Source: a virus
Length of the DNA: 24,336 nt
Reading direction: 5' to 3' (one strand)
IMG/VR virus record: IMGVR_UViG_3300031867_000025
Location: 70,150 to 94,485 of that record
Made by a program: the position numbers and the translations under genes
Shown here: in pieces, positions 1 through 24,336 of the stretch
How positions within the stretch are numbered: the first letter of the stretch is position 1
How the letters are laid out: every line of letters starts with the position of its first letter
The notes under the pieces: generated by a model
Seen by the model: only the letters and a program-made list of their open reading frames with translations
Databases searched by the model: none
Told to the model about the DNA's origin: nothing

Positions 1-1
1 A

Positions 2-151
2 CCGCTTACTTCTAATACTATGAACGCGGAAGCTTTACAGAATAGAGGTAATACAAGTGGTAAAAACGGAGATAATAAGCAGGGCCGTCCTGAAAAATAG
101 GCAAATTAGCAATCTGAAAAAACAATACAAAATAAATAGAGTATGTCATAA
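2..151 (+). CDS. 3' end of upstream gene (partial; possibly portal or other head-morphogenesis protein); contains TAG codons read as sense
   Basis: Frame 2 is open from the window edge to TAA at 149-151 if TAG is sense, and the stop overlaps the RBS of the next gene. The hydrophilic tail (…GKNGDNKQGRPEK…) is typical of a portal C-terminus, but that assignment is a guess. Confidence 0.35.
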
Positions 152-162
152 GGAGGAATAAT

Positions 163-1503
163 ATGGCTTTAGCACATCAAAGTATATCGACTATTAGTTC
201 TCCAGAATTTATTAATCTTTCTCCCCTTGACATAAATCCTTTAATGTCATCCTGTGAGATTAAGGTTTTTTATCTTGGGGAGAACCGTAATGGAAGTTAT
301 ATTTCTAAAGATGTTGCTGCGGAAATGGCTAAAACATTACGTGGAGCGCCGATAGTTGGATATTATAAAGAAGAAAAAGAAGATTTTACAGATCATGGTA
401 ATCAAATGATTTTTGATGATACTGGAATTCATTTTAATTGTTTGACTAAACCTTATGGTTTTGTGTCTCCTGACGCAAAGGTTTGGTTTAAAGATTTTGA
501 TGATATTGATGAATTTGGTAATGCTGTCACAAGAACATATTTAATGACAACAGGATATTTATGGACAGGACAGTTTTATGAAGTTCAATCAGTTTTTAAA
601 GATAATGGAAAGTCTCATTCTATGGAATTGGATGAAAAAACTTTAGATGGACATTGGGCAAAAAATGAAAAAAAAGATTTAGAATTTTTTATTATAAATG
701 ACGCAATATTTTCTAAACTATGCATTTTAGGTGATGATGTAGAACCTTGTTTTGAGGGATCAGGAATAACCTCGCCGCAAGTTAGTGCATCATTTACTTT
801 AGACAACAATTTCAAACACACTCTGTTTGAAATGATGCAACAATTAACAGAGGCTTTAAAGGGAGGTAATGAAGTGGCTAATGTAAATGAAAATATTAAA
901 GATTCTACAGTAGTTACGACTGATTTTTCAGAATAGGACAAAAAGGATAAAGAAAAAGTTTTTGAAAATGAATTAAAATAGGATTCTTCAAAGGATAATG
1001 CTTCTACTTCTTTTGCTAATAAAGAAGATGAGAAGAAAGAAGACGAAAAAGAGAATAAAGAAGAAGGCAGTAGTGGTACTGAGAATGATGATAAAAAAGA
1101 AAATGATGAAGATAAGAAGAAATATAGTTTGTTAGAAGAACAGTATAATGAATTAAAAGATAAATACGCTCTTCTTGAACAAGAATGCAATGAACTGAAA
1201 GAATTTAAACAAAAAGTTGAAAATGATCAAAAGGATGAACTGATCGCACAATTTTCAATGCTTTCAGATGAAGACAAGAAAGATGTTATTGAAAATAAGG
1301 CTTCTTATTCTCTTGATGAAATTAAATCTAAATTGGCTGTTATATGTTTTGAAAAGAAGGTCAATTTTAATTTAAATGATACAGTCGAAAATGAAGAAGA
1401 TAAGAATGAAAAAGTTGTGACTACTTTTAATATGAATATACAGAGTGACCTCAGTGTACCAGATTGGGTAAAAGAGGTTGAAAACACAATGAATAATATT
1501 TAA
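163..1503 (+). CDS. scaffolding protein (446 aa): N-terminal globular domain, possibly a protease-scaffold fusion, plus acidic coiled-coil C-terminal region; 2 in-frame TAG read as sense
   Basis: RBS AAGGAGGaataatATG. Track ORFs 163..936 and 1129..1503 are in the same frame, separated only by TAG codons (934-936, 979-981). The C-terminal half is a K/E/D-rich heptad-like sequence (…EEQYNELKDKYALLEQECNELKEFKQKVEND…) typical of phage scaffolds. It lies immediately upstream of the capsid genes and ends in TAA. Confidence 0.6.
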
Positions 1504-1521
1504 TAGGAGGATTGTGAAGAT

Positions 1522-2169
1522 ATGAAACGTAAGGGATATGCACAAGTAGAACCTAATCATCTTTCTGCACAATATACCGGTCAAATTTATGCACAATTAC
1601 CTGCATTAAAGGCTGACGGCAAGCCAATTGAACAGCTTGAAAATGGCCAGTTTTTAAAGTATAATTATGCGGCAGGTAGAGCAAGTGTTGCTGGTAGTGG
1701 AGAATGGATGCTTGTTTATAATGAAGAAAAATTATATGATGAAAGACGTCAGAATCATAAGGACTTTGTTATGAAGGCTGAAGATATGACGGACGGAAAG
1801 ATTTATCCTAGATTATTAAAGACTAATGTAGGAGATATCTATACTACAAATGCTTTTAAAAATAGTGGTTCAGATGCTGCTACTAAACCAACTGTAGAAG
1901 GCCCGGATCAATCAATTGAAATGGCGGATCTTTCTATTGGTGATTATCTAGTAATTGGAAATGATGGATGGTTAACAAAAGCTTCTGGTGAAGGTATGCC
2001 GGCAGATGCTGTTGTTTTCCAGGTTGTACCTCATTTTACTCAGCTTAATGATGATGGTAGCGTGGACCCTTCTTATGAAGCGAAACCCGTTGGTAGTGAA
2101 ACTGTGAATGTATATAACTATACTCTTGCAGATATGCAGGATGCTGTAAAAATACAACGTGTGAAATAA
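1522..2169 (+). CDS. head protein, possibly decoration/auxiliary capsid protein (215 aa), no TAG
   Basis: Uninterrupted ORF with RBS TAGGAGGattgtgaagatATG, TAA stop, positioned between scaffold and major capsid genes. Function is inferred from position only. Confidence 0.6.
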   Translation: MKRKGYAQVEPNHLSAQYTGQIYAQLPALKADGKPIEQLENGQFLKYNYAAGRASVAGSGEWMLVYNEEKLYDERRQNHKDFVMKAEDMTDGKIYPRLLKTNVGDIYTTNAFKNSGSDAATKPTVEGPDQSIEMADLSIGDYLVIGNDGWLTKASGEGMPADAVVFQVVPHFTQLNDDGSVDPSYEAKPVGSETVNVYNYTLADMQDAVKIQRVK

Positions 2170-2191
2170 TTAATGATAGGAGGATAACGTA

Positions 2192-3256
2192 ATGGCTTTA
2201 GATAGAACACAGTTAATTGCATTAGCTAAGGCTACTGCTAAGGCTTCCTTAAATCCTTCTGTCGCTTTTTCTTTTGGTGACAAGAAGCTGACTTATGAAG
2301 CTCTTAATGAAACATTTAGAAAAGAAATGGACGAATTGGCTGGAACATATGCCCAATATCGTGAAAATAAAAATTTAATCTTTAATTTAATTGAAGTAGG
2401 TCTTGATGAAGTTCTTCCTGTGAAGGTTATGCAGAACTATGGACAGTTTGCAGATGTTAAGACTTATGCACAAGGCGATAAGCCTGTATTTAAAGTAAGA
2501 GTTAGCGAAGCTTCCAGAAAGCGTGCTAAATCATTCGTAACCAGAGTTGGTCTTGCCGGTAGATATGAAGTGTTTAAACTTGATGGTTACACTTTAGAAG
2601 TGCCGACAGCTGCTTATGGCGGAGCTGCTCAAATTGGATTTGAAGAGTTCCTTGATGGTCACATTACTATGAGTGATGTATATGATCTTGTTCTTGAAGG
2701 ACTGGATGAAGCAGTGTATCGTGAAATTGCTAAGAGTTTAGTAGCGATGGCGGAAGACGCTAGAATTGGTTCTTACAACAAAGCGAGTGTAGCTGGCTTT
2801 GATGAAGCCGCTTTTGATCGTCTTATAGCTACAGCAGATGCTTATGGAAAGAGTACTATTTATTGTACATATGAATTTGCTGCTCAGATCGCACCTACCG
2901 CCGCGGGAGCAATAAATTGGAATGCTATGTCTAATAATATGAAAGAAGAACGTTGGAATAACGGTTACTTTACTCGTTATAAAACTCATAATATGATTGT
3001 TCTTCCTCAGAGTTTTGAAGATGTCACAAATGCTAAGAAAGTTATTGATCCTAGATATGCATGGATCATTCCTACTGGCGCTGAAAAGCCCGTGAAGGTT
3101 GCTTTCGAAGGTCAGACCGCAGTGCGTGAGCATGAAAATGCTGACTGGTCAAGAGAAATCGAAACCTATAAGAAAATGGGTGTGGCTGTTTATAATGTAA
3201 ATCCTGGCATTTGTGTTTATAAGAACACTTCTTTAAAGACTAATAATGTTCTATAA
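2192..3256 (+). CDS. major capsid protein, HK97-fold family (354 aa), no TAG
   Basis: Uninterrupted ORF with RBS TAGGAGGataacgtaATG. The sequence (…ASRKRAKSFVTRVGLAGRYEVFKLDGYTLEVPTAAYGG…YNVNPGICVYKNTS…) and its size and position match siphovirus major capsid proteins. It is followed by a strong terminator. Confidence 0.8.
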   Translation: MALDRTQLIALAKATAKASLNPSVAFSFGDKKLTYEALNETFRKEMDELAGTYAQYRENKNLIFNLIEVGLDEVLPVKVMQNYGQFADVKTYAQGDKPVFKVRVSEASRKRAKSFVTRVGLAGRYEVFKLDGYTLEVPTAAYGGAAQIGFEEFLDGHITMSDVYDLVLEGLDEAVYREIAKSLVAMAEDARIGSYNKASVAGFDEAAFDRLIATADAYGKSTIYCTYEFAAQIAPTAAGAINWNAMSNNMKEERWNNGYFTRYKTHNMIVLPQSFEDVTNAKKVIDPRYAWIIPTGAEKPVKVAFEGQTAVREHENADWSREIETYKKMGVAVYNVNPGICVYKNTSLKTNNVL

Positions 3257-3275
3257 GGTTAATAATTAACATATT

Positions 3276-3312
3276 ATACCCTCCTTCTTATGAAGAAGGA
3301 GGGTATTATTTA
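3276..3312 (+). terminator. Rho-independent terminator after capsid gene
   Basis: 14-bp perfect stem ATACCCTCCTTCTT / AAGAAGGAGGGTAT (3276-3289 / 3293-3306) with a short loop, followed by the T-rich TATTATTT. Confidence 0.7.
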
Positions 3313-3338
3313 ATAAAGAGATAAAAGGAGTTTAAAAA

Positions 3339-3902
3339 ATGGATAAAAATACACCAATAAAAGTTTTAAATAGAGATAACGGCGCGGTAGTTTATTCTAT
3401 TCCAGAGATGAATGGGTTAACAAGAATTTTTCAGGCGGGAGAAACTAAAGAGGTAACTTATGAAGAGTTACAAAAATTATCTTATATTCCCGGTGGAAGT
3501 GAATTATTAAGAGATAGCTTAGTAATTTTAGATAATTCAACAACAGTTGAAAATTTAATTGGTCACGTAGAGCCTGAGTATTATTATACAAAAGATGATA
3601 TTATTAATTTAATGAAAACAGGTTCTTTAGATGCTTTTTTAGATTGTTTAGATTTTGCTCCAGAGGGAGTAAAGGATTTAATCAAAACTTTAGCAGTAGA
3701 CTTACCGTTAAATGATGTATCTAAACGAGAAGCAATCCTTGATAAATTAGGCTTTAATGTTGATAATGCTATTAGAATTAAAAATGAATCTACTGAACCT
3801 CAAGAGGAAGAACATGTTGCTAAGCGAAGAGTTCAAAAGGAAGAGACTAAGCCTGCGGAAACAATTACCCGTCGCCGCACCGTTGTGAAAAAAGAGAGTT
3901 AA
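3339..3902 (+). CDS. hypothetical structural protein (187 aa), no TAG, charged C-terminal tail
   Basis: Uninterrupted ORF with RBS AAAAGGAGtttaaaaaATG and TAA stop. Confidence 0.65.
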   Translation: MDKNTPIKVLNRDNGAVVYSIPEMNGLTRIFQAGETKEVTYEELQKLSYIPGGSELLRDSLVILDNSTTVENLIGHVEPEYYYTKDDIINLMKTGSLDAFLDCLDFAPEGVKDLIKTLAVDLPLNDVSKREAILDKLGFNVDNAIRIKNESTEPQEEEHVAKRRVQKEETKPAETITRRRTVVKKES

Positions 3903-3921
3903 ATAAAAGGGGAGGTGTATT

Positions 3922-4455
3922 ATGGAAGATATAAAATATACGCCCTTTTCTGAAGTATATGATAGTTTTCTTTCAAAGATAACTGATGATATGTATATGG
4001 AATTAACCGAGGAAGATACGTTTAAAATTTTACAATAGTTGTTATTTTCTGCTATTGGTAAATTTGAATTTCCTCGACAAAGTTTAGATTATTAGTTTAA
4101 ATAGCCGTAGTAGGGAGAAACGTAGGGAGAGTGGATTTTTATCAATCTTTTAACTCAAGAAGAAATAAATATCTTAGCTACCTATATGATTGTAGAATGG
4201 TTAGGACAGCAATTAGCTTCAATAGAGAATGTAAGAATGAAGTATAGTGGGGCTGATTTTAAGTTTACGAGTCAAGCGAATCACATTCAGAAAGTTTTAC
4301 AATTAAAAAAGGATTATGAGCGAGAAGCTTTTCATTTACAGCGTTTATATAAAAGACGTTTGAAAAATAGTTAGGGTATTTATAAATCTACTTTTGGTAC
4401 TATTATGGAAAATCAGCCGTAGGGAGGTACTGGAACATGGAAGAATTGGTTTTAA
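3922..4455 (+). CDS. putative head-tail adaptor/connector protein (177 aa) with 8 in-frame TAG codons
   Basis: RBS AAAGGGGAGGtgtattATG. A single frame runs from ATG 3922 to TAA 4453-4455, broken only by TAG at 4036, 4093, 4102, 4108, 4111, 4123, 4372 and 4420. Track ORF 4186..4374 is its C-terminal fragment. The connector call rests on position after the capsid genes and an approximate resemblance to gp6/gp15-like adaptors, and is low confidence. Confidence 0.5.
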
Positions 4456-4763
4456 GTACTGGAATGGCTGTAGATATAGAAGCTATACATTTAAGTATAA
4501 AAAAAATAATTAATCAAGTTTATAAATTATTACCTATGAGAGAAGAAGGTAAGGACTGGCAAAAGTTACTTGAGACGTTAATAGAGTAGATATCGGGAAT
4601 GAAAAGATTGATAAAAGATCAGGACCGTCTTTTCTTTCTGTTGTTATGTAAATTGGAAGGATTATTCAGTTTAGATTCAGAAGATAAAATGAGTTTATTT
4701 CGTAGAGTTATTTTTGAAAGTTTGAATTTACTGAATAATTTAGATAAAAATGTCTGCGATTGA
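4437..4763 (+). CDS. hypothetical neck protein (108 aa; head-closure-like size), 1 in-frame TAG, TGA stop
   Basis: ATG 4437 is preceded by GGGAGGtactggaac. The frame is open to TGA 4761-4763 and overlaps the next gene start (ATG 4750). Confidence 0.5.
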
Positions 4764-6057
4764 TACTTTAAAGAATCGAGTTAGAATTAATAGTGATAAT
4801 TTTTATACTCATTCCACTGCGGGATCTGCTTTAGCTACAGTAGCGAAAAGATTACAGGTGCGCGGGGGACCTGATCAATGGGTACGAATGCGGGAAGATA
4901 AATTACGTAGTTTAAAGAAAGCATTACTTTATTCTTACCAAAGTGCCGTTGTACAAAGGTATGACGTTAAAAAGAATAGTAAGGCTAATAATATTATTCA
5001 ATTAATTACTAGGTTACAAGATGTAATTGAATTAAATGATAATGAAAAAGAGTTTTTAACTGATCTTGAGCGGGAGCATATGATAGAATTAGAACGTGGA
5101 AGTTCTGAATATATAGATAGATTGAAATAGATTGTTGATGAATTAACGAATTCTTCTCCGTTATTTAGATGCTTAATCAATCATGATAAATTAAAGGTTG
5201 ATTATGAAGATAAAATTATTTCTATTCCTTTTTAGTAGATACCTTTAGGATCTACAGAAATAGCACAAACAGAATTTCATAATGGAACTGTTTTTAAATG
5301 GGTACATGGGAATAAGGAAGAGTGGACTCCAGACACATACTGGATTGTATATATGCAATATTCAGAGGAAACGGCTTATTTTAGAGCTGAGATAAGAAAA
5401 GCCGATGAATAGATTGAGATTGTAACGATAGATGCGGAAGGTAACGAATCTACTGTAACTTATCGCGGATGGATGACTGGACCGAATGAGACGACCGCTC
5501 TGTGGAATACTAAAAAAGATGTTACTTGGAATGATATGAATTATACTAAGTTGCTTTATATTACGAAAGATTAGGATACGTTGGCCTTTTTTCAACGTTT
5601 TGATAGAATTATCATTAATGGAAAACCTTGGGAAGTACAAGCATATAATGAAAATTATAGCACAAATAAAAGCGGCGAGGTAGATTCAGGGATTATTCGA
5701 GTAGCACTGAAAGAAACTTATACTGGGTCTACACAATTTATAAAGTAGAGAATGGATGAAGCGGACGCCGCCAAAGAAAAACAGACCTAGTATGATGAAC
5801 AACATACCGATCCCCGCATAGATGGACCAATTAAAGTTAAACCCTATTCTATTCTTACTTTTGTTGCTAAGAATTTTGAAGAGCAAGGCAGTTGGAGCAT
5901 ATCTAATACGAAAATTGCAAAAATTAAAACTATATCTGAAGATACTAAAACTGCTACGGTATAGATTTTAACAGGGTTTTCTAATAAAGAGGGATTTTAT
6001 ATAAATTATGGAAACAATGATGATACAAAAATTCACGTTATAATAGAATCATTTTAA
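4750..6057 (+). CDS. neck/tail structural protein (435 aa) with 8 in-frame TAG; C-terminal region looks beta-rich (possibly Ig-like)
   Basis: Track ORF 4750..5130 continues in the same frame through TAG-only interruptions to TAA 6055-6057. The readthrough segments encode coherent protein sequence (…TVTYRGWMTGPNETTALWNTKKDVTWNDMNYTKLLYITKD…). Confidence 0.5.
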
Positions 6058-6071
6058 GGAGGGAAAAGATT

Positions 6072-6725
6072 ATGAGAAAGGATTTAATTTTAAATAAGCC
6101 GATATATTCTTCTTTTTTCTCTTGTGGACCCGATATTCAAATGATTTTAAAAACTTTATTTGTATCAAGTCGTCCTTATAGTGATATTTTAAAACGTTTA
6201 TTAATTATAAATAATAAAGATTGTTTAAAATCAATGGATGATGATATTGAATAGGTTTATAAGAAAACAGTTAATAGTTTTTCGTTAGGAGATTTAATTG
6301 ATAAAGGATATGTTAGATTAAATTCAAAGATTTCTCGTGGCACTCATGAATAGATTAAATCTTATATCTTAATTTCTTTAGATAATTTTTCTCCAGATGG
6401 AACAAGTACAGAATATAGAGATTCTATTATAAATTTTGATATAGTATGTTATAATGATGCTTGGGTTTTAAATGACTATAAAATACGTCCATTAATGATT
6501 GCGGGTTATATAGATGGTATTTTAAATAGTTTAACTCAGAATAATAAATACTTAGCAACAGGGTCCTTAAAATCACAAATTAAATTGTCTGGCATTGGTG
6601 AATATCAGTTTTTAGGTTGTAATTATCATGTATTAAATGAAGATTTAGCCATGTATACGTTATCGTATTATGGTAAACATTTTTCAGAGGATGTTCAAAA
6701 GATTGGAACGGTGACTAATGATTGA
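6072..6725 (+). CDS. hypothetical tail/neck protein (217 aa), 2 in-frame TAG, TGA stop
   Basis: RBS TTAAGGAGGgaaaagattATG. Track ORFs 6072..6254 and 6495..6725 share a frame and are joined through TAG codons only. The TGA stop overlaps the start of the next gene. Confidence 0.5.
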
Positions 6726-7476
6726 TTACCTTTTATTATTGTCTAAAAATGATATTCCATTCATTGAAGCGAAAGTTGTTGTACATCAACCTACTATAAG
6801 AGAAATTGCTTTTATTGGTTAGGAAAAATTTTTTTTAGGATGTTAGGTTATTAATTTTTCAAAAAAGAATTTGATGATATAGGACAAAACGCAAATAGAA
6901 CAATTAAGTGATTTTGAAATATTAATGGCAATAATAAACAATAAAGAAGGCGGAGCTAATATCAAGAAAAATAAAAAATGCCTTTAGTTGATTTTATTAT
7001 TACTATTTCCTGATTTTACTATTAATTTTTTGCCTACGAGTATTATGCTTACAAAAGATAAGTAGAGGCATTTAATAGACAGAGACAACTTTTAGAGTTT
7101 TAAAAATATCGTTAATGAGATGTTTTGTTTATCTAACGTTTTAAAAGACGGGGCTAGTAAGTATAATCCTGGTGGTCCGCAAGCGCAAGCATTAGTTTAG
7201 AAATTTAAAAAGCGTCAAAAGAAACTTGCATAGTTAAAAAATAGAAGTCAAGAACAAAAAATTGAAATATTATCTCGCTATATATCTATATTAAGTGTTG
7301 GAGAACAGAAGGATATGAATATATTATTAAACTATACTGTTTTTCAATTATTTGATGAATTTAATCGTTTTAAATTACGAGAAGATTTTAATATGTATGT
7401 AAAATGTAAATTAGCGGGAGCTAAAGATTTAGAAGATGTTAAAAACTGGATGGATAATTTGCGTTCAGAAGATTAA
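6718..7476 (+). CDS. hypothetical tail protein (252 aa; tail terminator/completion candidate by position), 8 in-frame TAG
   Basis: ATG 6718 overlaps the upstream stop. The frame is open to TAA 7474-7476 with only TAG interruptions, and readthrough yields coherent sequence (…NMYVKCKLAGAKDLEDVKNWMDNLRSED). Confidence 0.45.
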
Positions 7477-7502
7477 AATTAAAAATAAGGAGGATAATTC
7501 TT

Positions 7503-8588
7503 ATGAAATTTGGTGTAAGATAGTGTGCAAACATTGTTTTTCGTGCAAAACAGAAGACTGTGATTGGAACATCTACTTTTAATGTAGGTCAACCAGTTCT
7601 TTATATTGATACAGCCACTACTTCCTCTATGGAACAGGCGAGTACTTCAGTATACGCACAAGGCGGACGCGGTAATGCTCGTTTACTTGCATGGGAAGGT
7701 GATAAGACATTAACATTTACTGTTACTGATGCTCTTATTTCTCCTGTTTCGTTAAGTATGTTATCAGGGGCAGGATTAATTAAAACAACTGGAGATTGGG
7801 TTCATGTGCATGCAACAACTGCTGCAACGATGACTCTTACTGGTACTGGTAACGGAGCTGTTGGACAAATTGATTTAACAGATGCATTAGCTGAATTTGG
7901 TGCAATTAATAGTTCTAAGACTGGTGATACTCAATCAGCTGGCAATGGCGGTATTTATGTGGATGCTGGTACAGATGCGCCACTGTTTATAATTGAAACA
8001 GAAGACGATGGTTCTATTACTGGTAGTATCATTACTTCTAATGCCACTGGTGGTATTACATATGAAGTTGAAATGGATACTGTTGATAATACAAAAGTAA
8101 AACGTGCTTATTTAAATATTCCACAGCCTAAAGAAAATAATACTACTGCTTTAACTGAATCAGATGGTAGTATTAATGTATTAGTAGATTATTATGTAGT
8201 TAAGAAATCTGATCAAGTATCTGAAATTCAGCTTACTCCTCAAGATTTTGCAGGATATTATTATGTAGAAGCTGATACTTTATTTAGATCTCAAGCAACT
8301 GGTATTGATATGCCTGCTAACTTAACATTCCCGAATGTTAAGATTCAGTCTGGATTTACTATTAGTATGGCTGGTACTGGTGATCCTAGTACATTTGACT
8401 TTACTATGGATGCGTTCCCAGGATATACTTATTTTGATAAGACTAAACAGGTGCTTTGCGTAATTCAGGTTGTTGAAGATAGTTTAGCTGCAACTTCTGA
8501 AGGACATAGCGTGATGCTTAAGAATACTGGTATTGAACATCCAGATATTTTTGATGATAGCGATTTAGTAGATCCAACAACAATCTAA
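7503..8588 (+). CDS. major tail (tube) protein (361 aa), single TAG at codon 7
   Basis: Strong RBS TAAGGAGGataattcttATG. Track ORF 7560..8588 starts at an internal GTG. The real ATG at 7503 is in the same frame and is separated from it by one TAG (7521-7523). The protein is Thr/Gly/Ser-rich and beta-rich, and the gene is followed by a strong terminator. Together with its position before the chaperone and tape-measure genes this supports a major tail protein. Confidence 0.65.
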
Positions 8589-8595
8589 TTTAAAT

Positions 8596-8630
8596 GGGAG
8601 GATAATTAATAATTATCCTCCCATTTTTTT
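8596..8630 (+). terminator. Rho-independent terminator after major tail gene
   Basis: Perfect 12-bp stem GGGAGGATAATT / AATTATCCTCCC with loop AAT, followed by ATTTTTTT. Confidence 0.8.
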
Positions 8631-9936
8631 GATATGGCGGGAAGAGGTGATTTTATTGCAAAACAATATACAAAAACCAGTTGTTACAATTAATAAAGGA
8701 GGCATTTATGAAGCGATCAAATCTACTGCTAAAAATAATATTAAGCCTGTTTTAGATCAAGAAATGTTAGATTATTATACAAGCATGACTTTAGAAATGA
8801 AAAAAAGAACATTGATAGAATATCAAAAGAAAATGGAATATCAATTAGGGGTCTTAAATGGGACTGAGTAGATCAATGAATATTTTAAAGCTTATGAATT
8901 AATATTAGATTTTCGTGAATTTATTTTAGGAAAATTAGGAAAAATTGATTATACTTTTACTTGGAAGACTACTTATGATGGTCAAGCTTTTATTAGAACT
9001 ATGGTGATTGGTAGAAAAGAAATGGCTGATTTAATAACAGATGAAAATGGAAAATTATTTGGTCTTTCAGGGAAAAAAAATGTTCAAAGAGGACCTACTG
9101 TAGGATTGCGTTTTAATCGTAAGTGGTTAAAACAGATTAATAATTTAGTTAAAAATTTAAATGCTCAAGATATAAATATTACAATAAATCAAGGGGAATC
9201 TTCTTTTTCTATTATTAATGAAAAAACAGGAGCAAGACAAATTTTTGTAAATTCAGGAATGTTTAAAGCAGAGATTAATAATCAAGAGAATAAAAGAGAA
9301 AATAACCAAATTTGGTATATTTTTACTATAGAATTAGAAACTGATAAAACTAAGGATGATGATAAAGAAGTATTTTCTTTTAAAACAAAAACAGTAGAAG
9401 CAAAAAAAGATGCCTTCTCTTCTACTGTTTTTTCAGCAATTGGAAAATATTTTGCAGATGAAATGAGAACAAAGAGAGAGTTAATAGCAAATCGTCAACT
9501 TAGTATAGATCCTAAATATCCTAACGAGGGAGTTTTAACAGAGATGTATATTCGAGCTAAAGTAGAATTAAATCAAGGTCATAATCATTTTAGTTCAGAT
9601 AGAGTGGTGTCTGGAGAAACATTATTTAATCTTTATCAAAAAGCAAAAGGAAATGCGTTGTTTTCTTCTGGCGGGGACTTTTTAATGGAGCAAATAAAAT
9701 CTTTTTTAGGAACTAATCCTACTTTAACTTAGTATTCTACAATACGCAAAACATTATAGTCTTTGGTTGAAGATTTAAAATAGAGCGATTTTCAGAAAAT
9801 GAAAAAAAGTCTTTCTAATGAATTATTACAAACTCCAAAATCTACTAATAAAAAAATTGATGAAAATGTTGAAAACACTTTATATCGGACATTATCATCA
9901 GCTTTATAGACTTTTTTTTCTGACTTGACAACCTAA
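8629..9936 (+). CDS. hypothetical protein (up to 435 aa) between the major tail and chaperone genes; TAG-poor (4 TAG, 3 of them in the last 68 codons)
   Basis: Track ORFs 8629..8871 (TTG start) and 9001..9732 are in the same frame. With TAG as sense the frame continues past 9732 to TAA 9934-9936. The true start may be the in-frame TTG at 8656, preceded by AGGTGAttttaTTG. Function is unknown. Confidence 0.45.
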
Positions 9937-9953
9937 AAATTTTATGTTATAAT
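9925..9953 (+). promoter_or_regulatory. consensus sigma70/sigmaA-type promoter with extended -10, driving the chaperone and tape-measure genes
   Basis: TTGACA (9925-9930), exactly 17 nt of spacer, TGtTATAAT (-10 hexamer 9948-9953). The chaperone ATG follows about 37 nt downstream with RBS AAAGGAAAGGAAG. Confidence 0.65.
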
Positions 9954-9989
9954 TAAAAGAGAAAAGAAAAAAGGAAAGGAAGTATCATA

Positions 9990-10508
9990 ATGAAATATTC
10001 AGATTTAAATTTATCTATTAATAACGATACAGTTACTACACAAACTCCTTTCGGAGATATTGAAGTGCGGAAGTATCTTCCAGTTGAAGATAAAATTGAT
10101 CTTATTGAAATTGCTCTTCAAAAATCAGAAGAAAACGGTATTTATAATGAAATGAAGTTAGCAATGTATTTTAATCTATATATAATTTATATGTATACTG
10201 ATCTTGAATTTACAGATGAAGAAAAGGCGGATGAATATAAATTATATAACGAGTTAGAAAGTAATAATATTATTATCTCTGTGTTAGGTGCGCTTGATGA
10301 ATATGAGGAATTATTCCATTATTTGAACATTATGAAAGATATTAAAATGAAATATAAGACAAGTGCGGCCGCCATGGTGCAAACATTCATCCAGGATATG
10401 CCACGTAATGCCGCTGCAATGTCTGAGATAGTAGATAATTTCGATAAAGAAAAATATAAAGAAGTTGTTGAGTTTGCTAAATACGCTAATGGCGGAAGAC
10501 CTATTTAA
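9990..10508 (+). CDS. tail assembly chaperone (gpG-like; 172 aa), no TAG
   Basis: Uninterrupted acidic ORF immediately upstream of the tape-measure gene. Size, charge and position match phage tail assembly chaperones. TAA stop. Confidence 0.55.
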   Translation: MKYSDLNLSINNDTVTTQTPFGDIEVRKYLPVEDKIDLIEIALQKSEENGIYNEMKLAMYFNLYIIYMYTDLEFTDEEKADEYKLYNELESNNIIISVLGALDEYEELFHYLNIMKDIKMKYKTSAAAMVQTFIQDMPRNAAAMSEIVDNFDKEKYKEVVEFAKYANGGRPI

Positions 10509-10637
10509 TTTGCTTGGACAAAAAACTTCAAATGTTTATTAGACCTTTTGATATTAAGTAGTATTAATATTAAAAGGTCTTTTTTTATTTTTAAAAATAA
10601 ATAAAAAGGAGGAATAGGTATGCCTAATGGCGGAAGA
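10486..10637 (+). repeat. exact 14-nt direct repeat CTAATGGCGGAAGA, at 10486-10499 and 10624-10637, spaced 138 nt apart
   Basis: Read directly from the sequence. Both copies are in frame 0 and encode N-G-G-R. One lies 3 codons before the chaperone stop and the other 2 codons after the tape-measure start. Confidence 0.9.
10541..10592 (+). terminator. strong intrinsic terminator/attenuator between the chaperone and tape-measure genes
   Basis: 17-bp stem AGACCTTTTGATATTAA / TTAATATTAAAAGGTCT containing one G·U pair, a 6-nt loop GTAGTA, then TTTTTTATTTTT. Confidence 0.7.
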
Positions 10638-13600
10638 ATAGATTTTCAAGTTGGTTTTAAAACTGACAAAAGCGGTTTAAATTAGTTAAATAAAATTATT
10701 CAAGACCTTCAGGGAAAATTAACTAATACAGCTAGTAAGAATGGAATGTCTGATAGTTTACGAAAAGCAACTGACGCCGCAAAAGAATTATAGAAAATTA
10801 TAAACGGATCTTGGAATGATAAGCTATAGCAATTAAATGTAAATAAATTTAATACGAGCATAAATAAAGCTTTTGGATCCGCTTCAAATCTTAGAGACAT
10901 TTTAGCTCAATCAGGAAAAGATGGAACTGAAGCTTTTTTAAAAATTAGCTCATAGGTATTAAGCACTAATACTCAATTAAAACAAAGCAATAAGCTTTTA
11001 GATGATATGGCTGATACCTTTGGTAAAACAGTTAAGTATGGTATTGCATCTAGTGTTTTTAACAATATTAAGAATTCTCTTCAACAAGCTTTTTATTTTG
11101 CTAAAGACTTAGATTTATCTTTAACAAATATTAGAATTGTAACTGGTGACAGTGCAGATCAGATGGAACGGTTTTCTAAAACTGCAAACTAGGCTGCTAA
11201 AAATTTGGGCCGGTCTACGTTAGATTATACCAATGCCGCCTTAACTTTTTATCAACAGGGTTTAGGATAGTAGGATGTAAATGCTAGAACTCAAGCCACT
11301 ATGATGGCTCAGAATATTACTGGTGTTGGTACTTAGATGGCAGATTATTTAACTGCTGTTTGGAATGGTTATAAAGTTGGTGCAGAAGAAGCCGTTGAAT
11401 ATGTTGATAAGTTGGCTGCTGTTGCTGATAGTAGTGCGTCTGATATGTCATAGTTGGCTATTGCTATGTCAAAAGTGGCGTCCGCAGCTAATGTAATGGG
11501 CGTTGATTCTGACCAATTAAATGCTCAATTAGCTACTGTTATTGCTACGACTAGATAGGCTCCTGAATCAATTGGTACTGCTTTTAAAACTATTTATGCT
11601 AGAATAAATGATATTAAGGCTGGAACTGATTAGGCTGAAATTAGTTTAGGTAATTATTCTGGTAAAATGGCATCATTAGGATTTAATGTATTTGATACTA
11701 ACGGGAAACTAAAAGATACCGGTGATGTTATTGAAGAAGTTGGTGAACGCTGGGGTACGTTATCTAAAGAACAACAAGTTTATTTGGCTCAAGTAATGGG
11801 TGGTACTCGTCAATACAGTAGATTAATTTCTTTGTTTGACAATTGGAATATGTATTCTGAAATGTTAAACGTATCATTAAATTCATAGGGTACTTTACTT
11901 GAAAAAAATGAACGGTATTTAGATTCTGTAAAAGCCCATTTAGAATCCTTAAACACAGAGGCTGAACGTACATATATGATTTTATCTGATACAGGTGCGA
12001 TTAATGCGGCTGCAGATGCGTTAAATGTTGTTTTAACCTCATTTAATAATTTTCTTAGTGGTTTAGGTGGTGGTATAACCAGTATTACTTATATGGGTTC
12101 TCTTATATCAGGAGTTTTTAGTAAACAAATAGCTAAAGGAATTCAAGATGCTAAAGTACAATTAGATCAATTCTTTTCTACATAGCGAGCGCAGAAGGCT
12201 CAAAAGAAATGGGCGGAAGCTACTGTTTTAGTAACAAATGCTATGAATGGTGGAAATATAAATAGTAAGTCCGCGGGATATAAAGCACAAATTGAATAGG
12301 CTTTAAAATTGCAAAAAGTCGCTTCTGCATTAACAGAAGAAGAACAAAAAAAGGCGGGTTAGTTACAAAGATCTGTTGGTTTACATACAGAATTATTAGT
12401 TAAAGCACAAGAAGAACAAAAACAAGCGGAACAGACAAAAGCTCAATACAATGATCTTTATAAAAAATATAATGAAAATAAATATACTCTTGAATATAGT
12501 ATAGAACTAGAAGAAAAGAAAAATAAAAAAATTTAGCAATCTTTAAGTATTTTTGGACAGATTAATTAGATTCAAACACGAGGGCAACAAGAATAGAAAA
12601 ATAAAAATGCTGCATTTGATTTAATTAATAAAAAAGCTTCTATCTTAAAATAGACTTGGACAAGTATTGGGGTAGAAGAATCTCAAGCTGAAGAATATAT
12701 TAAAAAAATAAAAGATAATATTAAAAATGGAGATGATTATCTTAAAGATATTGAAGATGTTCAAACTGATTTTGTAGATGATTTAAAAAGAGGAAATACA
12801 AATCTTGAAAAAAGAAAAACTCTTTTAGCTGCAGTTTTAACAGATACTTCTAAATAGCAACAATAGAATTAGGAAGGTTTAAAAACAGATAGAGAACGCT
12901 TACGAATACTACGAGAAATGGCGGAGCAACGTCAAAAAACTCAAAAAATCGTACAATCTATTTCAGCAATAGGTCAAGTATTTTCTGCTGTTGCTGGAGC
13001 AGCAAAAGTTTTTGGAGATGAATCTTCTACAGGAGCAGAGAAAGCAAATGCGGCTTTTTCCACTGTACAAGGAACTATTTCGGCTATAGGGACTTATATA
13101 GGAGGACCATTTGGCACAGTAGTAGCTTCTGCGGTAAATTCAGTATTATCCTTAATAAAAGAAGTGACTCCTTTAGGTAAGGTAATGGAGGATTATTTTT
13201 CTTCTACTGAGGAAAAACTTCAAAAAATAAAAGATTTACATAAAGAAATAGATAAGGCTTCTCAAGATCATAATAAATCTAAACAAGCTTTAAAAGATAT
13301 TCAAGAAGAGTATGATAAATTAACAAGTAAATCTGGATCTTTAACTAATGCTGAGCAAGAGCGTTTAAATGAATTAGCTGAAATATTTAATAATTATAGT
13401 GATGGAGTTATTTTAGGCTATAATCAACAAGGCGATGCAATTATTAATAAAAATAGAAAAATAGATAATACTTTGGAAAAAATGGATCAATAGTATGAAG
13501 CTATTTTACGTAATAATCAAGCTAGAATGGATATTTCAGCCTAGGATAAAGCTTATCAAAATGCTTCAGACAGAGTTAAAGAATTAGAAACAAATGAAGT

Positions 13601-16600
13601 CTGGACAGGATAGACTCCAGAAGAAAATTTTTCATCTTATCTTACAACTATTAGACAAAATTTGACAGATCCTAATTTATATAGTTTTTATGACAATATT
13701 GATGGGATGCAAAAAACATTATTTGATACCCATGGAGTTGCTGTTCCTAAAATACAAGCCATTTTGGATAATTTTGAACAAGAACTCGCTGAAGCAGAAA
13801 ATATTTAGGATTTGGTTGCGGCTGCTTAGCCGTTATATGGAATTGCTACAAAAATAGATAATTTTAAATATGATGAAGAAAATGGTGATCAGCAGAGAAA
13901 AGACGAAGCTGCCGTTACAGAACAATTAAGAACTAATGTTCAAAGTCTGATATCAGCTGTTTAGCGTTTGAATAGTCAATATGTTGAAGCAAAATAGGAA
14001 GTAGAATAGTATACTAAAATTGATACTGGATATGTATTTCAAGGATTAAGATTATCTAAAGAATATAGTTCTTTTAAAAAGCAGGCTGGAGATAAATTAT
14101 GGAATAACGGCTTATAGGAAATTTTAGATGGTATTATTACAACCTTAGCTGAAGAAGCAGAAAGATCGGAAGACACTCCTACTGGAGATGCAGCAATAGA
14201 ACAAGGTCAAGAATATCTAGCTAATTTATTAACCATATTTGACCCTAAAGTAATTAATTAGGCAATGTAGAATCAACAAAAAACTATAGATAATATTATT
14301 GAACAAAATGGAAAAATTTCTGTAGGAAAATTGATTCAACAAACTAAACAAACTGCTACTTCTTTATATGAAAGTTTAATTAATGAATAGTCTACTTAGT
14401 AGCAAAAAGAAGCCGTTACTAAATTATTAAATATGTTATTTGGCTTTGATATGACAACAGGCACCTCAGAGTTAGAAAATAAAGTTAATGATTTTGTAAA
14501 AACCGCAACCGATTTAGTAACAGAAAAGGCTAAAGAAAAAGGAATTGATTACACCCCAACTCAATAGGAAACACAAGCTTTTACTTCTTTTGCAAAATCT
14601 TTGCCAGAAGCAGAGTTAGATATGAAATTAACTAATATTGATGACATGATAGCAGATAATATTTTATCTCTTACAAATTTAGTTAATGCTTATAAAATGG
14701 CAGGTAATGAAATTTCTAATTTTGGTAATGCAATAGATTTTAGTTGGGATAATCAAATAAAATTGTCAACTGCTTTAGGAAAAGCTAAAAGTTATAGTAA
14801 TATTGAAGGAGCTAATGATTTTTTAAGTTATTTGGAAGCTAATAATCCTAAATTAAAAGAGTTGGCTTCTAAATAGGGTGGGCGTTATGGAGAACTTTAT
14901 GTTCAAGAATATAATCGAATTATAAAACAAAATAAAGAAAAAGAAATTAAAGAAACAGAGACAAGAATAAATACCCTTTAGAAAAGATTAAATACATATA
15001 AAGATAAGGGAGTAAGCTCAGAGAGTGAAAAAGTTAAGAATGCTACAACAGAATTAGGCTCTTTACAAACTCAATTAATTTAGCAACAGAGTGATTTAGC
15101 GAGATTGACAGAAGAGACAAACTAGTCATTAGATGAACAAAATGAAAAACTTGAAAAGCAAGTTTCTTTATTAAAGAATTTTAAACAAAATAATGAAACT
15201 AATAATAATGCATTAAGTGCATATGATAAATTAAAATCAGACTCAGGCTCAAAACTAACTGATAAAGAAAGTGCTGCTATAGCAGATTTAACATCAAGGT
15301 ATATAGAATTAGCTTAGGCTTAGAAAAAATATGGTGTTGGAACCATATAGTATATGTATGTTTTAGAAGATGTTTTAAAATTAGAGCGGGAAAGAGTTAG
15401 TGCTTTACAAGCGCAGTCAGCAGAAAAATTAACGGCTTTGTCAGAAATAGATGAATAGGATTTACAAAATAAAATAGATAAAGCAGATGCTATAATTGAA
15501 AATAATCAAAATAAATTAGTTTAGGTATAGAAGTAGTATAGTGCTGAAATTAGTCGGGCTTTGCAAGCAGGTCTTAATGGAGAGCAAATACAAACTATAA
15601 CTGATAAATATAGCACAAAAATTAAAGAAATTTCTGATAATATTGATAAATTTACATAGAAAAAAGCTAAATGGCAAGAAACTATGGATCTTTTAAAAGA
15701 AAATCCATAGGCGGCCGCGGATGCAATGTAGGCTTTAGGTATGACTGTTGATGGTTTAGATGAAAAATATGTTAATTTATCTGATAAACTTAATGGATTA
15801 AACGGGTTTTATGAAAAATTATCTGAAGGCGCGCAATTAAGTAAAGAAGAGCTTCTTGATTTTAGCGATTTATTAGATTCTATCCAATAGCAATATGACG
15901 GTTTAGATAATACAATAGAAACTCTTAGAAAAACATGGATGTCTGGAACAGAATAGTATTCAATAGCACTATAGGAACTTCAGTCAAAATTAACTAGCTT
16001 ATCTCTTCAATAGGCATATGATAAGTTGACTTATGATGCTAATGAAGTTGAACATATCTTTATTCAAGTAGATGATGAAGCTTTTCAATCATGGAAAGAA
16101 GATGTTGAACGATTTTTTGAAGATGATAAAACTATGTCTGTTAGAGTAGATAATGCATTAGATCAAGAAATTAATAAAATTAAAAAGGATTTTGATGAAA
16201 TATATAGTGCAGCTAGTAAGATAGGAGAAGGCTTTAAAGTTTCTGCATCTGATATTGGTGAAATTACTAAAGTATTTCCATAGATTACAGAAGGCATGGT
16301 TCGTTTTGCAGACGGGTCTTATCAATTAAATCAGCAAGTGGTCCAACAAGCTATTTCCGCGGCGCAGGCAGAGGTTTCTGCAAATGGATAGGCTATTGCT
16401 GAAAAAATTAAACAATAGGCTGATTATCACAATGCTAAAGCAGACATATATGACCAAATAGCAGCTATTGCAGCTTAGATGGCTGAGAATTAGGTCATGA
16501 CCGAAGAAGACAAAAATTAGCGTATAGGTCAAATCAATGGTCTTTTGAGTCAACTGCAAGAATAGAATAAAGGAAAAGTTGTTGAGTATTAGAAAAAAGC

Positions 16601-19600
16601 TAGCGATGAAATAAAAGTAAAAGAATAGGATACTGCTACTCATAGACAATCTATAAATGCTAATATGTATAGAAGTCTTACTGAAATGAGTAATGCTAGA
16701 GCGCAACAAGATGTGGCAAATACGCAAGCAATGTTTGATGCAGATCAAGCGCGCGCTAATAATATGCGGCCTGCAGATTATGTTGCGGGAAATGGTTTAG
16801 ATGCATTTAATGGACGAGCTCCTATTCAAAGTAGTTATTCAGTTATTGATCCAGGGTCTACAGCTCAAGATACTTTTACTATTAACCCAGACTTTGGTAC
16901 ATATTCTACTCAAGATTGGCGAAATTTATAGAGTCAAGCAAGAGCGCGTGCAGAGCAAGAGAGACGCCTTGCAGAATTAGCTATGTCTAAATATTATGAT
17001 ATTATGGGCAGGGCTAATAAGACCATTTACGGACTTGGAAATGTGGGTCGTGGAGAAGGTATCGAAGGAGCTAAACCAGAAAAAGAAAAAGAAGAGAAAC
17101 CAAAAGAAGAAAAAGTTCAGGAGCCGCCAGATCCTAATATTGAAAAATATTTAAAGGATGAGTTTGATAGATATCATGATATTAATATTATTATTTAGAG
17201 AATAAATCGTCAATTAAAAAATATGTAGGCTCAACAAAAGAAACTTGTTGGTAAAGATTTAATTCATAATTATCAAAGACAATTAGAATTATTAAATTAG
17301 CAAATTGAAGCTCAAAAGCAAAAAATGAGTATTGCTCAACAAGAAGCGGGAGAGCTGCGGGCGAGTTTAAGCGCACAGGGGTTAGCGTTTCAAGAAAATG
17401 GATAGATCGCAAATTATCTTGGTGTATTATCAGCAAAACAAAATGCAATTAATGAATATATTGGTTTTTATAATTCTTTAACTAAAGAAGAACAAGAATA
17501 TGCCAAAGATGTTCTTGATTCTATGAAAGAACAATATGAGGACTTAAAGAAAGATATTGCTCGTTATGATGAAGTTGTTAATACTATGATTCCTGATTTA
17601 GCTGATCAGATACGTGAAGAAACTTAGAAAAAGGTTGAAATAGCTATTTCTAAGAGTAAAATGGCGGTTGATATAAAAATTGATATGTCTCAATTACAGC
17701 GTGATTATAATAAATTTTTGAAGAATATTAAGTATCAAATAAAAGATTGGGATATATTAGGTAGTACAAAGTATGCTTTTAAAGATTTACAATCTTATTT
17801 CCAAGATGGTATATATAATTCAACAAAAGCGCAAACTGATCACATTTATTTTCTTATAGATCAACTTCGTCAAATAAATCAATCAGGTTTTTCTGATGTA
17901 TATGGAGATAATAAAAAACAGGCATTAGACGATTTATAGCATTATAGACAAAGTCTTGAGGGAGATTTAGAAAGTATTCTAGGACTAATTGATCAAATTA
18001 AAGAAAATGTTATAAAGGCTATTGAACAAGTAGAAAAAGGTTTCCAAGATAGATAGAAATATTATAATCACGTTTCAAGTTTATTAGATCATGATTTGAA
18101 AGTTGTTGAATTAATTTATGGCAAACAGGCTTATGATAAAATGGATACTATGTATCAAAGACGTTTTGAACATGATGTAGATCATTTAAATAAGCTTGCG
18201 GAAGAAAAGGAATATTGGCGGGAACAGTTAGAAAAAGAAAAGGCACACCAAAAATTATTAAAGCAGGGAAGTAATGTTTGGCAAGAATCTCAGGAGCGGA
18301 TTAAAGAGTTTGAATAGAACTGGATGGATGCAACAGATAGACTGAACTCCGCGTTTGAAGCTTCTCTTGATAATGTTATTAATAAATATAAAAATGGTGT
18401 AGATCAAATTTTTGATAAGTATGAAAGATAGATGTTTGGTGGTCAAACTATTGATGAACTTATTGAAGATTGGGAATTAGCAAAAGAAGCAGCAAATATA
18501 TACTTAGATAATGTAAATAGAACTTATGCTATTGATAAGTTAAGTAATGGATATGATCAATTATTTGAGAAAGCTAATGGTAATCTTAAATTACAAAAGG
18601 AAATTAATGCTGCAAAAGAGGCTGAGGTTTAGAGTTTAAAGAAAATGGAAAAAATAGATCAAGGCACAATTGATGTTGCTAATAAAAAACTATAGGTACT
18701 TCAAGCCCAAATTGCTTTAGAAGATTCTCGTAATAATAGGTCTACTTTACAATTAAGACGTGATTCTCAAGGTAATTATTCTTATCAATATGCGGCAGAT
18801 ATGGATGATGCTGAAGATAAATTACAAAAATATAAAGATGAAACAAATGAGCTTTATAATCTTGCTAAAAGGTTGCAAAATTAGTATGAAGAAAAAACTA
18901 TGTAGGCAACAAAGAGAATGATTGATAAAGTTAAGGAACTTCGTTATGAAGCTTATTTATTTGACATAGACACATCCGCAAGAGAATAGGAGATCGTGAA
19001 AACTTATTTAGGTAATATATAGGCTTATGCAGGAATTTCAGAGCAACATAAAGTAGATACAGCCAAATAGGCTCTTGCTACAATTACAGATAATGACCCT
19101 AATTATAGCTATCGAAGAGTATTTGATCCTCAATCAGGTAAATTATCTACATATTATGGTTATGGATAGACAACGGTTAAAGAATGGGCTAAACATAATG
19201 AAGAAACTATAACTAAAATGATGCAAAATTTGGAAGCGGGCCCATACGCAGCCAATAAAAAAGCTTTTTATGATATGATTTATAATAATGGTAATGGTAT
19301 GGTTCCAATGTGGAGTAGTGGAGTTTCTAAGTATATTGAAAGAATTAATAGTGGTCCAGATGGATTACGTCCTGTTATGAGATAGGCTATAAAAGAATTA
19401 AATGGGCTACTTGTTAGTTATAAAAAAGAATTTATTGAATTAGCTAGTTCCGCAAAGAAAGATACTAAAACTATAGGAACTGGATTAAATGATGATATTA
19501 AATTAACTAAAGAACTTGTTACAGATAATGAAAAATTATTAGATTCTTATCAAGATATTTTTAATGATATGATGAATCACTGGATTCCTACTTTAGAAAA

Positions 19601-20459
19601 ATATATTAAAAAGCATGAAGAATTACAAGCTGCGATTGAGGCTGTTACTAAAGCTTATAAGATTCAACAAGAAGAACAAAGGCGGGCGGCAGAAGCTGCT
19701 ACCCAAGTAGCTGGATCTGCGGCGGTTTCTATAGGAGACACTTCTTTATTTGATGGAACTTATAATCAGGTACATCCTGATGTAAGCTATAGCAGCCACA
19801 GCAGTAGTCGTAGACGAAATACTGTCGTGATAGATCCTGGTGCTTATGGAGGCGGGGGCGGTTTTGGAATAGGCTCTACGGTAAGGTTTTTATCAGGTCG
19901 ATATACAGCAAATTCTTCTGGAGGAGGTACATCTGGAGATGCTTCTTTAGGAAGCTATGTAACAATAACTCTTACTAATCCTGGAGCTCCTCGTCCTTAT
20001 CATATCTCAGGATCAGATTATTGGGGAAATTATTCTGATTTAGGATGGGTTTCTGAAGATCAATTAGGTTATAGATCAGGAGGTTACACTGGAGAATGGG
20101 GGTCTTCTGATGGAAGATGGGCATTACTTCATCAAAAAGAACTTGTATTAAATGCTCAAGATACTTAGAATATGTTAGAAGCGGTAAGGACTGTCCGTGA
20201 CTTAACTGCTGAAATGCAAGCTAATTATAGACAACGTTTATTACAATATCAACTTATGCAAGAATAGATGAGTGCATTACAATCAAAAATGCTTTTTGAT
20301 ATGAATAGTTTCTTATTTACTGATAGAGAACAAACTCCAGTTCAACAAAATGTTTATATTACGGCAGATTTCCCAGCAGCTCAATATCATAGAGAAATTG
20401 AATTAGCATTTGAAAATCTTACAAATCGTGCTTCTCAGTATTTATTTACTAGTAGATAA
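10620..20459 (+). CDS. tail tape measure protein, giant (3279 codons), with roughly 100 in-frame TAG codons read as sense
   Basis: RBS AAAAAGGAGGaataggtATG. All 14 track ORFs from 11007 to 20459 are in frame 0, and the segments checked in between contain only TAG interruptions, never TAA or TGA. The N-terminal region carries the conserved tape-measure core (…GKTVKYGIASSVFNNIKNSLQQAFYFAKDLDLSLTNIRIVTGDSADQMERFSKTAN…LDYTNAALTFYQQGLG…MADYLTAVWNGY…). The remainder is a long alpha-helical K/E/Q-rich region with a Gly-rich C-terminal domain. The gene ends at TAA 20457-20459. Confidence 0.85.
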
Positions 20460-20464
20460 AATTA

Positions 20465-20487
20465 AAGGAGGGGTTTATCCCCTCCTT
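20465..20487 (+). other. stem-loop (9-bp stem) between the tape-measure and tail-tip genes that sequesters an SD-like sequence
   Basis: AAGGAGGGG tttat CCCCTCCTT. No U-tract follows on the + strand, so it is not a canonical + strand terminator. The real RBS AAAAAAGGAGG follows. Confidence 0.5.
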
Positions 20488-20506
20488 AAAAAAGGAGGTT
20501 TAATAT

Positions 20507-23500
20507 ATGAGTGATATAACTCAAAATTTATTAGATACAATATCAATGATAGCAGCCCATGCTGTATCTAATGCTTAGTTTGATAGAACAATACAGGCGG
20601 TAATTGTATCTTGTGAAGATTAGGCGTTAGGAAAATATAAAGTTAAATATCAAGATTCTTTATGGATGGCTTATAATAATAATTCTACTACAAAATATAG
20701 CGCAGGAACTAGCGTATATGTGCTTGTGCCTGGAAATAATATGTCAAAAAATAAAACAATTATAGGTACAGTTAGTGCATTAGGAGAAAATTACATTAAT
20801 TATATTAGTAATGAATAGAATTATATTGAAAATGGAAATAGTATTGTAGAAATGTCAGAAGAAACAGAATATGGATTATGTTCTTATGAAATAGAAGATA
20901 GTAAAACTTTAATAGGAGAAGAAGGTTTTATACTAAATACCGATGCGGCTAATGAATATTTAAGTACGTCTGAATATATATTATTAAAAGCTGATTTCCG
21001 CACTAATCTTGCAAAAGAGCAACGTCGCGCAGGTAACTATGGTTTAAAAGCAAGATTGATATTTAAAACACAAGAAGATCCAAACAAAACATATGGAATG
21101 GATTACGTATTAGATATAGATAATATGGTTGGTAATCCATATTTATTATCTGCTCCACTAACTCAAAAAGCATATTTTCCTATTGATGGAGCAAATTTTG
21201 TTAGAGTTGAATCAATTAGTATTTTTAGTGAGGGATTTATTAACCATATAGCAAATAAATCTGATGACATTTTCGTTTCTGGTATAGAAATAATAGGCGC
21301 AAATACTTTAACAGAATAGGAAAAACAAGGTATTTCTTTACGTTTTAAACGTCCAAAAGGATATATTTTTACTTCAGCCGATAATTCTTAGGCTATAAAA
21401 ACAGTAATTGCACAGATTAGAGTGGCAAATAAATTATTAACGTCTACTGAAAATGTAGAATATTATTGGTTTAAACAAAATATAACTGTTGAGGCGGGTA
21501 GTCAACGTTATAGTAAAGCTGGTGGAAAAGGTTGGGAATGTTTAAATTAGTTGAATACATCATAGGCAACAGATATTAAATTTTTACCTGGAATAGATAC
21601 ATTTACAATTAAAAAAGCGGATGCTATAGCGGAACATACTAAATTTAAATGTGTTGTTGTTTATGATGGAAAAGAAATTTCTAATACTTTTGAAATAATA
21701 AATAAAGATTCTCAGTATATTATTGAAATAATTTGTGATCAGTAGCCAGTCTTTTATCCAAATGTAGATACTTTACATTTAACTTGTTTAGTTAAAAATC
21801 GTTAGGATGGGTCTGAAACAACAGGGGTAGCATATAATTGGAGATTAATAACTTAGCATAATACTTATTATTCATTAAGTGAAACTACTAACGTTTTAAC
21901 TATACAATCTGATAGTATACGTAATTATAATGATTATTATTGTTCAATATATAATTCAGGAACTTTAATTGGAACGGCAACTTTAAGAGTAACAAAAAAT
22001 GCAGAACCATAGAATAGATATATTCTTTCTTTAGTAAATGGAACACAAGTATTTAATTATGATGAAATGGGACATAGTCCTTATGATATATATCGTCAAG
22101 CGGGAAGAACTATCCCGCAGCTTAGCTTTACTGTTGCGGATGTTGTAACCGGAGCAGATGTAACAAATTAGGTTAAAGATATCATATGGACAATTCCATT
22201 AAAAAATACTTTATTGACTGATGAAAATCAAGCAGAAGGACAAATGAGTGAAAACGGAGAATATAAAGAATATACTAATTTACAAGATTTTACGTATGGT
22301 ATTGATAGTAGATATTATCATAATTTTACTAATAATGAAATTAAATTAAAAGTAATTATTCATGGGATAGAATTGTATGCAAAAACTAATTTTACATTTA
22401 CAAAAGAAGGAGATCCTGGTACTAATGGAACTGATATAATTTGTAAAATTGTAGCATCAAAAGATGATAATATTGTTCCTGGTTGGCTAATTGCGGATTA
22501 TAAAAGAGGAACATATAATTGGGATAATATGATTGTTTAGTTGTGGCGGAATGGATAGAGAATTTTTGGAAGCAGAACAAGTCGCGCCAAAGCTAATAAT
22601 TAGCCAGAAATTAAAGTTACTTGGGAATTTTTAAGTAATACGGATAAAACATTGTGGTTTAAGATCCCAGAAGGCGCCTCTACTATTACAGATCATCAAG
22701 ATGCAACAGAAAATAAGGTAGTGCTTTTTAATGATAAGACATTGTCTATGAATTCATTAAATTGGACTGAGGTAGATGGTTACCCCGCCAATATACTAAA
22801 AGTGACAGTGTAGTATGATCAAAATAGAAAGTATTATGATACTCGTCCTATTGTTACCGTATTTGAAGAATCTTCTACCAGTAATGAAGTTACTTTAGAA
22901 TCTTATTCCGGTTTTTAGTATGCAGTATATTCGGAAGATGGTGAAAATCCATTATATGATGATTTAAATCCTTTTACTATTGTACAATCTGCGAGTAGTC
23001 GATAGAATGTAACATGGTCAGTTATAGGATCTGTAAGATCTGGATATGAGAAATTTGCAGCTATTTCCGCATCTAATTTTGAAATAGACAGATTTAAAAA
23101 TAGTCAAAATAATATTACAGATAGTAATGGAGATAAAATGTATTTTAGACCTAAGCCTACTTATGATGGGTTATGTGTTACAAATGCTATTTTGGCTAAA
23201 GGTTCTCATTTTTGGTTGCATATTCCTATACATTTAATGTATAACAGATATGGGCATAAACAGTTAAATGATTGGGATGGAAATTCAATTGTAATGAATG
23301 ATAAAGAAGGATAGGATCATTATATTTTAACTCCTCAAATTGGAGCTGGTATGAAAAATTCAGAGGACAACACTTTTACTGGATTAATGATGGGTACAAC
23401 TAAGGTGATTACTGGCGATCCGGATGGTTATACTATATAGACTGGATTGCTTGGGTATAATAATGGAGAAAGAACAATATTTTTAGATGCTAAGACTGGT

Positions 23501-24336
23501 AAAGCTGAATTTGGAAGAGCAGATACTGGAAGAATTATTATTGACCCTTCTCAACAAAAAGAAGGAAAACCTCAAGCTTTAATATATGGAGGTGTTTATA
23601 GAGAAAAGGGTATTGACGATGATTAGGGGTCTGGTATGATCATTAATTTAACCAAACCTTCTATTGAATTTGGCTCTAAAAAATTTACTGTAGATGAACA
23701 AGCATTTACAGTTGGTGAAGATAAAATTATTTACGACATGGATAAAAACAAATTATCTTTAAAATTAGATGAATTTTCTTTAGGAGGTAAAGACTTATAG
23801 GAAATAGTTGATGAAGCTGATAATTTTTTATTAGATGCGAAAGGATTATCTAGTACCTATTGGACAATAGTTGGTACTTTAGAAGATAATCAAGATGATC
23901 CATTTGGAAAAAAAGGAGCTTGTTTGTTATCTCCTGAATCTGGAAAAAGCGCATATATACAAGCAAAAAAAGATAATAATAATCCTTTTAAAGAATTAGG
24001 TAGACGTTATCAGCTATCTGTATGGTTAAAAACATCAACATCAAATAATTCTAATAATTCAATAGATATTTATTTTAATGGAGTGGCACATACTGTAACT
24101 CCAACAAATATTTGGAAACAATATAGTTTTGAACAATAGGTAACTACTTTAAATACTAGTTATCCCAATGATCTTGTAACAATTGGTGGACAATCTTCTT
24201 TTTCATCTTCTGATGGATATAATTTATATATATATAATCCTTATGTATCTTTTGTAGAAACTCAATTAGAAATTTTTAATAGATTAACAAATGATGGAGC
24301 TGCTCAAGGTATACAATTAAAGAATGGGTAGCTATA
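20507..24336 (+). CDS. very large tail-tip / receptor-binding protein (distal-tail/tail-fibre-like; at least 1276 codons, 3' partial), 24 in-frame TAG
   Basis: ATG 20507 with RBS AAGGAGGtttaatatATG. Track ORFs 20852.., 22214.. and 23924.. are all in frame 2. Codon-by-codon checks of the joins show TAG only. The C-terminal visible part (…YQLSVWLKTSTSNNSNNSIDIYFNGVAHTVTPTNIWKQYSFEQ…) resembles a beta-sandwich carbohydrate-binding module. The frame continues beyond the window end. Confidence 0.6.

What the first reader, a model, noticed from the sequence alone, without database searches (positions are those of the whole stretch)
163..24336. TAG is a sense codon throughout this phage structural module (probably Gln; translation table 15-like)
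Seen directly: across about 24 kb, long reading frames are broken only by TAG. The tape-measure gene alone has roughly 100 in-frame TAGs in 9.8 kb without a single frame change. TAA or TGA terminates every gene (TAA for the scaffold, capsid, major tail, chaperone and tape-measure genes; TGA at 4761 and 6723). Reading through TAG restores conserved protein sequence: the tape-measure core motif, the connector protein and the scaffold. Random decay would leave mixed TAA/TGA/TAG stops (TAA dominating in AT-rich DNA) together with indels. TGG is used for Trp and TGA terminates, so this is not a TGA reassignment. Consequence: standard-code annotation, including the supplied ORF track, fragments or misses the essential genes.
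Basis: partly seen in the sequence, partly recalled or inferred. Interest (0 to 1): 0.9.

Follow-up and report, generated by a model that had tools for sequence, protein, structure and literature searches.

The report
Phage reads TAG as glutamate
This rumen-type phage does use the stop codon TAG as an amino-acid codon in its virion genes. Comparison with relatives shows it stands for glutamate, not the glutamine assumed for such phages, which I could not find described for phages.

Summary
The 14 contiguous + strand genes (163-24336) hold 7,869 codons with 144 in-frame TAG and no in-frame TAA or TGA. All 13 complete genes end in TAA or TGA. PHROG profiles match straight across the TAGs. The tape-measure gene has 85 TAGs, not about 100.

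Against 50 standard-code relatives, TAG positions of this window and its lineage align with Glu (window: 18 Glu-majority sites against 3 Gln). Other TAG-recoded lineages of the same phage family, including published Phass-1, give Gln with the same method, and TGA-recoded relatives give Trp.

In the terminase alignment, the Glu-type lineage puts TAG in 92 of 280 cells of conserved Glu columns and in 0 of 154 cells of conserved Gln columns. The Gln-type lineages do the reverse (1 of 220; 37 of 121).

TAG is concentrated in late genes and absent from the most abundant virion proteins. The decoding tRNA was not found in about 90 kb surveyed across several related contigs, so the mechanism is inferred only. 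Recoding itself is known. TAG to Glu appears undescribed in the papers I could search. A public protein database translates these TAGs as Gln.

The parts
163..1503 (+). g1, 446 aa, 2 in-frame TAG, stop TAA. N-terminal domain plus a long acidic, coiled-coil-like tail. The scaffold or protease role is plausible but was not tested.
   Evidence: RBS AAGGAGG before the ATG. phrog_3313 E=1e-45. Pfam YonD_N is on record for the identical gene on the source contig.
1522..2169 (+). g2, 215 aa, no TAG, stop TAA
2192..3256 (+). g3, capsid-like protein (YonB family), 354 aa, no TAG, stop TAA. This gene was used as the marker to collect relatives.
   Evidence: phrog_4088 E=4e-57. Pfam YonB on record. 389 relatives in IMG/VR. 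The fold was not verified.
3339..3902 (+). g4, 187 aa, no TAG, stop TAA
3922..4455 (+). g5, 177 aa, 8 TAG, stop TAA
   Evidence: The phrog_3853 match spans six TAGs. TAG at residues 39 and 58 aligns with a Glu majority.
4437..4763 (+). g6, 108 aa, 1 TAG, stop TGA. The TAG at residue 51 sits in a Glu column (26 of 28 standard-code relatives).
4750..6057 (+). g7, 435 aa, 8 TAG, stop TAA
   Evidence: TAG at residues 275 and 405 aligns with a Glu majority.
6072..6725 (+). g8, 217 aa (YomW family), 2 TAG, stop TGA
   Evidence: TAG at residue 94 aligns with Glu in 21 of 25 relatives.
6718..7476 (+). g9, 252 aa (YomV family), 8 TAG, stop TAA. The TAG at residue 35 lies in an invariant Glu column (24 of 24).
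   Evidence: The phrog_4051 match spans all eight TAGs..
7503..8588 (+). g10, tail tube protein (YomU_Tube), 361 aa, 1 TAG at codon 7 in an invariant Glu column (21 of 21), stop TAA
   Evidence: phrog_2729 E=7e-50. Pfam on record..
8764..9936 (+). g11, 390 aa, 5 TAG, stop TAA. No family match. The start is taken from the gene call on the source contig.
9990..10508 (+). g12, 172 aa, no TAG, stop TAA. It lies just before the tape measure, the usual place of a tail assembly chaperone. The role was not tested.
   Evidence: phrog_30570.
10620..20459 (+). g13, tape measure protein, 3,279 aa, 85 in-frame TAG, no TAA or TGA, stop TAA
   Evidence: PHROG tape-measure families, E down to 3e-65. PF10145 on record. 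TAG at residue 278 lies in an invariant Glu column (19 of 19). Residue 313 lies in a Gln-majority column, the one clear exception.
20507..24336 (+). g14, tail fibre or host-recognition protein, open at the window end, 24 TAG in 1,276 codons
   Evidence: Homologues of 1,300-2,100 aa. The closest (64% identical) carries a C-terminal Peptidase_S74 domain. Among 22 aligned TAG sites, Glu is the majority at 6 and Gln at 1.

Best explanation
The window is the virion-gene module (head, tail tube, tape measure, fibre) of a large SPbeta-like tailed phage, with a genome of roughly 130-145 kb, from a ruminant or gut community. In its late genes TAG is a sense codon that stands for glutamate. TAA and TGA remain the stops.

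Shown: TAG is read through. TAG positions behave in evolution like Glu codons. They occupy invariant Glu columns, including a strictly conserved EE pair of the terminase. They exchange with GAA and GAG among close relatives. The sum Glu+TAG restores the Glu content of standard-code orthologues. TAG is abundant in late genes, rare in early and replication genes, and avoided in the most abundant virion proteins.

Inferred, not shown: decoding needs a tRNA with anticodon CUA that carries Glu. The simplest source is a copy of the phage's own tRNA-Glu(CUC) with C36 changed to A, a single mutation. The likely hosts are Bacillota, most of which lack GlnRS. There a non-discriminating GluRS, which already accepts both C36 and G36, could charge such a tRNA. 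GatCAB would leave it as Glu-tRNA because the tRNA body is of Glu type (G1-C72, extra D-loop base). A CUA tRNA with a Gln-type body would be amidated to Gln. That would explain why sister lineages read TAG as Gln. As proposed for other recoded phages, confining TAG to late genes would tie their translation to the appearance of the suppressor.
For: The read-through statistics are.

Glu assignment:
- The residue profile at TAG sites matches the profile of the window's own Glu codons, not its Gln codons.
- Site majorities are E 18-20 against Q 3.
- Codon exchange with close relatives is GAA+GAG 228 against CAA+CAG 31.
- Composition: window E 7.3% plus TAG 1.2% equals 8.5%, against 8.7% Glu in standard-code orthologues. 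Gln is 3.5% against 3.8%.

Controls from the same pipeline:
- TGA in TGA-recoded relatives aligns with Trp in 72 of about 100 cells.
- 16 other TAG-recoded loci, including Phass-1, give Gln. About 30 loci of the window's clade give Glu.
- On the capsid-protein tree the Glu-type and Gln-type phages fall in different clades.

Terminase alignment of 67 sequences:
- Glu-type phages have TAG in 92 of 280 cells of conserved Glu columns and 0 of 154 cells of conserved Gln columns.
- Gln-type phages have 1 of 220 and 37 of 121 (Fisher 7e-21 and 1e-17).
- In the motif GGKEQAA, the Glu-type recodes the E and the Gln-type recodes the Q.

Late-gene bias: TAG occurs at 22-23 per kb in the late module and 8-9 per kb in the early region. 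There is no TAG in the 1,327 codons of DNA polymerase III alpha.

Probably Glu-type relatives (reached through an early-gene link; TAG exchanges mainly with GAA/GAG, a weak test) carry tRNA-Glu(CUC) and tRNA-Glu(UUC) of ordinary Glu type. The GatCAB discrimination rule (U1-A72 and the D-loop) is from PMC2811023. Related contigs sit mostly in Bacillota genome bins.
Against: No tRNA with anticodon CUA was found in about 90 kb surveyed across several related contigs. This composite covers the first 17 or so tRNAs of their array, which lies on contigs reached only through an early-gene link, not on the window's own contig. The array runs off the fetched loci and about 50 kb of the genome was not read.

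A scan of IMG/VR for a canonical bacterial tRNA-Glu anticodon arm carrying CUA found no tRNA.

GluRS normally uses the anticodon as an identity element. Classical CUA suppressors tend to accept Gln.

Host assignment rests on metagenome binning, which is visibly noisy: some contigs sit in Prevotella or Methanobrevibacter bins.

A few TAG sites sit in Gln-majority columns (g13 residue 313, g9 residue 55). One TAG in the terminase of the source contig aligns with a conserved Leu/Ile.

Comparative data show what selection treats TAG as. They do not show what the ribosome inserts, so a Glu/Gln mixture is not excluded.
Confidence: 0.8

Rival explanations
1. TAG is read as glutamine (genetic code 15), as in crAss-like, Lak and Phass-1 phages. 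The Glu signal only reflects TAGs that arose from GAG at positions where Glu to Gln is tolerated.
For: This is the only TAG reassignment reported for phages in the papers found. CUA suppressors are classically charged by GlnRS. The Lak paper explains occasional Glu alignments in exactly this way. Three window TAG sites lie in Gln-majority columns.
Against: Synonymous CAA/CAG to TAG exchange should then dominate, as it does in the 16 Gln-type loci. Here it is 31 against 228. TAG never occupies a conserved Gln column of the terminase (0 of 154 cells). It fills a third of the cells in conserved Glu columns, including invariant ones. The Gln content of the proteins is already normal without TAG.
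Confidence: 0.08
2. Ambiguous decoding: the suppressor tRNA is charged with Glu and only partly amidated, or two suppressors coexist. TAG then yields a Glu/Gln mixture, and selection places TAG where Glu is required or either residue is tolerated.
For: Phass-1 carries three CUA tRNAs with different bodies, one Trp-like and one with a long insertion, so mixed decoding is conceivable in this family. A minority of TAG sites align with Gln. L029 gives a mixed signal, E 13 and Q 8.
Against: TAG at invariant, probably catalytic Glu positions of the terminase would then give a fraction of dead enzyme. The complete absence of TAG from conserved Gln columns argues that Gln is not delivered efficiently.
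Confidence: 0.1
3. A decaying prophage or an assembly artefact: the TAGs are genuine nonsense mutations or errors, and the genes are dead.
For: Under the standard code the genes are fragmented.
Against: There is no in-frame TAA or TGA in 7,869 codons and no frame changes. Every gene has a strong ribosome-binding site. The same pattern appears in dozens of independent assemblies from different studies. TAG positions are conserved or exchange with Glu codons.
Confidence: 0.01
4. The host itself uses a code with TAG as a sense codon, and the phage simply follows it.
For: Some recoded phages do follow their host, for example code 25 and code 4 phages. The host is unknown.
Against: TAG is concentrated in late genes. 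It is nearly absent from early and replication genes and from the most abundant virion proteins. Close relatives in the same clade use the standard code. The papers I searched describe no bacterial code with TAG as Glu.
Confidence: 0.03

Closest known systems
TAG-to-Gln recoded phages (genetic code 15): crAss-like, Lak, Phass-1 and relatives
   Same: In-frame TAG occurs in essential genes, mostly late ones. TAA and TGA are the stops. Coding density is restored when TAG is read as sense. Standard-code annotation fails. Phass-1 belongs to the same broad family (capsid-like protein 51% identical) and shares the NrdG-NrdD gene neighbourhood.
   Different: The inferred amino acid is Glu, not Gln. 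Phass-1 and 15 other TAG-recoded loci tested here (16 Gln-type in all) give Gln with the same method. Phass-1 has three CUA tRNAs. None has been found yet in the Glu-type lineage.
Agate phages of Borges et al. (about 127-154 kb, animal guts, predicted Firmicutes hosts, mixed codes within one clade)
   Same: So does the coexistence of standard, TGA-recoded and TAG-recoded members at short evolutionary distance.
   Different: Membership could not be tested because no Agate sequence was available. That paper states that only TAG to Gln and TGA to Trp were seen.
Peritrich ciliate nuclear code (NCBI table 30: TAA and TAG to Glu)
   Same: TAG is read as Glu (from my own knowledge of the NCBI tables).
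   Different: That code is eukaryotic, genome-wide, and reassigns TAA as well. Here TAA is the main stop codon, and the recoding is phage-specific and biased to late genes.
Classical amber suppressor tRNAs (such as supE) and the indirect Gln-tRNA pathway (non-discriminating GluRS plus GatCAB)
   Same: Decoding of UAG by a tRNA with anticodon CUA that differs from a sense tRNA by one anticodon base. GatCAB decides between Glu and Gln from the first base pair and the D-loop of the tRNA.
   Different: No such tRNA has been seen for this lineage. Its existence, its Glu-type body and its charging are all inferences.
Bacillus phage SPbeta structural module
   Same: The Pfam families on record for the source contig are the SPbeta ones (YonD_N, YonB, YomW, YomV, YomU tube). 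There is a very long tape measure. Staphylococcus SPbeta-like phages are weak capsid hits.
   Different: Sequence identity is low. SPbeta uses the standard code (from my own knowledge).

Membership tests
Stop-codon-recoded (alternatively coded) phages | In-frame copies of one stop codon in conserved phage genes, with the other two stop codons absent in frame | tested here: met
   144 TAG, 0 TAA and 0 TGA in 7,869 codons.
Stop-codon-recoded (alternatively coded) phages | A large gain in coding density when the codon is read as sense | tested here: met
   Coverage rises from 0.35 to 0.97. Reading TGA as sense gives 0.38.
Stop-codon-recoded (alternatively coded) phages | Read-through restores full-length homology to known families | tested here: met
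   PHROG profiles are matched end to end across the TAGs. Full-length alignments to standard-code relatives.
Stop-codon-recoded (alternatively coded) phages | Recoded codon enriched in late (structural and lysis) genes | tested here: met
   22-23 TAG per kb in the late module against 8-9 per kb in the early region of related contigs. Replication genes are almost free of TAG.
Stop-codon-recoded (alternatively coded) phages | Phage-encoded suppressor tRNA and/or RF2 (present in only a third to a half of reported cases) | tested here: inconclusive
   No CUA tRNA in the window, the source contig or about 90 kb surveyed across related contigs. The tRNA array was only partly read. No RF2 gene appears among the called genes of the fetched loci; about 50 kb per genome is unread.
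Genetic code 15 (TAG to Gln) | TAG positions align with Gln in standard-code homologues | tested here: not met
   Glu 18-20 sites against Gln 3. TAG in 0 of 154 cells of conserved Gln columns of the terminase. Positive controls give Gln.
Code with TAG to Glu (only the TAG half of NCBI table 30) | TAG positions align with Glu, and TAG exchanges with GAA and GAG | tested here: met
Code with TAG to Glu (only the TAG half of NCBI table 30) | TAA also reassigned to Glu, as in table 30 | tested here: not met
   TAA ends 11 of the 13 complete genes and never occurs in frame.
Code with TAG to Glu (only the TAG half of NCBI table 30) | Glu physically inserted at UAG | not testable with these tools
   This needs mass spectrometry of virion proteins or an in vitro charging assay.
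SPbeta-like tailed phage structural module | Capsid, tube and tape-measure families of SPbeta, in the same order | tested here: met
   YonD_N, YonB, YomW, YomV_2nd, YomU_Tube and PhageMin_Tail are on record for the identical genes. PHROG tape-measure hits. The local Pfam copy lacks these new families. The capsid fold was not verified.
Agate clade (Borges et al.) | Placement in the terminase tree of that study | not tested
   No reference sequences were available. The resemblance rests on size, habitat and mixed codes only.

The most novel reading that the evidence does not exclude
A genetic code apparently not reported for phages: UAG stands for glutamate, with UAA and UGA as the stops. It is used in late genes by one clade of about 130-145 kb gut and rumen phages. 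Sister clades of the same family read UAG as Gln or UGA as Trp, or keep the standard code. The amino acid would be set by the body of the suppressor tRNA (Glu-type or Gln-type) in hosts that make Gln-tRNA indirectly. Current pipelines, which apply table 15, put Gln where these proteins have Glu at about 2% of their residues (144 of 7,869 codons), including invariant and possibly catalytic Glu positions.
Probability: 0.6. Interest if true: 0.85.

Novelty: new variant of a known kind. Interest (0 to 1): 0.8.

Why it matters
Stop-codon recoding in phages is established, but the field treats TAG as Gln by default. Prodigal-gv, Pharokka-gv, NCBI's 'code 15 clade' and the protein database searched here all do so, and the database wrote Q at every TAG checked.

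If one clade reads TAG as Glu, its proteins are mistranslated in public databases at about 2% of positions in this window (144 of 7,869 codons). These include invariant acidic residues that may be catalytic. That affects structure prediction, family building and metaproteomic searches, because the two residues differ by 0.98 Da.

There is also a natural experiment here. Within one phage family, the same codon has been captured for two different amino acids and a second stop codon for a third, with standard-code relatives in between. That makes the question of what decides the meaning of a captured stop codon directly testable. The candidates are the tRNA body, the host's GluRS/GatCAB or GlnRS system, or something else.

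Tried and rejected
1. Hunt for the decoding tRNA.
- ARAGORN on the window, the source contig and about 150 related loci found nothing within 10 kb of the capsid gene. Rfam found nothing either.
- Walking and jumping used all eight IMG/VR scans. The fibre gene and the tape-measure C-terminus found no close relatives, because the tail region is mosaic.
- A jump from the Phass-1 NAMPT gene reached only Phass-like contigs.
- A canonical tRNA-Glu anticodon arm carrying CUA gave 11 chance hits and no tRNA.
- Walking left from the terminase found a lone tRNA-Lys(UUU).
- Protein searches followed by contig look-ups finally reached a conserved tRNA array in probably Glu-type relatives. Its first 17 or so genes hold no CUA anticodon, and the array runs off the loci.

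PDB sequence searches for g3 and g10 found nothing.

3. The local Pfam copy gave no hit for g1-g10. The relevant families exist only as precomputed hits.

4. Classifying the fibre-region and replication-region loci as Glu-type or Gln-type from NrdD, NrdG and dUTPase failed, because those genes hold too few TAGs.

5. Near-cognate read-through by host tRNAs without a dedicated suppressor was considered. I rejected it as the main route: as far as I know, near-cognate decoding of UAG gives mainly Gln, Tyr, Lys and Trp, not Glu. TAG also makes up 25% of the Glu-type codons (GAA+GAG+TAG) in a 3,279-aa protein.

Full report
**1. The observation**

The window has 31% G+C. Under the standard code its + strand holds only short ORFs. 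With TAG read as sense it resolves into 14 adjacent genes (g1-g14) running from 163 to the window end. Almost every gene is preceded by an AGGAGG-type ribosome-binding site. ORFs of at least 150 aa cover the following fractions of the window:

| Reading | Coverage |
|---|---|
| Standard code | 0.35 |
| TAG as sense | 0.97 |
| TGA as sense | 0.38 |
| TAA as sense | 0.59 |

Across the 7,869 codons of these genes there are 144 in-frame TAG and no in-frame TAA or TGA. In the two off frames TAA plus TGA occupy 8.9% of codons, so the chance of the observed absence is about 10^-319. The longest run free of TAA and TGA is 3,284 codons, against at most 218 in 200 shuffles.

The tape-measure gene (10620-20459, 3,279 aa) has 85 TAGs rather than about 100.

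PHROG profiles are matched end to end across the TAGs. Examples are g5, g9, the tail tube protein g10 and the N-terminal 700 residues of the tape measure.

**2. What the module is**

The exact capsid-like protein g3 occurs on one public contig, ENA ERZ27256863 k141_3825295 (28,580 bp). That contig adds a portal-like gene and a terminase gene upstream of the window. The Pfam families precomputed for its genes are those of Bacillus phage SPbeta (YonD_N, YonB, YomW, YomV, YomU tube) plus PhageMin_Tail.

In GenBank phages the nearest complete genome is Phass-1 (capsid-like protein 51% identical). Next come 134-142 kb Enterococcus phages (38%) and SPbeta-like Staphylococcus phages (23%).

IMG/VR holds at least 389 contigs with a related capsid protein, many of 100-165 kb. 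Related contigs in genome bins come mostly from ruminant, rabbit and other gut samples. They sit mainly in Bacillota bins (Clostridia, Bacilli, Erysipelotrichaceae, Lachnospiraceae), with some obvious mis-binning.

**3. Three recodings in one family**

I classified each related locus by coding density. The same capsid family contains standard-code members (50 loci), TAG-recoded members (49), TGA-recoded members (22) and ambiguous ones. This agrees with what Borges et al. reported for their Agate clade. I could not test membership in that clade.

**4. Which amino acid**

I translated TAG as X. BLAST scores X the same against every residue, so this does not favour any amino acid. I then tabulated what aligns with it.

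- *Residue profile.* Against the 33 standard-code relatives of the first scan, window TAGs align with E 0.36, D 0.11, K 0.09, Q 0.08. The window's own Glu codons give E 0.53, D 0.11, K 0.06, Q 0.05. Its Gln codons give Q 0.43, E 0.12. The likelihood prefers Glu over Gln by about 300 log units. That figure is inflated because the relatives are not independent.
- *One vote per site.* In one search, which used standard-code plus TGA-recoded relatives, the TAG sites have a Glu majority at 20 sites and a Gln majority at 3. The window's own Glu codons give 135 against 9, and its Gln codons give 13 against 49. With the 50 standard-code loci, the window gives 18 Glu-majority and 3 Gln-majority sites.
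- *Highly conserved columns.* Four TAGs lie in invariant or nearly invariant Glu columns: g6 residue 51, g9 residue 35, g10 residue 7 and g13 residue 278. One lies in a Gln-majority column, g13 residue 313, where three relatives also have Glu.
- *Codon exchange.* Against close TAG-recoded relatives, window TAG pairs with GAA 182 times, GAG 46, CAA 27 and CAG 4. The reciprocal comparison gives the same picture.
- *Composition.* Window Glu 7.3% plus TAG 1.2% equals 8.5%, against 8.7% Glu in standard-code orthologues. Gln is already 3.5% against 3.8%.

**5. Controls**

The same pipeline assigns Trp to TGA in the TGA-recoded relatives (72 of about 100 cells).

Most importantly, it assigns Gln to 16 other TAG-recoded loci of the family. 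These include Phass-1, for which Gln was published. Examples are L113 with Q 51 against E 9 of 92 sites, and L116 with Q 31 against E 3.

It assigns Glu to every clearly classifiable locus of the window's clade. Examples are L090 with E 74 against Q 9 of 134 sites, and L006 with E 68 against Q 5 of 121.

On a neighbour-joining tree of the capsid protein, all Glu-type phages fall in one major clade, interleaved with standard-code members. All Gln-type phages fall elsewhere.

**6. The terminase**

I aligned 67 terminase large subunits: 42 not TAG-recoded, 14 Glu-type and 11 Gln-type. I then looked only at columns at least 90% conserved among the 42.

| Phage type | TAG in conserved Glu columns (20) | TAG in conserved Gln columns (11) | Fisher p |
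|---|---|---|---|
| Glu-type | 92 of 280 cells | 0 of 154 cells | 7e-21 |
| Gln-type | 1 of 220 cells | 37 of 121 cells | 1e-17 |

In the motif GGKEQAA, Glu-type phages write GGK-TAG-QAA and Gln-type phages write GGKE-TAG-AA. In the invariant GGLMEEC stretch, two Glu-type phages carry TAG at the second Glu. SFDREY becomes SFDR-TAG-Y in nine of them, and APINTEAY becomes APINT-TAG-AY in eleven.

The terminase of the window's own contig has 11 TAGs. Six lie in Glu-majority columns, one in a variable Gln-majority column, and one aligns with a conserved Leu/Ile, which I cannot explain.

I conclude that selection treats TAG as Glu in this lineage.

**7. Where TAG is used**

Within the window, TAG is absent from g2, the capsid-like g3, g4 and g12, and occurs once in the tube protein. 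It makes up 17-36% of the Glu-type codons (GAA+GAG+TAG) in g5, g7, g8, g9, g11, the tape measure and the fibre.

In related contigs TAG density is 22-23 per kb in the late module and 8-9 per kb in the early region. Replication genes are almost free of it: DNA polymerase III alpha has none in 1,327 codons and NrdD has 0-1.

This fits the published idea that recoding gates late-gene translation. It also suggests that UAG decoding is limiting, since the most abundant proteins avoid the codon. That last point is my inference.

**8. Mechanism: what was searched and what is inferred**

No tRNA lies in the window or on its contig. By walking and jumping I reconstructed a composite layout from several related contigs. 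Those carrying late genes classify as Glu-type; those carrying the tRNA array were reached through an early-gene link and classify as Glu-type only by a weak codon-exchange test.

- Small early genes and a lone tRNA-Lys(UUU) lie upstream of the terminase.
- The late module follows.
- Then come, on the opposite strand, RuvC, dUTPase, NrdG, an FNT-like membrane protein, NrdD, guanylate kinase, DNA polymerase III alpha and a helicase.
- Beyond the early genes lies a conserved tRNA array. It holds Ile-UAU, a Gln-like tRNA with an 8-nt anticodon loop, Gly x2, Lys x2, Thr, Glu-CUC, Asn, Asp, Leu-UAG, Glu-UUC, Met, a ROOL RNA, Leu x2-3, Phe, Tyr, Ile-GAU and more.

None of the 17 or so tRNAs seen has anticodon CUA. 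A canonical tRNA-Glu anticodon arm carrying CUA does not occur as a tRNA in IMG/VR.

The proposed mechanism is therefore an inference from established biochemistry:
- A Glu-type tRNA with anticodon CUA would decode UAG. One mutation of the phage's tRNA-Glu(CUC) would produce it.
- The non-discriminating GluRS of a host without GlnRS would charge it.
- GatCAB would ignore it, because GatCAB requires U1-A72 and a Gln-type D-loop (PMC2811023).

I give the mechanism about 0.4, against about 0.85 for the Glu assignment itself. By contrast, the three CUA tRNAs of Phass-1 have discriminator G73. One has an anticodon arm identical to the phage's tRNA-Trp apart from the middle anticodon base.

**9. Comparison with what is known**

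Stop-codon recoding in phages, its bias to late genes and mixed codes within one clade are all published. In the library I could search, every phage paper treats TAG as Gln. Borges et al. state that only TAG to Gln and TGA to Trp were observed. The Lak study noted occasional Glu alignments and read them as GAG-to-TAG substitutions under a Gln code.

I found no report of TAG as Glu in a phage or a bacterium. TAG as Glu is known to me only from the peritrich ciliate nuclear code, where TAA is reassigned too. The library is incomplete, so prior description elsewhere cannot be excluded.

The public protein database searched here wrote Q at all 49 TAG positions in the three fibre proteins checked.

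**10. Verdict**

- The finding is a new variant of a known kind. If mass spectrometry or the tRNA confirms Glu, it adds a phage genetic code and a tractable system for asking what fixes the meaning of a captured stop codon.

Noticed in passing
Related loci L030-L033, L036, L040, L050, L064-L067, L071, L103, L106, L120, L121, L125, L127, L136, L138, L142: Members of the same capsid family are TGA-recoded. TGA aligns with Trp in 72 of about 100 cells. Standard-code, TGA-recoded, TAG-as-Gln and TAG-as-Glu phages therefore coexist in one family.
   Followed up: partly
L027:2009-5842; also L011, L021 and L074 in the terminase alignment: In some relatives the terminase gene is split by inserted ORFs that look like homing endonucleases. 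One has a LAGLIDADG-like motif (LGFLYADGSV) and one is GIY-YIG-like (YIYKIEN...YIGLT). These inserts contain no TAG although the flanking terminase pieces hold 15-20.
   Followed up: no
L326:18066-18658 (ENA ERZ1756080 NODE_31222), inside the tRNA array: A full-length ROOL RNA (Rfam RF03087, 281 bits, E=4e-64) sits among the phage tRNA genes. The matching stretch lacks called genes in L324, L325, L329 and L336.
   Followed up: no
L324/L326:13601-13672, L325:13602-13673, L336:14074-14145: A conserved tRNA at the second position of the array has an 8-nucleotide anticodon loop (UUUUUGAC; ARAGORN reports the anticodon as 'tttg', Lys or Gln). Its body is Gln-like. In L328, ARAGORN instead calls a 75-nt 'tRNA-Ser(GGA)' at that position.
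   Followed up: no
L081-L083 (Phass-1, OQ749652.1: 62442-62532, 62536-62610, 105744-105820): The three CUA tRNAs of Phass-1 have different bodies. One is Gln-like with a long insertion in the variable region. One has an anticodon arm identical to the phage's tRNA-Trp(CCA) except for the middle anticodon base. One has U1-A72 and G73. The published assignment to Gln rests on one of them.
   Followed up: partly
L084:1524-1526 (terminase codon 336 on the source contig, upstream of the window): One in-frame TAG aligns with a conserved hydrophobic column (Leu 33, Ile 8, Met 1) just before the GVDVG motif. Glu does not fit there. It could be a TTG-to-TAG change, an assembly error or a local misalignment.
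   Followed up: no
window 4437-4455, 4750-4763, 6718-6725: Neighbouring genes overlap by 8-19 bases (g5/g6, g6/g7, g8/g9). The two genes that end in TGA (g6, g8) are both among these overlapping pairs.
   Followed up: no
window 4092-4125 (g5 residues 58-68): Five of the eight TAGs of g5 cluster within 11 codons (Y-TAG-FK-TAG-P-TAG-TAG-GET-TAG-G). This stretch is poorly conserved and gapped in relatives.
   Followed up: no
L324-L340, about 8.1-9.9 kb in each locus: Next to the tRNA array lies a TAG-rich gene of about 580 aa (8 TAGs in L326). It has CW_7 and metallo-beta-lactamase domains and hits to the anti-Pycsar Apyc1 family. A TAG-rich GH114 gene precedes it. These are recoded genes outside the virion module.
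   Followed up: no
L287:14079-14152, L304:4-77, L311:4261-4334: A single tRNA-Lys(UUU) gene stands alone among the small early genes, about 13 kb upstream of the terminase and far from the main tRNA array.
   Followed up: no

What the first reader, a model, noticed from the sequence alone, without database searches (positions are those of the whole stretch)
1522..10508. Sharp gene-by-gene partition of TAG usage: the most highly expressed structural genes avoid TAG completely
TAG counts read from the sequence: head protein 1522-2169, 0 in 215 codons; major capsid, 0 in 354; gene 3339-3902, 0 in 187; chaperone, 0 in 172; major tail, 1 in 361 (codon 7); scaffold, 2 in 446. Against this: adaptor 3922-4455, 8 in 177; gene 6718-7476, 8 in 252; gene 4750-6057, 8 in 435; tape measure, about 1 per 30-35 codons; tail tip, 24 in 1276. 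The TAG-free genes are exactly the ones followed by strong terminators (capsid, major tail) or needed in high copy number. This suggests either selection against dependence on a limiting suppressor tRNA in high-output genes, or deliberate suppressor-dependent gating of low-copy neck, tape-measure and fibre proteins.
Basis: partly seen in the sequence, partly recalled or inferred. Interest (0 to 1): 0.7.

Follow-up and report, generated by a model that had tools for sequence, protein, structure and literature searches.

The report
Amber-as-glutamate phage spares capsid genes
In this gut or rumen phage the stop codon TAG is read as an amino acid, apparently glutamate and not the glutamine assumed for all such phages, and the genes for the most abundant virion proteins (capsid and tail tube) are kept almost free of it, most likely because TAG is a costly codon.

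Summary
TAG share of its codon family differs strongly among genes (p=1e-5). The split holds in 18 of 18 related recoded genomes: TAG is 0.5-2.4% of Glu codons in capsid g3, g2 and tail tube g10, against 20-34% in g5, g7, g8 and g9. Two items do not hold clade-wide: g12 ('chaperone') and g1 ('scaffold') carry ordinary amounts of TAG in relatives.

The larger result is unexpected. In this clade TAG aligns with glutamate, not glutamine. At conserved columns of terminase and portal, TAG falls on E 147 times and on Q never. Sister lineages in the same family (L070, L073, phAss-1) use TAG as Gln yet show the same capsid exemption.

Capsid Glu sites flip freely between GAA and GAG but almost never reach TAG, so the depletion is TAG-specific purifying selection. 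It is not slow evolution, GAG avoidance or gene import. TAG sites in low-copy genes are scattered, unfixed and below mutational expectation, which argues against designed gating.

No CUA tRNA was found in the window's closest relatives. A Glu-type tRNA(CUA) occurs on related recoded contigs.

The parts
163..1503 (+). g1, YonD_N-family head protein with an acidic coiled-coil C-terminus (scaffold-like). It has 2 TAG among 54 Glu-family codons in the window but is not TAG-poor clade-wide.
   Evidence: Pfam PF27290 on record for the source contig. Counts. In the clade, 13 of 24 conserved Glu columns carry TAG.
1522..2169 (+). g2, an unannotated head gene immediately upstream of the capsid gene. 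It is TAG-free here (13 GAA, 0 GAG, 0 TAG) and 1.6% TAG clade-wide. Its function is not established; the position suggests a decoration or scaffold protein.
   Evidence: Only PHROGs families of unknown function match. The phAss-1 ortholog is TAG-free.
2192..3256 (+). g3, the major capsid protein (HK97 fold, Pfam YonB). It has 0 TAG here and 3 TAG among 593 Glu-family codons in 22 clade sequences.
   Evidence: AF2 model with pLDDT 80.8. Foldseek against PDB gave 319 hits at E<=1e-3, the top 50 all capsid or encapsulin shells. Babkin et al. annotate the ortholog as MCP. Counts.
3276..3306 (+). Terminator-like hairpin after the capsid gene (14-bp stem).
3339..3902 (+). g4, a head-module gene of unknown function. 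It is TAG-free here despite 9 GAG, and 3.6% TAG clade-wide.
3922..4455 (+). g5, a putative neck or adaptor protein. It is TAG-rich (8 TAG of 23 Glu-family codons).
   Evidence: In the clade, 10 of 12 conserved Glu columns carry TAG.
4437..4763 (+). g6, a small late gene with 1 TAG.
4750..6057 (+). g7, a late structural gene that is TAG-rich (8 of 43 Glu-family codons).
6072..6725 (+). g8, a YomW-family protein with 2 TAG.
6718..7476 (+). g9, a YomV-family protein and the most TAG-rich gene (8 of 22 Glu-family codons; 34% clade-wide).
7503..8588 (+). g10, the tail tube protein (Pfam YomU_Tube). Its single TAG, at codon 7, sits in a column that is E in all 34 standard-code homologs. Clade-wide TAG share is 2.4%.
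8592..8626 (+). Terminator-like hairpin after the tube gene (16-bp stem followed by a T-run).
8656..9936 (+). g11, a late gene with an uncertain start (TTG 8656 or ATG 8764) and 5 TAG.
9925..9953 (+). Perfect sigma-70 consensus promoter (TTGACA, 17-nt spacer, TATAAT, with an extended TG) just upstream of g12.
It is TAG-free here, but relatives carry 0-6 TAG (14% of Glu codons).
10541..10580 (+). Terminator-like hairpin after g12 (17-bp stem followed by a T-run).
10620..20459 (+). g13, the tape measure protein of 3279 aa (PhageMin_Tail), with 85 TAG (25% of Glu-family codons).
20507..24334 (+). g14, a large tail-tip protein that runs off the window, with 24 TAG (25% of Glu-family codons).

Best explanation
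The window is the late (virion) operon of an SPbeta-like siphovirus, roughly 100-140 kb, from a rumen or gut community. During late infection TAG is translated as glutamate, so it is a third Glu codon alongside GAA and GAG. It must be read by a suppressor tRNA with anticodon CUA. That tRNA competes with release factor 1 and is probably scarcer than the ordinary tRNA-Glu, which makes each TAG a slow and slightly leaky codon (inferred). In most late genes TAG arises by mutation, mainly GAG to TAG plus replacements from neighbouring codons, and drifts at many unfixed sites up to 20-35% of Glu codons. In the genes whose products are needed in hundreds of copies per virion (major capsid protein g3, tail tube g10, and g2 and g4 beside the capsid gene), the summed cost of premature termination, slow decoding and possibly assembly-poisoning fragments is large enough for purifying selection to remove TAG while leaving GAA/GAG turnover free. 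Divergently transcribed early genes are also TAG-free, because they are translated before the suppressor acts and TAG there would still mean stop. What is shown: the recoding, the Glu meaning, the partition and its conservation, the TAG-specificity of the depletion, and the identities of the capsid and tube proteins. What is inferred: the nature of the cost (RF1 competition or limiting suppressor) and the actual expression levels.
For: Recoding: coding density only makes sense with TAG read as sense.

Glu meaning:
- The profile of residues opposite TAG in standard-code homologs is E .41, D .11, Q .09. True Glu codons give E .48, D .13, Q .04, and true Gln codons give Q .40, E .12. Glu is favoured over Gln by 67 nats on 194 unique columns, even though the alignments were built with TAG set to Q.
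- In independent genes TerL and portal, TAG at conserved columns falls on E 147 times, D 6 times and Q 0 times, including the TerL FDR-E-YRS motif.

Partition:
- Window chi-square p=1.1e-5 and Fisher p=2.5e-5.
- HIGH genes are below LOW genes in 18/18 genomes.
- Clade-wide TAG share is g3 .005, g2 .016, g10 .024, g4 .036, against g5 .20, g7 .26, g8 .23 and g9 .34.
- TerL (22%) and portal (14%) are ordinary, so the split is not head versus tail.

TAG-specific selection:
- In g3, 21 of 24 conserved Glu columns are GAA/GAG-polymorphic, but only 2 of 496 codons are TAG. In g7, 21 of 27 columns carry TAG.
- g3 has 166 GAG against 3 TAG, and g9 has 33 GAG against 103 TAG.

High-expression signature: g2, g3 and g10 share a distinct codon bias (GAG 2/54, TTG 1/31, AGG 0/14, CGA 0, AAG and CAG elevated), and terminators follow g3 and g10.

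Protein identities: g3 has the HK97 fold and g10 is YomU_Tube.

Independence from the encoded amino acid: the TAG-to-Gln lineages phAss-1 and L073 also keep TAG out of the capsid and tube genes.

Early genes upstream are TAG-free while using GAA and GAG normally.

A tRNA(CUA) with a tRNA-Glu-type body exists on related recoded contigs.
Against: No CUA-anticodon tRNA was found in the window. None was found in the 56 kb I could reach of the closest large relative either, although that stretch includes an array of 12 tRNAs. The decoder for this lineage is therefore unidentified, and 'limiting suppressor' is an assumption. The Glu-type tRNA(CUA) is on contigs only loosely tied to the window's clade: a 55%-identical array ORF and a 3-gene block shared with L026. 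Its acceptor stem is irregular, and its charging cannot be read from sequence. Expression levels and copy numbers are inferred from protein identity, not measured, and g2 and g4 have no established function. g1, which looks like a scaffold and should be abundant, is not TAG-poor clade-wide, so copy number does not predict TAG share perfectly. With 85 TAGs in the tape measure, read-through must be very efficient: 0.97^85 is 7.5% and 0.99^85 is 43% (my arithmetic). The per-codon cost is therefore small, and the selection argument relies on large population sizes. The genomes compared are related, so the 18/18 sign test overstates independence.
Confidence: 0.7

Rival explanations
1. Deliberate gating or stoichiometry tuning. 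TAG codons are positively selected in low-copy neck, tape-measure and fibre genes so that their output depends on, and is throttled by, the suppressor. The capsid and tube genes are simply the ones left untouched.
For: TAG is confined to the late operon and absent from upstream early genes, as in published models of recoding as a timing device. Every low-copy late gene of reasonable length carries at least one TAG in every genome. Yield would fall with TAG number in the right direction: tape measure 85, tail tip 24 or more, capsid 0.
Against: TAG/GAG in low-copy genes (1.6 overall, 2.3 in the tape measure) is below the T/G ratio of about 5.5 at fourfold sites, so there is no excess to explain. 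None of 190 TAG columns is fixed at 80% or more in the clade and 87 are below 10%, and TAG positions are spread along the genes instead of sitting near the start. All these genes sit in one co-oriented operon with the TAG-free genes, so timing cannot differ. Small low-copy genes sometimes have no TAG at all (g6 and g8 in some relatives).
Confidence: 0.13
2. No selection on TAG at all. The capsid and tube genes evolve slowly, or had few GAG codons to mutate, and have simply not yet accumulated TAG since the code change.
For: g3 and g10 are among the most conserved proteins (78% and 72-73% mean identity). In the window itself g2, g3 and g10 have almost no GAG (2 of 54), which is the one-step precursor of TAG.
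Against: Protein conservation does not predict TAG share (Spearman -0.35, p=0.28). g5 is as conserved as g10 (70-73%) yet has 20% TAG, while g2 and g4 are poorly conserved (61-63%) yet have 1.6-3.6%. Synonymous sites in g3 are saturated (21 of 24 Glu columns polymorphic), and GAG is abundant in g3 across the clade (166 codons, 28%), yet only 3 TAG occur.
Confidence: 0.04
3. The head genes were recently imported by recombination from standard-code relatives, which resets their TAG content.
For: Phage genomes are mosaic, standard-code relatives with 57-69% identical capsid proteins co-occur in the same habitats, and g1-g4 form one contiguous block.
Against: Identity to the window in g3 correlates with identity in g2, g5, g7, g9 and g10 across loci (Spearman 0.40-0.73). 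All recoded-clade capsid genes are closer to each other (73-87%) than to any standard-code relative (69% or less). The tube gene, 4 kb away and separated by TAG-rich genes, shows the same depletion, as do the independent Gln-type lineages.
Confidence: 0.03
4. TAG is ordinary code 15 (Gln), and the Glu signal is an artefact of Glu-rich surface positions or of misalignment.
For: All published TAG-recoded phages are treated as TAG-to-Gln. The related phAss-1 is classified in the 'code 15 clade'. The TAG profile shows a small Q excess (.09 against .04 for true Glu).
Against: In the window clade, TAG falls at invariant E columns 147 times and at conserved Q columns 0 times, while L070 and L073, analysed in the same alignments, give Q 12 and E 0. 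The method therefore distinguishes the two cases. Conserved Gln columns of the clade carry almost no TAG. The alignments were made with TAG set to Q, which biases against Glu. The small Q excess is expected from frequent CAG-to-TAG transitions producing tolerated Q-to-E replacements.
Confidence: 0.04

Closest known systems
TAG-to-Gln (genetic code 15) recoded gut phages: crAss-like, Lak, and the Garnet, Amethyst, Jade and Sapphire clades (Borges et al. 2021/22, bioRxiv 10.1101/2021.08.26.457843; Peters et al. 2022, PMC9523058; Yutin et al. 2021, PMC7886860)
   Same: In-frame TAG read as sense in a low-GC phage. Recoded codons are concentrated in late structural genes, and early genes are written in the standard code. 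TAA is the main true stop. The published authors already proposed that selection enriches or depletes recoded stops in particular gene families.
   Different: Here the amino acid is Glu, not Gln. Published work stresses enrichment in lysis and structural genes as a timing device. The exemption of the capsid and tube genes inside the late operon is not described in the papers I could read. In crAss-like phages the capsid gene is one of the genes used to detect recoding, so it does carry recoded stops there.
Phassvirus / phAss-1 group (Babkin et al. 2023, PMC10607447)
   Same: The same phage family: 51% identical capsid protein, homologous head module, tape measure longer than 3000 aa, about 136 kb. 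In their table, TAG is present in TerL, portal and tape measure but absent from the capsid gene and its three neighbours.
   Different: phAss-1 reads TAG as Gln. This rests on their TerL alignment and tRNA typing, on my noisy Q-leaning profile, and on its SupA tRNA resembling its own tRNA-Gln(CUG). Its synteny differs, with the tail genes upstream of the head genes. The authors did not comment on the capsid exemption.
Nuclear codes 30 and 31 (peritrich ciliates, Blastocrithidia), in which TAA and TAG encode Glu (my own knowledge; related ciliate papers appear)
   Same: UAG is decoded as glutamate by a cognate suppressor tRNA derived from tRNA-Glu.
   Different: Those are eukaryotic nuclear codes in which UAA is reassigned together with UAG and the change is genome-wide. 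Here TAA remains the main stop (11 of the 13 complete genes end in TAA and 2 in TGA), and TAG is sense only in late phage genes.
Classical translational selection on codon usage in highly expressed genes
   Same: A rare or slowly decoded synonymous codon is purged from the most heavily translated genes and drifts elsewhere. The same genes show bias at other codon families too.
   Different: The disfavoured codon is a reassigned stop. Its cost therefore includes chain termination by RF1, not just slow decoding, and the depletion (about 50-fold between g3 and g9) is far sharper than for ordinary synonymous pairs in the same genes.
SPbeta-like temperate siphoviruses of Bacillota (Pfam families YonB, YonD_N, YomU_Tube, YomV, YomW)
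   Same: Gene order is TerL, portal, YonD, (YonC), YonB, then YomW, YomV, YomU, then a giant tape measure. Enterococcus phages of about 140 kb share the same synteny.
   Different: SPbeta and the Enterococcus phages use the standard code. Lysogeny of the window phage was not tested.

Membership tests
Genetic code 15 phage (TAG to Gln) | In-frame TAG codons inside conserved protein-coding genes | tested here: met
   There are 144 in-frame TAGs in 14 genes, and coding density is restored only if TAG is read as sense.
Genetic code 15 phage (TAG to Gln) | TAG positions correspond to Gln in homologs that use the standard code | tested here: not met
   The residue profile opposite TAG matches Glu, with Glu favoured over Gln by 67 nats. 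At conserved TerL and portal columns the counts are E 147 and Q 0. Control lineages L070 and L073 give Q 12 and E 0 in the same alignments.
Genetic code 15 phage (TAG to Gln) | Phage-encoded tRNA(CUA) of tRNA-Gln type | tested here: inconclusive
   There is no CUA tRNA in the window or in about 1 Mb of clade loci, using a scanner validated on the phAss-1 suppressors. Related recoded contigs carry a tRNA(CUA) whose D-arm and variable loop are of Glu type, not Gln type.
Stop-codon-recoded phage with a late-gene alternative code (Borges-type) | Recoded stops concentrated in late structural or lysis genes, with early genes compatible with the standard code | tested here: met
   All late-operon genes except the exempt ones carry TAG. 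Divergent upstream genes in relatives have about 0 TAG with normal GAA and GAG usage.
Stop-codon-recoded phage with a late-gene alternative code (Borges-type) | Low GC content, with the reassigned codon rare as a true stop | tested here: met
   GC is 25-38%, mean about 31%. Of the 13 complete genes, 11 end in TAA and 2 in TGA.
Stop-codon-recoded phage with a late-gene alternative code (Borges-type) | Close relatives that use the standard code | tested here: met
   Loci with 57-69% identical capsid proteins have 0 in-frame TAG across 2000-3200 aligned codons.
Codes 30/31 (TAA and TAG both to Glu) | TAA is reassigned together with TAG | tested here: not met
   TAA terminates 11 of the 13 complete genes, and treating TAA as sense does not extend plus-strand ORFs.
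HK97-fold major capsid protein (for g3) | HK97-like fold | tested here: met
   The AF2 model has pLDDT 80.8 and pTM 0.73. Foldseek against PDB gave 319 hits at E<=1e-3, and the top 50 are all phage capsid or encapsulin shell proteins at probability 1.00. TM-scores are modest (0.4-0.58).
HK97-fold major capsid protein (for g3) | Position after the portal and scaffold genes in a head-morphogenesis block | tested here: met
   The order is TerL, portal, g1 (acidic coiled-coil), g2, g3. The same order occurs in Enterococcus phage VRE9_4, which has an annotated portal.
Siphovirus tail tube protein (for g10) | Membership of a tail-tube family and a position upstream of the chaperone and tape measure genes | tested here: met
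   The precomputed Pfam hit is PF27173 YomU_Tube. The gene lies 2 kb upstream of the tape measure. There is no sequence match in the PDB, and the fold was not modelled.
Translational selection in highly expressed genes | The same genes show a distinct bias at other synonymous families | tested here: met
   In g2+g3+g10 compared with the rest: GAG 2/54 vs 17%, TTG 1/31 vs 14%, AGG 0/14 vs 8%, CGA 0/14 vs 17%, AAG 54% vs 19%.
Translational selection in highly expressed genes | Measured high expression of the biased genes | not testable with these tools
   This needs transcriptomics, ribosome profiling or virion proteomics.

The most novel reading that the evidence does not exclude
A clade of SPbeta-like rumen and gut phages has reassigned the amber codon to glutamate. 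This would be a genetic-code variant not described for any virus or bacterium, and sister lineages of the same family reassigned the same codon to glutamine. It is decoded by a tRNA-Glu-derived CUA suppressor. If so, current pipelines that translate every TAG-recoded phage with table 15 mistranslate about 2% of residues in these proteomes. The family would offer a natural paired system for asking how the amino-acid identity of a captured stop codon is chosen, for example through hosts that make Gln-tRNA via a non-discriminating GluRS plus GatCAB.
Probability: 0.85. Interest if true: 0.85.

Novelty: new variant of a known kind. Interest (0 to 1): 0.74.

Why it matters
There are three reasons.

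1. The meaning of a recoded stop codon in phages is routinely assumed, not tested. This clade indicates that amber can be captured for glutamate as well as glutamine within one phage family. That affects annotation (prodigal-gv, geNomad and Pharokka-gv all apply table 15), protein family building and structure prediction for these genomes. It also opens the question of what decides the amino acid.

2. The capsid and tube exemption appears in lineages with different TAG meanings. This is direct evolutionary evidence that reading a recoded stop carries a fitness cost even in a phage that depends on it. It constrains models in which recoding is a free regulatory switch: the pattern looks like a cost being minimised, not a gate being built.

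3. In practice, TAG-free capsid genes explain why capsid proteins are often detectable under the standard code in recoded phages. They are also convenient, code-independent markers for finding such phages.

Tried and rejected
1. I first normalised TAG to Gln codons on the code-15 assumption. That gave weak heterogeneity (p=0.02) and the misleading idea that TAG replaces CAG. I abandoned it when conserved Gln columns proved to be TAG-free and TAG columns proved to be Glu.

2. I considered that TAG avoidance is just GAG avoidance. This is suggested by the window (GAG 2/54 in the HIGH genes) but rejected clade-wide, where g3 is 28% GAG and 0.5% TAG.

3. Pfam-A, NCBIfam and PHROGs scans of g1-g4, g10 and g12 gave nothing, or only families of unknown function. 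PDB sequence searches of g3 and g10 gave nothing.

4. A single-sequence AF2 model of g3 was useless (pLDDT 36), so I repeated it with a 59-sequence alignment.

5. The suppressor tRNA hunt:
- ARAGORN and Rfam on the window and about 250 loci.
- Anchors that returned only phAss-like contigs (NrdD, topoisomerase) or nothing (g14 C-terminus).
- A promoter-leader DNA motif that proved specific to a single contig.
- Relaxed ARAGORN with introns, which gave only spurious calls.
- A first version of my CUA scanner that failed its positive control and was fixed.
- Four successive upstream walks that reached a tRNA array on the 142 kb relative without finding a CUA tRNA.
- The single metagenome scan, which added only about 0.5 kb.

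6. The Rfam tRNA hit in L105 has no anticodon loop and was rejected as a decoder.

7. Host assignment from MAG bins is unreliable. The same phage family appears in bins labelled Clostridia, Erysipelotrichaceae, Prevotella, Treponema and even Methanobrevibacter.

Full report
WHAT THE WINDOW IS. Under the standard code the window breaks into short ORFs. With TAA and TGA as the only stops, the plus strand is almost fully coding: 24,960 nt lie in ORFs of at least 100 codons, against 10,713 nt under the standard code. Fourteen co-oriented genes result, most preceded by AGGAGG ribosome-binding sites. The window is part of a 28.6 kb ENA contig (L083), which adds a terminase-like and a portal-like gene upstream. 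Precomputed Pfam hits on that contig give SPbeta names: g1 YonD_N, g3 YonB, g8 YomW, g9 YomV, g10 YomU_Tube and g13 PhageMin_Tail. Annotated relatives are phage phAss-1 (51% identical g3; NCBI 'Caudoviricetes code 15 clade'), Enterococcus phages of about 140 kb with the same gene order, and more distant SPbeta-like Staphylococcus phages. With a 59-sequence alignment, g3 models well (pLDDT 80.8). The model matches HK97-fold capsid and encapsulin shells exclusively: 319 PDB hits at E<=1e-3. Babkin et al. annotate the phAss-1 ortholog as the major capsid protein. The window is therefore the head-to-tail late operon of a large SPbeta-like siphovirus with a 3279-aa tape measure.

THE OBSERVATION. 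Heterogeneity among genes is significant per codon (p=4e-6) and, after the correction described below, against the synonymous family GAA+GAG (p=1.1e-5). The terminator-like hairpins after the capsid and tube genes exist, and a third follows g12.

WHAT TAG MEANS. I began by assuming code 15. That assumption failed. Conserved Gln columns across the recoded relatives contain almost no TAG, even in TAG-rich genes. Columns that hold TAG are occupied mainly by Glu in standard-code homologs. The mean residue profile opposite TAG is E .41, D .11, Q .09, K .08. This closely matches the profile opposite true Glu codons in the same sequences (E .48, D .13, Q .04, K .08) and does not match that of Gln codons (Q .40, E .12). 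On 194 unique columns Glu is favoured over Gln by 67 nats, and among columns at least 80% conserved the count is 31 E to 2 Q. The alignments were built with TAG translated as Q, so any bias ran against this result. TerL and portal were not part of that analysis, so they provide an independent test. At conserved columns, TAG in window-clade sequences falls on E 147 times, D 6 times, A once and Q never. One of those sites is the E of a conserved TerL FDR-E-YRS motif. Two other lineages in the same alignments (L070, L073) give Q 12 and E 0. The family therefore contains two different amber reassignments, and the window belongs to the TAG-to-Glu one. phAss-1 itself leans towards Q, in line with its authors. 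I found no report of amber-to-Glu in a phage or bacterium in the searchable literature. Current tools apply table 15 to all TAG-recoded phages. From my own knowledge, UAG as Glu is known from eukaryotic nuclear codes 30 and 31, where UAA is reassigned as well. Here TAA remains the main stop.

THE PARTITION, RE-EXAMINED. Treating TAG as a Glu codon, its share of GAA+GAG+TAG in the window is:
- 0 in g2, g3, g4 and g12
- 4% in g1 and 7% in g10
- 19-36% in g5, g7, g8 and g9
- 25% in both the tape measure and the tail tip
- 22% in TerL and 14% in portal

The last two values show that the split is not head genes versus tail genes.

Across 80 related IMG/VR loci, about 25 belong to the Glu-type recoded clade. 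Pooled over unique sequences, the TAG share is:
- g3 0.5% (3 of 593), g2 1.6%, g10 2.4%, g4 3.6%, g1 7%
- g5 20%, g6 14.5%, g7 26%, g8 23%, g9 34%, g12 14%

In every one of 18 genomes that have both gene classes, g2+g3+g10 lies below g5-g9, although these genomes are related and not independent. The exemption of g3, g2, g10 and g4 is therefore conserved. The low counts in g12 and g1 in this window are not.

The same pattern appears where TAG means Gln. L073 has 0 TAG in g2, g3, g4 and g10, against 11 in g9 and 19 in portal. In phAss-1 and its two sister genomes, the published table marks TerL, portal, tape measure and the g5 ortholog as containing TAG, but not the four genes g1-g4. My own counts for phAss-1 are 0 TAG among the capsid gene's 15 Gln codons, 0 in the tube ortholog, 6 of 13 in g9 and 16 of 40 in the tape measure.

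WHY THE EXEMPTION EXISTS.
- Slow evolution does not explain it. Mean protein identity does not predict TAG share (rho -0.35, p=0.28). g5 is as conserved as g10 but TAG-rich, and g2 and g4 are poorly conserved but TAG-poor.
- Lack of time or of precursors does not explain it. In g3, 21 of 24 conserved Glu columns are polymorphic for GAA and GAG within the clade, and GAG makes up 28% of its Glu codons, yet TAG is 2 of 496 at those columns. In g7, 21 of 27 such columns carry TAG.
- Import of head genes from standard-code phages is not supported, because identities are congruent across genes and the tube gene behaves the same way.
- g2, g3 and g10 share a marked codon bias at unrelated codon families: GAG, TTG, AGG and CGA are nearly absent, while AAG and CAG are elevated. 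This is the usual signature of strong translational selection. g3 and g10 are also followed by strong hairpins.
- The capsid and tube proteins are the components needed in hundreds of copies per virion. This rests on established phage biology, not on measurement here.

The simplest reading is that TAG is a costly codon, either slow to decode or occasionally terminated by RF1. Selection removes it where translation flux is highest. The cost itself is inferred.

IS THERE GATING? In the mutational chain GAA to GAG to TAG, the neutral TAG/GAG ratio should approach T/G at unconstrained sites, which is about 5.5 at fourfold-degenerate third positions. Observed TAG/GAG is 1.6 for all non-exempt genes and 2.3 for the tape measure, so TAG falls short of the neutral expectation. 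None of 190 TAG columns is fixed at 80% or more in the clade, 87 are below 10%, and the sites are spread along the genes. This is what drifting, mildly deleterious synonymous sites look like, and it is not what conserved checkpoints would look like. Gating by sheer number cannot be excluded, but the data do not call for it. Upstream of the late operon, the divergently transcribed genes of relatives use GAA and GAG normally and have essentially no TAG. That fits the published picture in which early genes are translated before the code switch.

THE DECODER. The window has no tRNA, and no locus within about 20 kb of the capsid gene in this family has one. By walking upstream on the 142 kb relative, I covered positions 7.0-62.7 kb. 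That stretch holds a lone tRNA-Lys(UUU) and then an array: Ile(UAU), a Gln-like tRNA with an 8-nt anticodon loop, Gly x2, Lys x2, Thr, Glu(CUC), Asn, Asp, Leu(UAG) and a Glu(UUC) that ARAGORN misses. A purpose-built scan for CUA anticodon arms with T-arm and acceptor pairing recovers all three phAss-1 suppressors but finds nothing in 1.0 Mb of clade loci.

Using the small ORF embedded in the array as a handle, I found three related ENA contigs (L247-L249) with arrays of 15-19 tRNAs that include a tRNA(CUA). One comes from the same study series as the window. These contigs are TAG-recoded, and they share a three-gene block with clade member L026. Their few alignable TAG sites face Glu at 5 of 9. 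The suppressor's body is of tRNA-Glu type: U8-C9, a D-stem CUCU/GGAG giving U11:A24 and U13:G22, a 4-nt variable loop with A46 and no residue 47, and best similarity to the clade's tRNA-Glu(CUC). From my own knowledge, those are the GluRS identity elements defined in E. coli. The link to the window's genome is indirect, the acceptor stem is irregular, and charging cannot be read from sequence.

COMPARISON WITH WHAT IS KNOWN. Recoding of TAG in late genes of low-GC gut phages is well established. So is the idea that selection shapes which gene families carry recoded stops. I did not find two things described: the exemption of the capsid and tube genes inside the late operon, and Glu as the encoded amino acid. 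The exemption is visible but uncommented in the phAss-1 table. It is hinted at by the observation that 407 of the 475 identifiable capsid proteins in 'table 15' phages are found even under the standard code. It is not universal, since crAss-like capsid genes do carry recoded stops.

VERDICT.

Noticed in passing
L070, L073 (IMG/VR relatives) and phAss-1 OQ749652 (L081-L085): Within one phage family (YonB-type capsid, 51-60% identical to the window's), some lineages read TAG as Gln and others as Glu. Standard-code relatives are interleaved with them, which implies at least two independent captures of the amber codon.
   Followed up: partly
L243 17536-17607 (142 kb relative, tRNA array): A tRNA-Gln-like gene with an expanded 8-nt anticodon loop (UUUUUGAC), which ARAGORN reports as a 4-base anticodon 'tttg'. 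Such loops are typical of frameshift suppressors. A weak counterpart is present in L245 (Rfam 29.9 bits) and absent from L246.
   Followed up: no
L105 267-339(-) and 447-555(-); L231 13456-13517; L244 about 330-400(-): Degenerate tRNA-like elements in the early region. They have good acceptor and T arms, but the anticodon arm is replaced by a long stem with a tetraloop, or one arm is missing. In L230 and L231 one of them occupies the position where L233 and L234 have an intact tRNA-Lys(UUU).
   Followed up: partly
L105 about 200-830(-): Three copies of a near-consensus promoter (TTGACAAA, 17-nt spacer, TATAAT). Two are followed by a conserved leader ATACAAGGTRAGGGAA that drives small structured RNAs, and a GC-rich structured stretch lies at about 60-230. 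The motif is specific to that contig.
   Followed up: partly
window 9925-10580: g12 has its own perfect sigma-70 consensus promoter with an extended -10 TG (9925-9953) and its own strong terminator (10541-10580). It looks like an independent transcription unit embedded in the late operon.
   Followed up: no
window 8690-8790: A strong AAAGGAGG ribosome-binding site and an ATG at 8709 open a short frame of about 26 codons with two in-frame TAGs. This frame is out of frame with g11, whose own start (TTG 8656 or ATG 8764) is uncertain. Possible explanations are a small leader ORF or a mis-called start.
   Followed up: no
window 10620-20459: The tape measure protein is 3279 aa with 85 TAG codons. 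At about 1.5 angstroms per residue it implies a tail near 0.5 micrometre. Full-length synthesis requires per-codon read-through well above 97%, so suppression must be very efficient late in infection.
   Followed up: no
window g2, g3, g10 (1522-3256, 7503-8588): The highly expressed genes prefer AAG (54% of Lys codons, against 19% elsewhere) and CAG (54% of Gln codons, against 15% elsewhere). They almost exclude GAG, TTG, AGG and CGA. This is codon-specific selection and not a simple GC3 shift.
   Followed up: partly
L175-L220 (GTDB genome contigs): Contigs of 130-175 kb from this phage family are binned into MAGs labelled Clostridia, Erysipelotrichaceae, Bacilli, Mollicutes, Prevotella, Treponema and even Methanobrevibacter. 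They are probably whole phage genomes mis-binned as bacterial contigs, so host inference from these labels is unsafe.
   Followed up: no
L245 2968-4725; L246 2404-4146 (early region next to the tRNA array): A 580-585 aa protein with Lactamase_B and Anti-Pycsar_Apyc1 Pfam hits, a candidate cyclic-nucleotide-degrading counter-defence enzyme. Under the standard code its reading frame in L243 is broken by TAG, so some genes outside the late operon also use TAG as sense.
   Followed up: no
phAss-1 L084 12442-12532(-): One of the phAss-1 amber suppressors (SupA) resembles the phage's tRNA-Gln(CUG) but carries a roughly 17-nt insertion forming a long extra arm in the variable region. The three phAss-1 suppressors are not similar to one another.
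   Followed up: partly
L243 11561-16562: Several early-region ORFs appear to end in TAG when all three stops are used, with the next ORF in a different frame. TAG may therefore still serve as a genuine stop in some early genes of the same genome.
   Followed up: no

What the first reader, a model, noticed from the sequence alone, without database searches (positions are those of the whole stretch)
9925..10622. Consensus promoter plus strong terminator bracket the chaperone, so the tape-measure gene must be expressed by terminator read-through (attenuation in place of the usual G/GT frameshift arrangement)
A perfect TTGACA-17-TGtTATAAT promoter (9925-9953) precedes the chaperone gene. A 17-bp-stem terminator with a U-tract (10541-10592) sits in the 112-nt gap between the chaperone stop and the tape-measure start, and there is no recognisable promoter after it. 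No T ORF or slippery site precedes the tape-measure gene; the only A_AAA_AAC heptamer (10520-10526) is downstream of the chaperone stop. This looks like transcriptional control of the chaperone-to-tape-measure ratio, normally set by the programmed -1 frameshift in siphoviruses.
Basis: partly seen in the sequence, partly recalled or inferred. Interest (0 to 1): 0.55.

Follow-up and report, generated by a model that had tools for sequence, protein, structure and literature searches.

The report
Early-type promoter/terminator cassette around tail chaperone
In this gut/rumen phage, which reads TAG as an amino acid, the small chaperone-like gene in front of a giant tape-measure gene has its own host-type promoter and terminator, conserved across a whole clade; this is a real regulatory design built from known parts, but nothing shows that it replaces the usual chaperone frameshift.

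Summary
TTGACA-17-TGtTATAAT (9925-9953) is the only perfect sigma70-type promoter in the window. A 17-bp hairpin with a U-tract (10541-10592) lies between the 172-aa gene (9990-10508) and the tape measure (10620-20459). Nothing promoter-like follows the hairpin, and there is no T ORF or usable slippery site.

Both signals are conserved. 34 of 35 related loci keep the promoter (at least 11/12 matches, 17-nt spacer). 25 of 25 keep a hairpin plus T-run, with strong covariation and G·U pairs only on the + strand.

- The phage reads TAG as sense: the tape measure (3,279 aa) has 85 TAG codons, and the upstream gene runs through the -35 hexamer.
- In relatives, the same promoter and leader design marks the many early genes and the first gene of the structural operon.
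- Similar hairpins follow the capsid and tube genes.

Best reading: an early-class, host-polymerase transcription unit for a chaperone-like protein, insulated from the tape measure, which needs transcripts that pass the hairpin. The phrase "in place of the G/GT frameshift" is unsupported. The frameshift sets the G:GT ratio, and a relative lacks both the frameshift and the cassette.

The parts
7503..8588 (+). Tail tube gene (YomU_Tube-like, phrog_2729); context, first gene of the tail block
   Evidence: PHROG hit E=7.4e-50. The orthologue in relatives carries PF27173 YomU_Tube.
8592..8631 (+). Hairpin after the tube gene (16-bp stem, 8592-8626) plus T-run; terminator-like
   Evidence: Conserved in position but not in sequence in L002, L005, L008, L009, L011 and in Enterococcus phage VRE9_2.
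8656..9936 (+). Hypervariable gene between the tube and chaperone-like genes. The start is uncertain: TTG 8656, or ATG 8764 as called in L172. It reads through in-frame TAG codons and ends at TAA 9934-9936, so its last codons contain the -35 hexamer.
   Evidence: No BLAST similarity to the 523-aa gene at the same place in L002, although the neighbouring chaperone-like proteins are 94% identical.
9925..9953 (+). Sigma70/sigmaA-type promoter: -35 TTGACA (9925-9930), 17-nt A/T-tract spacer, extended -10 TG (9945-9946), -10 TATAAT (9948-9953). Start site predicted near 9960.
   Evidence: The only 12/12 site with TG in the window. Conserved in 34 of 35 related loci. Same design as the early-gene promoters and the promoter of the first structural-operon gene in relatives.
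9954..9989 (+). Purine-rich 5' leader with a ribosome-binding site (aaaggaaaggaag, 9970-9982)
   Evidence: The string aaaggaaaggaagt is identical to the leader of an early gene in L265, and the leader style matches other early genes.
9990..10508 (+). 172-aa chaperone-like gene (phrog_30570; relatives carry a weak PF27287 'YomO' hit). No TAG codons; ends in the conserved motif ANGGRPI.
10541..10592 (+). Intrinsic-terminator-like element: 17-bp stem with a 6-nt loop (10541-10580), then T6-A-T5 (10581-10592)
   Evidence: Present in 25 of 25 non-redundant relatives, with wobble pairs only on the + strand. Covariation: 12 of 14 pairs compensated, 0 of 500 shuffles. No Rfam family matches.
10606..10612 (+). 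Ribosome-binding site AAGGAGG of the tape-measure gene, 7 nt before the ATG
   Evidence: A GGAGG-type site is conserved in all relatives.
10620..20459 (+). Tape-measure gene: 3,279 codons including 85 in-frame TAG. PhageMin_Tail domain at residues 190-389.
   Evidence: Orthologues of 3,151-3,549 aa are called in relatives.
3276..3306 (+). Hairpin after the capsid gene (14-bp stem), downstream of the YonB-like major capsid gene 2192-3256; same kind of punctuation
   Evidence: Hairpins at the same position in L254, L256, L257 and L265. YonB assignment.

Best explanation
The 172-aa gene is an autonomous transcription unit read by the host's housekeeping RNA polymerase, embedded in the tightly packed structural operon of an SPbeta-like siphovirus that reads TAG as sense.

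The consensus promoter with an extended -10 (9925-9953) and its purine-rich leader are of the same class as this clade's early-gene signals. The gene has no TAG codon. It can therefore be transcribed and translated by unmodified host machinery, probably earlier and at a much higher level than its neighbours.

The conserved RNA hairpin plus U-tract (10541-10592) ends most of these transcripts. It keeps this strong, unregulated transcription out of the 9.8-kb tape-measure gene and the distal tail genes.

The tape measure has no host-type promoter of its own. It is made only from transcripts that get past the hairpin. These start at 9925 or further upstream in the operon, and the upstream ones have already met similar hairpins after the capsid and tube genes. 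Translation of the tape measure also needs suppression of 85 TAG codons.

The net effect is a large and probably early excess of chaperone-like protein over an exceptionally long, aggregation-prone client.

Shown: the signals, their conservation, RNA-level selection on the hairpin, the promoter class, the lack of any alternative promoter, and the lack of a frameshift partner.

Inferred: promoter activity, termination efficiency, timing, and the chaperone function itself. Whether read-through is passive leak or phage-induced antitermination is unresolved; I rate the two about equally likely.
For: - Promoter uniqueness and chance level.
- Promoter conserved with an invariant 17-nt spacer, 24-64 nt before the ATG, in 34 of 35 loci down to about 30% protein identity.
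- Homology between the window and L002 resumes exactly at the -35, next to a hypervariable gene.
- Hairpin plus T-run in 25 of 25 loci. All wobble pairs are G.T on the + strand, which would be C.A on the other strand.
- Covariation statistics.
- Intergenic gaps of the structural block are 14-40 nt with no room for promoters.
- Nothing is conserved between the hairpin and the tape-measure ATG except the T-run and the ribosome-binding site.
- In relatives, perfect promoters of the same design are dense in the leftward early region (11 in 3.5 kb of L265). In the structural block they occur only before its first gene and before the chaperone-like gene.
- Terminator-like hairpins also follow the capsid and tube genes, conserved in position.
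- TAG is 20/207 of Gln-type codons in the small gene against 368/1366 in tape-measure segments across the clade (Fisher p = 7.6e-9, not corrected for phylogeny).
- The capsid, tube and chaperone-like genes have 0-1 TAG; the tape measure has 85.
- Position between the tube and tape-measure genes, plus weak fold similarity to tail assembly chaperones.
Against: - There are no expression data of any kind; everything about activity is inferred from sequence.
- The absence of TAG in the window's copy alone is not significant, because the gene has only 4 Gln codons (P = 0.26).
- Some relatives carry 1-3 TAG codons in the gene.
- Standard-code relatives also have the cassette (L020, L040, L042, L047), so the idea of expression independent of the code switch cannot be its general rationale.
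- L015 and L017 lack the promoter but keep the hairpin.
- A promoter for a phage-encoded sigma factor that overlaps the hairpin cannot be excluded, since its consensus is unknown.
Confidence: 0.6

Rival explanations
1. The promoter/terminator pair sets the chaperone-to-tape-measure ratio by attenuation, the tape measure is fed essentially only by leak from the promoter at 9925, and this arrangement has replaced the G/GT programmed frameshift.
For: - Promoter and terminator are real and conserved.
- No promoter follows the hairpin.
- There is no T ORF or slippery site in 17 loci.
- 9925 is the nearest promoter. Upstream transcripts must cross two further hairpins.
Against: - The frameshift sets the gpG:gpGT ratio and supplies a T domain that recruits the tube protein. 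It does not set chaperone:tape-measure stoichiometry (PMC5009743; PMC4493119).
- Nothing here replaces a T domain.
- Enterococcus phage VRE9_2 has the homologous gene with neither a frameshift partner nor the cassette, so the two traits are uncoupled.
- No alternative RNA structure suggests regulated attenuation.
Confidence: 0.12
2. Late transcription is insensitive to the terminator. The tape measure is transcribed by a modified or phage-specific polymerase: holoenzyme with the phage sigma-like protein, an antiterminated complex, or a YonO-type enzyme. That polymerase ignores the three hairpins. The hairpin at 10541 acts only on early host-polymerase transcripts, so no leak-based ratio control exists.
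For: - In SPbeta, one YonO-dependent operon covers all 37 late genes (PMC5467207), although a hairpin plus T-run lies 42 nt upstream of its tape-measure gene.
- The morphogenetic module here is SPbeta-like: YonD, YonB, YomW, YomV, YomU.
- The first gene of the structural operon in relatives matches phrog_5767 'sigma factor' at E = 1.9e-49.
- The promoter at 9925 is of the early class.
Against: - A YonO profile finds nothing in the window, in L172, in the 10 kb upstream of the terminase in 12 relatives, or in other held loci.
- The sigma label has no Pfam or PDB sequence support.
- No candidate late-promoter motif or antiterminator was found.
- Only about 35 kb of these 95-135 kb genomes could be inspected.
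Confidence: 0.3
3. The cassette is a moron-like accessory unit. The 172-aa protein is not, or not only, a tail chaperone. It would be an early or prophage-expressed protein with another role, such as host takeover or exclusion, that happens to sit in the tail module.
For: - Promoter-gene-terminator inside a late operon is the classical moron architecture.
- The promoter and leader are of early-gene type.
- The neighbouring gene is a recombination hotspot.
- The chaperone fold evidence is weak, and PHROG lists the family as function unknown.
Against: - The gene is present at the same position, immediately before the tape measure, in every relative examined, with 381 homologues of uniform length.
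- A homologue sits between the tube and tape-measure genes even in cultured Enterococcus phages. It therefore behaves as a core gene, not an accessory one.
- The best solved-structure matches with any biological link are tail assembly chaperones.
Confidence: 0.1
4. The hairpin is mainly a 3' mRNA stabiliser or processing site for an abundant message, not a terminator.
For: - The stems are unusually long and perfect (13-20 bp).
- Similar hairpins follow the other abundant-protein genes.
Against: - Every copy is followed directly by a T-run of 4-8, the defining feature of intrinsic terminators and not needed for a stabiliser.
- The base of the stem is the G+C-rich part.
- The two roles are not mutually exclusive.
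Confidence: 0.08

Closest known systems
Lambda-type gpG/gpGT tail assembly chaperones (programmed -1 frameshift upstream of the tape-measure gene)
   Different: There is no overlapping T ORF and no slippery heptamer, so no GT product is possible. The gene is separated from the tape measure by a terminator and has its own promoter. Lack of the frameshift is unusual for siphoviruses but not unprecedented (Microbacterium cluster EA subclusters, PMC7302621).
Morons of lambdoid/HK97-like phages (promoter-gene-terminator units inside late operons)
   Same: The same three-part architecture, placed between late structural genes and readable by unmodified host polymerase.
   Different: Morons are accessory and variably present. 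This gene is conserved at a fixed position across the clade and has homologues in the tail modules of cultured phages.
Internal terminators after abundant structural genes (T7 T-phi after gene 10; f1/M13 terminator after gene VIII; hairpin after the major tail gene in Cluster O mycobacteriophages, PMC4351075)
   Same: A hairpin plus U-tract directly after genes whose products are needed in large amounts, giving stepwise lower transcription of the genes behind it. Here such hairpins follow the capsid, tube and chaperone-like genes.
   Different: Here the third step is paired with a dedicated consensus promoter that re-starts transcription just for the chaperone-like gene. The T7 and f1 comparison rests on my own knowledge, not on a tool result.
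SPbeta late operon transcribed by the single-subunit polymerase YonO
   Same: The morphogenetic module is homologous (YonD, YonB, YomW, YomV, YomU). SPbeta also has a hairpin plus T-run just upstream of its tape-measure gene.
   Different: No YonO homologue was found in the parts of the clade's genomes that could be inspected. SPbeta has several other genes between yomO and the tape measure. SPbeta YomO is barely detectable as a relative of the 172-aa protein (E = 0.0076 against a 6-sequence set).
TAG-recoded ('code 15') gut phages with code-dependent late genes (bioRxiv 10.1101/2021.08.26.457843)
   Same: In-frame TAG codons are concentrated in structural and late genes. Early-region ORFs in relatives are TAG-poor, and so are the abundant structural genes. 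A related gut phage, Phass-1, is filed under 'Caudoviricetes code 15 clade'.
   Different: The cassette itself is not tied to recoding, because standard-code relatives have it too. No suppressor tRNA lies in the window.

Membership tests
Sigma70/sigmaA-type promoter with extended -10 | -35 hexamer TTGACA and -10 hexamer TATAAT separated by 17 +/- 1 nt | tested here: met
   12/12 matches with a 17-nt spacer at 9925-9953. At least 11/12 with exactly 17 nt in 34 of 35 related loci.
Sigma70/sigmaA-type promoter with extended -10 | TG dinucleotide one base upstream of the -10 hexamer | tested here: met
   TG at 9945-9946. Present in 27 of the 35 related loci.
Sigma70/sigmaA-type promoter with extended -10 | Transcription initiates about 7 nt downstream of the -10 with the host holoenzyme | not testable with these tools
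   Needs 5'-end mapping or a reporter assay.
Intrinsic (Rho-independent) terminator | Stable stem-loop with a G+C-rich base, formed in the RNA of the transcribed strand | tested here: met
   17-bp stem in the window; hairpin energies in relatives are -11 to -24 kcal/mol. 97.1% of cells paired and 12 of 14 pairs compensated. Wobble pairs occur only on the + strand.
Intrinsic (Rho-independent) terminator | U-tract immediately 3' of the stem | tested here: met
   T6-A-T5 at 10581-10592. A T-run follows the stem in 25 of 25 relatives.
Intrinsic (Rho-independent) terminator | RNA release at the U-tract, and its efficiency | not testable with these tools
   Needs Term-seq or in vitro transcription.
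Regulated transcription attenuator | Alternative antiterminator structure, or a leader that senses a signal | tested here: inconclusive
   The fold of 10509-10619 shows only the terminator hairpin and a weak A/U helix. No Rfam family matches. The sequence between the stop codon and the hairpin is not conserved, apart from a TTGGACA-like stretch that is coding in L006.
Tail assembly chaperone, gpG/gpGT type | Gene located between the major tail/tube gene and the tape-measure gene | tested here: met
   The order is tube, variable gene, 172-aa gene, tape measure, in the window and in all close relatives. The homologue also lies between the tube and tape-measure genes in VRE9_2.
Tail assembly chaperone, gpG/gpGT type | Programmed frameshift near the 3' end giving a longer GT product | tested here: not met
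   No overlapping ORF; extensions past the stop are short (59 and 43 nt in the window). No conserved in-phase slippery heptamer in 17 loci.
Tail assembly chaperone, gpG/gpGT type | Chaperone fold or sequence family | tested here: inconclusive
Tail assembly chaperone, gpG/gpGT type | Binds the tape measure and is absent from virions | not testable with these tools
   Needs biochemistry or proteomics.
Pfam PF27287 (YomO) | Significant match to the family model | tested here: inconclusive
   Only precomputed hits in some relatives, marked 'weak' (also listed). The model is not in the local Pfam copy. A profile of the family against SPbeta YomO gives E = 0.0076 in a 6-sequence set, 4.9 bits.
Moron | Own promoter and terminator inside a late operon | tested here: met
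Moron | Accessory gene, present in some relatives and absent in others | tested here: not met
   Present at the same position in every related locus fetched. 381 homologues of 172-187 aa.

The most novel reading that the evidence does not exclude
The cassette and the TAG recoding together form a two-layer timing device. The chaperone-like protein has an early-type promoter and no TAG, so it is made by unmodified host machinery before the code switch. Its 3,279-aa client (85 TAG) and the phage's sigma-like regulator (early-type promoter but 7-11 TAG) can only be translated once TAG suppression is on. The terminator stops the early promoter from transcribing the tape measure prematurely. In this reading, a single-form chaperone, whose conserved C-terminal ANGGRPI tail resembles the NGG motif at the tape-measure N-terminus, does without a frameshifted GT partner.
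Probability: 0.12. Interest if true: 0.7.

Novelty: new variant of a known kind. Interest (0 to 1): 0.42.

Why it matters
Almost all long-tailed phages are thought to use the G/GT frameshift for tail assembly. This clade of large SPbeta-like phages, mostly known only from metagenomes, has tape measures of about 3,150-3,550 aa, a single chaperone-like gene without a frameshift partner, and dedicated host-type expression signals around it.

If the signals work as they read, the clade shows how the supply of a tail chaperone can be uncoupled from the late operon, in both amount and timing. It also gives a defined 700-bp fragment (9900-10620) that can be tested in a reporter system without growing the phage.

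For annotation there is a practical lesson. Under the standard code, the upstream gene, the tape measure and most late genes are mis-called, and the promoter appears to sit in a long non-coding gap that does not exist.

The wider pattern would make these phages a good system for studying how codon reassignment and transcription control are combined. That pattern is early-class promoters at only two places in the structural block, one of them in front of a heavily TAG-recoded sigma-like gene.

Tried and rejected
1. Read-through or ribosome hopping that fuses the small protein to the tape measure. This was suggested by the shared frame, the two TAA codons and the 14-nt repeat CTAATGGCGGAAGA. Rejected because the frame offset is 0, 1 or 2 in relatives and the DNA repeat exists only in the window's closest kin.
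2. A TAG-gated C-terminal tail in some relatives. This was my own misreading and was corrected; the codon is CAA/CAG.
3. The A_AAA_AAC heptamer as a frameshift site. It lies after the stop and is not conserved.
4. A hidden T-like partner. SPbeta YomN and the two extra Enterococcus-phage genes (112 aa and 452 aa) have no counterpart in any frame of the window. The SPbeta yomO/yomN overlap itself is not a convincing G/GT pair.
5. The conserved promoter spacer as a specific operator. The spacer pattern occurs in many unrelated AT-rich phage contigs, so it is generic.
6. A promoter using the TTGGACA stretch after the stop codon, starting inside the hairpin. There is no consistent -10. In L008 there is no room for one, and in L006 the stretch is coding.
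7. A YonO-type polymerase in the clade. None was found in the regions I could reach; the rest of the genomes remains unseen.
8. tRNA or Rfam RNAs in the promoter-dense early region or in the cassette. None were found.
9. TAG-freeness of the window's gene as evidence on its own. It is not significant (P = 0.26).
10. Close DNA relatives among cultured phages. None were found.
Full report
**What is in the sequence**

The window is 31% G+C. It only makes sense if TAG is read as a sense codon.
- With TAG as a stop, long ORFs cover 4,267 codons. With TAG recoded they cover 9,660 codons, and a single 3,284-codon frame opens at 10605-20459.
- That frame carries the PhageMin_Tail domain (PF10145, E = 1.2e-25). 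It is a 3,279-aa tape-measure gene starting at ATG 10620, with 85 in-frame TAG codons.
- From the roughly 1.5 Å per residue seen in lambda (my own knowledge), this implies a tail of about 0.5 µm.
- Relatives' gene calls give tape measures of 3,151-3,549 aa.
- A related gut phage, Phass-1, is filed under 'Caudoviricetes code 15 clade'.
- The window contains no tRNA gene.

**Checking the observation**

- TTGACA (9925-9930), a 17-nt spacer, TG (9945-9946) and TATAAT (9948-9953) form the only 12/12 site with an extended -10 in the 24 kb. With up to one mismatch allowed, the pattern is expected 0.07 times per shuffled window.
- The 172-aa gene runs from 9990 to 10508.
- A 17-bp stem (10541-10580) is followed by T6-A-T5 up to 10592.
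- No + strand promoter-like site follows it before the tape-measure ATG.
- There is no T-type ORF. A -1 or +1 shift reaches at most 59 or 43 nt past the stop. No in-phase slippery heptamer lies in the 3' half. The one AAAAAAC is at 10520, after the stop.

Corrections:
- The gap is 111 nt, not 112.
- The two genes share a frame in the window, separated by two TAA codons.
- Because TAG is sense, the upstream gene does not end at 9730. It ends at TAA 9934-9936, so the -35 hexamer encodes its last residues.

**Conservation**

The 172-aa protein has 381 homologues, all free-standing and 172-187 aa long. I fetched their genomic context from assemblies, IMG/VR and metagenomes.
- Promoter: among 35 loci of the clade with non-identical flanks (about 30-100% protein identity), 34 have a site with at least 11/12 matches and exactly 17 nt of spacer, 24-64 nt before the ATG. 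22 are 12/12 and 27 have the TG. L015 and its duplicate L017 lack it.
- Hairpin: all 25 non-redundant loci with downstream sequence have a 13-20 bp hairpin followed by a T-run, and 24 have no mismatch.
- Covariation: RNAalifold gives 14 consensus pairs, 12 with compensatory double changes. 97.1% of cells are paired against 76.5% in shuffles (0 of 500 reach this), and controls with slid partners fall to 41-52%.
- Strand: every wobble pair is G·T as read on the + strand and would be a C·A mismatch on the other strand. Selection therefore acts on the + strand RNA, as expected for a terminator and not for a protein-binding DNA palindrome.
- After the hairpin: only the T-run and a GGAGG-type ribosome-binding site are conserved before the tape-measure ATG.
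- Rfam has no match.

**What the small protein is**

- It matches phrog_30570 (function unknown). Some relatives carry a weak precomputed PF27287 'YomO' hit.
- The AlphaFold2 model is confident (pLDDT 87.6): a beta-hairpin followed by nine helices.
- Together with its fixed position before the tape measure, 'chaperone-like' is reasonable but not proven.
- Cultured relatives, the Enterococcus phages EF1, EF5, VRE9_1-4 and H1, have a homologue between the tube and tape-measure genes.
- In VRE9_2 that homologue has no promoter, no terminator and no overlapping T ORF.

**The wider layout**

A contig identical to the window over this region (L172) extends upstream. It shows an SPbeta-like morphogenetic module: terminase, portal, YonD, YonB (capsid), YomW, YomV and YomU (tube).

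Intergenic gaps in this block are 14-40 nt, which is just ribosome-binding sites. The block is interrupted by three long-stem + strand hairpins:
- after the capsid gene (3276-3306)
- after the tube gene (8592-8626)
- after the chaperone-like gene

The first two are conserved in position, but not in sequence, in relatives.

The gene between the tube and chaperone-like genes is hypervariable. The window's copy and L002's copy share no detectable similarity, and homology resumes exactly at the -35.

**The promoter class**

I fetched 10 kb upstream of the terminase in 12 relatives.
- The rightward structural operon begins after a divergent intergenic region. Its first gene, 406 aa, matches phrog_5767 'sigma factor' at E = 1.9e-49. 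Pfam and PDB sequence searches do not confirm this label.
- That gene is preceded, in all 10 relatives where it could be located, by aaCTTGACA, a 17-nt A/T-tract spacer and TGgTATAAT, with 11-12 of 12 matches. This is the same design as the promoter at 9925.
- Left of it, the early region is dense with perfect promoters of this design: 11 in 3.5 kb of L265 and 11 in L262. Each lies about 30-40 nt before an ATG with an aaaggaaaggag-type leader. The window's leader contains the identical string aaaggaaaggaagt.
- In the structural block such promoters occur at only two places: before its first gene and before the chaperone-like gene.

The promoter at 9925 is therefore an early-class, host-polymerase signal embedded in the late block.

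**TAG usage**

- The capsid, tube and chaperone-like genes have 0-1 TAG, while the tape measure has 85.
- The zero in the window's small gene is not significant by itself, because the gene has only 4 Gln codons (P = 0.26).
- Pooled over the clade, TAG is 20/207 of Gln-type codons in the small gene against 368/1366 in tape-measure segments (p = 7.6e-9, not corrected for phylogeny).
- The sigma-like gene, despite its early-type promoter, has 7-11 TAG codons, about half of its Gln-type codons.
- The cassette also occurs in relatives whose tape measures have no TAG at all (L020, L040, L042, L047). It is therefore not a consequence of recoding.

**How it most likely works**

The small gene is an autonomous unit read by the host's housekeeping polymerase. 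It is probably expressed earlier and at a far higher level than its neighbours. The terminator ends most of these transcripts and shields the 9.8-kb tape-measure gene from this unregulated transcription.

The tape measure is expressed only from polymerases that pass the hairpin. They start at 9925 or further upstream, and the upstream transcripts have already met two similar hairpins. In recoded members, translation also requires TAG suppression. The result is a large excess of chaperone-like protein over a very long client.

I cannot decide whether read-through is passive leak or active. SPbeta offers a precedent for the active case. Its polymerase YonO transcribes all 37 late genes as one operon (PMC5467207), even though a hairpin plus T-run lies 42 nt before its tape-measure gene. 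However, a YonO profile finds nothing in the roughly 35 kb of the clade's genomes that I could inspect.

The inference that the tape measure depends on read-through holds for host-type promoters. The claim that this stands 'in place of the G/GT frameshift' does not.
- The frameshift fixes the gpG:gpGT ratio at about 30:1 and supplies a T domain that recruits the tube protein (PMC5009743; PMC4493119). It does not set the chaperone-to-tape-measure ratio, and nothing in the cassette supplies a T function.
- VRE9_2 lacks both the frameshift and the cassette, so the two traits are uncoupled.
- Absence of the frameshift is atypical. It is described as conserved in long-tailed phages 'except T4', although exceptions are on record (Microbacterium cluster EA, PMC7302621).

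**Novelty and score**

The parts are standard: a consensus promoter, an intrinsic terminator, and stepwise terminators after abundant structural genes. A terminator after the major tail gene is also seen in Cluster O mycobacteriophages (PMC4351075).

What is new is the combination. An early-class promoter/terminator unit surrounds a core, frameshift-less chaperone-like gene in front of a giant tape measure. It is conserved across a large clade that is mostly uncultivated and partly TAG-recoded.

I rate it a new variant of a known kind, with interest 0.42. All statements about activity, timing and protein function are inferences that need transcript mapping or reporter assays.

Noticed in passing
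window 1-24336 (for example TAG at 10684, 10792 and 10828 in the tape-measure frame): The whole window uses TAG as a sense codon, with 144 in-frame TAG codons in 14 gene models. Under the standard code most late genes fragment. No suppressor tRNA lies in the window.
   Followed up: yes
window 10486-10499 and 10624-10637: There is an exact 14-nt direct repeat, CTAATGGCGGAAGA, at the end of the chaperone-like gene and at the start of the tape measure. The DNA repeat occurs only in the window's closest kin. At peptide level, the motif ANGGRP[IL] at the C-terminus of the small protein co-occurs with NGG.I.F at the tape-measure N-terminus across the 60-100% identity clade, and both are absent in L001 and L019. 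The meaning is unknown.
   Followed up: partly
window 8656 (or 8764)-9936: The gene between the tube and chaperone-like genes is hypervariable. It has no similarity to the gene at the same place in L002, although the flanking genes are about 94% identical. The recombination junction lies immediately upstream of the -35 hexamer. There are no family hits.
   Followed up: partly
window 20465-20509: After the tape-measure stop, AAGGAGGGG (20465-20473) pairs with CCCCTCCTT (20479-20487). The same anti-SD stretch can instead pair with the true ribosome-binding site GGAGG (20494-20498) of the next gene, whose ATG is at 20507. This could be a decoy-SD translational switch or a coupling device.
   Followed up: no
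window 3276-3306 and 8592-8626: Long-stem terminator-like hairpins lie directly after the capsid (YonB-like) and tube (YomU-like) genes. They are conserved in position but not in sequence in relatives. The hairpin after the tube gene is also present in the standard-code Enterococcus phage VRE9_2.
   Followed up: partly
L265 7515-8797 (and the equivalent in L254-L264): The first gene of the structural operon in relatives matches phrog_5767 'sigma factor', without Pfam or PDB support. It has an early-type consensus promoter but 7-11 TAG codons, so its translation would depend on TAG suppression. This may link the code switch to late transcription.
   Followed up: partly
L265 1-3500; L262 1000-7600: Perfect TTGACA-17-(TG)nTATAAT promoters occur at very high density in the early region of relatives: 11 in 3.5 kb of L265 on both strands, and 11 in L262. 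Most sit in front of short genes with purine-rich leaders. There are no tRNA genes, and Rfam (run on L265 only) gave no match.
   Followed up: partly
L006 3612-6531 and L007 3336-6255: In one lineage the tape-measure region is split into a 219-aa N-terminal ORF, an HNH_3 endonuclease gene (276 aa) and the remainder. This resembles the HNH insertion next to the tape-measure gene reported for mycobacteriophage Corndog (PMC4351075).
   Followed up: no
L172 2265-2752 (about 1.4-1.9 kb upstream of the window start): The 489-nt gap between the terminase and portal genes holds a small TAG-containing ORF. Its translation looks like a restriction-endonuclease-like or homing-endonuclease-like protein.
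   Followed up: no
L052 (SPbeta) 37337-37363: SPbeta has an intrinsic-terminator-like hairpin plus T-run overlapping the end of yomJ, 42 nt upstream of the tape-measure gene yomI. It lies inside the operon reported to be transcribed as one unit by YonO.
   Followed up: partly

What the first reader, a model, noticed from the sequence alone, without database searches (positions are those of the whole stretch)
10620..20459. Exceptionally long tape-measure gene (3279 codons), predicting an extremely long non-contractile tail
Tape-measure length scales with tail length at roughly 0.15 nm per residue (established from lambda and other siphoviruses). A 3279-aa protein therefore implies a tail approaching 0.5 µm, which is at the extreme of what has been described. 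It is encoded as a single uninterrupted frame only under the recoded genetic code. The N-terminal 500 aa carries the conserved core. Most of the rest is helical and K/E/Q-rich. The last 200 aa (19569-20165) are Gly-rich and TAG-free.
Basis: partly seen in the sequence, partly recalled or inferred. Interest (0 to 1): 0.75.

Follow-up and report, generated by a model that had tools for sequence, protein, structure and literature searches.

The report
Giant recoded phage tape-measure gene
This is one real 3,279-codon tail tape-measure gene of a gut siphovirus; that length is normal for its large, already described phage group, but its 85 in-frame TAG codons appear to encode glutamate, not glutamine as assumed.

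Summary
Window 10620-20459 is one frame of 3,279 codons with 85 in-frame TAG and no TAA/TGA until the TAA at 20457 (chance 1e-65 or less).

It is a tape-measure protein. Pfam PhageMin_Tail matches residues 190-389. It aligns N-to-C with single-ORF homologues in standard-code relatives and sits in an SPbeta-like siphovirus tail module (YomU-type tube gene, no sheath gene).

"Exceptionally long" does not hold within its clade:
- The 120 best database homologues are 2,662-4,113 aa, and 22 exceed 3,279.
- 74 complete IMG/VR relatives are 2,358-3,219 aa.
- Cultured relatives: Bacillus phage Tsamsa 3,123 aa with a 440 nm tail; Lactococcus PMBT69 3,301 aa; Lactococcus 949-group phages with 480-500 nm tails.
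- The TAG-recoded phAss-1 group (3,149-3,209 aa) was published in 2023.
- Thermus P23-45 has a 5,002-aa tape measure and an 800 nm tail.

A tail of about 0.46-0.52 µm is a fair inference, not a record.

Unexpected: in this lineage TAG lines up with Glu codons, not Gln. Two standard-code relatives carry Glu at 25 of 32 TerL/portal TAG columns and Gln at none. Other TAG-recoded lineages of the same family show the usual Gln pattern. I found no report of TAG->Glu in phages in the searchable library. No suppressor tRNA was found.

The parts
10606..10612 (+). Shine-Dalgarno AAGGAGG, 7 nt upstream of the ATG at 10620
   Evidence: Upstream sequence printed. The public gene call on the source contig starts at the same ATG.
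10620..20459 (+). Tail tape-measure protein gene: 3,279 sense codons plus TAA, with 85 in-frame TAG read as sense (most likely Glu)
   Evidence: Colinear homologues.
11187..11786 (+). PhageMin_Tail (PF10145) core, residues 190-389, inside the conserved N-terminal block of about 600 residues
   Evidence: E 1.2e-25, 91 bits against cut-off 33.2. (PHROG tape-measure families). 40-49% identity to relatives over residues 1-600.
12063..13178 (+). Three hydrophobic, Gly-rich segments (residues 482-501, 777-800, 827-853) of the kind common in tape-measure proteins
   Evidence: Kyte-Doolittle scan. Calling this a typical tape-measure feature rests on general knowledge.
12420..17126 (+). Poorly conserved central region (about residues 600-2170), polar, low in Pro and Gly; the presumed length-setting rod
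   Evidence: No BLAST alignment to most relatives over this span. Composition. Crude helix-propensity scan. No internal repeats by self-BLAST.
17127..20456 (+). Conserved C-terminal third (about residues 2170-3279), aligned colinearly with all relatives
   Evidence: 22-31% identity over 1,100-1,500 residues. In library representatives the match always lies at the C-terminal end.
19878..20072 (+). Small Gly-rich beta-barrel, SH3-like (residues about 3087-3151). It follows a 90-residue helix and a disordered linker
   Evidence: AlphaFold2 on alignment A2: strands at model residues 165-229 with pLDDT 79-92. Foldseek gives only weak SH3-type matches, best E 0.057. In one homologue (P0009) this stretch of the alignment shows no similarity to the other sequences; that protein carries a precomputed LysM (PF01476) hit whose position was not mapped.
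20079..20165 (+). Clade-wide C-terminal motif GGYTGxW...GRxAxLHQKELVLNxxDT (residues 3154-3182). A second conserved block, EQNVxIxAxFPNV...EIExA, follows near the C-terminus
   Evidence: Invariant and near-invariant columns in alignments A1 and A2. The motif [QE]KEL[VI]LNxxD retrieved 356 IMG/VR relatives.
7503..8588 (+). Tail tube (major tail) protein, 361 aa, with TAG at codon 7
   Evidence: Pfam YomU_Tube is precomputed on the same gene of the source contig and on relatives. PHROG 2729 hit. 29-38% identity to tube or virion proteins of Enterococcus, Tsamsa and 949-group siphoviruses. Codon 7 checked.
8764..9936 (+). 390-aa gene between tube and chaperone-like gene, function unknown. Start taken from the public gene call; the first in-frame ATG at 8554 overlaps the tube gene and lacks an SD
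   Evidence: No PHROG or Pfam hit.
9990..10508 (+). 172-aa TAG-free gene directly upstream of the tape measure, conserved in the clade; probable tail assembly chaperone
   Evidence: 25 standard-code loci hold a homologue at the same place. PHROG 30570. Weak Pfam YomO on the L090 orthologue. The chaperone role is inferred from position.
20507..24336 (+). Large distal tail / fibre protein, runs off the window (more than 1,276 aa, 24 TAG)
   Evidence: Homologues directly downstream of the tape measure in 33 loci. Orthologues of 1,863-1,880 aa carry Peptidase_S74, or a faint CBM_4_9 hit.

Best explanation
Window 10620-20459 is a single late gene for the tail tape-measure protein of an SPbeta-like siphovirus from the human gut, probably with a Firmicute host.

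How it most likely works:
- The protein is made only when in-frame TAG is read as sense. That is the case for most structural genes of this phage.
- By analogy with lambda and with cultured relatives, several copies of the mostly helical protein fill the lumen of the growing tail tube (YomU-type tube protein, 7503-8588).
- The N-terminal PhageMin_Tail block and the conserved C-terminal block (SH3-like barrel plus the GGYTG...LHQKELVLN motif) would anchor the two ends. This step is inferred.
- The poorly conserved central rod of about 1,500 residues would set the length, giving a flexible non-contractile tail of roughly 0.46-0.52 µm.

This length class (2,600-4,100 residues) is the norm for the clade, not an outlier.

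The 85 TAG codons are most likely translated as glutamate, so the product is about 10% Glu. The length does not depend on which amino acid is inserted.

What is shown: gene integrity, family membership, synteny, the length distribution in relatives, and the Glu pattern at TAG columns. What is inferred: tail length, the roles of the two ends, and the decoding mechanism.
For: Open frame and its statistics.

Tape-measure family: Pfam PF10145 at 91 bits and ten PHROG hits, nine of them tape-measure families.

Colinear N-to-C alignment with uninterrupted standard-code ORFs:
- MT835936.1, 2,939 aa.
- Enterococcus phage H1 gene H1_60, 2,673 aa.
- 37 IMG/VR loci of 2,587-3,210 codons.

Closest relatives: P0140 is 80% identical over 100% of the length and 3,256 aa. 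The 120 best hits are 2,662-4,113 aa.

TAG is sense: 54 of the 85 TAG are shared with L091, and the others are replaced there by sense codons.

Siphovirus context:
- Precomputed Pfam families YonD_N, YonB, YomW, YomV_2nd and YomU_Tube on the source contig.
- The tube protein is homologous to those of Tsamsa, the 949 group and Enterococcus phages.
- No PHROG or Pfam scan of the window's genes returned a sheath family.

Length calibration: Tsamsa 3,123 aa and 440 nm (PMC3903500). PMBT24 1,508 aa and 238 nm (PMC11035940). PMBT69 (949-like) 3,301-aa tape measure, and phages of the 949 group, phiL47 and phi949, with 480-500 nm tails (PMC3888941).

Architecture: composition and hydrophobic segments. 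AF2 model of residues 2923-3182 with a 90-residue helix and a small barrel.

TAG as Glu.
Against: - No particle has been seen, so tail length is extrapolated.
- The helical nature of most of the protein rests on composition and a crude propensity scan (56% helix-prone).
- About 250-300 residues are not rod-like (the barrel, the linker, residues 2052-2101), so the ruler may be slightly shorter than 3,279 residues implies.
- No suppressor tRNA was found on the 28.6-kb source contig or on about 100 kb of related contigs, so the decoding machinery is unknown.
- In the weakly conserved tape measure itself the column likelihood cannot separate Glu from Gln (-119.0 against -120.7). A minority of TAG columns are Gln-type, for example residue 313.
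Confidence: 0.88

Rival explanations
1. The TAGs are read as glutamine (NCBI table 15), as in crAss-like, Lak and phAss-1 phages. The Glu-like pattern would then come from frequent GAG-to-TAG mutations giving tolerated Glu-to-Gln replacements.
For: - TAG to Gln is the only amber reassignment reported for phages in the papers read (10.1101/2021.08.26.457843; PMC10607447).
- Some TAG columns of the tape measure are Gln-type: residues 22, 313, 2755, 2790.
- The column likelihood in the tape measure is undecided.
Against: - In the well conserved TerL, portal and YonD proteins, the majority non-TAG residue is Glu in 52 of 68 TAG columns and Gln in 5. Non-TAG codons in those columns: 344 Glu, 46 Gln.
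- Standard-code relatives L100 and L104 carry Glu at 25 of 32 such columns and Gln at none.
- One relative has TAG at residue 183, the first Glu of the otherwise invariant GGLMEEC.
- Control TAG lineages of the same tape-measure family at similar divergence exchange TAG with CAA/CAG (Gln codons) far more often than with GAA/GAG (Glu codons): 26:1, 25:4, 32:9, 14:0. The window lineage shows 13:23, 25:41 and 26:58.
- CAA/CAG content is not depleted in this lineage (5.8-6.4% against a norm of 6.5%). In control lineages CAA/CAG plus TAG sums to the norm.
Confidence: 0.17
2. The protein is long because it carries non-ruler cargo, as the N-terminal RNA polymerase in the P23-45 tape measure does. The tail would then be much shorter than 0.5 µm.
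For: - There is precedent in P23-45 (PMC10770324).
- An SH3-like barrel and several non-helical stretches exist.
- Some homologues carry extra domains: inteins in P0204 and P0208, and LysM in P0009.
Against: - Pfam finds nothing besides PF10145 in 3,279 residues.
- The longest stretch without helix propensity is 135 residues.
- In homologous cultured phages tape-measure length and tail length do scale (Tsamsa; PMBT24).
Confidence: 0.1
3. There is a real gene boundary inside 10620-20459: two or more genes, or a TAG that acts as a functional stop with a restart.
For: - Standard-code gene finders split the region into ORFs of 261 codons or fewer.
- Tsamsa's tape measure runs as two bands of 280 and 100 kDa (PMC3903500), so processing of such proteins occurs.
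Against: - There is no TAA or TGA in 3,285 codons.
- Homologues in three different codes are single ORFs, colinear end to end.
- TAG positions turn over to sense codons between close relatives.
Confidence: 0.02
4. The phage is a myovirus, and the long tape measure belongs to a contractile tail.
For: None was found. Tape-measure proteins as such also occur in myoviruses.
Against: - None of the PHROG or Pfam scans of the window's genes returned a sheath family.
- The tube protein belongs to the SPbeta YomU family and matches siphoviruses with measured flexible tails.
Confidence: 0.02

Closest known systems
phAss-1 / proposed Phassvirus group of human-gut phages (Babkin et al. 2023, PMC10607447; OQ749652)
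   Same: - Gut phages of about 136 kb with most virion genes interrupted by TAG.
- Tape-measure proteins of 3,149, 3,150 and 3,209 aa, read by those authors as a siphovirus feature.
- Homologous tape-measure core and tube protein.
- The same wider group as Enterococcus phage EF1.
   Different: - Only a distant relative: 35% identity over about 216 aa of the tape measure and 46% in the tube protein.
- phAss-1 carries tRNA-Sup-CTA genes next to nrdD, and its TAG aligns with conserved Gln in TerL according to the paper.
- In the window lineage TAG aligns with Glu, and no suppressor tRNA was found at the syntenic place.
Bacillus phage vB_BanS-Tsamsa (giant siphovirus; PMC3903500)
   Same: - Tape measure of 3,123 aa with a homologous N-terminal core.
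- Homologous tube protein.
- Measured flexible tail of 440 nm.
   Different: - Standard genetic code; Bacillus host; 169-kb temperate phage.
- The tape measures align only over the core.
Lactococcus 949-group phages (phi949, phiL47, PMBT69; PMC3888941)
   Same: - Tails of 480-500 nm.
- PMBT69 has a 3,301-aa ORF in the tape-measure position with a homologous core, longer than the window's protein.
- Homologous tube protein.
   Different: Standard code; dairy or plant Lactococcus hosts; low identity outside the core.
Enterococcus phages H1, EF1/EF5, VRE9_1-4 (about 134-142 kb)
   Same: - The best cultured match for the whole protein: N-terminal core, middle part and C-terminal motif all align colinearly. 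The tape measure is 2,673 aa in H1.
- Syntenic structural module; tube protein 37% identical.
   Different: - Standard code; about 600 residues shorter.
- I found no published tail measurement for these phages.
Bacillus subtilis phage SPbeta structural module
   Same: The window's capsid-to-tail genes fall in the Pfam families named after SPbeta genes: YonD_N, YonB, YomW, YomV_2nd and YomU_Tube.
   Different: From memory, SPbeta's tape measure (YomI/CwlP) is shorter, about 2,285 aa, and carries muralytic domains. No such domain is detected here.
Thermus phages P23-45 / P74-26
   Same: Siphoviruses whose giant tape measure matches an extreme tail length.
   Different: 5,002 residues and an 800 nm tail, well beyond this case, with an N-terminal virion RNA polymerase in the tape measure (PMC10770324; 10.1101/2022.12.01.518664). 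Not tested for homology here.

Membership tests
Tail length tape-measure protein (Pfam PF10145 PhageMin_Tail / TP901-type) | PF10145 domain above the curated gathering score | tested here: met
   91 bits against cut-off 33.2, residues 190-389. Nine PHROG tape-measure families hit.
Tail length tape-measure protein (Pfam PF10145 PhageMin_Tail / TP901-type) | Position in the tail module: after the tube and chaperone-type genes, before the distal tail / fibre genes | tested here: met
   Order is tube 7503-8588, 8764-9936, 9990-10508, tape measure, then the large tail protein from 20507. The order is the same in L001, L002 and L089-L093.
Tail length tape-measure protein (Pfam PF10145 PhageMin_Tail / TP901-type) | Extended, mostly alpha-helical protein with hydrophobic/Gly-rich segments | tested here: inconclusive
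   Pro 1.2% and Gly 5.7%; three hydrophobic segments. Crude propensity scan 56% helix. AF2 shows a 90-residue helix in the only stretch that could be modelled.
Tail length tape-measure protein (Pfam PF10145 PhageMin_Tail / TP901-type) | Protein length determines tail length; protein located in the tail lumen | not testable with these tools
   Needs particles, EM and deletion mutants. Only calibration from relatives is available (PMC3903500, PMC11035940, PMC3888941).
SPbeta-like long-tailed siphoviruses (non-contractile) | SPbeta-type head and tail genes, including the YomU tube protein | tested here: met
   Precomputed Pfam hits YonD_N, YonB, YomW, YomV_2nd and YomU_Tube on the genes of the source contig. 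The local Pfam copy lacks these new models.
SPbeta-like long-tailed siphoviruses (non-contractile) | No tail sheath gene | tested here: met
   No sheath family came up in the PHROG or Pfam scans of the 14 ORFs in the window, and the precomputed Pfam hits on the genes of the source-contig stretch read (L094) include none. The complete genome was not available.
Code-15 phages (TAG reassigned to Gln; NCBI 'Caudoviricetes code 15 clade') | In-frame TAG in essential genes that are intact only when TAG is read as sense | tested here: met
   10 of 14 window ORFs, plus TerL (11 TAG) and portal (5 TAG) on the source contig.
Code-15 phages (TAG reassigned to Gln; NCBI 'Caudoviricetes code 15 clade') | TAG aligns with conserved glutamine in homologues | tested here: not met
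   TAG columns are Glu columns: 52 of 68 are Glu-majority against 5 Gln-majority. Standard-code relatives carry Glu at 25 of 32 and Gln at 0. The alignment is shown. The opposite pattern appears in control lineages.
Code-15 phages (TAG reassigned to Gln; NCBI 'Caudoviricetes code 15 clade') | Phage-encoded suppressor tRNA with anticodon CUA | tested here: inconclusive
   None in the window, the source-contig stretch read (L094, 16.4 kb of the 28.6-kb contig) or about 100 kb of relatives' DNA, by ARAGORN and Rfam. No complete genome of the lineage was available. Borges et al. report that only 35-40% of recoded phages encode one.

The most novel reading that the evidence does not exclude
The 85 in-frame TAG codons of this tape-measure gene, and those of the other late genes of this gut-phage lineage, are decoded as glutamate rather than glutamine.

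This would be an amber-to-Glu reassignment, so far described only in some eukaryotes (peritrich ciliates, Blastocrithidia). It sits inside a phage family whose other branches use TAG as Gln, TGA as Trp, or the standard code.

A possible route, inferred from general knowledge and untested here: Firmicute hosts lack GlnRS and make Gln-tRNA by glutamylation followed by GatCAB amidation. A tRNA(CUA) that is glutamylated but not recognised by GatCAB would insert Glu. Partial amidation would give a Glu/Gln mixture, which could explain the minority of Gln-type TAG columns.
Probability: 0.7. Interest if true: 0.75.

Novelty: new member of a known kind. Interest (0 to 1): 0.4.

Why it matters
The tape-measure gene adds one more member to a known class: giant tape measures of long-tailed Firmicute siphoviruses, including TAG-recoded gut phages. 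It shows how large that class is. The search found 4,415 database homologues at E <= 1e-20, and the 120 best are 2,662-4,113 aa long, so tails of about 0.4-0.6 µm may be common in the gut virome.

The more consequential point is the code. If TAG means Glu here:
- Table-15 translations of this lineage in public databases put Gln at 2-3% of positions in late proteins. One example is residue 183, the first Glu of the otherwise invariant GGLMEEC motif in the large terminase of one relative.
- Phage stop-codon recoding would be less constrained than the current picture of "TAG to Gln, TGA to Trp only".
- One phage family would offer closely related lineages with four codes for studying how reassignment arises.

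Tried and rejected
- Megablast of the whole window against 50,697 phage records: only a 570-nt match.
- First IMG/VR scan with exact peptides from the tape-measure N-terminus: nothing. An alignment-derived motif then worked.
- Contigs of the first C-terminal hits (L003-L005) were cut inside the tape measure and gave no lengths.
- Single-sequence AF2 of the tube protein was useless, pLDDT 33. Tube identity was settled through precomputed Pfam YomU_Tube and homology.
- The local Pfam copy gave no hit for any neighbouring gene.
- TerL against PDB sequences: no hit. No catalytic-motif assignment was therefore attempted for GGLMEEC; only its conservation is used.
- Column-likelihood inference of the TAG amino acid from the tape measure alone was undecided, and noisy across lineages when low-complexity filters were off. 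TAG sites of other window genes against distant standard-code loci were also uninformative. The question was settled only with TerL, portal and YonD of closer relatives.
- Suppressor tRNA hunt, with none found:
  - the window, the source contig and all related loci;
  - the place syntenic to phAss-1's tRNA-Sup genes next to nrdD;
  - one further 10-kb walk on IMG/VR contig 3300031867_000416.
- A possible programmed frameshift between the tube gene and the next ORF (overlap 8554-8588) was considered. It was dropped because the public gene call starts that ORF at 8764 and relatives show no overlap.
- Internal tandem duplication as the source of length: self-BLAST finds none.

Full report
THE OBSERVATION

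The window has 31% G+C. In the frame of position 10620 there is no TAA or TGA between the TAA at 10602 and the TAA at 20457. There are 85 TAG. The first ATG is at 10620 and is preceded by AAGGAGG. Under the standard code the region falls apart into ORFs of 261 codons or fewer.

In the two off-frames of the same stretch TAA+TGA make up 4.5% and 12.7% of codons. A run of 3,285 codons without them therefore has a chance probability of 1e-65 or less.

With TAG read as sense, the whole + strand tiles into 14 consecutive ORFs, nearly all with Shine-Dalgarno sites, and 10 of them contain TAG. The window comes from ENA contig ERZ27256863:k141_3825295 (28,580 bp). The public gene call there is also 3,279 residues.

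WHAT IT IS

The product matches Pfam PhageMin_Tail at residues 190-389 (91 bits, cut-off 33.2). It also matches nine PHROG tape-measure families over residues 17-723.

Its neighbours form an SPbeta-type structural module. The genes of the source contig carry precomputed Pfam hits YonD_N, YonB, YomW, YomV_2nd and YomU_Tube. The tube protein (7503-8588) is 29-47% identical to tube or virion proteins of Enterococcus phages EF1/H1/VRE9, Bacillus phage Tsamsa, Lactococcus 949-group phages and others. No PHROG or Pfam scan of the window's genes returned a tail-sheath family. This supports a non-contractile tail.

ONE GENE OR SEVERAL?

It is not met.
- A human-faecal contig in GenBank (MT835936.1) has a standard-code ORF of 2,939 aa. 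It aligns with residues 1-601 and 1747-3279, N-terminus to N-terminus and C-terminus to C-terminus.
- Enterococcus phage H1 has a 2,673-aa gene that does the same.
- A motif from the conserved C-terminus retrieved 356 IMG/VR relatives. Of the best 80, 74 hold a complete ORF of 2,358-3,219 aa measured from the first Met (median 2,818). 37 are in the standard code, 24 need TAG as sense and 13 need TGA as sense.
- In the 5.8-billion-protein collection the closest relative is 80% identical over the full length and 3,256 aa long.
- Between the window and that relative 54 TAG are shared. The others are replaced by sense codons.

TAG is therefore a sense codon and there is no internal boundary.

IS IT EXCEPTIONAL?

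No.
- The 120 best homologues measure 2,662-4,113 aa (median 2,916). 49 are 3,000 aa or longer and 22 exceed 3,279.
- An exhaustive profile-free search with the TAG-free C-terminal stretch found 541 cluster representatives. The match always lies near the C-terminus, and the full-length proteins are mostly 2,400-3,300 aa, up to about 3,900.
- Cultured precedents: Tsamsa has 3,123 aa and a 440 nm tail (PMC3903500). Lactococcus phage PMBT69 has a 3,301-aa ORF in the tape-measure position. 949-group phages have 480-500 nm tails (PMC3888941).
- Babkin et al. 2023 described TAG-recoded gut phages with tape measures of 3,149, 3,150 and 3,209 aa (PMC10607447). phAss-1 is a distant relative of the window phage.
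- The record is far higher. Thermus phage P23-45 has a 5,002-residue tape measure and an 800 nm tail (PMC10770324; 10.1101/2022.12.01.518664).

Using 0.141 nm per residue (Tsamsa) to 0.158 nm per residue (PMBT24: 1,508 aa and 238 nm, PMC11035940), 3,279 residues predict about 460-520 nm.

ANATOMY

- The N-terminal block of about 600 residues is conserved (40-49% identity to relatives).
- The C-terminal third, from about residue 1750/2170, is also conserved.
- The region in between is polar, poor in Pro and Gly and poorly conserved. It has three hydrophobic Gly-rich segments near its start (residues 482-501, 777-800, 827-853).
- Self-BLAST shows no internal repeats.
- A crude propensity scan% helix and 18% strand. 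The longest non-helical stretch is 3033-3167.
- AlphaFold2 on the only long TAG-free stretch (residues 2923-3182, 19-sequence alignment) gives a 90-residue helix, a disordered linker and a small beta-barrel with pLDDT 79-92. The best fold matches of the barrel are SH3-type, but weak (E 0.06 or more).
- The Gly-rich region is therefore a small SH3-like domain. It is followed by the clade-wide motif GGYTGxW...LHQKELVLNxxDT and a conserved C-terminal block.
- No enzymatic domain was detected.

THE UNEXPECTED PART: WHICH AMINO ACID IS TAG?

Several independent comparisons say otherwise for this lineage.

1. Codon-level alignment of the tape measure with its closest recoded relatives shows TAG exchanging with GAA/GAG (Glu codons) more often than with CAA/CAG (Gln codons): 23 against 13 (L091, 81% identity), 41 against 25 (L092), and 58 against 26 (L091 against L092). 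Other TAG-recoded lineages of the same protein family at similar divergence show the opposite: 1:26, 4:25, 9:32, 8:26 and 0:14.

2. In those control lineages CAA/CAG (Gln) codons are depleted, and CAA/CAG plus TAG sums to 5.7-6.9%, the standard-code norm being 6.5%. In the window lineage CAA/CAG is 5.8-6.4%, with a further 2.5-3.1% TAG on top.

3. Codon 7 of the tube gene is TAG in the window and in three relatives. 72 of the 120 best database homologues have Glu there. The other 48 are written as Gln in the database, and all four that I could check at the DNA level are TAG.

4. The decisive test uses the source contig's large terminase (11 TAG), portal and YonD proteins and 12 IMG/VR relatives (66-79% identical TerL). 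Ten of these have in-frame TAG in the TerL alignment (nine carry 12-18, L103 carries 2) and two have none.
   - Of 68 alignment columns that hold a TAG, the majority non-TAG residue is Glu in 52 and Gln in 5.
   - Non-TAG codons in those columns are 344 Glu, 46 Gln and 23 Asp.
   - The two standard-code relatives have Glu at 25 of 32 such columns and Gln at none.
   - The alignment shows it plainly: TTGGK#QAAS against TTGGKEQAAS, DSFDR#YRS against DSFDREYRS, PINT#AY against PINTEAY. In one contig GGLM#ECVLID stands against the otherwise invariant GGLMEECVLID.

A minority of TAG columns are Gln-type, for example tape-measure residue 313. The tape measure alone cannot separate the two readings. 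Some Gln-to-Glu replacements through CAG-to-TAG, or mixed decoding, cannot be excluded.

Borges et al. state that they observed only TAG to Gln and TGA to Trp in phages whose code differs from the host's (10.1101/2021.08.26.457843). Three searches of the held library found TAG to Glu only in ciliates and Blastocrithidia. The library is incomplete, so prior description elsewhere cannot be ruled out.

MECHANISM OF DECODING: UNRESOLVED

No tRNA gene was found in any of the following:
- the window and the stretch of the source contig read (L094, 16.4 kb);
- the related loci around the tape measure and TerL;
- the position syntenic to phAss-1's two tRNA-Sup-CTA genes next to nrdD;
- 10 kb further along the same IMG/VR contig.

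One hypothesis rests on established knowledge of Firmicute translation and was not tested here. These hosts have no GlnRS. Gln-tRNA is made by a non-discriminating GluRS followed by GatCAB amidation. A CUA suppressor that escapes GatCAB would deliver Glu.

TAG is nearly absent from the replication genes of a relative (DNA polymerase III alpha 0 TAG in 1,318 codons, NrdD 1). It is also absent from the major capsid gene of the window. This fits the published idea that recoding marks late genes.

VERDICT

The gene is real, single and correctly identified. The half-micrometre tail is a reasonable inference. The claim of exceptional length is not borne out: this is a new member of a known and already published kind. 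The item that deserves follow-up is the probable amber-to-glutamate code of the lineage. It changes 85 residues of this protein but not its length.

Noticed in passing
All TAG-containing genes of the window (e.g. 7521-7523, and the 85 TAG in 10620-20459); L094:519-2264 (TerL) and L094:2753-4345 (portal): In this lineage TAG aligns with Glu codons, not Gln. 52 of 68 TAG columns in TerL, portal, YonD and a small upstream ORF are Glu-majority. Two standard-code relatives have Glu at 25 of 32 TerL/portal TAG columns and Gln at none. Control TAG lineages of the same family behave as Gln. I found no report of TAG->Glu in phages in the held library.
   Followed up: yes
window 7521-7523 (codon 7 of the tail tube gene); also L089:7853, L090:6524, L092:6598: TAG at codon 7 of the tube gene is conserved across relatives with 76-94% identical tube proteins. 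72 of the 120 best homologues have Glu at that site. An early TAG in a major virion gene would act as a translation gate if suppressor supply is timed.
   Followed up: partly
L006-L085 (IMG/VR relatives of the tape measure): One phage family, three stop-codon usages. Among 74 complete homologous tape-measure genes, 37 are intact in the standard code, 24 only with TAG as sense and 13 only with TGA as sense (TGA aligns with Trp). With the Glu lineage that makes four codes in one family.
   Followed up: partly
window 1522-3902 and 9990-10508; L109:2354-6310: TAG is unevenly spread. The major capsid gene, two neighbouring genes and the chaperone-like gene have none, while other virion genes have 1-85. 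In a relative the DNA polymerase III alpha gene (1,318 codons) has none and nrdD has one.
   Followed up: partly
L094:1524-1526 (TerL codon 336 on the source contig, about 2.7 kb upstream of the window): One TAG sits where all 12 relatives have Ile (AFYV#GVDV against AYYVIGVDV), next to a conserved GVDVGR motif. It could be an assembly or sequencing error, or a real oddity.
   Followed up: no
L101, L103, L105 (TerL of IMG/VR relatives), near TerL residue 105: The terminase gene is interrupted by an insertion of about 1.3-2.5 kb and the flanking exons are in different frames. It looks like an intron or homing-endonuclease insertion.
   Followed up: no
P0204 (3,611 aa), P0208 (3,644 aa), P0146 (4,113 aa): Some tape-measure homologues carry intein/Hint domains (PF07591, PF14890), and one reaches 4,113 aa. 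Part of the length spread in the family is therefore not ruler.
   Followed up: no
window 8515-8764: The ORF after the tube gene is open from 8515 and has an ATG at 8554 that overlaps the tube gene without an SD. A GGGAGGA lies at 8597-8603, and the public gene call starts at 8764. The true start is unclear. A frameshift product was considered and not supported.
   Followed up: partly
window 19878-20072: The Gly-rich part of the tape measure folds (AF2, pLDDT 79-92) into a small SH3-like barrel. In one homologue (P0009) this stretch of the alignment shows no similarity to the others, and that protein carries a precomputed LysM hit whose position was not mapped. This suggests a cell-wall-binding module near the tape measure's C-terminus.
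   Followed up: partly
P0020-P0139; The tube protein has at least 7,975 database homologues at E <= 1e-5, and the 120 best are 68-94% identical. This phage group is very abundant in public metagenomes, yet its cultured relatives are few and distant.
   Followed up: no
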